Assembly: GCA_014728035.1 (NCBI GenBank)
Contig: WJMJ01000142.1
Span: 1-37,042 of the forward strand
Source of the DNA: Promethearchaeota archaeon
GTDB taxonomy: Archaea > Asgardarchaeota > Thorarchaeia > Thorarchaeales > Thorarchaeaceae
Length of the DNA stretch: 37,042 nucleotides
Reading direction: 5' to 3'
In this document: positions 1-37,042 of the stretch, in pieces
Numbering within the stretch: the first letter of the stretch is position 1
How the letters are laid out: each line of letters opens with the position of its first letter
Notes under the pieces: generated by a model
What the model was told of the DNA's origin: nothing
Seen by the model: the letters and a program-made list of their open reading frames with translations, nothing else
Database searches by the model: none
Position numbers and translations under genes: made by a program

Positions 1-2
1 AG

Positions 3-332
3 AGAACTATTGAAGGTGAATGTGAAGTTGTCTACGACCTCACTCCCCTCTATTTCACTGCTCATGGATATCAACTTGTCATCAACCTCGTAGAGAGTGG
101 CCTACTTCAAAGGCAACAGGGTTTAAGAATATCTGCAGATCGATTTCACCAGATGGATGAGCAACTGGCTCAGAACGATATAGAAATAGAGGTGTCCCAG
201 TCAATACAGCCATTGCATACCGTGATATCAGAGGCACTAATGTATTATATGTTAGATTGGAACAGAGAGATAACCCTCAACAAGTATTGTGTGAATCCAT
301 TCTTTGAAAGATATTTCACATGCTTGTTCTGA
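3..332 (+). CDS. 3' end of a hypothetical protein (runs off the window edge)
   Basis: Open frame read by hand from 3 to TGA at 330-332 (RTIEGECEVVYDLTPLYFTAHGYQ...YFTCLF, about 109 aa); no family recognised. Confidence 0.4.
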   Translation, partial: RTIEGECEVVYDLTPLYFTAHGYQLVINLVESGLLQRQQGLRISADRFHQMDEQLAQNDIEIEVSQSIQPLHTVISEALMYYMLDWNREITLNKYCVNPFFERYFTCLF

Positions 333-437
333 CCTACTATCATTAATCTATGCAAGAGTCAGAATATCTATAGATCTATCCCCAGACGAGGATTCCCACC
401 ATTACCAGTTATTGCGATTTTTGGCTTTATGCTAATC

Positions 438-1417
438 CTAACCACGAATATAATTCACGGTTGGTTTGTTGGAATTTATTCCACGACTGGCTCTTCTACT
501 GGAATTCAATCCGTCTCTCACAAGAAGCACACCGATTACGGATACAAAGCTAACCAACACGAGGGTTATAGGAAAGCCCACCGTTGAAATCAACCATCCG
601 AAGAGTGCTATCTGCGGTATTGCAATGATTGTCGCAATGGTGCACAGAACAGTGCCTGACTAAGTATCTCAGCGATTCCACCAAATAATCCTGTGAATAC
701 GAAGGTCATTGTCATGAACAAAATTGGTAGAACATTTGATGCAGGTAACTCAAGAAATACAATCTGAGTGAATGGAATTATGATTTGAAGCATAATACCA
801 GTATTTGCTGGTGGTAGCACCAACATGATAATTGCAAAGGCCATATAGAATATGAATCCTCCAGACTGAAGTGCTCTGAAGCGTGGAATCCACTTCTCTG
901 GTTCAAAACGTTTTGCCCAGACTCCAGAACGTTCTGCAGTGGCTACACCCGGCAAGAATAGAACAGTTCGAAAGCTTGATACAGCAACATCGGTAAGGAG
1001 ATAGCTAAAATACATGGGGAACAGAATTAGTTGACCCCAGACCATTGTAGCGGACATCAGCACACAACCACCTATAACCAAGTGCTTGACAAATTTACTG
1101 CTGAACAGAAACTTCACACCCGAACCGAGTAGTTCAGTATATTCACTCAAAGTTGGACGTTTTGTTCGCATTGCTTCAACTTCTGGGAAGTCTTTAACAA
1201 CAATCATTACCTTTTCACCATCAGGCATATGAACTAGACCTTTAACACAATCGTCTGTGGTCAGTTGTAATTCTATATCATTCCCTTTGCAGACTTGAGA
1301 GATTGCATCTCGAACATTGTCATCAATTTGATTAAGAACACTGATGGGTATGAAAATTCTTACAGCGCCCGAGTTGATGAGTCTATCCACTTGATTTAGT
1401 AAAACATGTGAACTCAT
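438..1417 (-). pseudogene. Chimeric/frameshifted MFS-type transporter remnant
   Basis: Strong SD GGAGGTGA before ATG 1417. About 70 soluble residues are followed by a multi-TM C-terminal transporter half. After AEILSQ the TM-like sequence continues in another frame (TIATIIAIPQIALFGWLISTVGFPITLVLVSFVSVIGVLLV, about 641 to TAG 438). Confidence 0.55.
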
Positions 1418-1579
1418 TTACTCACCTCCATCGAATCATGGATAAGTTAAGCATTGTCAAAAATTCATGTCTAATAGGCGTTTAGAAATACAGATGAGAA
1501 GTAGGACTCAAAGACACTGTCGAATGTACTAATGAATATAGTCGGATAAAAAAAGAATAGCCAATGAAAGCAAACACCT

Positions 1580-1861
1580 TCACTGGGATTCAAGTTCTTT
1601 CATTCGTTTCTCTATGCGTTCAAGTTCTTCACTCATAGACTCAAGCTGAGTTTGAAGGAGGTCTCGTTGCCGTTTGAGACCATCTATACTTTCTGCTTGA
1701 ATAGGAGTACCATCTTGGTTCCAATATCCCATAGTCCAACAAGCACCGCGTCCATAGATCCAACCAGGTCGTTCCCAAGGAGGTAGGTGACTGAAAGGTC
1801 CATTTCCAGGATATCTTCCACGACCATATCCTCCGCCTCTTCCGCGTCTTCCATATCTCAT
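1580..1861 (-). CDS. DUF5320-family protein (Gly/Arg-rich N-terminus, C-terminal coiled coil)
   Basis: GRGGGYGRGRYPGNGPFSHLPPWERPGW motif, C-terminal heptads LKRQRDLLQTQLESMSEELERIEKRMKELE; near a DUF134 gene. Confidence 0.75.
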   Translation of the reverse strand: MRYGRRGRGGGYGRGRYPGNGPFSHLPPWERPGWIYGRGACWTMGYWNQDGTPIQAESIDGLKRQRDLLQTQLESMSEELERIEKRMKELESQ

Positions 1862-1878
1862 TTTATCATCTCGTTATT

Positions 1879-1914
1879 GTGCATATGCACGCTATTTATA
1901 ATGTGCATATGAAC
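1879..1914. promoter_or_regulatory. Twin palindromic operator flanking a TATA box
   Basis: GTGCATATGCAC (1879-1890, perfect palindrome) and GTGCATATGAAC (1903-1914, 1 mismatch), 24 bp apart, with TTATAAAT (minus strand, 1895-1902) between them. Confidence 0.7.
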
Positions 1915-1958
1915 ACATATAAGATTACTGAAAGAGGTCAATAGTGTCACTATAGGCA

Positions 1959-2813
1959 TCATGTATGCTTGATGAATGTCCCTTCTCTATATTCTCGAAA
2001 GGCAGTCTGCAATTCTTTCTCTGTATTCATGACAATAGGACCTTGCCAAGCAATTGGTTCTCCTAAAGGCATAGCAGAAACCAAGACAAACCGCAAGGAT
2101 GAATCTTCTGCGCGAATGGTGACATATGAACCGGATTTGTAAAGAACCAATGATTGAGATTCAATAGGCATATCGTTGTCAGATGAAAAAGTTCCTGAGC
2201 CTTCCATGATATACGCAAACACTTTGTGTAAAGGATTCGTAGAATGAGTTATTTCACAACCTTCGGGAAGGAATATGTCAAGGTATTCAGGCTCGGTCTT
2301 GATCCCACGTATTGGACCTCTAACACCATTTACACTACCAGCAATAATCTTGATCCTAGCTCCTTCAGAAGTTGTGACCTCGGGAAATTCTGATGCCTTG
2401 TATCCACGATATTTTGGAGGGGTCATCTTTTCTTTTGCAGGAAGGTTCAACCACAACTGCAAACCCCGAACAGTTCCTGTGTCAGATTCAGGCATTTCTT
2501 CATGTATTATTCCGCTACCAGCAGTCATCCATTGAATTGCACCTGGTTCGATGACACCTTTTCCTCCAGTACTGTCACGATGTCTAGCTTTTCCCTCAAA
2601 CATGTAGGTAATCGTTTCAATACCTCGATGGGGGTGCCAAGGAAATCCCTTCTCAAATTCAGAAGGTTTTTCCGAACCAAATTCATCCAGTAGAAGAAAT
2701 GGGTCCATCAGTTTTGTATCTGCAAACCCAAATACTCTTGCTATTTTAACTCCGGCGCCTTCAAGAGCTGTTCGGGGTTTCTTAATTGATTGAATCGACC
2801 TCTCTTCTCGCAT
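1959..2813 (-). CDS. Pirin family (bicupin) protein
   Basis: DPFLLLDEF, GFPWHPHRGIETITY, QWMTAGSGIIHEE, LQLWLNLP and GPIVMNT motifs; likely start ATG 2813 rather than 2930. Confidence 0.93.
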   Translation of the reverse strand: MREERSIQSIKKPRTALEGAGVKIARVFGFADTKLMDPFLLLDEFGSEKPSEFEKGFPWHPHRGIETITYMFEGKARHRDSTGGKGVIEPGAIQWMTAGSGIIHEEMPESDTGTVRGLQLWLNLPAKEKMTPPKYRGYKASEFPEVTTSEGARIKIIAGSVNGVRGPIRGIKTEPEYLDIFLPEGCEITHSTNPLHKVFAYIMEGSGTFSSDNDMPIESQSLVLYKSGSYVTIRAEDSSLRFVLVSAMPLGEPIAWQGPIVMNTEKELQTAFREYREGTFIKHT

Positions 2814-2825
2814 CAACACACCAAG

Positions 2826-2839
2826 TAAACTATTGTTAA
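2826..2839. promoter_or_regulatory. TWAAC-N4-GTTWA palindrome upstream of pirin
   Basis: TAAACTATTGTTAA, between TATA-like TTTATCAA (minus, 2851-2844) and the pirin ATG. Confidence 0.45.
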
Positions 2840-2943
2840 ATTGTTGATAAAGAATAGGATATAGCATTTTTTCAACTCGAATAGCCAATTTTGAATGCTT
2901 GAACAAATATAAAACAACCAAGTCCCACATTTAGACGAGAAAA

Positions 2944-3243
2944 ATGAGACGACGACGACGAGGGCGCAGAGGCAGACTACCGATCCAACCAAAAATTCGT
3001 GAAGAACCTGAAACAAAGAAGCTGGTACCAGAACCAATACAAGATGAAACTGTAATCCTTCTTGAAGCTGCAGAATTCGAGGCTATGAGGTTGGTCGATT
3101 TTGAAGGGATGTATCAAGAAGAAGCTGGAGGCCAAATGGGTGTTTCAAGGGGGACAATTTGGCGTCTGCTTCAGAGTGGTAGAATAAAGGTCATTAAATC
3201 AATACTAGAAGGAAGACCGTTATTACTCAAAAGTGACGAATAG
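2944..3243 (+). CDS. DUF134 (UPF0251) HTH DNA-binding protein
   Basis: EFEAMRLVDFEGMYQEEAGGQMGVSRGTIWRLLQSGRIKV...LEG matches the DUF134 signature. Confidence 0.9.
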   Translation: MRRRRRGRRGRLPIQPKIREEPETKKLVPEPIQDETVILLEAAEFEAMRLVDFEGMYQEEAGGQMGVSRGTIWRLLQSGRIKVIKSILEGRPLLLKSDE

Positions 3244-3296
3244 AAGTTGCAATTTGATTAAATCAATATTTGCGAGGACTTATTAGTAAGGGTAAC

Positions 3297-3326
3297 TACA
3301 CTATAGTTGATTTACTCGATAGTTTA
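3297..3326. promoter_or_regulatory. Tandem degenerate TWAAC-N4-GTTWA sites upstream of the DPS-like gene
   Basis: TACACTATAGTTGA (3297-3310) and TACTCGATAGTTTA (3313-3326), downstream of TTATTAGT (3280-3287). Confidence 0.35.
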
Positions 3327-3379
3327 CTTTTATTTTGTTAACAAAGGAGTATCTGGAAAAGTGAATCACTTAGGAAAGA

Positions 3380-3883
3380 ATGAATATGGGAAAACGAGGA
3401 AGAGAAATCGTTAAACTTGATCTAGAAGGACTACTTGAACAACTCAACAAAGCATTTGCTGACGAATGGCTAGCTTACTATCAATATTGGATTGGAGCTA
3501 AAGTTGCGGTCGGACCTATGCGTGGAGCAGTTGTTGCAGAATTAATGGAACATGCTCTTGATGAACTTAGACATGCTGATATGTTGATTGAAAGGATCAT
3601 TCAACTGGGTGGAACACCTATTCTCAAACCAGAGGATTGGTATGAACACACCAATTGTGGATATGCTGAACCTAGCAAACCATCTGTCAAAGAATTGCTA
3701 AATCAGAACATAGAAGCAGAACAATGCGCTATTGATGTTTACACGAAGATACTGGAACTTACCAAGGACAAAGATCCAATAACATACAACCTAGCATTAG
3801 AAATTCTTGCTGATGAGGTTGAACATGAGGAGGATCTGCAAGCTTTGGTCGAAGACATGATGATTGCTAAAGATCTATTTTAA
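3380..3883 (+). CDS. DPS-like (DPSL/thioferritin) ferritin-superfamily protein
   Basis: ADEWLAYYQYW, DELRHA, EAEQCAIDVY, DPIT and DEVEHEED diiron motifs; Cys pair (HTNCGY, EQCAI) typical of DPSL. Confidence 0.88.
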   Translation: MNMGKRGREIVKLDLEGLLEQLNKAFADEWLAYYQYWIGAKVAVGPMRGAVVAELMEHALDELRHADMLIERIIQLGGTPILKPEDWYEHTNCGYAEPSKPSVKELLNQNIEAEQCAIDVYTKILELTKDKDPITYNLALEILADEVEHEEDLQALVEDMMIAKDLF

Positions 3884-3897
3884 AATTAGCAATATAT

Positions 3898-3947
3898 TCA
3901 CGAGGCAAAGTTGTCTCGTGATTTCTTTTATTCTTTCTTGGTTTTTT
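3898..3947 (+). terminator. Hairpin plus U-tract terminator
   Basis: TCACGAGGCA-AAGT-TGTCTCGTGA (one G.U on +) then TTTCTTTTATTCTTTCTT. Confidence 0.75.
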
Positions 3948-3965
3948 ACACTGCTTTTCACAATC

Positions 3966-4424
3966 TTATTCGAACGGTGTTTCGGGCTCGTCTATTGAAA
4001 ATGCATAAAGGATAACCAGAATCACTATTAACATAGTGGGAAGTGGCCAGAACAGATTATAGGCTGGAGAACCTATTATACTAGCAGCACCAATACCAGT
4101 CAACACTATAGGACCAAATTCCAAAACAGAAGTTAGAATTAGAGTATAGTTTTTACTAATCAGTTCTTTAAAATAAGCAATAACGGTTACTAACAAAATA
4201 ATTCTCAGAATAAGGAAAGGAGTTCCAAGGATGATTTGACTTATGTCAAGGATTTGGAAACCTGAGAAATAGAAGGAGTGAATATATTCCCAAAACAAAG
4301 CACGAATGTGAAGATTACTGCTTCCCAACCCAATGCTTTGAATAATCACATATGGCGCTATGAGAATAGTAACCAGTAGTATCACAAGTATTTTTGTTAA
4401 TCTTGAAATCCCTTCGAACACCAA
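3966..4424 (-). CDS. Hypothetical membrane protein (about 4 TM)
   Basis: 152-aa hydrophobic ORF with acidic tail (DEPETPFE) and SD-like GGATGTG before TTG. Confidence 0.6.
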   Translation of the reverse strand: MVFEGISRLTKILVILLVTILIAPYVIIQSIGLGSSNLHIRALFWEYIHSFYFSGFQILDISQIILGTPFLILRIILLVTVIAYFKELISKNYTLILTSVLEFGPIVLTGIGAASIIGSPAYNLFWPLPTMLIVILVILYAFSIDEPETPFE

Positions 4425-4500
4425 AATTACACATCCTTAATGAATAGTCCTACTTTCAAAGATTAAGGATTCTGATGTAAGCAAAGATGGACTTGACTCT

Positions 4501-4533
4501 AAAAAGAAAACAGAGTCAGAGTTAATCCGACTC
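4501..4533 (-). terminator. Hairpin plus U-tract terminator of the Cys-rich microprotein
   Basis: Minus strand GAGTCGGA-TTAAC-TCTGACTC then TGTTTTCTTTTT; the G.U wobble works only on the minus strand. Confidence 0.7.
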
Positions 4534-4544
4534 AGTAATAGACA

Positions 4545-4709
4545 TTATTTCTTAAGTTTTAGAGAATCTCCACAGCAGCTAAATGAACAACCGCATGAGT
4601 CCTCGTCATTACAGCACTCAGTGCACTCAGATACAATCTTTATCTCCAAGCCACAATCACTACAATGGTATATCTGTCCTTTTTTCATATCATGACAATG
4701 TAATCCCAT
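4545..4709 (-). CDS. 54-aa Cys-rich metal-binding microprotein (desulforedoxin/metallothionein-like); absent from the ORF track
   Basis: Hand translation MGLHCHDMKKGQIYHCSDCGLEIKIVSECTECCNDEDSCGCSFSCCGDSLKLKK; 10 Cys and 3 His; SD GGATGTGTGA; own terminator. Confidence 0.85.
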   Translation of the reverse strand: MGLHCHDMKKGQIYHCSDCGLEIKIVSECTECCNDEDSCGCSFSCCGDSLKLKK

Positions 4710-4769
4710 AATCACACATCCATTGGCAAATGTTAGGATTTGGAGTATATTAATTCTATTTTAGCTACG

Positions 4770-4801
4770 AAAAAAGAGATAATGGAGCTCAGAGGAGCTC
4801 C
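4770..4801 (-). terminator. Hairpin plus U-tract terminator
   Basis: Minus strand GGAGCTC-CTCT-GAGCTCC then ATTATCTCTTTTTT, just after the stop at 4812. Confidence 0.65.
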
Positions 4802-4811
4802 TTAGTATTTT

Positions 4812-5275
4812 CTATTTACGTTTCTTTACAGCAATCAATATGACTATGACAAGTACGCCACCAATAATGAGATACCAAATATCTATTCCAGCCACATTGT
4901 CAGGTAATCCAAGAACATCAGGCAATGGAAGATTCGGAAGAAGTCCTCCATATGGAATGGTTGTCTTTGTAGTATCCATAGAAGAGGGAACCTCAATAGT
5001 GATGTTCTCTACATTGCTCCAAGTACTATATGCTTGATAGATATTAAAAGACCGAACTCTGAAATGGTATGTACCATTTGTCAGGGGTTCTTCCAGTGTC
5101 AAGGATGAAGTGTTCCAAGTATCCAACGTATTCAAGATAAGAAAGTAGCCAATAAATATAGAGAAGACACACGTAGCTCTAGAGCTTTCTTTATGACTAG
5201 TGTATTATTAATAATGAACGGTAAACACCATAGAATGCTGATTCCAATTAGAATGACAAGTTCTAGAGTCTGCAT
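4812..5275 (-). pseudogene. Remnant of a fibronectin-III-containing membrane-anchored surface protein
   Basis: 4812-5135 holds only the last FN3 strands (LTNGTYHFRVRSFNIYQAYSTWS) plus TM and KKRK tail. An out-of-frame 47-aa hydrophobic ORF (5275-5132, MQTLELVILIGISILWCLP) with SD lies upstream. Confidence 0.55.
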
Positions 5276-5329
5276 ATACAATCACACTTCTTCATAATCA
5301 TCAAATTTGCTTGGAAGTACTATTCTTTG

Positions 5330-5572
5330 TTAGAATGGATATCGATCGTCATGCCAGGAAGGAGCACGTGGTTTACACACACCTAGTAGAAGCCCAATAG
5401 CGCCCAGAACTCCAACAACAAGAATAAGCATAGCTATACTTCCAAAGAATGGTATAAATATTTCTGAGAATCCGTCCGTCGAATTAATGAAGAAAAAAGC
5501 TATTACAGCAATTCCCAAAAAACAGAAAGCACTGCAGCATCGTGAAATTCTAGAGGATTTCATCTTCGGCAT
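5330..5572 (-). CDS. Small 2-TM membrane protein (likely paralog of 6203-6454)
   Basis: Basic N-terminus MPKMKSSRISRCC, two TM segments, SD GATGAT. Confidence 0.65.
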   Translation of the reverse strand: MPKMKSSRISRCCSAFCFLGIAVIAFFFINSTDGFSEIFIPFFGSIAMLILVVGVLGAIGLLLGVCKPRAPSWHDDRYPF

Positions 5573-5765
5573 GGTATATCATCATTCTGCTGCTCAAAGT
5601 TTCATGTTGATATGCCTACTGAATATGTTTCATATGTTTCAAAAAAGTAGGTAAAAATTGAGCAATCAACCATTTACAATCAATGAATCTCATGCGATTT
5701 ATTCTAACCAACTTGTTCCAATTGCAAAAGTGAACACCCCATCACAGCTGGGATAGGTAATCAGT

Positions 5766-6185
5766 ATGATGAAGTATTTCGAAAAAATGGGACATGCAGA
5801 AAAACGAAATTATACAATAATTATAGTCGGAGCAATAATTCTTGGATTCTTCGAGTTCTTTGTGTTTCCAAATCCCCCTCCATTTTGGTGGAGTGTTGTA
5901 CTCCTTGCTAGTGCACTTTTACTAATGCTATTACTATGGCGAACAATCAAAATGAGCGATAAAAAGAAGAAGCCTAAGAAAAAATCCCATAAGTCAAGAA
6001 GAAAGAAAACAGATAAGACAAAGTTATACCTGAATATCGCCCGTGTGGTCTTTCTCGTTTCAGCAGCGTTTCTCATTTATGAAGGGCTTCTTGGTATTGG
6101 TGGTCTGTTCACTTTCTACGGAGGTATCGCATGTATTGGGATTACTGCGATTATCTCAGTTATTCTCTACATGAAATATGATTGA
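5766..6185 (+). CDS. Hypothetical 4-TM membrane protein with Lys-rich loop
   Basis: Two TM pairs separated by KKKKPKKKSHKSRRKK. Confidence 0.65.
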   Translation: MMKYFEKMGHAEKRNYTIIIVGAIILGFFEFFVFPNPPPFWWSVVLLASALLLMLLLWRTIKMSDKKKKPKKKSHKSRRKKTDKTKLYLNIARVVFLVSAAFLIYEGLLGIGGLFTFYGGIACIGITAIISVILYMKYD

Positions 6186-6202
6186 CATAGAGATGATGAA
6201 AC

Positions 6203-6454
6203 ATGCCGAAGAAACAAAAGATGTCCAGAAGTGTTAGGTGCGGCTATGGTTTGTGTCTGCTGATATTTGCAGCATTTGCAGGATTTCTTGGATTGAATGC
6301 TCTGAGTCAAAGTGAATCAATGAGAATCCCAGAGATATTCGCATATGTTCCATTCATCTTTGCAGCGATTGCATTCTCCATGGCAATATGTGTATTAGCT
6401 GGAAAATATAATCCTTCTAAAAGTAGATACGGAATAGTACCTGTGTATAGATAG
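6203..6454 (+). CDS. Small 2-TM membrane protein (likely paralog of 5330-5572)
   Basis: MPKKQKMSRSVRCGYGLCLL, two TM segments, SD GAGATGATGA. Confidence 0.65.
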   Translation: MPKKQKMSRSVRCGYGLCLLIFAAFAGFLGLNALSQSESMRIPEIFAYVPFIFAAIAFSMAICVLAGKYNPSKSRYGIVPVYR

Positions 6455-6464
6455 TTTGGAAACA

Positions 6465-8072
6465 TCAATCACTAGCAGGAATAGAAATCAAAAATGATGT
6501 TCCTTCAGTAGATGACAGTAGCTCAATTGAGCCATTACAAGCTTGAAGTATTTGACGTGAAAGATAAAGTCCCATACCAGAACTGCCGCGTGTACTATAT
6601 TGCTTCTCAAAAATATTTGGTCTTATAGATTCTGGTATTCCAGGTCCATTATCGGAAAATCTAACTTGGATAGCAGATTTCACACGTTCCATTACAATAT
6701 CTACTTTAGCGTCAGAACCGACATGTTGTATCACATTTCTAAATAAATTTTCAAAGACCATTGCCAACATGGATCCACAGTGACCACATACTCCTTCATC
6801 ATCTAATACATTGAATGTGATTTTGAGATTTTCATGACTTCTCCGCACCTCATGAATTACTAATTGCAAAACTTCAACAAGACACCTACTTTGTGATTCG
6901 TTCTCGTATGAAAACACGTTTAGTACGCGACCCATTCTGAACATGATACTTTTGATAGCTTCTAGAGATTTCCCATCTCTTTCTCTTATTTCTTCTAAAT
7001 CCAATTGGAGATTCTCAATTGATAGAATAGCATGTTGTATGTCATTGGATAGATCGTGTTGAAGAAGATAAGTGTATAATTCCAATTCTCTTCTTGTTGC
7101 ATCACGTTCTTGTTCAATTCTTTTCCGTTGTGTTACATCAGATAAAACCAATTGGTGAACTAACTCCCCAGAATAAGATATGATATTGGTATGTATGGAT
7201 ATCCATTTAGTTTCTGAATCTGATAGCAATCGCACTTCACAGTGTTGATCTACGTTAGTAATTGTAGAGTCAATTGTATGTGTAACCATAGAACGGTCAT
7301 CTTGATGAAATAACCCGAGAAACTTGGAAAATTCTATTGGAAATTCAGTCCAATCAACATGCAACATCTTAATTGCAGTGGAGTTCGAATAAAAGATATC
7401 ATTATCTTGTAGAATGATAATACCAAGTAGAGATTGTTCAGCCAAAGCTCGATATTTCTTTTCTCTTATCTCTAATCGGTTTGCTTGATTCAAGATTTTT
7501 TGATAAGCCGCATATCTGATTCGTACACCAATGAACGCCAAAGTGCTACATGAGAATGAAACTCCAGAAGCTGCGAGAGCTGGAACCACTAATTCGAATG
7601 GTAGAATTTGCAAGAGTAATACCAGAGTAGCAAATTGGAAAACTAACAGTAGTAAAGTGAAGCGTGGGGATGTCGTTATGCTTGCTAATATTATTGCAAT
7701 TGTACCGAAAATAATTGCTAACACAATTCTATAGGCAGTAGGAGGCCAAGGAAAATACATCAGATAAAACAGGGGAAGTAGAAGTAGAGTCCCTGACAGA
7801 ATCAGTGATCCAAATTCAAAGAAACGGGTTCTTGATAATATATACGACAGAGAGAAAAGTGATAAGATAAACGGAACATCCCAAGCTTCTTGAACTGCAA
7901 GAGTAATATTTGCTAAAAACCTGATAGCGTAGATTGTCAATAGGAGAATAACAAGTGTAGAAAGAAGCCTTGCTTCATCTTTCTTAACCTCACTCAGTTT
8001 TTCACTTGGCTCAACAAGAGTATCCCATAATGATTTTCCCAAGTAACGAATTCTATGAAACCCGTTGCTCAT
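6465..8072 (-). CDS. Membrane-bound PAS sensor histidine kinase
   Basis: N-terminal TMs, PAS (KYRALAE...DVTQRK), H-box QHDLSN, N-box ENLFRNVIQH, DNGPGIP, GMGLY. Confidence 0.9.
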   Translation of the reverse strand: MSNGFHRIRYLGKSLWDTLVEPSEKLSEVKKDEARLLSTLVILLLTIYAIRFLANITLAVQEAWDVPFILSLFSLSYILSRTRFFEFGSLILSGTLLLLPLFYLMYFPWPPTAYRIVLAIIFGTIAIILASITTSPRFTLLLLVFQFATLVLLLQILPFELVVPALAASGVSFSCSTLAFIGVRIRYAAYQKILNQANRLEIREKKYRALAEQSLLGIIILQDNDIFYSNSTAIKMLHVDWTEFPIEFSKFLGLFHQDDRSMVTHTIDSTITNVDQHCEVRLLSDSETKWISIHTNIISYSGELVHQLVLSDVTQRKRIEQERDATRRELELYTYLLQHDLSNDIQHAILSIENLQLDLEEIRERDGKSLEAIKSIMFRMGRVLNVFSYENESQSRCLVEVLQLVIHEVRRSHENLKITFNVLDDEGVCGHCGSMLAMVFENLFRNVIQHVGSDAKVDIVMERVKSAIQVRFSDNGPGIPESIRPNIFEKQYSTRGSSGMGLYLSRQILQACNGSIELLSSTEGTSFLISIPASD

Positions 8073-8264
8073 CTAACAATCCACCTTCAAACTTGCAGTT
8101 GTAGGTCCCAAATACAACAAACGATTATGTCAAACATTACTTGTTCTTGAAGATGTAATATAGATGTATTGCGTGTAGTGATTTGATAAGGTTCCATTCT
8201 TCAAAATGAAAAATCAGAAGTCCGTCTAAAATATTTAATCGGTTTCTATGGAAATTGCATAGGC

Positions 8265-8303
8265 TTTATAAGGCGACTTATATACTAGAGGTTTAGTATA
8301 TAA
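8265..8303. promoter_or_regulatory. tbp promoter: TATA-like box plus an inverted pair of TATA-like boxes
   Basis: TTTATAAG (8265-8272) and perfect inverted repeat TTATATACTA-GAGGTT-TAGTATATAA (8278-8303). Confidence 0.55.
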
Positions 8304-8322
8304 AGGGAGAGAGGAACCCAAT

Positions 8323-8901
8323 ATGCCCCGACCGAAGCCAAAAACCAAGATTGAAAACGTAGTAGCATCGGTCATTCTCAACCAGAGATTAGACCTGGAT
8401 GAGATTGCTGCAACTATGCCAAACGTAGAATTCGACCCAGAACAATTTCCCGGTCTTGTGTACCGATTGAAAAAACCAAAGACTGCCACGTTGATATTCA
8501 ACAGTGGAAAGATGGTATGTACAGGTGCAAAGAGCGAGAAAGAGGCAAAACGTGCAGTCCATAAGATCGTCAAAAATATTCGTGAAGCAGGTATCGAAAT
8601 TTCTGGCAAGCCAATTATTGTTGTTCAGAATATAGTTGCAAGTGCAAGTCTTGGAGCTGAACTGAACTTAGAATTAGCTGCTATGACCCTTGATAACACC
8701 CTTTACGAACCAGAGCAATTCCCAGGTCTTATTTACAGAATGAGAGACCCCAAAGTGGTCATTCTGCTCTTTGGTTCAGGAAAGCTCGTTATCACTGGAG
8801 CAAAGTTTGAACCACAAATCGATGAAGCTGCAGAGAAAGTAATGGACAGATTACTAGAATTAGATGTCATGCGAATACCTGAAGGCGAAGATTGGGACTA
8901 A
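8323..8901 (+). CDS. tbp: TATA-box-binding protein
   Basis: Two repeats IENVVAS...PEQFPGLVYR...LIFNSGKMVCTGAK and VQNIVAS...YEPEQFPGLIYR...LFGSGKLVITGAK; acidic tail. Confidence 0.98.
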   Translation: MPRPKPKTKIENVVASVILNQRLDLDEIAATMPNVEFDPEQFPGLVYRLKKPKTATLIFNSGKMVCTGAKSEKEAKRAVHKIVKNIREAGIEISGKPIIVVQNIVASASLGAELNLELAAMTLDNTLYEPEQFPGLIYRMRDPKVVILLFGSGKLVITGAKFEPQIDEAAEKVMDRLLELDVMRIPEGEDWD

Positions 8902-8919
8902 AACTAAAATTGAGGAATC

Positions 8920-8955
8920 AAGGGAGTAGCTAACTCCCTTTTTCCATTATTTTTC
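8920..8955 (+). terminator. Hairpin plus U-tract terminator of tbp
   Basis: AAGGGAGT-AGCTA-ACTCCCTT then TTTCCATTATTTTTC. Confidence 0.7.
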
Positions 8956-8973
8956 AAATAGTAGTTTCTTCAA

Positions 8974-10140
8974 CTAGAAGAATGAAAATCCTAATGGTGG
9001 AATTGATAAGATCAGGATAACCATTGCGAGAATGAATACTAATTTTCGACTGTTCGAAATTGGAATTGTGTCATTCAATGGACCAGGGTGTTCTCCACCT
9101 CTGCTTAATAAGAACACTAGAATTGCCATCAAGAAGAAACCAAGGAGAAACATAATTGCAATAGCTGCGTATCCGATGTATTTGTGTTGATCAGAGTCTA
9201 CAACAGCTCTTAATGCATGACCTCCATCAAGTTGACTTGCAGGGAAGAGATTCAATGCAGTGATAAGGCAACCAACCCAACCAGCAAAAGCTACTGGATG
9301 AAGATAGACCGTACCACCTGCAGGAATAACATCCTGAAACATCATCTCAAGCATTACAAAAATGAAAGGTACTGGAAGAGATCCGGTCATATTTGGGAAC
9401 GCCTCCTCTATTGCAGTCAACTGCTCACCAGTAACAGGTACAGACATAAAAAAGCCAGAAAATAACACAACCAAGGTGATTGCAAATCCTGCAAGTGGTC
9501 CCGCCACTCCAAGGTCATAGAGGTCTCGAAGGGTCTTTGGTGGACTCTTTTGCTGAATAAAAGCTCCAAAAGTCCCACCTAATTCAGGTAGTCCTGGTAT
9601 GAAATATGGCAAAGTAGCTTCTATTCCCCTATTCTGTGCGGTTAGATAATGGCCCATTTCATGTGTAAATATGATTCCCATGATTGATGCCATGAATATG
9701 ATGGTAGTAAAGAGAACATCAAACATACTCCATCCACTAGGATAGAATAAAGTAAGAAATACAGGACTTGTTGCTTGGAGAAATCCACCAATTGCCATCG
9801 TAGCTAAGGTTGCAACGAAGAGAATATAGTTTGTAGAAGGGTCACTCTTCTCTTGTGTTTCTATAGGCACAAAACGGATATAGTACTCACCTTCATCCTT
9901 GTTTCTCCATCGAACCAATGCCCAAGAATGTAGTTTTTCAGCCCTATACTCTAGTTCATCAAAGACTTCTTGCTGACGGCCTCGAGAAGGAATTTGACCT
10001 TCTTTCCAACGAACTATGAATGTGGGCATTCCATGCTCTAACACATTATGGAGGATTTCAAACCATTGGGTTAGAATATTACTTAGCTCGGTGAAGGTTG
10101 GATAACTAATAACTCTTCGATCATAGTTGTCTAGTGACAA
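8974..10140 (-). CDS. Site-2 protease (M50 intramembrane metalloprotease)
   Basis: HEMGH zinc motif, AGPLAG, LNLFPASQLDGGH; likely TTG start at 10140 behind GGAGG. Confidence 0.92.
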   Translation of the reverse strand: MSLDNYDRRVISYPTFTELSNILTQWFEILHNVLEHGMPTFIVRWKEGQIPSRGRQQEVFDELEYRAEKLHSWALVRWRNKDEGEYYIRFVPIETQEKSDPSTNYILFVATLATMAIGGFLQATSPVFLTLFYPSGWSMFDVLFTTIIFMASIMGIIFTHEMGHYLTAQNRGIEATLPYFIPGLPELGGTFGAFIQQKSPPKTLRDLYDLGVAGPLAGFAITLVVLFSGFFMSVPVTGEQLTAIEEAFPNMTGSLPVPFIFVMLEMMFQDVIPAGGTVYLHPVAFAGWVGCLITALNLFPASQLDGGHALRAVVDSDQHKYIGYAAIAIMFLLGFFLMAILVFLLSRGGEHPGPLNDTIPISNSRKLVFILAMVILILSIPPLGFSFF

Positions 10141-10359
10141 ATCCTTGTTCCTCCAAGTATTATTCAGCCTTTGATTTAACTTCATTTAAGGCTATAGCCA
10201 AAGGCATTCTTGCTAACTATTAATGTAGAATGTCTAAATGTCGTATTTCAGTTGCATATATGTCGAAGCGCAATCAGCAAGTACAATAAGCATTCAAGAC
10301 ATAGTTGAAACGAGGAGTAGAAGAGGTAAAGCACATCGATAACAATCCTTGACATATCC

Positions 10360-11655
10360 ATGAAGGTGACCTTGCTGCAGATAATCGAACAGGACCCAAC
10401 ACTCCTACTACTTTCATTAGTTGCTATGACATTCTTTGCTGTTCTATCTACAATTGGAATCTATTTTTATTCATCAAAGAAAATTTACAGGTATTGGGCT
10501 ATATCAACGCTATTGTTCACTTTTGCATGGATCCCCTCAACTATTATTTACAACAATGTCTTCTATTTAGGAACGTTGGGTGATATTAGTATCAGAATCA
10601 CTGCAATATTCCTACTTCTCAGAGGCTTCGATTTCAAGCCGATGATGAAAATTGAAAGTAATAAAATCAGATTAATAGCATTCGGAATAATCTTGAGTAT
10701 TTACGCGGTTCTAGTAGGTTTCAATATACCTTCTGTATTATCCTCGACTATTGTTTTTCCATTGATGGGCATTGCAACATTCAATGCAGGAAACAAGATT
10801 CTCAACGTTATGGGTGAAACTCTATTGCAGAAGGTAACAGGGTATGCCTTCTATTTTTGGTCTGCTACATGTTTTATCTTAACAATTTATGCGATTTTTC
10901 CAGCAATATATCCGCTAACATATTTTCAGTCGATAGGACTTTCACTGACTAACATGATGCTTTTCCTAATGTATATAGAAGACACAAGAAGAGAAACAGA
11001 AGAATATCTCAACATATCACAGATTCTTGGGAGTCTATTGACTCATGATCTTAGAAACTACCTCAACATTGCATACTCCGCAGTAGAATTGGTTGAAGTT
11101 GAGGGCGATGAAAGTACTCGCTATATAACTATGGCACAAGAATCGCTAATCTCAGCGATGAAATTCATGGAGAATTCAAGAAATACAATCAGAAGTCTAT
11201 TTACTGGAAAAGTTCACAAACAAAATTTTGACCTGACACATATGCTTGAGGTTATCCGAAAACAAGTAACTAAGGAACACGACCTTGAAGAATCCTCAAT
11301 AATTCTGAAAACAAAATCAAAAACTATAATCAAAGAGTCAATTCTTGTGGAACAAATCGTTTGGAACATAGTAGACAATGCTGTTGTTCATGCAACGATA
11401 AACCCAGAAATTATCATGAGTATAGAGGAAACTGATAAAGTAATTCTAACAATCCAAGATAATGCTGGAGGAATTAGTGAGGAGATTAGAAGAAGTATCA
11501 ATGAAGGATCCTACGATTCAAATCTATTGGGAATAGGACTGAATATAATCATTCGTCTATCTCTGCTATTAGATATTGAGATAGAAATTCAGAATAATAT
11601 TGAAAATGAAAAGATTATAGGAAGCATTTTCAGACTGCATTTTCCAAACATATAG
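10360..11655 (+). CDS. Membrane-bound (about 7 TM) sensor histidine kinase
   Basis: H-box THDLRN, N-box NIVDNAVVH, DNAGGI, GIGL. Confidence 0.87.
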   Translation: MKVTLLQIIEQDPTLLLLSLVAMTFFAVLSTIGIYFYSSKKIYRYWAISTLLFTFAWIPSTIIYNNVFYLGTLGDISIRITAIFLLLRGFDFKPMMKIESNKIRLIAFGIILSIYAVLVGFNIPSVLSSTIVFPLMGIATFNAGNKILNVMGETLLQKVTGYAFYFWSATCFILTIYAIFPAIYPLTYFQSIGLSLTNMMLFLMYIEDTRRETEEYLNISQILGSLLTHDLRNYLNIAYSAVELVEVEGDESTRYITMAQESLISAMKFMENSRNTIRSLFTGKVHKQNFDLTHMLEVIRKQVTKEHDLEESSIILKTKSKTIIKESILVEQIVWNIVDNAVVHATINPEIIMSIEETDKVILTIQDNAGGISEEIRRSINEGSYDSNLLGIGLNIIIRLSLLLDIEIEIQNNIENEKIIGSIFRLHFPNI

Positions 11656-11657
11656 AA

Positions 11658-12938
11658 CTAATTGGAATGCTCAATTCCTCGTCTGTATGCATCTATTGCT
11701 TCATCATGCTTTCCTAGGTGTTCTAAAACTATACTCATTTGATACCAAGTTTGTGGCAATGAGTCATCAAGTTCCAAGGCAGTTTCTAATGCAACCTCAG
11801 CTTCTTCGTGTTTTTCCTGTTGTGACAAGGTAACTCCGAGATTATGCCATAGGTATGGTTCATCAGGACTATGCATCAAAGAAATCCGATGCGCTTCTTC
11901 TGCCTGTTTTAGTCCACCGATTTGTCCAAACAGAATTCCAAGATTCGACCAAGCAAAAGCATAGTTAGGATCGATTTTTACTGCCCTCTGATATAATCGT
12001 ACAGCATCGTCCAGCAATCCCATAGAATGGTAAAGAGCAGCAAGATTTGACCAGGCTTCAGCATTCTCCGGTTCATATGCTATTGCTTGCCTGAGAATTC
12101 TTGTTGAGTCATCTATTCGACCTTGCTTCATGTACAAAAGGCCCATTGAGATCATTGTCTCAACATGGAAAGGGGCTATATCCAAACACTTCAAAAATTC
12201 TTCTTCTGCACGATCGAGTTTATCCTGAGATAGATATACCATAGCAAGATGATAGCGTGCAGATACATTTCTCGAGTCAATATCTAAGGCTTTCTCATAC
12301 GCATGTTTGGATTCTAAGAAGCGACCTTCGCTAGCAAATAACTTACCCAAGTGAATCCAAGACTTGATATGAGTAGTATTATAACGAAGACACTTCTGAA
12401 ATGCCTCCTCCGCTTTCATATCGGAACCATGCGCTTGATAGAAGATACCCAGATTGAACCAAGCATTAGAATTCGTCCTATCGATTTCAACTGACCGATT
12501 CCAACAAAAAGCAGCAAGTTTAGGACGTTTTTTAGAATGTAGATGAACACCAAGACGAAACCAGGAACCACCATACCCGTCGATAGTAGCAATTGGTTCA
12601 TCATGGGTGAAATTTTGTTTACCCATAGCTATTGATGCCAAACGGGCACCGTATTTTGCCTCATAAAATTCAGGTATCATCTCTATTGCTTTCTGATAGG
12701 TATCATATGCTTTTTGAAATTGTAATGTTGCCATATGAAGAAAACCAAGATTGAACCATACCACAGGATTTGCTATATCCAGTTCAAGAGCGGATTCAAA
12801 GTTTCTTTCCGCATCTTCATACTGCCCTTTCTTAAAACACTGAAGTCCAAATTTGATGTATCTGGTTATTTGAGCTTGGACTTTATCAGGTTTCATTTCG
12901 TAATATCCCCGCCGTAAAATACAGTCTTCATGAAACAT
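11658..12938 (-). CDS. Tetratricopeptide repeat protein
   Basis: About 10 TPR units (AWFNLG, AWSNLA...YQRAVKIDP). Confidence 0.9.
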   Translation of the reverse strand: MFHEDCILRRGYYEMKPDKVQAQITRYIKFGLQCFKKGQYEDAERNFESALELDIANPVVWFNLGFLHMATLQFQKAYDTYQKAIEMIPEFYEAKYGARLASIAMGKQNFTHDEPIATIDGYGGSWFRLGVHLHSKKRPKLAAFCWNRSVEIDRTNSNAWFNLGIFYQAHGSDMKAEEAFQKCLRYNTTHIKSWIHLGKLFASEGRFLESKHAYEKALDIDSRNVSARYHLAMVYLSQDKLDRAEEEFLKCLDIAPFHVETMISMGLLYMKQGRIDDSTRILRQAIAYEPENAEAWSNLAALYHSMGLLDDAVRLYQRAVKIDPNYAFAWSNLGILFGQIGGLKQAEEAHRISLMHSPDEPYLWHNLGVTLSQQEKHEEAEVALETALELDDSLPQTWYQMSIVLEHLGKHDEAIDAYRRGIEHSN

Positions 12939-12963
12939 ATATTGGTTTTTTGATATACCATCC

Positions 12964-14874
12964 TTACCTTTTATACTCAGAAGCTATTTTGTATGCAGAA
13001 TGAATTGTGGACAGAAGATTCATCGCATTGTTATTTTCCGTCAGGAAGATAAAATCCAAATCGAGTTTTTCAAGACCCGTTGCTAATCGATCAATTCGTT
13101 CCAAGCTCCCAGCTACAATCAAAGTATCTGCTAGAAGCATTGATGTACTGCCATCACGACTTAGCATGAGATAATTTCCAGTGTATTGATTCACATCAAC
13201 CTCCTTTTGAATTACTACATTCATCTCTTCTAGAGCTTTAATGAAAATCCATCTAGATGTAAGACCTATGTCATCTCCAATTCTAGAACTCGATTCAATA
13301 ATCTGCACACTATCAGAACGTGATATAGCAAAAAGTGCTGCACTGCATCCCAAATGGTTTCCACCAAGTATAACAGTTTGACCCAGATGTATATTCTGAT
13401 TTTCTAACAAGTCGATAACTGACAAAACTTTTGGAGATTCCAAACCCTCAATCTCAGGTAGAACGGGAATGAATCCAGTAGCTAAGAATATTGAATCGTA
13501 TTGTCCTTGCTCAAGCATCTCAGCAGTACAAGGTGAGTTGAGATGTATTTTCACTCCTAGGCGTTTCAATTCTCTTTTCATATATGTAATGTATGACAGA
13601 AACTCTCCTCGTTTTGGAGTTCTAGCAGCAAATCTCAAAAGCCCACCAATCTGTTTTCTCGATTCAAAAAGATGAACTTCAAATCCTCTTTCAGCTAATA
13701 CACGTGCTGCTTCGAGACCAGAAGGGCCCGCACCAACAACTGCGATCTTTTCTGATGAATCTGTATACGGGATAGATCGTACATTTTCAAAACTTGCTTC
13801 GGCATTAAGAATGCATGTGACTGGTTTATTTAGAAAAACTCTGTCAAGACATCCTTGATTACAAGCAACACAAGGGCGAATGATCTTGGTTCTACCAGTT
13901 CTAACCTTCTCAGGAAAAGCTGGGTCTGCGATAAAAGCTCGAGACATTCCAATGAGATCCACTTTGCCACGGGATAGTATTTTTTCTGCAATTGTCGGAC
14001 TGTTAATACGATTGCAAGCAATTACTGGAATATCAACAACTTCGGCAAGACCCTCAGCTAGATATGCATAATGACCACGGGGCACATCCATTGTAATCTG
14101 AGGAACTCTGGTCTCATGCCATCCTCCTGTAACATCCAGAATATCAACACCAGCCTCAACCAGCTGTGGAACGAGAATTTTGTTGTCGTCAAGAGTAACA
14201 CCTTCTGGGATAAAATCTTCTCCACTTATCCGGTACATAACTGGATAAGAGGGGCCAACTGCTTTTCTTACAGCATAGACTACTTCAAGAGGAAATTTCG
14301 CACGAGATTGAAAGTCTCCACCATATTCGTCATCACGCTTGTTGGTCGCCTTGGCTAAGAATTGATTCAGAATATATCCGGCAGAACCTAATATCTCAAC
14401 CGCATCAAATCCTGCTTTCTTCGCTCTCTTCGCAGCCAAACCAAAATTCCGTATTGTGTTCTCAATCTCATCAATATTCAATGCACGAGGTGTTTCACGT
14501 GTTAGTCTACATTTTACAGCAGATGCTGATACTGCTTGTTCTCCTATTACTAGAGAATGAGTATATCTACCTGCATGATAGAGTTGAGCAGCAACTGGAA
14601 CTCCAAATTGATGAATGGAATCCACTAATCTTCCTAAACCCGATATATGCGCATCATTACTTATTCCTACCATACTGGGGCTACTCATTCCCAGATGTTC
14701 TGTGAAACAACCCCCAACAATAATTAATCCTGGTTGATACTTTGCGCGTTCTTGATAAAACCGAACCAACCTATCGGAAACGAAACCTTCTTCACAATAC
14801 CCCAGATGAGTCGCTAGAAAGACCATCCGGTTTCTTAGTGGAAGAAGTTCTTCAAGAGGTTCGAGAAGTTTCAA
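12964..14874 (-). CDS. fadH: NADPH-dependent 2,4-dienoyl-CoA reductase-like (OYE barrel, 4Fe-4S, FAD)
   Basis: AQLYHAGR, GSAGY, GGWHE, CVACNQGC...C cluster motif, GAGPSGLEAA. Confidence 0.8.
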   Translation of the reverse strand: MKLLEPLEELLPLRNRMVFLATHLGYCEEGFVSDRLVRFYQERAKYQPGLIIVGGCFTEHLGMSSPSMVGISNDAHISGLGRLVDSIHQFGVPVAAQLYHAGRYTHSLVIGEQAVSASAVKCRLTRETPRALNIDEIENTIRNFGLAAKRAKKAGFDAVEILGSAGYILNQFLAKATNKRDDEYGGDFQSRAKFPLEVVYAVRKAVGPSYPVMYRISGEDFIPEGVTLDDNKILVPQLVEAGVDILDVTGGWHETRVPQITMDVPRGHYAYLAEGLAEVVDIPVIACNRINSPTIAEKILSRGKVDLIGMSRAFIADPAFPEKVRTGRTKIIRPCVACNQGCLDRVFLNKPVTCILNAEASFENVRSIPYTDSSEKIAVVGAGPSGLEAARVLAERGFEVHLFESRKQIGGLLRFAARTPKRGEFLSYITYMKRELKRLGVKIHLNSPCTAEMLEQGQYDSIFLATGFIPVLPEIEGLESPKVLSVIDLLENQNIHLGQTVILGGNHLGCSAALFAISRSDSVQIIESSSRIGDDIGLTSRWIFIKALEEMNVVIQKEVDVNQYTGNYLMLSRDGSTSMLLADTLIVAGSLERIDRLATGLEKLDLDFIFLTENNNAMNLLSTIHSAYKIASEYKR

Positions 14875-14970
14875 ATTAGTTGCACTCCATTAAAAGAATA
14901 ATGTTGATTTCAACTCATATAGTTGCTTGTTATCTATAACGTAAAAGTAACCATAAGATGTATATACCAT

Positions 14971-14986
14971 ATTAACAATGGTTAAT
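14971..14986. promoter_or_regulatory. TWAAC-N4-GTTWA palindrome at the PCD-ferredoxin start
   Basis: ATTAACAATGGTTAAT, between TATATA (14961-14966) and ATG 14988. Confidence 0.5.
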
Positions 14987-14987
14987 T

Positions 14988-15347
14988 ATGACTACTCGTG
15001 ATGACCTTGTATCTAAGACATGCATTCCATGTAAAGGGGATATACCTCCACTAAAAGATTGGAAAATATCAGAAATGATGAATATTGTTACTGGATGGAA
15101 ACTGATAACTAGTGGACCAGATAAAATTGAAAAATCTTACAAATTTGAAGATTTCAAGGAATCAATGAAATTTGTAAATGAAGTAGCTGAGCTAGCAGAA
15201 AAAGAAGGACACCATCCAGACATCTCAATCCATTGGAATAAAGTAACTTTGACCTTGTGGACTCATGCAATAGACGGTCTGCATGAAAACGATTTCATCA
15301 TGGCGGCAAAGATTGATGACCTGCTCGATGACGAATCTAGCGAATAA
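14988..15347 (+). CDS. phhB: Pterin-4-alpha-carbinolamine dehydratase
   Basis: AEKEGHHPDI...WTH...GLHENDFIMAAKID; N-terminal CIPC. Confidence 0.93.
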   Translation: MTTRDDLVSKTCIPCKGDIPPLKDWKISEMMNIVTGWKLITSGPDKIEKSYKFEDFKESMKFVNEVAELAEKEGHHPDISIHWNKVTLTLWTHAIDGLHENDFIMAAKIDDLLDDESSE

Positions 15348-15382
15348 GTTGAAATAAAAGTGACGAATTCTCAACAATTCAC

Positions 15383-16198
15383 ATGGGATCACCATTTTGG
15401 TTCGTTCAAATAATTTTGAAGACATTCAGACAAGTAATTAATATCGCGAAACTCACTAATGCTCCATTAATCGGGAGGATTATTGACTACGCATTATTTG
15501 AAGGAGACGATATTACATATCTCCCAAAGGATGTATTAATACCAATCAATACGCAACTAGATCTACCTCAGAGTGAAGTAGTTCCATCGCAAATCCTTGA
15601 AGCATTTCTTGACAAAGCTGAATATATTTTCCTCATGAATTTTTGTCCTTGTAGAACTTCAAAGGATTGTGATGAACATCCACAAGATCTAGGATGTATT
15701 TTTATGGGAAAAGCAGCCGCAGACATTAATCCTCAGTTGGGACGGCTAGTTTCTGCTGAAACTGCCAAAAAACATCTCAAGAAATGTCGGGATGCGGGTC
15801 TAGTGCATATGATTGGAAGGCAGAAATTGGATGCAGTTTGGTTGAATGTTGGACCAATTGAAAACCTCCTAAGTATCTGCAATTGTTGTGCATGCTGTTG
15901 CCTTTGGCGAGTTATACCACACATACACCCAAAGATATCAAAGAAAATCAAAAGGATTGGGGGTCTTACAATAGAAATCACAGATGACTGTATAGGTTGC
16001 AGAGCTTGTATTGAAGCAGGTTGTTTTGCAGATGCTATCCGAATAATCGATGGAAAAGTAGTTATCACGGATGAATGTAGGGGTTGTGGTAGGTGTGTTG
16101 AAATTTGTCCTCAATCAGCAATTAAGTTGAGATTTGATGAATCTGATTATATTCAGAAAACTATTGCAAAAATCGATTTGATAGTTGACATAGATTAG
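15383..16198 (+). CDS. Multi-Cys 4Fe-4S ferredoxin-domain protein
   Basis: CPCRTSKDC, ICNCCACCC, CIGCRAC and CRGCGRCVEICP motifs. Confidence 0.85.
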   Translation: MGSPFWFVQIILKTFRQVINIAKLTNAPLIGRIIDYALFEGDDITYLPKDVLIPINTQLDLPQSEVVPSQILEAFLDKAEYIFLMNFCPCRTSKDCDEHPQDLGCIFMGKAAADINPQLGRLVSAETAKKHLKKCRDAGLVHMIGRQKLDAVWLNVGPIENLLSICNCCACCCLWRVIPHIHPKISKKIKRIGGLTIEITDDCIGCRACIEAGCFADAIRIIDGKVVITDECRGCGRCVEICPQSAIKLRFDESDYIQKTIAKIDLIVDID

Positions 16199-16283
16199 TT
16201 CCTGATTCAAGAGTAAGTGAAATATAGCTCTATTGTAATAAGATATACAGTTATCATTTGGATTGCGACAAGAAAGATAGGAT

Positions 16284-17159
16284 ATGGCAAATATGACTTC
16301 GACTTCAAATAGAATCAAAACCAGTTTTCAGGTTTGGAAAGATAATTTTCTAAAATTTGTCCTTGCTGAAATCTCCATGGCTATAATTATTGGCATTGTA
16401 TTCACAGCATTCAGTATGGTAGTGGCAATTGGGATAGTTATAATCAACCCAGCAATATCATTGTTAGACGCATTCTTGAACTATCTTACTTCATGGTGGC
16501 CAATACTCACACAAGGAGATATCACTTTACTTTTGCCAAGCTTAATCATAGCTATTATCATACCATTGTATGCAATTGGGGTTTGGTTTGTATTTCCAGT
16601 TTACGGATTGGTCAAGTCGATTCTTTTTGATGAAAGTGATTTTCCCAAGAAACCTTTGGAATGGCTTAAGCAGGGAAAAGAAAAATACTTGATAACAGGA
16701 GTTATTCTTTCATTATTATCTTTGGCACCAGGAAGCATCACTGTGATTCTCTTAACCGAGCTATTTGGATACCCTGTGGGATACCCACTTGATTGGATTA
16801 TTGGGTTTATTGGTATTGGTATCTTTTTCGTTATGATGGGACTATTGATGATGTATGTTCCTAGTGTAATTTCTGGAAAAGGTCCGATTTCTGGTCTGAA
16901 AAACTCCATTAGACTCGTTATACAGAATGTCAAAGATGTGTTCTCTATGTGGATATTCTATCTCTTTATGCTAATAATCTGGTTTATCCCTATAGTGATT
17001 CACGCATTCATATTTGGATTCTCAGTACCAGGAACAGATCCATTTCAGAGTTTTCTTGTTGCAATAGCAGGACTCGGAGCATTTCTGGATGGATTTGTAG
17101 TTCTCCCAATGATGATTGTGGGAATGTCCCATCTCTATGATGAAATTCAAACAAAATAA
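16284..17159 (+). CDS. Hypothetical multi-pass membrane protein
   Basis: About 6 TM; GPISGLKNSIRLV loop; ends SHLYDE. Confidence 0.7.
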   Translation: MANMTSTSNRIKTSFQVWKDNFLKFVLAEISMAIIIGIVFTAFSMVVAIGIVIINPAISLLDAFLNYLTSWWPILTQGDITLLLPSLIIAIIIPLYAIGVWFVFPVYGLVKSILFDESDFPKKPLEWLKQGKEKYLITGVILSLLSLAPGSITVILLTELFGYPVGYPLDWIIGFIGIGIFFVMMGLLMMYVPSVISGKGPISGLKNSIRLVIQNVKDVFSMWIFYLFMLIIWFIPIVIHAFIFGFSVPGTDPFQSFLVAIAGLGAFLDGFVVLPMMIVGMSHLYDEIQTK

Positions 17160-17191
17160 GAAGAAAATGGTGGAGAAGAACTCTCCACCGT
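17150..17191 (-). terminator. Hairpin plus U-tract terminator of the lactate permease
   Basis: Minus strand GGTGGAGA-GTTCT-TCTCCACC then ATTTTCTTCTTATTTTG. Confidence 0.7.
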
Positions 17192-17196
17192 CATTG

Positions 17197-18789
17197 CTAA
17201 AGAAAAGCCCATATCATCGTCATTATTGCCACCGCAGCAGTCATGATAACAGCTACTACTGCACCATATCTAATGACCTCTCCTTCAATACCAATCTCAT
17301 CAATTACAGCTGCTGCATTTTGTATTTTTGCTGGACTGAGTACACTAGCGAGACCCCCACCGATTCCGTTTGATGCTGAAACTACAACAGGATTTGCTCC
17401 AATCAGAGAACTCGTGGTATAGTGATAATCAGTAAACATTGCAATCGCAGAAGTTTCAGAACCTGAGATGAATCCTCCAAGCAGGCCTAGAAATGCAGCT
17501 GTGAGAGGGTATGCAATCCCGATAGTGCTTGAAGTTGCAGTAGCCAGAACGTAAATCATATTATTGGAATTTTCAACCAATGTCCAAACTCCACCAACCC
17601 AAACATATCCACTTTTGACCATCACTTCAGCCATCGCGAAAAAGATTGCAGCTGCTAAAACTGGTCTTGGAGCACGAGACATGAATTTTTTGAAAGTCCT
17701 GCTTAGAACCTCTTTATCAGTTTTGAAAAATGGCATTGCGACTAATGTGGATATCAGCATCAATGTATATGCCTGCCAGAAGAATCTTGTTGGAATGGCA
17801 GCGGTTCCAGGAATAGCTATTGGTAATGCGAGATCAACGAATAGAAAATCTCGAATGGGTATAATGATATTCGTAGCCAAACAAAGGATTACTAGTATCA
17901 CCCAAGGAATACTCGCGCGTTTAAGGTCCATGTTTCTTTCGACTTCCAAATCTTTCTCGTCCAAAATGCTTCTATCAATGAACGAACGTTTTCGTACACG
18001 AGTATAGACGAATAAAATGCCCATCACCGCAGCTCCAGCAAATACATTGGTAAGTGTGGTCAGATTAACAAATTGAAGATTCATGACTATTGCAATACCC
18101 CCAGCTGTAACACCACAAATCAATGCTAGAAGAAGACCTTCTCTGTCTTTGAGCATTTCCTTTCCACCAGCTATCCAAAGCATAGAGATAGCAATACCGG
18201 TTGTAATAACTGGCATGTACATTGCAAACACACTCCCGGCCTCCCAAAGTGCAATATTCGTTCCAGCAGAAGCATTGAAGACATCTGTGAAAACCACAGC
18301 TGGTACACCTAATAGTGCAAATGTTGTTAGAGGGTCATAACCGATTGAGGGGAGTGCTACAGCAACTAAGGGATTGAATCCTAGCGCGAGCATAACTGGT
18401 GGTAACATAGAGACCGGAGTTGCCCCAATCCCTACCAAGAACAGACCAAGACCCAGGCTGATTAGCATTATTTGCATTGGTCTGCTTCCACCACCAAGCG
18501 TTTTGAAGAATACAATCAAACGTTGCAAAGCTCCTGTTTCTTGCATCCAAGTAATCATAAGAATTGAGGTTGCCACCATTAATGAAATTGGAAAGGATCG
18601 TACGATACCTGCAAAACTTGCTAGTAGTGCGATTCCAGGATCAGTCTGAAAAGCTATGATAGCTATTAGCAGTGTCACAAACCATACAACTACACCTGTA
18701 GTGTCAGCTGCTTTCTTCAAGAATACAAGCATTATGAATGCCAAGATAATGGGCAAAATAATGAGCAATAATGCAATTGTTGGTTCCAT
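17197..18789 (-). CDS. lctP: L-lactate/glycolate permease (LctP family)
   Basis: 530-aa polytopic protein; GLLGGFISGSETSAIAMF, SPAKIQNAAA, EGEVIR motifs. Confidence 0.8.
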   Translation of the reverse strand: MEPTIALLLIILPIILAFIMLVFLKKAADTTGVVVWFVTLLIAIIAFQTDPGIALLASFAGIVRSFPISLMVATSILMITWMQETGALQRLIVFFKTLGGGSRPMQIMLISLGLGLFLVGIGATPVSMLPPVMLALGFNPLVAVALPSIGYDPLTTFALLGVPAVVFTDVFNASAGTNIALWEAGSVFAMYMPVITTGIAISMLWIAGGKEMLKDREGLLLALICGVTAGGIAIVMNLQFVNLTTLTNVFAGAAVMGILFVYTRVRKRSFIDRSILDEKDLEVERNMDLKRASIPWVILVILCLATNIIIPIRDFLFVDLALPIAIPGTAAIPTRFFWQAYTLMLISTLVAMPFFKTDKEVLSRTFKKFMSRAPRPVLAAAIFFAMAEVMVKSGYVWVGGVWTLVENSNNMIYVLATATSSTIGIAYPLTAAFLGLLGGFISGSETSAIAMFTDYHYTTSSLIGANPVVVSASNGIGGGLASVLSPAKIQNAAAVIDEIGIEGEVIRYGAVVAVIMTAAVAIMTMIWAFL

Positions 18790-18791
18790 GG

Positions 18792-19787
18792 TTAGTTCCT
18801 CCGTTCAAGATAATCGTGTTCGTAGTACCAATCTATCGCTCGTTTCAAACCGTCCTGCATTGAAAATTTAGGAGTCCAACCTAAGAGCCTTTTTGCGCGA
18901 TTATTCTCATACCACCGGTCTTCATCCATACTTTGGATTGTTTTTGTATGCCATAGAAAGGTATTCCTTCCCCGGTTTTTGATAGGACTTAGTAAGCCAA
19001 TCCCGATCTTTGCGAGTGAAGTAGGTATTCGTCTTTTTGGTGGTTCCACATTGAGGTAATTTGTTAAGAATTCAATCAGTTCATTGTATGTCATTGGCTC
19101 ATCAGGACATAGAATAATTGTACTATTTAATGCAGATTGAGAAGACAATGCAGCAGTAAAACCCCTTACAATGTCATCTACGTATGAATACATGATGTGT
19201 TTCTTACCATCTCCTGGCAATACCGGAATCTCACCATCGTTGAGTGCTTTGATAAGCTCATAAGCAGTATAGAGGTCTCCTTCTCCCATCACACCTGTAG
19301 GTCTTAGTATAACGTGATTTAGGCCAGTGTCAGAGGAAATTTCTCGTACTACTTTTTCTGCTAATACTTTACTCTCGCCATAGTCGAATTGGGGTCGAAG
19401 CTCGGTGTCCTCATTTGCAGGAGGATAACGTACTGGACCTATGGTTTCGGTTGTCGAACAATAAACAAATCGTTCAACTGAAGAGCCAATACAAGCATTC
19501 ATCAGGTTCTTTGTGCCTTCAACATTGACTTTGTAAAGAAGATCAACATTCTTTGGATAAAAATCAAAATATGCTGCGAGATGAATGACTGCATCCATTC
19601 CCTCAATTGCATTCTCCAAAGACTCAAAATTCAAGAGGTCTCCTTCTTTAAAAATCACTGTTTCAGGTAATCCACTTCTATTACTTGTAGAACGTACAAA
19701 AGCATGAACCTTGTGTTCTTCTTCGGTCAATTTTTCTATTAGCCGTCGACCTATGAAACCAGTTCCGCCAGTCACTAGGACTTTCAC
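18792..19787 (-). CDS. NAD-dependent epimerase/dehydratase (extended SDR, 3-beta-HSD/DFR-like)
   Basis: VTGGTGFIG, IHLAA, VNVEGT, YGESK (YxxxK); GTG start at 19787 after AAGGTGAG. Confidence 0.88.
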   Translation of the reverse strand: MKVLVTGGTGFIGRRLIEKLTEEEHKVHAFVRSTSNRSGLPETVIFKEGDLLNFESLENAIEGMDAVIHLAAYFDFYPKNVDLLYKVNVEGTKNLMNACIGSSVERFVYCSTTETIGPVRYPPANEDTELRPQFDYGESKVLAEKVVREISSDTGLNHVILRPTGVMGEGDLYTAYELIKALNDGEIPVLPGDGKKHIMYSYVDDIVRGFTAALSSQSALNSTIILCPDEPMTYNELIEFLTNYLNVEPPKRRIPTSLAKIGIGLLSPIKNRGRNTFLWHTKTIQSMDEDRWYENNRAKRLLGWTPKFSMQDGLKRAIDWYYEHDYLERRN

Positions 19788-19981
19788 TGAACTCACCTTG
19801 ATTGTTGTTCGTTTGTTCAAGCATTTATCTCTTACCAATTTCCAAACAGTCAATTTACAATGTAAAATGCAATGGGCGAAAGGTCTAAAGGTAGGATTGA
19901 ATATGAAAACCACAAAGAACAATACATGAATTTTCATCAAATCTGACTTAGCTTAATGTATTCAATTCAAGGGGATCTTCA

Positions 19982-20896
19982 ATGCAGAGCCAAGATAGCG
20001 AAACTAACGGTGATGAAAGCAGCACCGGTAACATAAGACTTGATCCGGATATCGAATCCATTCTATCTGAAGTACAAGGCGACATAAGTGCAGCGTTCAT
20101 TGGAATGGATCTAGAAAGTTTGGACCCAGAAATAGCAAAAAGAACTGTTAATGAGTTATACGATGCAATTGCAAAACTTGAAGAAGGTCTTGAAGTAGAA
20201 GATAGGAGAACTTTGGAATCGGAACTGGAACATCCTATTACAGAAATCAGACCAGAAGAAACTGAACCAATAGAAGAAATCCATACTCCCGATGAGTGGC
20301 TCTCCATAGCTGAGAAACATCTTGTGCAGAGCGAATGGCAAGAAGCAAAACAAGCATTCGAAAAATATCTAGAAAGCGAAGAAGAAGACGAAGAAGCATG
20401 GATAAAATTGGGTCATACTTTGTTGCATCTTAGAGATATTTCTGGTTCAGCAAAAGCATTTTATCAGGCAACAAGAATTGATTATGATTCAAAAGATGGC
20501 TGGTTTAACCTTGGCAAAGTACTGCTGAAGATGAATCGTTTCGAAGATGCTAGTAAGGCATTATTTAGAGCTAGCAAGATTGACCCATCGGATTATCAGA
20601 TATGGATTGAACTAGGAACTGCATTTCTGAAAGAAGAAAGATATACTGATGCGGCTAGAGTGATGAGAGAAGCAGTAAAACTTAACCCCGACTCGGTTGA
20701 AGCTCTCCTAGGAATGGCAATTGCTCTCCAGCGAGCTGGGAACACAAGAGATGCTGCAAGCACCTATGAACGTATTGTATTGATTGATCCAATGCAACCA
20801 ATCGCATGGCAAGAATTGAGTCTATTATACGAGAAACAAGGGAAAACAAGAGAAGCAGAATGGGCAAGAGGAAAACTGAGGGCGATTCGGAAATAA
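19982..20896 (+). CDS. TPR protein with acidic N-terminus
   Basis: About 5-6 TPR units after an approximately 100-aa acidic region. Confidence 0.85.
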   Translation: MQSQDSETNGDESSTGNIRLDPDIESILSEVQGDISAAFIGMDLESLDPEIAKRTVNELYDAIAKLEEGLEVEDRRTLESELEHPITEIRPEETEPIEEIHTPDEWLSIAEKHLVQSEWQEAKQAFEKYLESEEEDEEAWIKLGHTLLHLRDISGSAKAFYQATRIDYDSKDGWFNLGKVLLKMNRFEDASKALFRASKIDPSDYQIWIELGTAFLKEERYTDAARVMREAVKLNPDSVEALLGMAIALQRAGNTRDAASTYERIVLIDPMQPIAWQELSLLYEKQGKTREAEWARGKLRAIRK

Positions 20897-20897
20897 T

Positions 20898-21626
20898 CTA
20901 TTCAAGTGCACTATCCAATTTTGGCAACATGACTCCAGAAGGCCCTGAGATATGAACGTCAGCATGTTGTGTAAGGGGAGTCTGTTCTATATTCATCTCT
21001 ATTATCTTTCCACCATGTTGTTTTACAATCAGTGGAAAAGAAGCAGCTGGCTGGATAAGTGCAGATGTCCCTACTACAATAATACAATCAGCATTATCCA
21101 ATTCAAGATATACGGAACGCATGATTTCTTGATCTAAAGACTCGCCAAACCATACAACGTCAGGTCTTAGATATGATTCACATTTTGGACAGATAGGAAT
21201 ACCATCTGCTGGTTCGGACAAACGTGAGCGATACGCACATTTCGTACACTTAACAGCCCATAGATTGCCATGTACTTCAAGTACGTTTTCTGAATTAGCT
21301 CTTCTGTGAAGACCGTCAACATTTTGTGTGATGACAGTTCTGAGGAAACCCTGCTTCTCCCATTTGGATAATACATCATGACCCGGATTCGGATCACAAT
21401 TACCTATAAGACCTTGTCTCCATGTATACCATTCCCAGACTAATTTCGGATTTTCTGCAAATGCCTGAGGTGTAGCTAAAACCATGGGATTGTAATTTCG
21501 CCACAACCCATTTTCACCTCTAAAAGTTGGAACATCCGACTCTTTGGAAATACCTGCTCCTGTTAACGCAACTAGATATTCTGTCCTTCTAATTATCTCT
21601 GCAGCTTCTTCTATCCTCTCATTCAT
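20898..21626 (-). CDS. cobB: NAD-dependent protein deacylase, class III sirtuin
   Basis: GAGISKES...TFRG, WEWYTWR (YxxR succinyl pocket), TQNVDGLH, HG, two CxxC, RPDVVWFGE, GTS; start ATG 21626. Confidence 0.93.
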   Translation of the reverse strand: MNERIEEAAEIIRRTEYLVALTGAGISKESDVPTFRGENGLWRNYNPMVLATPQAFAENPKLVWEWYTWRQGLIGNCDPNPGHDVLSKWEKQGFLRTVITQNVDGLHRRANSENVLEVHGNLWAVKCTKCAYRSRLSEPADGIPICPKCESYLRPDVVWFGESLDQEIMRSVYLELDNADCIIVVGTSALIQPAASFPLIVKQHGGKIIEMNIEQTPLTQHADVHISGPSGVMLPKLDSALE

Positions 21627-21749
21627 TGTGATACAACTTGTATTAGCAACAGCAGCTTTTAATAACCGTTGGCACTCGCATTTTCTTGCCAAAGGCAATC
21701 AAAATTAACTATGTCGAAGGCAGTATCCTTATATGTTGTAATGAAGTGG

Positions 21750-21763
21750 TAAACAATAGTGAA
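21750..21763. promoter_or_regulatory. TWAAC-N4-GTTWA-like site in the HTH-iscS-iscU promoter
   Basis: TAAACAATAGTGAA, about 16 nt downstream of TTATAT (21729-21734). Confidence 0.4.
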
Positions 21764-21796
21764 TAATTTATCCTTGAACTTACATTTGGAGGACTT

Positions 21797-22243
21797 TTGT
21801 TGACATCCAAAGCTAGAAGAAAACCGAAACGAACTTGGTTAATGCCTCAAGAATTAGAAGTTTGGTATGTTTTACCAGCACTCAGAAGAGAGATAGCAAT
21901 GCTAATGATTGAGAAAGGTAGACCTCAAAAAAATATAGCTAAGATGTTGGGAGTCACCGAAGCCGCTGTAAGTCAATACAAATTGCCTCGCTCAAAAAGA
22001 TCCAGGGGAGACCAAATTACGATTCCCAAGGACCTCCATCACGAATTGGAGAAATCGGTAGATATTATGCTGGAAGCTTGGGACAAATTAGAGGATAAAG
22101 AGAACATTTACGAGGATATGACACATGAGATTAACCGTCTCATTAAAGTCTTGAGGGATGCTGGAGTTATGTGTGAGATTCATCGGGAACACTGCGTACA
22201 TGTCGCTGACGATTGCCAGGCATGTAAAGATGGTGCCAGATAA
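21797..22243 (+). CDS. Archaeal HTH regulator (COG2522-like) with C-terminal Cys/His motif
   Basis: VLPALRREIA...QKNIAKMLGVTEAAVSQY HTH; tail CEIHREHC...CQAC; stop overlaps the iscS ATG. Confidence 0.85.
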   Translation: MLTSKARRKPKRTWLMPQELEVWYVLPALRREIAMLMIEKGRPQKNIAKMLGVTEAAVSQYKLPRSKRSRGDQITIPKDLHHELEKSVDIMLEAWDKLEDKENIYEDMTHEINRLIKVLRDAGVMCEIHREHCVHVADDCQACKDGAR

Positions 22244-23451
22244 TGGGATACTTTGATAGTGCGAATTCAAGTAAGGTTGACGAACGAGTTATTGAAGCAA
22301 TGCTCCCCTATTTCAGGGATTTTTATGGAACTGCAGGACTAGAATTGAGTCATGGTCAAGATGTCGGTGCTGTAACAGGATTGGAAAACGCGAGAAGAAT
22401 AATTGCCGAGTCATTGGGAGCTGACCCGCGTTCAATTGTGTTTACATCTAATGTGACCGAGTCCAATAACCTCGCAATCAGAGGTGTTGCTCTTGCATCA
22501 AAGAGTACTCGAAAGCACGTTATTACAAGTCCAATCGAAACACAGTCTGTTTTAAAGACCATCCACTCATTACAAGAATTTGGATATGAGATTGAACAGG
22601 TCAGTGTTGATGAAACTGGTCTTATTGATTTAGAGCATCTTAAAGAGATAATTCGCAAGGATACATTTCTTATATCAATTCAACACGCAAATGGAGAGAT
22701 AGGAACAGTTCAGCCAATCAAAGAAATAGCAGAGATAACTTCGAGCAAAGGCATTATCTTCCATTCAGATGCTAGTCAGAGCTTTCTGAAAATACCTATT
22801 GATATAGAAGAAATCCCGTTAAACTTGCTTGGTTTTGATGCACACCGAATTCATGGTCCCAAAGGAATCGGCGCACTGTACATAAAGCGTGGCACTAAGA
22901 TAGTAAACATAATGTACGGGGGAGACGAAGAACGAAGATTACGCCCAGGCATAGAAAATATCCCTGGTGCAGTTGGATTTGCTAAAGCTATTGAAATATG
23001 GGATCATAAAGAAATTGACTATTTTAAAAAGCTAAGTACTCATCTCTCGAAGAAACTTGAAGAAAATCTCTCAGACTATAAAGTTACGGGGCACCAAGAA
23101 AAACGTTTACCAAATATCTATAGTATAGTAATCGAGCAAATTGAGGGCGAATCGATCCTAGTGCAATTAGATATGGATGGGCATTCCGTTTCTACAGGTT
23201 CAGCGTGTTCCTCAAAAACACTTCAAGGAAGTCACGTGTTGAAAGCAATCGGTTTGCCTCCTGAAATATCTCATGGCTCGGTTAGAATTTCATTCTCAAG
23301 ATTCAATACTATTGAAGAAATCGATGATTTTATCGAGTCTTTGGTGACTGCAGTTGAAAGACTTCGAGAATTTAGTCCATTAAAATCAGGTGCTTACTTC
23401 TCTAATGATGATACAGAAGACCATCACCATGATATTCCAGAAGAAAAGTGA
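22243..23451 (+). CDS. iscS: IscS/NifS-like protein with degenerate PLP site
   Basis: Class I desulfurase fold motifs (TESNN, EIGTVQPI, HSDASQ, GPKGIGALY, STGSACSS), but the canonical HK is HR and EH is ET. Confidence 0.9.
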   Translation: MGYFDSANSSKVDERVIEAMLPYFRDFYGTAGLELSHGQDVGAVTGLENARRIIAESLGADPRSIVFTSNVTESNNLAIRGVALASKSTRKHVITSPIETQSVLKTIHSLQEFGYEIEQVSVDETGLIDLEHLKEIIRKDTFLISIQHANGEIGTVQPIKEIAEITSSKGIIFHSDASQSFLKIPIDIEEIPLNLLGFDAHRIHGPKGIGALYIKRGTKIVNIMYGGDEERRLRPGIENIPGAVGFAKAIEIWDHKEIDYFKKLSTHLSKKLEENLSDYKVTGHQEKRLPNIYSIVIEQIEGESILVQLDMDGHSVSTGSACSSKTLQGSHVLKAIGLPPEISHGSVRISFSRFNTIEEIDDFIESLVTAVERLREFSPLKSGAYFSNDDTEDHHHDIPEEK

Positions 23452-23514
23452 TGATATGCCATCAGAGAAAACAATATACATACAGTGTATGCGAAAAAAG
23501 TAGAGGAATTCCTA

Positions 23515-23886
23515 ATGGCCTACTCCAAAAAAGTAATGGAAAATTTTAGAGACCCAAAAAACATGGGAAAAATGGAAGATCCTGACGGTGTAGGAACCGT
23601 GGGAAACCCTGTTTGTGGAGATATGATGAAGTTATACATTCGAGTTGTAGATGATGTTATCAAAGATATCAAAGTCGAAACATTCGGATGTGTCGCGGCA
23701 ATAGCTACTTCTTCAATGACAACTCAGATGGCAATTGGGAAGACAATTGCTGAAGCAAAAGAAATCACTCGTGGAAAAGTAGCTGAAGCATTGGACGGAC
23801 TTCCCCCACAGAAAATGCATTGTAGCAATTTAGCCGCAGAAGCACTTCAAAAAGCAATTGAAGATTATGAGTCAAGAAAAAAATAG
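23515..23886 (+). CDS. iscU: Fe-S scaffold IscU/NifU-N
   Basis: GNPVCGD, TFGCVAAIA, LPPQKMHCS; start ATG 23515 after GAGGA. Confidence 0.95.
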   Translation: MAYSKKVMENFRDPKNMGKMEDPDGVGTVGNPVCGDMMKLYIRVVDDVIKDIKVETFGCVAAIATSSMTTQMAIGKTIAEAKEITRGKVAEALDGLPPQKMHCSNLAAEALQKAIEDYESRKK

Positions 23887-23889
23887 GAA

Positions 23890-25728
23890 TCAATGTTGAA
23901 CGAGAGGAATTACTAGGATGAATTTTGTACCTTTGGAATCATCATCTTCCTCTCGGTTCTTAACAGAAATAGTTCCGTTGTATCGTTCCATGATTCTCTT
24001 CACTAGTGTCAAGCCTATTCCCGATGTGCTTCTCTTGCGCTGATCCAGTCTGTCGAATATTTTCATTTTCAAATCATCAGGAATTCCGTGACCATAATCA
24101 GCAATAGAAATCTGCAGGAGATTATCTGTAGTTGAAACGATCTCCACATCAAGCTGAACCTCATCAGATTCTGTGTGTTTGAAAGCATTATGAATAATAT
24201 TGTAGAGCGCATCATAAACAAACTCGTCAGCCATCACCTCAGCATCATTATCATATGCAAAAAAATTCAATCTTAGTTTCCTTGAAGGAAATGTGTGTTG
24301 GTTTGACTCAATTGCGCTCTTGACAATTGGGACTATCTTTTGTGGTGAAAGGCGAATTGGTTCTCTATCTACTTGGGAAAATTTGCGTACTTTCGCAATC
24401 AAATCAATACTTCTTTTAACTTGTTGAAGTGCAACTTCTAATTTATCACGTATAATTTTGGGAGTACTAGGATCAAGAACTAGTAATTCAAGACTGACCA
24501 TTACACCTTGGTTTATGTTATTCAAGTCGTGAGCCATAAGATCATTGAATAATTCAACTCGCATCTTTGCCTCACGAACCTGATACATAGCTTGTTCTTG
24601 AAGAGTAATATCTCTGGAGATTCCAAAAATAGTTTGATTCTCACCCCAAAGACCAATTGTCACTTTAGTTTCAACTGGAATCGTCTTGCCGTCTTTTGTA
24701 ATCAATGGAATACGACATGAATCCTGTAATCCTTCTATCATCTTCCCCATAATACTAGATGCTTCATCGTGCAATTCTGGAGGATGCACCATTAGGAAAT
24801 CTTTAGAAAGCAGTTCCTCTCTAGTATATTGTAATTTTTTGAGTACTGCACTATTCACTTCGAGAATTTTCCTATCCATGGAAACAATAAATGCCATATC
24901 ATCAATTGTATCAAATAGACTTCGAAGTCTTTCGTGATTTTCACGAATTATTCTTTCACTCATTCTTTTTTCAGTAATATCAGCTGTTATTTCTACAAGA
25001 CCAACTAGTTGTGAATCATCAAACACGGGTATTCCTTGAATATGCCAGATTCGACCGTCTGGAGTAGTTACTACCGCTTCGTGTTTTTCTCCAGTTTCTT
25101 TTGCGGCGACTACAGGGCAAAAGTCACAGGGTTTTTCCTCTCCATGCCAAAGAACATGACAATGGCGTCCCACTATTTCATCGACATCAAGTCCAAGAGA
25201 TTCTGCAGCAGCCCTATTGCTCCATAATAATCTCATGTCATCCACACCGTAATAATTTACATGTTGTATCATTGCATCTAGGATAATAGACTTCTCTTGC
25301 TCACTCCTTTCTAATGCTTCCAAAGCTTTCCTACTTTCGGTGATATCTGTTGTAATGAGAACAAGAGTATCCTTTGAAATGGGAGTCATTGACCAAACAA
25401 ACCATCTACCGTAATGAGCTCCTCTTTCCTTCATTTGTGATTCTACCCTAGTTAATTCCACATTATCTAATGCGTGATGTATTAGCTCAATAATGTCAAC
25501 GCTATGGGGAAAGACTTCTTCAACAGTCTTTGAATAGTAAGAAACAATCAAGTCATCCGTAATATCACGAATAAATTCATTTGCGAGTATAAGACGAATC
25601 ACACCCTCCTCATCTCGTTCAAAAAGGTAGGCTGGTTCTGGAATAGCATCTAATGTTGTTTTGAACCAAACTTCTCTGCCAATAGATTTGGCAGTCTTTA
25701 TTTTTCCTGATTTAGGCACAATAGCCAA
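23890..25728 (-). CDS. Soluble multi-PAS histidine kinase
   Basis: Three PAS domains, one with the HCH...PCDFCP motif; AHDLNN, NIIHNAFKH, DYGHGIP, GIGL. Confidence 0.9.
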   Translation of the reverse strand: MAIVPKSGKIKTAKSIGREVWFKTTLDAIPEPAYLFERDEEGVIRLILANEFIRDITDDLIVSYYSKTVEEVFPHSVDIIELIHHALDNVELTRVESQMKERGAHYGRWFVWSMTPISKDTLVLITTDITESRKALEALERSEQEKSIILDAMIQHVNYYGVDDMRLLWSNRAAAESLGLDVDEIVGRHCHVLWHGEEKPCDFCPVVAAKETGEKHEAVVTTPDGRIWHIQGIPVFDDSQLVGLVEITADITEKRMSERIIRENHERLRSLFDTIDDMAFIVSMDRKILEVNSAVLKKLQYTREELLSKDFLMVHPPELHDEASSIMGKMIEGLQDSCRIPLITKDGKTIPVETKVTIGLWGENQTIFGISRDITLQEQAMYQVREAKMRVELFNDLMAHDLNNINQGVMVSLELLVLDPSTPKIIRDKLEVALQQVKRSIDLIAKVRKFSQVDREPIRLSPQKIVPIVKSAIESNQHTFPSRKLRLNFFAYDNDAEVMADEFVYDALYNIIHNAFKHTESDEVQLDVEIVSTTDNLLQISIADYGHGIPDDLKMKIFDRLDQRKRSTSGIGLTLVKRIMERYNGTISVKNREEDDDSKGTKFILVIPLVQH

Positions 25729-25869
25729 TCCTCAATTGTAAACCCATAAAACGTCAATCAAAGAAATTAGCTGTTTGTAGATTCATTGATTTCAATTTCA
25801 TCGAGTCTGACCATATTTACTTAGAAGATAGAAATAAAACAATGGTGTTTATGCAATTTTCATAACAAA

Positions 25870-26607
25870 ATGGACGGAAATATAATGACTGGAGAGATAC
25901 TGATAGAATATGATGGGGCAATTGCAATTGTGACAATATCTCGTCCTGAGAAATTGAATGCTGTCACTTATGAGATGTTACAGAGATTCGAAGAGACAAT
26001 TGATTTACTAGTAGATAGTTCAGATGTTAGAATTATCTTATTCAAAGGAGCAGGTGAGAAGGCATTCTCTGCAGGATTTGACCTTAGAATGATCGAGTCA
26101 CTTAAGGGAAAAGAACATTCTGAATTCTTCTTAAAACTCGAAGCCATAATCAGAAAGCTAGCCACAGCAAAGAATTGCGTAACAATTGCAGCAATTAGAG
26201 GATATGTCATAGGATTCGGAGCAATGGTATCTTTAGCTTGTGATATACGATTTTTCAGTACAAACGCAGTATTTAGTTTACCAGAAATCAATATCTCGAT
26301 TTTTCCAGGTGCCGGAGCAGCTGCTGGACTCATCAAACTTGTAGGCCCAGCTAGAGCTAAGGATATCTTATTGTCAGGTAGAAAAGTTTCAGCAGAGGAA
26401 TCATACCATTTTGGAATCGCAGACAGATTATTTGACCCTGAATCAGTGGTTAGTGCTGCTAAAGAGTATGCAAAGGAATTAGCATCAAAAGATAGTACAA
26501 TTCTTATCGACACGAAGAAGCTAGTTGATGAGATGTATTCAAGAGAATATCATGATGCTGACACAAGAGAAGGATTTTACCTCAGAAAGTGGTTGAAAGA
26601 ATTCTAA
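25870..26607 (+). CDS. Enoyl-CoA hydratase/isomerase (crotonase) family
   Basis: RPEKLNA, FSAGFDL, LACDIR, LPEI...PGAG. Confidence 0.9.
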   Translation: MDGNIMTGEILIEYDGAIAIVTISRPEKLNAVTYEMLQRFEETIDLLVDSSDVRIILFKGAGEKAFSAGFDLRMIESLKGKEHSEFFLKLEAIIRKLATAKNCVTIAAIRGYVIGFGAMVSLACDIRFFSTNAVFSLPEINISIFPGAGAAAGLIKLVGPARAKDILLSGRKVSAEESYHFGIADRLFDPESVVSAAKEYAKELASKDSTILIDTKKLVDEMYSREYHDADTREGFYLRKWLKEF

Positions 26608-26614
26608 ATAAAGT

Positions 26615-26640
26615 GAAAAAGAAGGATCTCACGATCCTTC
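26615..26640 (-). terminator. Hairpin plus U-tract terminator (amt; possibly bidirectional)
   Basis: GAAGGATC-TCAC-GATCCTTC with GAAAAA on its left (U-tract on the minus strand). Confidence 0.7.
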
Positions 26641-26654
26641 CTTGAATTTTAGTC

Positions 26655-27914
26655 CTAAATCTCGTCCTCTTCAGAGAGATAAGCAACTTCGCCTAACTGA
26701 CCTTCATCAAGGGAGCTCTCAACAACATCGGTCACTCTAACAGGAGTAATCAGATTGATGATAAAGAGCATCACATAAGTGAATATGAAAGCCCACGCAG
26801 CCGCAATAATAACTGCAATGAATTGGACTCCAAAGAATACAAAGTTACCTGCAATGAGCCCATTTGCTCCACCGGCATTGATAGTAGTGGTTGCAAAAAT
26901 GCCTAGACAAATCGTACCAAGAGCTCCACCAATTCCGTGGACTCCCCAAACATCAAGGGCATCATCCCACTTCATACGGTCTTTAAAGCCAATAGCAAAG
27001 TAGCATACAACTCCAGCAATTACACCAATTATCATTGATGCTCCAGGAGTCACAAATCCAGCAGCTGGGGTAATTGTAGCGAGTCCTGCAACAGCGCCAG
27101 TTAGAAAGCCTACAAATTTTGGTTTCTTCTCAAGAATCCATGCAAGAGCAAGCCAAGTTGCACCTGCAACAGAAGCTGCAAGATCGGTATTAATGAATGC
27201 AAGTACAGTAATGGTATCCACAGCCAATTCACTTCCTGCATTGAAGCCATACCAGCCAAACCATAGGAGACCAGTTCCAAGAGCAACGAGTGGAATGCTA
27301 TGAGGCCCTTTTTCTTTTATCACACGAGGACCAACAAAGAGTACTGATGCCAATGCTGCAAATCCAGCAATTGTGTGAACAGCAATTCCTCCAGCAAAAT
27401 CAAGAACACCCCATTGTGCTAGTATTCCACCGCCCCAAATCATATGTACAAATGGGAAATAGACAAGAAACATCCAAGCTACAAGAAAGATGAGGTATGC
27501 CTTGAAATCTACACGATTGGTGAAAGCACCTGTAATCAAAGCTGGCGTGATGATTGCGAACATCATTTGGTAAACAATAAACACCATTTCAGGAATTTGG
27601 CCATTTCCGGTAAATACATCACCAGGACTTACTCCATTAAGAAATGCTTTGTCAAGGTTCCCAATGATACCAAAGGTATCACCACTAAAGCATAATGAGT
27701 AACCAACTGCAAACCAAAGGATAGTCACAATTGCCATTGATACAAAACTCTGTATCATGATGGTAAGAACATTTTTTCTGCCAACAAGACCGCCATAGAA
27801 GAAGGCGAGACCTGGAGTCATTAGCATGACCAAGCTGGTCGCTAGAAGCATGAAGGCAGTATTTCCAGTATCAAATTGCAATAATTGCAATGTTGCATCT
27901 ATAGGACTAATCAA
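26655..27914 (-). CDS. amtB: Ammonium transporter
   Basis: MTPGLAFFYGG, QMMFAIIT, DFAGGIAVH, LWFGWYGFNAGS, DDALDVWGVHG (twin His intact). Confidence 0.97.
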   Translation of the reverse strand: MISPIDATLQLLQFDTGNTAFMLLATSLVMLMTPGLAFFYGGLVGRKNVLTIMIQSFVSMAIVTILWFAVGYSLCFSGDTFGIIGNLDKAFLNGVSPGDVFTGNGQIPEMVFIVYQMMFAIITPALITGAFTNRVDFKAYLIFLVAWMFLVYFPFVHMIWGGGILAQWGVLDFAGGIAVHTIAGFAALASVLFVGPRVIKEKGPHSIPLVALGTGLLWFGWYGFNAGSELAVDTITVLAFINTDLAASVAGATWLALAWILEKKPKFVGFLTGAVAGLATITPAAGFVTPGASMIIGVIAGVVCYFAIGFKDRMKWDDALDVWGVHGIGGALGTICLGIFATTTINAGGANGLIAGNFVFFGVQFIAVIIAAAWAFIFTYVMLFIINLITPVRVTDVVESSLDEGQLGEVAYLSEEDEI

Positions 27915-28007
27915 TGAAAATCACCTTACAGATGTTACAATTCGAAACTAATGGGCTATTAAAGTGTGGTTGATTTATCGATAAACGGTTATTAAAATAG
28001 AGAACCA

Positions 28008-30068
<2,061 letters not shown>

Positions 30069-30211
30069 TCATTCTCCGTAGACTTGTACTATTTCTATGA
30101 AGTAATTTGGCTAATTAATCCCACTATTACACGAATCAGGAAAAAAAGCTAAAACCGTTGATTTTAATTGGGACTCTTACAGTTCAGAAACTCCCTTCGG
30201 GGTGAAAATCT

Positions 30212-31186
30212 ATGGCTGATAGAGCGGTAATAGCTATTGGTGGTAATTCTCTCATCCGAGATAAGACCAAGACAACGATACCAGACCAGTACGAAGCAGC
30301 AGCTGAAACTTGTAGACACATTGCAGACATGGTTATCCAAGGATTTGATGTGGTTATCACGTCAGGAAATGGACCACAAGTGGGATTCATTCTAAGAAGA
30401 TCAGAGATTGCTAGTCACGAGTTACATGAGGTCCCACTGGACTATTGTGGTGCGGACAGTCAGGGAGCCATAGGCTATATGATTCAGAGAGCTTTGTACA
30501 ATGAATTCAATCGTCGAGGTATTGAAAGAACCGTAACCAGTCTCGTGACTCAGGTTCTAGTGAATGCGGATGATCCGGCATTCGAAAATCCAACTAAACC
30601 GATTGGAAGCTTCATGGATTATGAAACAGCAAAAGAACGAGCAGAGAAACAAAACTGGCAGATTCGAGAGGACTCGGGTAGAGGTTGGAGACGTGTAGTT
30701 CCCTCCCCTATTCCAAAGGAAATTATTGAACTTCCAGCAATCTCAGCATTGAACAAGGAAGGTATCATTGTCTATGCTGTTGGAGGAGGAGGAATCCCAG
30801 TAATAAAAGACGAAGAAGGCAATCTTGTGGGAGTAGAAGGAGTAATTGACAAAGACCGAGCATCCAGTCTTCTAGCATCTAGCATGGGCGCAAACCTCTT
30901 GATAATATCTACCTCAATTGAGCAGGTTATGTTGAATTATGGAAAAGAAAACGAAGAACCGATCAGTAAGATGGACCATATGCAGGCACAACGGTACATC
31001 AAAGAAGGTCATTTTGCCCCAGGAAGTATGTTACCTAAAATAGAAGCATGTGTAGACTTTATCAAGAATGGTGGAGAGATGGCAATTATCACAGACCCCC
31101 CCAATATCTCTCGAGCGCTCCGAGGAGAAACTGGTACTCGTATTGTTGAAGGATGGGCGACACCACCTGCTCCAGAACGCCGGTAA
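30212..31186 (+). CDS. arcC: Carbamate kinase
   Basis: IAIGGNSL, GNGPQVG, PTKPIG, RRVVPSP, GGGGIPV, VIDKD, GSMLPK. Confidence 0.95.
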   Translation: MADRAVIAIGGNSLIRDKTKTTIPDQYEAAAETCRHIADMVIQGFDVVITSGNGPQVGFILRRSEIASHELHEVPLDYCGADSQGAIGYMIQRALYNEFNRRGIERTVTSLVTQVLVNADDPAFENPTKPIGSFMDYETAKERAEKQNWQIREDSGRGWRRVVPSPIPKEIIELPAISALNKEGIIVYAVGGGGIPVIKDEEGNLVGVEGVIDKDRASSLLASSMGANLLIISTSIEQVMLNYGKENEEPISKMDHMQAQRYIKEGHFAPGSMLPKIEACVDFIKNGGEMAIITDPPNISRALRGETGTRIVEGWATPPAPERR

Positions 31187-31192
31187 TTCCAC

Positions 31193-31230
31193 AAAAAAAG
31201 AAGAAAGTGAGGGAGCTCATCTCCCTCATT
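31193..31230 (-). terminator. Hairpin plus U-tract terminator
   Basis: TGAGGGAG-CTCAT-CTCCCTCA with AAAAAAAGAAGAAAG on its left. Confidence 0.7.
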
Positions 31231-31239
31231 GTTCTACCG

Positions 31240-32326
31240 CTACGAACTACGCCTTTTTCGGAATATCAGAACCAATATGATAAGCAATGCAGTTCCACCT
31301 GCTCCAGCAGCTATCATTATAATCAGATCAAAATTCTGCGGTAGAATTGCACCAACTCGATTCGAGTCCGCAATCTCACCACCTGTTTTATGCACTCGAA
31401 CGGTGAAGAAATATGTCTTCTCAGGGACAAGTCCACTGATGATTGTCTGTACGGTATCTTGTTCCTCTATCAGTTGAGCTGTAGTGCCCATATCTGCTAG
31501 ATTGTTACTCATGAGAATCTCATAGTGAGAAAAGTCATTATCAGAATATCTACTCCAATTCAATTCAACAGTAGTACCAGAGATTATTTCTGGAGAGAAT
31601 AATTTGACTCCCGTTTCGGTCAAAGTTGTATCTGATGAGTCCAGAGTAATCGTGTAATGGTCTTGTTGACCAGGCTCGGTTGTCCCATTCACACCCTGGG
31701 TTATAATCTCACCATCCACAATCCGATTGAGCTCCATTCTATAATCACCAGTATCGGTTCCAGTGAGATTTACCTGATAGGGTAATCCAGAAGCATAGGG
31801 CATGAGAATACTCTTGTGACCATCATTCTCTACACAAACAGCTGGAAATTCTGATTTCACAGTACCCTCATCTGTCACGAGTACAGTACGACCTAACGGA
31901 TCCGTTATTTCAACATCAACCGGACTGAAGATATCCAGAGCCATCAACTGATTGAGAAGATCAGTGAATATTGTAAGTATACTATAATATTCTGAAGTTT
32001 CAGGATAGACACACATCCTATTCAAAGTGTGTTTCTTTGAGTAAGAACCCAAAGAATCAAGATAAGTACTGTCGAAAGTGCCATCAGCCTGTAGTAAAAT
32101 CCAATCATCATACATCCCAAAACTGTCTGTATAAACGTCCCAGTTGTTGTAGATGTAAATAGTCGCGGATCCATTTGCAAACAGATGGTTGTTGGCTTAT
32201 CCGTCTTGATGATTTAGATGGTTTTTCAATTTGCAATGCTGAAGCAGGTGCAGCAATCGATGAGACCAAAAACAGAGAGATTAGACCTATAACAATCACT
32301 CTAGTTAGATTATTACGAGTTAGCAA
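31240..32326 (-). pseudogene. Broken secreted FN3 surface protein
   Basis: Signal-peptide ORF (32326-32108, ...SIAAPASA) is out of frame with a C-terminal part whose frame is open from about 32195 (ANNHLFANGSATIYIYNNW...FSPVDVEITDPLGR...FN3...TM-RKRRSS). Confidence 0.65.
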
Positions 32327-32360
32327 GAAAGTAGTCCTCCAGATAGATATATAGCGTAAT

Positions 32361-32505
32361 CACTAGTTTTCTTTTGGAGATTTGATATAACCAAATCTCT
32401 GGATTTGTGGTTCAATATCTTATTGAAACTAGTGCGAATACCTACGTTTCGAATGAGTTTCAGCTCCTAACTGAAACGAGTCAAATTGTTGTTTTCATAT
32501 TCGCA
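32361..32505 (+). other. Candidate structured RNA/DNA element
   Basis: Nested inverted repeats: CACTAGTTT/AAACTAGTG, a 12-bp GAGATTTG stem with 3 G.U on +, TGCGAATA/TATTCGCA, and GTTTCAG/CTGAAAC flanked by ATGA...GA. Confidence 0.35.
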
Positions 32506-32607
32506 TATATAGAAATTGTAGACTAATATTCAAAGTTTTAACAGTAGTATACTGCTGATTTTCCGGTACATTAAAGACAGCTATTTAGTGTTCAATCTTG
32601 AATTAAA

Positions 32608-32988
32608 ATGAAACGTGAAGTAGTATCCACGGGCAAAGCTCCAAAAGCTATTGGACCTTATTCGCAAGCAATCAAAGCGAATGGATTTATTTTCTGCTCA
32701 GGTCAGATCCCATTCAATTCAGAAACTGATGAGATGGTGACTGGATCTATTACAGATCAGACTCGACAGGTTTTTACAAACCTCCGAAATGTTTTGGATG
32801 AAGCAGGTTCTTCTCTTGAAAAAGTTGTCAAAGTGACAGTCTTTCTAAAGAATATGGATGACTTTGGAGAGATGAATGAAGAATATGCAAGATGGTTCAA
32901 AGACACTCCACCGGCCCGAGCTGCTGTGGAGGTGGCAAGACTACCAAAAGACGTTGGGATAGAAATACAACTGATTGCTCTTGCATAG
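32608..32988 (+). CDS. ridA: RidA family 2-iminobutanoate/2-iminopropanoate deaminase
   Basis: APKAIGPYSQA, SGQIP, PARAAVEVARLPKDV (catalytic Arg present). Confidence 0.95.
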   Translation: MKREVVSTGKAPKAIGPYSQAIKANGFIFCSGQIPFNSETDEMVTGSITDQTRQVFTNLRNVLDEAGSSLEKVVKVTVFLKNMDDFGEMNEEYARWFKDTPPARAAVEVARLPKDVGIEIQLIALA

Positions 32989-33020
32989 ATACAGTTTGGA
33001 TTAGAATATCTGATTTCTAG

Positions 33021-33281
33021 CTAGAATCTACCCCAATATTTCGTTATATCAAAAAATAATGAAATTGGGGTCCCATCTGCAAGTTGGATGTCTATCACAT
33101 CAATGTATTTCCCATCATTATTCAGCAACGTCTGCTTGATTAATTTCCAGTCTCGGTTCTTAAGTCCATAAGCATCACGGATATACTGATACTCAGCATC
33201 GACTGCCTCAAAATGAGTGGTTATTTCAGATATAAATATAGGGTCATTTTCAGACGACCCACTACCTGCGAAACTCACCAA
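33021..33281 (-). CDS. Hypothetical protein
   Basis: 86 aa, SD GGAGA before TTG; globular-looking sequence ending FFDITKYWGRF. Confidence 0.7.
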   Translation of the reverse strand: MVSFAGSGSSENDPIFISEITTHFEAVDAEYQYIRDAYGLKNRDWKLIKQTLLNNDGKYIDVIDIQLADGTPISLFFDITKYWGRF

Positions 33282-33565
33282 TTAAATCTCCAAATATATT
33301 CTATGCTAGGTTTCATAAGAATTTATCGCAGTCATGTAACACACTTTAACCTCATAGCATAAATATTTCAATCCATGGTTTGAAATTCAGAAGAAAAATG
33401 ATGAAAAAAGAACTAGAATCTAGCTATAAATATGTGACAATTTTAGGTTACAAAAGAAAAAGCAATCTTTCAGTTGATTTCGTGGTATTATTAGTAGCTA
33501 AATAATTTTAAATTTGCCCGAGGCATGATTCTGGTAATTACTTTGGTATAAACAAGGTGTTAGAT

Positions 33566-34024
33566 ATGCATGAAAATCAAATTCAATCAGCTCTAATGAT
33601 AGGAAAAGGAAATCGTGCTTGGGTGCCAATTTTATCTAATGTTGTAACTGCGGGGCATTGGGGAGGAGGGCAATATACAATGGTAAATCTTGGTGGAAAA
33701 GGAAACTTTCTGTGTGTAATACCATTGCCATTTAAGTGTGGAGGTCTTAGGTTACATATTGACGCTCTTGAAGTAGGTGTTTATGACGCGGATCCTTCAA
33801 GTAAAATCAATAAAATTCACCTAGAGCGTGTAACTGGCTTTAATAGTAGAGAAAAATTTGATGTGACAACACAAGCACAGGACTCACCTGGTGATAAGAT
33901 ATTTTCTTTTAATCCAATCGACTTATCCGGAAGTAAAGCTGCCTATGTTAGAATAAACTATGTAGCTGAAGGAAAATCAAATCTTGAAATTTCCTATATT
34001 CGTGTTCGATGTTATTATGAATAA
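33566..34024 (+). CDS. Hypothetical beta-rich protein
   Basis: About 152 aa with alternating hydrophobic strands; SD AAGGTG before ATG 33566; AT-rich flanks. Confidence 0.6.
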   Translation: MHENQIQSALMIGKGNRAWVPILSNVVTAGHWGGGQYTMVNLGGKGNFLCVIPLPFKCGGLRLHIDALEVGVYDADPSSKINKIHLERVTGFNSREKFDVTTQAQDSPGDKIFSFNPIDLSGSKAAYVRINYVAEGKSNLEISYIRVRCYYE

Positions 34025-34355
34025 TCCAATCGAATGAATCTAATCCAAAAGGAAAGACAATCTCAATAAAATGAGTATTTGCTTTCCTCTTTCATTTATA
34101 ATATCAAAAAATGATTTTAACACTCATTCAAAGAATATCTTCATTGGATTCAGGAACATTTCATTTTATCGCAATTCACTATTATTGTACTTTGTTCTAT
34201 AAACGAATATTCTTAGAATTTATTCTGTATGAAAAAGTATCAGACTATACAAGACATTCACACTAAATATTGAGAGATAATATATAGCAAGCCGAAAGAG
34301 TATTATACCAGCATAATATAATAATTATATGAGTGAAAATAAAGAATGATTTACA

Positions 34356-35000
34356 ATGTCGGACTCAAAACTTCTACCAACAACATACCTAGCAGTTCTG
34401 TCACTTATTGCTGCAGGGGCTAAGTATGGTTATGAGATCAATAAACTTCTACAAGACAGAGGATATGACAATTGGTTGGATGTGAAATTTTCATCAGTGT
34501 ATAAAGCACTATCAGAATTAGAAAAACGGAAGTTGATTCAAGGTTCTAAAGACAATAAAGAAATCCAATCCTCAAAGAAGACATATTCGCTGACAAAACG
34601 TGGTGAAAAAGTTCTCAGAGAACAAATTACAGTCTGTCTATCGAATCCACCAAAACGAACACACTTGTTGGATCTTGGAATCTCTTCAATGATGCATCTC
34701 ACAAAACAAGAGGCAGTCACTGCTCTTGAAGCATATTTGAAGAAGCTAGAGGAACGAATTAACTTTCTCGAATCTAATGTACGTATCCTCAGTGATAGAG
34801 ATTTACTTGAAACTATGATCCAGGGGAATCTCATGAAAGAAGGTCCTGTGATGAGTGAAGACAATCTAGATAATCTCCCTCTTGTTCGTGCGTTGTTTGA
34901 AAGGCCTCTATTTGGTTTGAAAGCTGAAAAGCAATGGATTGAGAAATTCCTTGATGAGATTAACCGAAAAAATTGCGAAATTACATTCAAGAAGAGGTGA
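34356..35000 (+). CDS. PadR family transcriptional regulator
   Basis: YGYEINK, SSVYKALSELEKRKLI, KKTYSLTKRG winged helix; C-terminal helix with E..WI. Confidence 0.88.
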   Translation: MSDSKLLPTTYLAVLSLIAAGAKYGYEINKLLQDRGYDNWLDVKFSSVYKALSELEKRKLIQGSKDNKEIQSSKKTYSLTKRGEKVLREQITVCLSNPPKRTHLLDLGISSMMHLTKQEAVTALEAYLKKLEERINFLESNVRILSDRDLLETMIQGNLMKEGPVMSEDNLDNLPLVRALFERPLFGLKAEKQWIEKFLDEINRKNCEITFKKR

Positions 35001-35006
35001 TGAAAA

Positions 35007-36200
35007 ATGGGAAAGAAATTCAAACCCGCAGGAATAGATGATGATGTGATAAATCTCGATTTTGAGCATTATGGAGGAGGAAAGAACTGTCAGACCAGCG
35101 CACTGCAAAGACAGATGAACCACTATGGATTGAAGATATCGGAACCAATGCTGTTTGGAATCGGGTCGGGATTGGGATTCATCTATTGGTATATGAAGAG
35201 AATGCATGCTCCTTTTGCAGGTGGTATGAACAGTGGCAAATTTCCAGGTTTAATTGGTCGAATCATTAATAGACTGGGAGGATCTTGGAAAGTTCTTAAG
35301 ACATCTAGCACCAAACGTGCTCACAAACACCTCAAATCGGTGCTGCAAAAAAACCAACCTGCATTCGTCTGTGCGGATATGGCATATCTTCCACACCTGT
35401 TAACGGGAGAAGACGACCATTTTGGGCAACATACATTCTTGGTAATTGGAATTGATGAACAGATAGATGAAGCTTACCTATCGGACAGATTTGAAGGTGT
35501 AGTGACTATGCCCCTATCACAACTGCAGAAAGCTAGAGCTTCAAAGTATCAACCATTTCCAGCAAATAATCAAATGCTTAATGTTGAATTTCCAGTTGCA
35601 TTACCAGATCTGAAACAATTAATTCCCACGGCAATCAAGGACAATTGTGATTACATGCTGAATCCACCAATAAGGAACATGGGATGTTCTGGAATAAGAA
35701 AATGGGCAAAGGAATTACCAAAATATCCAAAATTTATTGCTGATAAGAGAACTTTGGTCAGAGCTCTTATGGAGCATTACATCTATATTGAAACTGGAGG
35801 AAGTGGTGGAGCTTTGTTTAGAAGATTATATTCTGATTTTCTTCTAGAGTCCGCAAAAATTCTTGGAGATTCAAGACTGAGTGAAACGGCACGAGAATAT
35901 GAAAAGATAGCAGATAAATGGACACAGATTGCGAATAATTTGCTACCGGAACATTGTGAAGCTTTGAATGGTCTTCGACATATCCAATTTAGGATTAATG
36001 AAATGCTGGAAAATAAGGGACTCAAATCTTTGTCTGCTGCGGAAGAGCTAGCTCAAAATGTCCCTACCTTGATTGATCAAGCAGAACACGAAGATATTTC
36101 GCAATTCGACAAAATCATTGAACCCGTGATAGAGCAATTATTGATGGTCGCTGATGAAGAAGAAAGAGTGCTTAAAGAACTGCTTCAATATAATTCCTGA
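35007..36200 (+). CDS. BtrH_N/DUF4872 papain-like protein
   Basis: CQTSAL, SEPMLFGIGSGLGFIY, DMAYLP, HFGQHTFLVIG, SDR, GSGGALFRRLYSDFL. Confidence 0.85.
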   Translation: MGKKFKPAGIDDDVINLDFEHYGGGKNCQTSALQRQMNHYGLKISEPMLFGIGSGLGFIYWYMKRMHAPFAGGMNSGKFPGLIGRIINRLGGSWKVLKTSSTKRAHKHLKSVLQKNQPAFVCADMAYLPHLLTGEDDHFGQHTFLVIGIDEQIDEAYLSDRFEGVVTMPLSQLQKARASKYQPFPANNQMLNVEFPVALPDLKQLIPTAIKDNCDYMLNPPIRNMGCSGIRKWAKELPKYPKFIADKRTLVRALMEHYIYIETGGSGGALFRRLYSDFLLESAKILGDSRLSETAREYEKIADKWTQIANNLLPEHCEALNGLRHIQFRINEMLENKGLKSLSAAEELAQNVPTLIDQAEHEDISQFDKIIEPVIEQLLMVADEEERVLKELLQYNS

Positions 36201-36239
36201 TTCCAGAAACATAGATAAGATTGAATCACATTTGGAGTT

Positions 36240-37004
36240 GTGTTACGCAGAAGCTATGTGGTAGAGCGTATGACTCAGAATGTAAAAACCAGAATCTTCT
36301 TCATTCTTACTTTGTTGATTATTTCATGCATTCCTCTGGGCATGATGGTATCAACAATTCATTATAACAGTCACCAATCACAGACTACAGGATTAACCTT
36401 TACAGAACATTCTTTTACATTGAATTCGGTGAACGTTTCGTAGTCTTTTGAGATATGGGGTCAATGTGTTATATCCTGACTGGACACTGAAGGCATTCCA
36501 CTAATTGTTTCAATATTTGAATCCGAAAACACAATTCCAGTGTTTTCAGCTACCGAGTTCATTTTACAACCAACTCACCAGCTTAAAATTGACATTGAAG
36601 GACCAGGATTCATAGAATTAACATTCGCAGGTACCAATTGTACCATATCTCTGGAGCCATTTGATGGGATGATACCACCATCACCTCCAAGTCGGTCAGT
36701 AATATTCATCCAACCTCCAACTCTGGTTTTTTCACTGCTAATTGCGATATTTGCGCTAGGTTTGCTTTACAACTATAGTATGCAACTTGTAAGAATTAGA
36801 TTAGATGTTGATACTCGCAGAGAGGAACATCTCAGAATAGAAAGACACAATCTTCCCATTACACTGGGCATAATTGCAATGATTGGGATGCTGCTAGTTA
36901 CACCGTTCATTTTTAGTTGGGCAAACTTGGACACCCGAGCGTTGTCCGTCCAGAAACGGTACTGGAACTGGCTCGGTCCTTTTCAGGGAATGTGTGTCTG
37001 GTGA
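36240..37004 (+). pseudogene. Membrane protein gene interrupted by two in-frame stops
   Basis: ORFs 36240-36443 and 36540-37004 share one frame, broken only by TAG 36441-36443 and TGA 36477-36479. Confidence 0.7.
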
Positions 37005-37042
37005 CCAGACCTTCATCGTGTATCATCCCACATAACCTCCTA

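Follow-up and report, generated by a model that had tools for sequence, protein, structure and literature searches.

What does the short palindrome that recurs in front of several genes of this archaeal DNA control, and which protein reads it? The window, a 37,042-nt stretch of Thorarchaeota DNA, contains five 14-mers, at 2826, 3297, 3313, 14972 and 21750, which a sequence-only reading had correctly located and taken for operators of an iron-sulfur regulon at four Fe/Fe-S promoters. We find the underlying 14-base motif to be a real, recurrent element, far above chance, present at about 50–60 promoters of the genome to which the window belongs (G000). Its position between TATA box and start codon makes it a putative operator in repressor position. 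Together, the data are probably best explained by a Thorarchaeota stress regulon, with a 148-aa Cys3-His HTH protein encoded in the window as its putative repressor.

Frequency, placement and gene content

Across G000, the consensus operator is TTAACAATTGTTAA, a 14-bp perfect palindrome (TTAAC-WATW-GTTAA) with six exact genomic copies whose flanks are unrelated to one another; one pair of copies is an overlap of contig ends (C78 and C113). The 4.33-Mb genome has 23 matches to the looser pattern TWAAC-N4-GTTWA, of which ~20 are intergenic and 0–45 nt 5′ of a start codon; strictly intergenic DNA holds 16 against 3.4 ± 1.9 in dinucleotide shuffles. For the refined pattern TTAACWATWGTTAA, the corresponding intergenic numbers are 8 and 0.01. 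A PWM trained on G000, the genome scanned, gave 52 intergenic matches at scores of at least 14 compared to 3.3 in dinucleotide shuffles (~16-fold), which is not a background frequency; judged by gene calls from a crude ORF model, 63 matches at this threshold were intergenic and 14 fell into called CDS, with intergenic DNA making up 13% of the genome. Scores of 10–14 are at the level of the shuffles, and the 21750 and 3297 sites hence cannot stand on score alone.

The sites lie at a median distance of 13.5 nt from the start codon, and most have a TATA-like box 3–9 nt upstream (full span 3–15 nt). A dyad-symmetric site in this place is characteristic of archaeal repressor operators of the MDR1/LrpA/Phr/TrmB type. 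MDR1, LrpA, Phr and TrmB block RNA polymerase by binding between TATA box and start site.

Pfam-annotated targets include peroxiredoxins, MsrB, a flavodiiron protein, ferritin, hemerythrins, OsmC, Cu-ATPases, pirin, TusA, rhodanese, sufCB and iscSU. Sites of PWM 8.6–21.4 lie upstream of four of the five peroxiredoxin genes, and sufCB is preceded by one of PWM 15.9. As predicted from these annotations, the regulon is a broad oxidative, thiol and redox-stress set that includes Fe-S assembly rather than an Fe-S-specific one, with iscSU and sufCB being just two members; mostly defence promoters thus take the place of the four Fe/Fe-S promoters originally proposed.

Sites in the window and their conservation

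Table 1. Features of the window, and one paralog gene elsewhere in G000 (coordinates in the window unless a contig is named).
Feature	Position	Strand	Remarks
Pirin gene, predicted target	1959-2813	-	Pfam Pirin 1.2e-35, Pirin_C 4e-24
Putative operator TAAACTATTGTTAA	2826-2839		Strong, PWM 17.7; 12 nt upstream of likely pirin ATG; 5 nt downstream of TATA-like tctttatca 2845-2853 (minus strand)
Weak candidate operator TACACTATAGTTGA	3297-3310		PWM 9.7 (background); 10 nt after TATA cttattag 3279-3286; 69 nt before DPSL start
DPSL, Dps-like ferritin-fold gene	3380-3883	+	Pfam Ferritin 6.3e-30
Putative operator TTAACAATGGTTAA	14972-14985		Strong, PWM 22.5; 5 nt past TATA tatata 14961-14966; 2 nt 5′ of PCD start codon
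Pterin-4a-carbinolamine dehydratase (PCD) gene	14988-15347	+	Pfam Pterin_4a 4.3e-33; predicted target operon 14988-16198
4Fe-4S ferredoxin-domain protein gene	15383-16198	+	Fer4-type domains 1e-6 to 1e-7; second gene of PCD operon
Sir2-family deacylase gene	20898-21698	-	Pfam SIR2 1.3e-50; divergent from HTH gene, operator-bearing intergenic region in common
Putative operator TAAACAATAGTGAA	21750-21763		Moderate, PWM 12.9; Sir2/HTH divergent promoter; 14 nt after TATA cttatatg 21728-21735; 33 nt before TTG start of HTH gene
HTH gene, candidate repressor	21797-22243	+	148 aa
iscS	22243-23451	+	Pfam Aminotran_5 1.6e-68; start overlaps HTH stop
iscU	23485-23886	+	Pfam NifU_N 5.6e-45; HTH-iscS-iscU unit (22243-23886 = iscSU), predicted co-transcription
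ThiR-like HTH-ThiN gene (G000)	C79:16800-17723

Three of the five sites hold up, and an operator-type site is indeed common to the pirin, PCD and HTH-iscS-iscU promoters (Table 1). The PCD site is kept before orthologs in G001 (TTATCAATAGTTAA) and G002 (TTAACAATAGTAAA) and absent before those of six other genera. For pirin, we favour the ATG at 2813 over the longest ORF, which extends to 2930, because the Pirin domain begins at residue 61 of the latter and because of the position of the site, which is 104 nt away from the start of the divergent DUF134 gene. In G001, the pirin promoter has TTAAACATAGTTAA and a second site, and in G006 it has TTCACTATTGTGAA. The 21750 site, a hybrid of TTAAC and TTCAC half-site types, is rescued by conservation: ~22 of 24 family genomes have TT[C/A]AC-WATW-GT[G/T]AA at the same place of the HTH promoter, ~10 nt after CTTATTAGG or CTTATATG. 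In G025, a member of a sister family, TTAACAATAGTTAG abuts the HTH homolog. The Sir2 gene may be co-regulated with the HTH gene.

The DPSL promoter fared less well. A 22-nt block around 3297 (TACACTATAGTTGATTTACTCG) is identical in the sister species G001, where the flanks have otherwise diverged, and no site precedes DPSL in four other genera (G009, G007, G012 and G002), making DPSL doubtful as a genus-specific regulon member and chance a live option for this site. The 14-mer at 3313-3326 (TACTCGATAGTTTA) was rejected as an operator; its PWM score is 1.3, in G001 nothing is conserved beyond TACTCG, and chance is the default reading. At most, it is what a tandem pair has as its second, degenerate member, an option suggested by paired sites at 16–17 nt spacing seen elsewhere. 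The proposed location just downstream of a TATA-like box is correct for the four credible sites, 3297 included.

In relatives, the exact pattern is enriched (17, 7, 6, 5, 4 and 4 copies, compared to 0–1 for the reversed control), and 8 of 15 sampled sites precede orthologs of site-bearing G000 genes: MsrB, a PEMT-like/unknown divergent pair, AKR, TspO-like and SDR genes. For a ferritin-like gene adjoining HxlR2, 8 of 14 genomes retain the site, some of them lacking any exact-pattern match. The motif thus precedes orthologs in several genera, while individual members vary: the PCD site is found in 3 of 9 genomes, the suf site in 3–4 of 12 and the DPSL site in 2 of 9. Presence or absence of the HTH gene is non-discriminating, as 23 of 24 family genomes have it whatever their exact-motif count. 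Its constant partner is the divergent Sir2 gene, adjoining it in nearly all relatives; iscS follows it in only about half (~11 of 24), which argues against the HTH protein being simply an isc regulator.

The candidate repressor and its rivals

What kind of protein is this? Neither Pfam nor NCBIfam assigns it to a family. The sole Pfam match, Sigma70_r4_2, is sub-threshold (4.8e-4; weakly sigma-70 region-4-like), and every NCBIfam match falls below cut-off; the Tfx family (TIGR00721) was rejected at 17.5 bits versus a cut-off of 60.25. The Pfam scan returned no Rrf2 winged-helix (PF02082), no Rrf2/IscR NCBIfam model matched, and neither did SufR (COG2345) at E ≤0.01. The protein does share the traits of the COG2522-like Cys-rich HTH family, an uncurated group that includes ThiR-like fusions: an N-terminal HTH, a T-E/Q-A/P-A-V/I-S/T-Q-Y recognition helix and a C-terminal Cys/His module, with reciprocal tblastn values of 1e-8 to 1e-12 between it and its paralogs. 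We found 306 homologs, which are without a Pfam family and, where named, are called Thorarchaeota transcriptional regulator or hypothetical protein. Within the C-terminal motif C126-x2-H129-...-C140-x2-C143, the residues C126, H129, C140 and C143 do not vary among 27 homologs, and four orthologs have no fourth Cys; zinc is as possible a cofactor as an Fe-S cluster. AF2 predicts the fold with confidence (pLDDT 88.9), and structure searches found no solved fold relative. A homodimer model scored 0.71 compared to 0.00 for the best control, a mark that 20 of 30 solved homodimers and 1 of 23 single chains attained. Runs shared at least 78% of contacts, partner pLDDT was 80 or higher, and residues 140–148 are part of the interface. 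The protein is thus predicted to form a dimer with the Cys3-His motif beside the interface.

Among the regulator genes screened, the HTH gene alone consistently retains an operator of this type in front of itself family-wide. Our screen, which detects autoregulated candidates, took in the 49 HxlR, MarR, ArsR, DUF134 and COG2522-type genes of G000, and only the HTH gene and DUF134 (via pirin's site) had an upstream site of PWM at least 8. DUF134, HxlR2 and ArsR are disfavoured as binders, since each has its own, distinct conserved operator. Paralogs whose recognition helix is almost the same carry ATAAC-N3-GTTAT in their own promoters, where autoregulation is predicted. With its own promoter bearing the operator type and its paralogs using related xTAAC half-sites, the COG2522-like HTH protein appears to be the best candidate binder, as the sequence-only reading had proposed. 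A point against this assignment is the score of the putative autoregulatory site in G000 (12.9), which is inside the background range.

Alternatively, there could be two regulators, with the HTH protein binding TTCAC-WATW-GTGAA only (at its own promoter with iscSU and at one or two others) and a second one, either non-autoregulated or of an unscreened family, binding the abundant TTAAC-WATW-GTTAA. We consider this unlikely, albeit worth taking seriously: HTH promoters are mostly of the TTCAC...GTGAA type (on both halves in ~14 of 24 genomes), whereas ~90% of regulon half-sites are of the TTAAC type, with A at position 3, and such a partition could reflect two proteins. Exact TTCAC-type sites number just 1–3 per genome, G006 combines 17 exact TTAAC sites with TTCAC at its HTH promoter, and the upstream-site screen was confined to the gene types named above. 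However, away from the HTH promoter the two site types lie in front of similar genes (pirin, ferritin and peroxiredoxin in the case of TTCAC), a TTAAC, TAAAC or ATAAC half-site is present in ~9 of 24 HTH promoters, and no other regulator gene with this operator is found among the ~80 annotated site-adjacent genes. Hybrid TTAAC...GTGAA operators are common, including 21750 and the isc promoters of G009, G015, G005 and G020, suggesting that a single dimer can take either A or C at position 3.

Much less plausible is that the palindrome is bound by an activator, for example a stress-specific one, or forms a specialised element of the core promoter, for example for an alternative TFB/TBP. While its fixed place in core promoters close to the start codon, and the resemblance of some variants (TTAAATATAGTTAA) to TATA boxes, would fit, dimeric HTH regulators, and not TBP/TFB, typically contact a strict dyad of 14 bp, a separate TATA box lies upstream of most sites, and occupancy between TATA box and start site is known to block RNA polymerase in archaea. 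Chance similarity in AT-rich DNA (39.5% GC genome-wide, 37.7% in intergenic regions) or copies of a small mobile repeat would fit the shuffle-level matches in the 10–14 score range and the C78/C113 pair being an assembly overlap, but for the strong sites this reading is effectively refuted by the excess over shuffles, the unrelated flanks, the consistent placement before start codons, the sites kept before orthologs in other genera and the reversed-pattern controls (0–1), and we give it next to no credence.

Taking the Cys3-His HTH protein as the binder, we infer the following circuit. A dimeric repressor would bind TT[A/C]AC-WATW-GT[T/G]AA between TATA box and transcription start and block RNA polymerase recruitment at ~50–60 promoters, including its own through the 21750 site. 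The Cys3-His site might hold an Fe-S cluster, or else a redox-active metal or thiol centre, and cluster loss or oxidation would free the protein from DNA, derepressing defence and cluster-rebuilding genes together. If true, this would place under one control the genes against peroxide, oxygen and thiol damage (peroxiredoxins, OsmC, MsrB, flavodiiron protein, ferritin, hemerythrins, thioredoxin-like proteins and disulfide reductases), electrophile and quinone defence (pirin, DoxX, aldo-keto reductases and SDRs), copper export, sulfur trafficking (TusA and rhodanese) and both Fe-S assembly systems, iscSU and sufCB.

Comparison with known regulators

The proposed arrangement is reminiscent of IscR, the Rrf2 regulator of Escherichia coli and other bacteria, which likewise heads an iscSU operon and autoregulates, as predicted for the HTH protein, and which globally couples isc and suf assembly with oxidative-stress genes, as proposed for the Thorarchaeota regulon. 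The cluster ligands of IscR are three Cys and one His, and the invariant C, H, C, C set of the HTH protein, its putative ligands, resembles them. Yet the two families are unrelated, the Rrf2 domain being absent from the HTH protein, and IscR recognizes 25-bp type 1/type 2 sites rather than a 14-bp TTAAC-WATW-GTTAA dyad. Unlike IscR, the HTH protein would act in the setting of an archaeal TATA/TFB promoter, and its iscSU linkage extends to only about half of its relatives.

SurR of Pyrococcus/Thermococcus, whose motif is GTTn3AAC, is comparable to the proposed repressor as an archaeal, cysteine-dependent, redox-responsive regulator with a short AAC/GTT-type dyad and a broad redox regulon. It differs in its ArsR-like winged helix, its N-terminal CxxC disulfide switch, its ability to activate as well as repress, and its half-site order (GTT...AAC versus AAC...GTT here), and has no sequence relationship to the HTH protein. 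NsrR/RsrR/SufR-type repressors follow the same logic as that proposed here, with the holo form repressing and cluster damage derepressing defence and repair, and the hemerythrin/DUF438, DUF1858 and NnrU-like targets recall NsrR regulons; their folds differ from that of the HTH protein, which has no SufR or Rrf2 NCBIfam match.

Homology, in contrast, links the HTH protein to ThiR-like regulators (HTH plus ThiN-like domain) and short PCE-type paralogs, which share the N-terminal HTH and the Cys-rich module; 340-aa HTH-ThiN proteins of G033 and G036 were matched at 1.5e-9 and 1.6e-6, respectively. Their ATAAC-N3-GTTAT sites have similar half-sites at N3 rather than N4 spacing, and the paralogs carry an extra CxxC, to which the ThiR-like forms add an effector domain. 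These paralogs presumably control a thiamine regulon, and the ThiR-like ones are presumably linked to the published ThiR (Rodionov et al. 2017).

The operator and its promoter setting

The five 14-mers quoted in the sequence-only reading lie in the window (contig C115 of a 4.33-Mb assembly in 173 contigs, 39.5% GC) at the coordinates that it had given, its gene labels are borne out by Pfam, and a PWM scan of the window found no further intergenic site scoring ≥8.

Features of the window, with PWM scores of the sites
Feature	Position (nt)	Strand	Remarks
DUF5320 gene	1580-1861	minus	
Palindrome	1878-1891		TGTGCATATGCACG; upstream of DUF5320
Palindrome	1902-1915		TGTGCATATGAACA; upstream of DUF5320
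Pirin gene	1959-2930		Longest ORF; ATG at 2813 likely start, because Pirin domain begins at residue 61
Site, pirin	2839-2826		PWM 17.7
TATA box tctttatca	2845-2853	minus	Followed by site 2839-2826
DUF134 HTH protein gene	2944-3243		Pfam
TATA box cttattag	3279-3286		Followed by site 3297
Site, Dps-like ferritin (DPSL)	3297		PWM 9.7
Site, DPSL	3313		PWM 1.3
Dps-like ferritin gene	3380-3883		Pfam
TATA box tatata	14961-14966		Followed by site 14972
Site, PCD-ferredoxin	14972		PWM 22.5
Pterin-4a-carbinolamine dehydratase (PCD) gene	14988-15347		Pfam; ferredoxin-domain protein follows
Sir2 gene	20898-21698	minus	Pfam
TATA box cttatatg	21728-21735		Followed by site 21750
Site, HTH-iscS-iscU	21750		PWM 12.9
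148-aa HTH protein gene	21797-22243		Sub-threshold sigma-70 region-4 match only (Pfam)
IscS and IscU genes			Pfam; downstream of HTH gene

Genome-wide, the pattern TWAAC-N4-GTTWA has 23 matches, about 20 of which are intergenic and lie 0-45 nt before a start codon. The spacer is non-random, the consensus being the perfect palindrome TTAACAATTGTTAA; its six exact copies have unrelated flanks, which rules out a mobile repeat as their source. One pair of copies is a contig-end overlap, C78:14894 and C113:13032 being reverse-complement ends of one locus, so the assembly is partly redundant; its estimated contamination is 8.5%, and it is ~1 Mb larger than the genomes of relatives.

In 568 kb of strictly intergenic DNA, delimited by a crude in-house gene model, the pattern occurs 16 times against 3.4 ± 1.9 in dinucleotide-preserving shuffles, and TTAACWATWGTTAA 8 times against 0.01. 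Scanning with the PWM gave 52 sites at scores ≥14 (shuffles, 3.3) and 40 at ≥16 (0.9), counts that, unlike those of the patterns, are somewhat circular because the matrix was trained on the same genome; counts in the 10-12 and 12-14 bins equalled the shuffle level. The motif is strongly above chance, and we regard it as almost certainly the real operator of a conserved regulon.

How would such sites act? Among 48 sites scoring ≥16, each oriented to its nearest gene, the median distance from site end to start codon is 13.5 nt (many 0-12 nt), and a TATA-like box ends 3-9 nt upstream of most. With leaders so short or absent, the dyad falls between the TATA box and the predicted transcription start. 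The same layout, as the sequence-only reading had proposed, holds at 14972, 21750, 3297 and 2826. Archaeal repressors (MDR1, LrpA, Phr, TrmB-type) bound between TATA box and transcription start block polymerase recruitment, and the sites probably act in repression. Several promoters, one of them preceding a TusA gene, carry paired operators whose starts are 14-17 bp apart (C95:13241/13258; the pirin promoter of the sister species, L114; and L154 of G018, another relative), an arrangement that suggests two dimers binding cooperatively. The 3297/3313 pair shares this spacing, its second site being degenerate. A G-rich element, GGGGGGTRCGGGGGGA, occurs twice, each time ~30-45 nt ahead of a TTAAC site (C49 near 5300 and C91 near 29400).

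Target genes and their conservation

Genes were called with a simple ORF and codon-usage model, and about 60 site-proximal ones were annotated with Pfam. Behind the sites are genes for two AhpC/TSA peroxiredoxin loci, two OsmC, MsrB, a flavodiiron protein, ferritin, two hemerythrins (one DUF438-hemerythrin-PAS), DUF1858, a thioredoxin-like DUF255 protein, a pyridine-nucleotide disulfide reductase, an FNR-like reductase, two TusA, a rhodanese, two copper P-type ATPases, DoxD/DoxX, an aldo-keto reductase, two SDRs, an isochorismatase, two TPMT-like methyltransferases, endonuclease V, HtrA, a GNAT protein, a TspO-like protein, an MFS transporter, an NnrU/PEMT-like protein and two MscS channels. 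An ABC ATPase gene among the targets (C103:169605-170378) is followed by the only SufBD gene of the genome, and thus sufCB carries a site, of score 15.9. Four of the five main peroxiredoxin genes stand behind sites; the single full rubrerythrin gene has none. The regulon covers oxidative, thiol and electrophile stress broadly and takes in both Fe-S assembly systems; it is not the Fe-S-specific regulon first proposed.

Exact copies of TTAACWATWGTTAA number 17 in G006, 7 in G021, 6 in G018, 5 in G003 and 4 each in G001 (the sister species) and G015, all same-family relatives, where a backwards-read control pattern has 0-1 copies; these genomes are kin rather than independent samples, and part of each was inspected. 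Eight of 15 sites sampled from five relatives precede orthologs of genes with a strong site here, namely MsrB with its divergent neighbour, the aldo-keto reductase, the TspO-like gene, an SDR and, in two further genera, a PEMT-like/unknown divergent pair; individual members vary, the PCD site being kept in 3 of 9 genomes. The sufC site is kept in this genome, the sister species, G005 (weakly) and G025, of a sister family. A gene for a 159-aa ferritin-like protein keeps its site in 8 of 14 genomes, some of them without any exact-pattern match, which indicates that a zero exact count means degenerate sites rather than absence. Site 3297 is kept in the sister species only, as a 22-nt block (TACACTATAGTTGATTTACTCG) identical between diverged flanks; site 3313 shows no conservation there.

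Candidate regulators

Which protein binds the operator? Promoter comparisons favour, with some reserve, the COG2522-like HTH protein of the window. Its gene is present in 23 of 24 family genomes, among which its presence or absence does not discriminate exact motif counts. In about 22 genomes, its promoter consists of a TATA box (CTTATTAGG or CTTATATG), ~10 nt and then TT[C/A]AC-WATW-GT[G/T]AA. Most of these sites are of the type TTCAC...GTGAA; the site is TAAACAATAGTGAA in this genome and the sister species, five promoters (G009, G015, G011, G008, G023) have TTAAC, ATAAC or TAAAC half-sites, and in G025 TTAACAATAGTTAG abuts the HTH homolog.

TTCAC-type sites are rare (1-3 per genome), and their consistency at the regulator's own promoter fits a rival that we keep alive, in which the HTH protein binds these sites only and a second regulator binds the TTAAC sites. 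Outside the HTH promoter, however, TTCAC sites front pirin (G006), ferritin (G004, G019), peroxiredoxin (G024) and a TspO-like gene, that is, the same kinds of gene as lie behind TTAAC sites, and operators that combine a TTCAC half with a TTAAC half are frequent, which suggests that position 3 is read as A or C by one dimeric protein. No regulator family appeared among the Pfam-annotated targets of this genome or its relatives, nor among ten further site-adjacent proteins from relatives, and inspection by eye of 20 unannotated site-adjacent proteins revealed no obvious regulator.

The operators of its paralogs independently support the HTH protein as binder. A ~125-aa subfamily has nearly the same recognition helix (ITQAAISQY vs VTEAAVSQY in the window protein, where TEAAVSQY is residues 54-61), and ATAAC-GGC-GTTAT precedes 5 of 5 of its loci. 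A second Cys-rich HTH member of this genome (C79:16800-17723, L145), fused to a ThiN-like domain (C-terminal part of NCBIfam PRK08573, 2.3e-18), is preceded by ATAAC-CGA-GTTGT directly after a TATA box and resembles a ThiR-type thiamine regulator that would control its own gene through an N3-spaced operator. These operators suggest that the family recognises xTAAC half-sites, spaced by N3 in the paralogs and by N4 for the window protein.

Among 49 HxlR/MarR/ArsR/DUF134/COG2522-type genes of the genome, only this HTH gene and DUF134, by way of the pirin site, have a site ≥8 upstream. We rejected DUF134 as the binder, since a different double operator, TGTGCATATGCACA, is conserved at its orthologs in at least 15 genera; the window keeps it at 1878 and 1902, before DUF5320. 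A TGTGCA-TA-TGCACA double box between DUF5320 and DUF134 in at least 15 related genera is probably the operator of the DUF134 protein itself; pirin has come to lie between the two genes in this genus. Two HxlR regulators next to targets (C78:13873-14223 and C167:24147-24554) were likewise discarded, their own promoters lacking the motif; their distribution across genomes did not discriminate. Orthologs of the second, HxlR2, have a conserved AGTTAC-N6-GTAAGT promoter box of their own in many genera, and the TTAAC site nearby belongs to the syntenic 159-aa ferritin-like gene. HxlR2 (L144; orthologs L148-L160) has a conserved N-terminal cysteine (NCPVF) and a Cys-rich C-terminal tail (C-x9-C-x2-C); it may be another regulator of stress, working through thiols, beside this TTAAC-regulated gene. 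Finally, an ArsR gene at C5:23128, behind TTTACAATTGTTCA, was dismissed because its orthologs conserve TGAACA-N2-TGTTCA; this ArsR/SmtB-type protein (C5:23099-23436, L146/L223; TsoR/BigR-like by NCBIfam) has the dyad in its promoter across genera, similar to the TTAAC motif and distinct in specificity.

The closest homologs of the HTH protein are labelled Candidatus Thorarchaeota. In an alignment of 27 homologs, C126, H129, C140 and C143 are invariant; Cys133 is Ser or Ala in four orthologs. Its AlphaFold2 model is all-helical (mean pLDDT 88.9, pTM 0.83). Sequence search found no solved relatives, Foldseek no match at E ≤ 0.001, and VIA-align generic helical matches only (Z < 6, best 5.9). Modelled in two copies, the protein scored 0.71 against 0.00 for the best control, a mark that 20 of 30 solved homodimers and 1 of 23 single chains attain; the runs share ≥78% of their contacts, with partner pLDDT ≥80. 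The predicted interface (residues 13-26, 102-117 and 134-148) covers the C-terminal cysteines, and the modelling lends support to a putative dimer, the form that a dyad site calls for.

In nearly all relatives, the gene and one for a Sir2-family deacylase are transcribed divergently (20898-22243 in the window; loci L061-L084), and the shared intergenic operator may also control Sir2. With iscS-iscU following in ~11 of 24 genomes, the HTH protein is not only an isc regulator.

A proposed circuit and known systems

In the mechanism we propose, a holo-repressor dimer would sit on the dyad and block initiation. Oxidants or Fe-S shortage would damage the Cys3-His centre, the protein would leave the DNA, and defence genes and iscSU/sufCB would be derepressed together with the repressor's own gene. 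Fe-S or redox sensing by the HTH protein is a tentative proposal. More speculative still is that it founds a new family of global repressors that sense Fe-S clusters (or a redox metal) and have no relation to Rrf2/SufR/SoxR/FNR; through it, Thorarchaeota and possibly other Asgard archaea would switch on the whole oxygen/oxidant defence along with Fe-S rebuilding. If true, an analogue of IscR would have evolved independently in the prokaryotes most closely related to eukaryotes.

How Asgard archaea, most of them anaerobes, handle oxygen is a live question for eukaryote origins. To our knowledge, almost nothing is known of gene regulation in Asgard archaea, and we know of no regulon defined so far in the Thorarchaeota lineage. 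The present finding is a concrete, testable regulatory circuit, with a precise 14-bp operator, ~50-60 promoters and one candidate sensor. The promoters delimit what counts as a single stress response in these organisms, spanning peroxide/oxygen detoxification, protein repair, copper export, sulfur trafficking and both Fe-S assembly systems. The candidate sensor is small and belongs to a family without a Pfam model or solved structure; together with its sites, it is open to in vitro testing without culturing the organism, and the operator offers a means of predicting stress regulons in further genomes of Thorarchaeota.

The 14-mer had no occurrence in the literature searched, where COG2522 came up in an unrelated context only. 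Neither Pfam nor NCBIfam places the HTH protein in the Rrf2, SufR or Tfx families. The Cys-rich HTH family of which it is a member is uncurated, and ThiR-like thiamine regulators may be its only characterised relatives. The proposed circuit works like those of bacterial IscR, NsrR and SufR and of SurR in Thermococcales: the regulatory logic is of a known kind, and the family of the regulator is as yet undescribed.

Follow-up and report, generated by a model that had tools for sequence, protein, structure and literature searches.

We describe a lineage of type I cysteine-desulfurase homologs, found in one Asgard family, in which the Schiff-base lysine and several other PLP contacts have been replaced in a protein that is conserved, under purifying selection and encoded beside an intact IscU. 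This protein, hereafter the Thor-type IscS, is probably a non-catalytic partner of IscU that lends it a loop cysteine, Cys322, with sulfur coming from sulfide or from a relay. Lysine-less IscS proteins are already known (in Archaeoglobus fulgidus, and as IscS1 in Methanosarcina acetivorans); the present one is a new lineage, not a new kind of system, and no description of the Thorarchaeial clade was found in the literature searched. A lysine-less IscS raises the question of how minimal archaeal IscS-IscU units are supplied with sulfur and iron, and this clade provides a natural experiment: strong conservation of the protein goes together with a cofactor pocket stripped beyond that of A. fulgidus IscS, the only case studied so far. 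The clade should be useful to Fe-S specialists, and leaves the overall picture unchanged.

The window (37,042 nucleotides, from contig WJMJ01000142.1 of assembly GCA_014728035.1, Thorarchaeaceae) holds the genes in the order regulator, Thor-type IscS and IscU (Table 1), the regulator stop overlapping the IscS start in the sequence TAATG. Neighbouring genes in the window, besides the regulator, encode an epimerase, a TPR protein, Sir2, a PAS kinase, an ECH and Amt. None within the window corresponds to HscAB, Fdx, IscA or other accessory isc genes, and IscS and IscU form a two-gene unit.

Table 1. Coordinates of the genes and sites discussed, numbered along the window.
Feature	Position	Strand	Remarks
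HTH regulator	21797..22243	+	C-terminal motif C-x2-H-x3-C-x6-C-x2-C; weak HTH matches
Thor-type IscS (type I cysteine-desulfurase fold without the PLP lysine)	22243..23451	+	402 aa; Aminotran_5, PF00266
Thr100	22540..22542	+	codon ACA; site of the PLP-stacking His
D199-A-H201-R202	22837..22848	+	in place of the S-x-H-K Schiff-base motif; Asp199 GAT (22837-22839), Arg202 CGA (22846-22848)
Ile237 (RPGI)	22951..22953	+	site of Thr in RSGT
Cys322, mobile loop STGSACSSKT	23206..23208	+	codon TGT
Acidic His-rich C-terminal tail, residues 383-402, ...DDTEDHHHDIPEEK	23389..23454	+	disordered by pLDDT; then TGA TGA
IscU scaffold	23515..23886	+	123 aa from likely start ATG 23515; ORF opening is GTG 23485

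The protein has the class V aminotransferase fold, matching Aminotran_5 with an E-value of 1.6e-68. The best NCBIfam models are NifS (TIGR03402) and IscS (TIGR02006), but it falls short of the equivalog cut-off of either (404.9 vs 530.75 bits and 341.1 vs 643.2 bits, respectively). Residues were matched by HMMER alignment to solved desulfurases, which places ahRi under ahKm, ieTqs under ieHhs, lRpGIen under vRaGTen and yfDSANSS under yvDHAATT. The window copy has arginine at the site of the Schiff-base lysine of type I cysteine desulfurases, and the set formed by the PLP-stacking His, the phosphate-binding Ser and Thr and the Gln at O3' is broken by Thr100, Asp199 and Ile237; we take the roles of sites 100, 179, 199 and 237 to be those seen in the E. 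coli IscS structure. The nucleophilic cysteine on its long mobile loop is retained. Every feature that the initial annotation had read from the letters, namely Arg202 (CGA), Thr100, the RPGI and YFDSANSS motifs, Cys322, the DHHHD tail and the intact IscU, was borne out by the alignment and by the codons read from the DNA. Read errors are ruled out as the source of the changes, since lysine is missing from every one of the ~60 related protein clusters.

A comparison of 56 full-length clade members with 141 lysine-bearing relatives, the latter picked for having the lysine, revealed that the sites near-invariant in the relatives and relaxed or switched in the clade are mostly PLP contacts (His100, Gln179, Ser199, Lys202 and Thr237). 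Position 202 is H in 35 members, L in 11, R in 8 and V in 2, and never K. Position 100, a His in 140 of the 141 relatives, is T, V, H, S or R; position 237, a Thr in 137 of them, is V or I; and Ser199 has given way to an Asp fixed in 96% of the clade. Gln179 is kept in the window copy, and 33 of the 56 members have H there. Cys322 is invariant in 180 aligned homologs, bar one row gapped at that column. Conservation of residues 202, 100 and 322 had been put forward as a check; it holds for Cys322, and positions 202 and 100 vary within the clade. The motifs HGPKG and RRLRPG are conserved across the clade, and in the pocket Thr72, Asn150, Asp176, His201 and the substrate-carboxylate residue Arg348 are invariant, so that the pocket has been remodelled rather than erased. 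The invariance of these residues hints that it may still bind something.

Absence of the lysine is common to ~60 protein clusters, all from a single Asgard family; the Thor-type IscS was found in 24 of 76 sampled genomes of that family and in 0 of 225 genomes from 29 other families. Half of the family's genera are without the IscS-IscU unit, which must therefore be dispensable. For the clade pairs with DNA available, pN was 0.12-0.25 and pS 0.80-0.91, with no stop codons. Synonymous sites were saturated in all of these pairs, and thus the proposed dN/dS comparison could give no omega, yet pN is far below pS. These data uphold the idea of a conserved pseudo-desulfurase under purifying selection and tied to an intact IscU. 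Simple decay, with orthologs keeping the lysine, was not seen (0 of ~60 clusters), and a decaying pseudogene is ruled out by the conservation over these clusters together with the low pN. More widely, lysine is missing from 16 of the 150 nearest clusters (50% identity clustering), so the desulfurase family has repeatedly lost catalysis while keeping the Cys loop. This recurrence favours a role of the IscS body in cluster assembly that is independent of catalysis.

The neighbouring IscU matches NifU_N with an E-value of 5.6e-45; against NifU_clost it scores 188.5 bits, just over the equivalog cut-off of 187.9. Its ligands (Cys, Asp, Cys, Lys, His, Cys) are all invariant. Of the 18 loci with room for it, 14 have it downstream of IscS in the same orientation. 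This second, short IscU was found only in genomes with the Thor-type IscS, and five genomes of 96-98% completeness without that IscS carry a fused IscU only, a pattern of joint gain and loss.

The Thor-type IscS thus comes and goes with its own IscU, and it coexists in one cell with several other Fe-S genes. Elsewhere in the genome, on a separate contig, is a true A. fulgidus-type Lys-to-Asp IscS2-IscU operon (locus L002, SSND motif), which is family-wide and carries TusA and DsrE genes, and SufBC is present as well. The L002 protein scores 483 bits to the A. fulgidus structure 4eb5, against 309 for the window protein, which supports a different lineage for the latter. Our search for an active-looking IscS or SufS recovered a stand-alone lysine-bearing SufS-like gene (motifs SVHKMCGPSG and GAHC), unlinked and with no partner gene beside it, and no lysine-bearing type I paralog in this 97.9% complete genome. 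The suggestion that the window protein is the dead half of a heterodimer fails for lack of any such paralog. In maximum likelihood trees the Thor-type clade and the A. fulgidus type form separate clades with support of 98-100, and the Thor-type clade has a 2-residue loop insertion, missing from the A. fulgidus type, that it shares with a clade in which the lysine is replaced by Thr. An AU test in which the Thor and A. fulgidus types were constrained to one clade did not reject this arrangement (p = 0.41, delta lnL 8.5), so the tree alone is no proof of independent loss. The initial annotation had proposed an independent and more complete loss of PLP chemistry. Independence from the Archaeoglobus lineage is supported by the trees and the insertion, with the AU test leaving a single clade possible; as for completeness, more PLP contacts are indeed lost than in the A. 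fulgidus type (His100, Thr237, Ser199, Lys202), but this is not unique, the Lys-to-Thr clade being equally degenerate.

Among characterised proteins, A. fulgidus IscS2 is similar in being a type I fold without the Schiff-base lysine, with the loop Cys kept, encoded beside an intact IscU in an anaerobic archaeon, although the two are not orthologs. A. fulgidus IscS, whose Lys is changed to Asp, is devoid of desulfurase activity and contributes its Cys as a ligand to the [2Fe-2S] cluster on IscU (PMC8918507, PMC13066941, PMC7585200); structures of IscS2-IscU (PDB 4eb5, 4eb7, 4hvk) and of a D199K variant (4r5f) are available. In the A. fulgidus type, His100 and Ser199 are retained, position 237 is Ser or Thr, and His201 and Arg348 have become Asn and Gln, respectively, whereas the Thor type has lost His100, Ser199 and Thr237 and kept His201 and Arg348. 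The Thor type differs further by its loop insertion, a His-rich acidic tail, a dedicated upstream regulator and the absence of TusA and DsrE. M. acetivorans IscS1, likened here by description, is also a lysine-less IscS paralog alongside other Fe-S systems, in that case beside an active IscS2; its authors proposed that it acts like A. fulgidus IscS, and it formed inclusion bodies (PMC7585200).

At 46-50% identity, the Lys-to-Thr, His-to-Asp clade of Chloroflexota, Halanaerobiales and some Asgard archaea is the nearest large group without the lysine; no description of it was found in the literature searched. Besides the insertion, it shares with the Thor type a Gln179-to-His change and V, I or L in place of Thr237. 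It is nevertheless separate in the tree (support 98), with lysine-bearing rows between; its Asp is at position 100 rather than 199, it has no His-rich tail, and its operons, TusA-DsrE-IscS-IscU::DUF59, include sulfur-carrier genes and an IscU-DUF59 fusion. A two-gene unit of an IscS-like and an IscU-like protein, its locus free of chaperone, ferredoxin and A-type carrier genes, also recalls MisS-MisU, the minimal iron-sulfur system (MIS) of Garcia et al. 2022. As summarised in PMC13066941, MisS is a cysteine desulfurase, which the window protein probably cannot be; this comparison is made by description. The fold (TM ~0.9), the long mobile Cys loop and the pairing with IscU are shared with active IscS (E. 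coli 1p3w and 3lvl) and NFS1 (human 5wkp); compared with these, the Thor type is missing the internal-aldimine lysine (Lys206 in E. coli IscS, PMC2854127) together with another three or four PLP contacts.

The predicted fold is intact. The AF2 model of the Thor-type IscS has a pLDDT of 90.9 and TM scores of 0.88-0.96 to IscS, NFS1, NifS and A. fulgidus IscS (0.89-0.96 to 4eb5), and the loop 321-327 has pLDDT below 50, which fits the mobile type I loop. Prediction of the IscS-IscU complex gave weak support for a physical complex, scoring 0.37 against 0.00 for the best control. Of 80 solved complexes, 58 passed the same mark, as did 2 of 110 mismatched pairs; at 0.60 or under, only 7 of the solved complexes passed, along with both mismatches. 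At least 56% of contacts agreed between runs, with partner pLDDT of at least 87; the pass may reflect likeness, since similar complexes are already solved (4eb5, 3lvl).

We suggest that the Thor-type IscS descends from an Asgard type I cysteine desulfurase (IscS/MisS) and that, with the PLP contacts so altered, it would no longer hold PLP nor take sulfur from cysteine. The desulfurase fold and mobile Cys322 loop would have been kept, and probably the IscU-docking surface as well, making the protein a structural partner of the adjacent IscU as in A. fulgidus IscS2. In such a complex a nascent [2Fe-2S] cluster would be held by the three IscU cysteines and Cys322, with sulfur supplied by free sulfide or by another carrier instead of by IscS catalysis, and the regulator, IscS and IscU would constitute a second, accessory Fe-S assembly unit beside the A. 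fulgidus-type operon and SufBC. Loss of the lysine is by itself no proof of an empty pocket, because non-covalent binding of PMP or PLP persists in A. fulgidus IscS (PMC8918507). Similarly, minimal IscSU from M. thermoacetophila and from A. fulgidus did not complement E. coli even with sulfide (bioRxiv 10.1101/2024.03.20.586028), which leaves the scaffold-plus-sulfide model unproven even for the A. fulgidus precedent. The regulator is also more tightly linked to IscS (21 of 21 loci) than IscU is, which speaks against a role primarily as IscU partner.

It is possible, if rather unlikely, that Cys322 instead acts as a persulfide shuttle, accepting sulfane sulfur from SufS or a TusA/DsrE relay as active donor and handing it to IscU; of the desulfurase reaction, the protein would then retain no more than the second half. 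Potential donors exist in the SufS-like gene and in the TusA and DsrE of the A. fulgidus-type operon, sister and cousin lysine-less lineages have TusA or TusA-DsrE in the same operon, and the long mobile loop has been retained; but no TusA, DsrE or SufE/SufU was found in the Thor-type operon at the 21 loci examined, and SufS is unlinked and partnerless. The tight association with the regulator might suggest, very improbably in our view, that the Thor-type IscS mainly serves this Cys/His-tailed HTH protein and not Fe-S supply in general, for instance as loader or sensor of the regulator's cluster. The regulator, which has only weak HTH matches (sigma-70 r4, Tfx) and whose C126, H129, C133, C140 and C143 are invariant in 4 orthologs, lies immediately upstream on the same strand at every locus, and in part of genus g12 it stays adjacent where IscU is displaced 10-14 kb downstream on the same contig. 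It is, however, found in 76 of 86 genomes from this family, some without the Thor-type IscS, and keeps its syntenic place where IscS-IscU is absent; a homolog with 32% identity stands first in an IscS-IscU-TusA-DsrE operon whose IscS bears the lysine; and it is the short IscU, not the regulator, that the Thor-type IscS tracks. At locus L012 the regulator is partly masked by N.

The former PLP pocket could also have been repurposed for a metal. The remodelled pocket (Asp176, Asp199, His201 and often His179 and His202), the DHHHD tail or both might bind Fe(II) and make the protein an iron donor or chaperone for IscU, a reading that we consider improbable. One might speculate, with equally little confidence, that the Thor-type IscS is the missing iron-handling component of the minimal archaeal ISC unit, its pocket and DHHHD...DDW tail passing Fe(II) to IscU and sulfide entering directly. 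The clade-specific fixation of Asp199 and the prevalence of His at position 202 are in keeping with this, as is the tail, which in the window copy reads ...TEDHHHDIPEEK, then TGA TGA, and is predicted to be disordered (residues 383-402, pLDDT below 50). It has HH within the last 16 residues in 44 of the 56 clade members, and a His-rich acidic tail occurs also in the lysine-less sister P0127 and is absent from ~200 other homologs examined. Yet positions 179 (H/Q) and 202 (H/L/R/V) vary, so that no fixed metal site can be defined, and the tail of the basal subclade is poor in His. Finally, it is extremely improbable that we are dealing with a residual enzyme holding PLP or PMP with no Schiff base, with a pseudogene or with an inactive subunit of a heterodimer. 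The binding of PMP by A. fulgidus IscS despite its missing lysine, and the conservation of Asp176, Thr72 and Arg348, would suit the first of these, but the stacking His and the phosphate-binding Thr and Ser are all lost and an Asp occupies the phosphate site; the selection data and the gene content of the genome argue against the other two.

The extreme C-terminus ends in [DEN][DEN]W in 47 of the 56 clade members, the window copy being without the terminal DDW. In eukaryotic CIA, docking occurs through a C-terminal tripeptide (PMC10245660; bioRxiv 10.64898/2026.04.06.716496), and we considered whether a [DE][DE]W-COOH tail could dock to the genome's MIP18/CIA2-like protein. This is unlikely, given the missing terminal Trp in the window copy and a mismatch of phyletic patterns: in genus g14 the Thor-type IscS is present in 5 of 6 genomes and a MIP18-like gene in 0 of 7, and genera g4, g6, g11 and g13 have MIP18 and no Thor-type IscS. 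Five other ORFs of at least 100 aa in the genome end in [DE][DE]W (a raw count), one of them ferredoxin-like.

IscS*, the lysine-less protein of the window, has NifS and IscS as its best family models, with scores far under the curated cut-offs (405 versus 531 bits and 341 versus 643 bits). Residue-wise alignment to solved desulfurases, read together with the DNA, bore out the initial annotation: the Schiff-base lysine is replaced by Arg202 (CGA at 22846-22848), the PLP-stacking histidine by Thr100 (codon ACA) and RSGT by RPGI, the N-terminal motif is YFDSANSS, and Cys322 is kept within STGSACSS. The DHHHD tail is also present (...DHHHDIPEEK). For reference, the internal aldimine of E. coli IscS involves Lys206 (PMC2854127). 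IscS* is predicted to keep an intact fold (pLDDT 90.9; TM 0.88-0.96 to IscS, NFS1 and A. fulgidus IscS), with disorder confined to residues 321-327 (the Cys loop) and 383-402 (the tail).

Table. Genes of the IscS* locus and of the second IscS-IscU operon of the same genome.
Feature	Location	Strand	Remarks
HTH regulator	21797-22243	+	ends on IscS* start (TAATG), translationally coupled
IscS*	22243-23451	+	402 aa, class V aminotransferase fold
iscU	23485-23886	+	probable start ATG 23515
TusA-like (82 aa), DsrE-like (120 aa), IscS2, IscU fusion operon	L002 (contig C95) 868-3455

A search of 5.8 billion proteins returned about 60 clusters at 61-80% identity to IscS* (the Thor clade), those with a named source being Thorarchaeota, Hermodarchaeota or Promethearchaeota MAGs, with a steep fall to about 50% identity in the matches that follow; the 50%-identity library merges all of them into a single cluster, after which the score falls from 561 to 383 bits. 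An alignment of homologs at residues 202, 100 and 322 had been proposed. Lysine occurs in none of the 56 full-length members, position 202 being H (35), L (11), R (8) or V (2), which agrees with the early view that a read error was unlikely; position 100 varies among T, V, H, S and R, and the members retain the Cys loop, HGPKG and RRLRPG. The dN/dS comparison, also proposed, was blunted by saturation of synonymous sites, but in five orthologous gene pairs pN is only 0.12-0.25 against a pS of 0.80-0.91, with no stops. Clade-wide conservation and pN far below the saturated pS rule out decay, and the changes are not sequencing errors.

We compared the 56 members with 141 lysine-bearing representatives, calling relaxed those positions whose conservation is 85% or more among the representatives but loosened in the clade. 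Seven catalytic-domain positions are relaxed (64, 100, 179, 194, 202, 237, 243), and fixed switches include Ser199 to Asp, and AT to NS and N to T in the N-terminal loops. Four of the seven (100, 179, 202, 237), as well as the switched 199, correspond to PLP contacts of the E. coli IscS structure. Thr72, Asn150, Asp176, His201 and Arg348 are invariant in the clade, and the pocket is therefore remodelled rather than erased.

Lysine-less IscS was already known from A. fulgidus, with structures and assays (PMC8918507), and M. acetivorans IscS1 had been noted as lysine-less (PMC7585200). Compared with A. fulgidus IscS, the Thor clade, undescribed in the literature searched, is a distinct, more stripped variant, with a tail and a regulator of its own. 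The more complete loss of PLP chemistry initially claimed holds against the A. fulgidus type (Lys to Asp), in which fewer contacts are changed, but not against the widespread Lys-to-Thr, His-to-Asp lineage, whose pocket is equally degenerate. The latter is found in TusA-DsrE-IscS-IscU::DUF59 operons of Chloroflexota and Asgard archaea (L033, 3001-4820; L034, 2757-4580).

Lysine is missing from 16 of the 150 nearest 50%-identity clusters, and its loss is therefore recurrent in the IscS family. The Thor clade has a support of 100 in both FastTree and IQ-TREE. Its sister is P0127, a Lys-to-Leu protein from an IscS-IscU-TusA operon, with an HHH acidic tail; the next branch in FastTree is the lysine-bearing pair P0071/P0094 (95), a fork that IQ-TREE leaves open. 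Elsewhere in the trees, whose backbone is weak, fall the A. fulgidus type (98-99) and the Lys-to-Thr clade (98). A two-residue insertion in the GNPSS-H loop is common to the Thor clade, the Lys-to-Thr clade, P0127, P0132, P0147 and four lysine-bearing rows (P0067, P0071, P0086, P0094), and is missing from the A. fulgidus type and at least 122 lysine-bearing representatives; the Thor-side loss would therefore fall among the proteins with the insertion and be distinct from that of the A. fulgidus lineage. The independent loss originally suggested is thus favoured by the ML trees and the insertion, but an AU test did not reject a tree that unites the Thor clade with the A. fulgidus type (p 0.41).

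The iscU gene is intact, as first read: it reaches an equivalog cut-off, with every cluster ligand present. Among 21 orthologous loci, IscU lies downstream of IscS* in 14 of the 18 with room. An insertion in part of genus g12 separates the two genes, and in the three g12 genomes checked IscU lies further along the contig, 10-14 kb downstream; there IscS* is followed by a rubrerythrin-like gene (L043 in genome G170, 4256-5192). In a Hermodarchaeota-labelled MAG an Arf-like small GTPase comes after IscS* (L014, 2156-2671), and in this case too IscU is not the next gene. Of 76 genomes sampled from a single GTDB family, 24 carry a member of the Thor clade (8 of 16 genera); none was found in 225 genomes from 29 other Asgard families. 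Genomes without IscS* have a single fused IscU, and those with it an additional short one, so that the two genes travel together and were apparently gained or lost jointly; at the syntenic locus (epimerase-Sir2-regulator-ECH) the pair is simply missing. One genome without IscS* has a lysine-bearing IscS-like frame broken by one TGA and one TAG (L024, contig C16 of G103), which may be a pseudogene or contamination.

The regulator is instead family-wide (76 of 86 genomes), holding its syntenic place where the pair is absent, and stands directly upstream of IscS* on the same strand in all 21 loci. Its invariant C-x2-H-x3-C-x6-C-x2-C tail makes it a candidate Fe-S-sensing regulator unrelated to IscR. 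In another Asgard lineage, a 32%-identical homolog stands at the head of an IscS-IscU-TusA-DsrE operon whose IscS has the lysine (its near-identical sister protein, P0094, is labelled Heimdallarchaeota), so the operon design is older than the lysine loss.

The genome of the window (97.9% complete) was searched for an active IscS or SufS, as had been advised. It has one SufB, a SufS-like gene that stands alone and keeps both the lysine and the GAHC cysteine, and no lysine-bearing type I gene. A second SufS-like (type II) gene lacks the lysine (L004, contig C9, minus strand, 410-aa frame, FSGNIGFFGPPG); it keeps a Cys in SGLLCA and is the third lysine-less class V protein of this genome. The IscS2 of L002 has the motif SSNDLYGPKG and matches A. 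fulgidus IscS2 with 483 bits, and the IscU beside it bears an additional C-terminal domain of about 140 aa; this genome therefore has both the A. fulgidus type and that of the window. IscS2 has IscU beside it in all five relatives checked.

It is rather likely, on the A. fulgidus model, that IscS* is a non-catalytic partner of IscU, whose Cys322 would complete the ligand set of the cluster, with sulfur supplied by sulfide or a carrier. Prediction of the IscS*-IscU complex lends this pairing weak support (0.37 versus 0.00 for the best control; contact agreement at least 56%, partner pLDDT at least 87), at a mark that 58 of 80 solved complexes and 2 of 110 mismatched pairs attain, 7 and both of them, respectively, at or below 0.60; since like complexes are already solved, the pass may reflect that likeness. 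The minimal A. fulgidus IscSU failed to complement E. coli whether or not sulfide was supplied (bioRxiv 10.1101/2024.03.20.586028), which calls for caution even for the precedent.

A persulfide shuttle, in which SufS or TusA/DsrE would feed IscS*, has possible donors in this genome and is a clearly less likely alternative. The Asp/His pocket and His-rich tail might instead serve metal handling, which we consider improbable. A role centred on the regulator, constantly adjacent to IscS* but also kept where IscS* is absent, is more doubtful still. Hardly credible at all is residual PLP or PMP chemistry, decay or a heterodimer; the idea of a dead heterodimer half falls because the genome has no lysine-bearing type I gene.

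The tails of the 56 full-length members have HH within the last 16 residues in 44 cases, end in [DEN][DEN]W in 47 and hold a mean of about 8 acidic residues among the last 16. The tail in the window (23437-23460) reads PEEK, then TGA TGA; at the place of the orthologs' GAT GAT TGG stands GATGAT out of frame, as would be expected if a small indel had taken away the final Asp-Asp-Trp (DDW). Phyletic patterns show no link of the tail to the genome's MIP18/CIA2-like protein. Elsewhere in the genome, a ferredoxin-like ORF (CxxCxxxCP) on contig C71 (18865-19359, minus strand) ends in VEEW, and four further ORFs of at least 100 aa (one each on C25 and C37, two on C94) close with an acidic run and a Trp.
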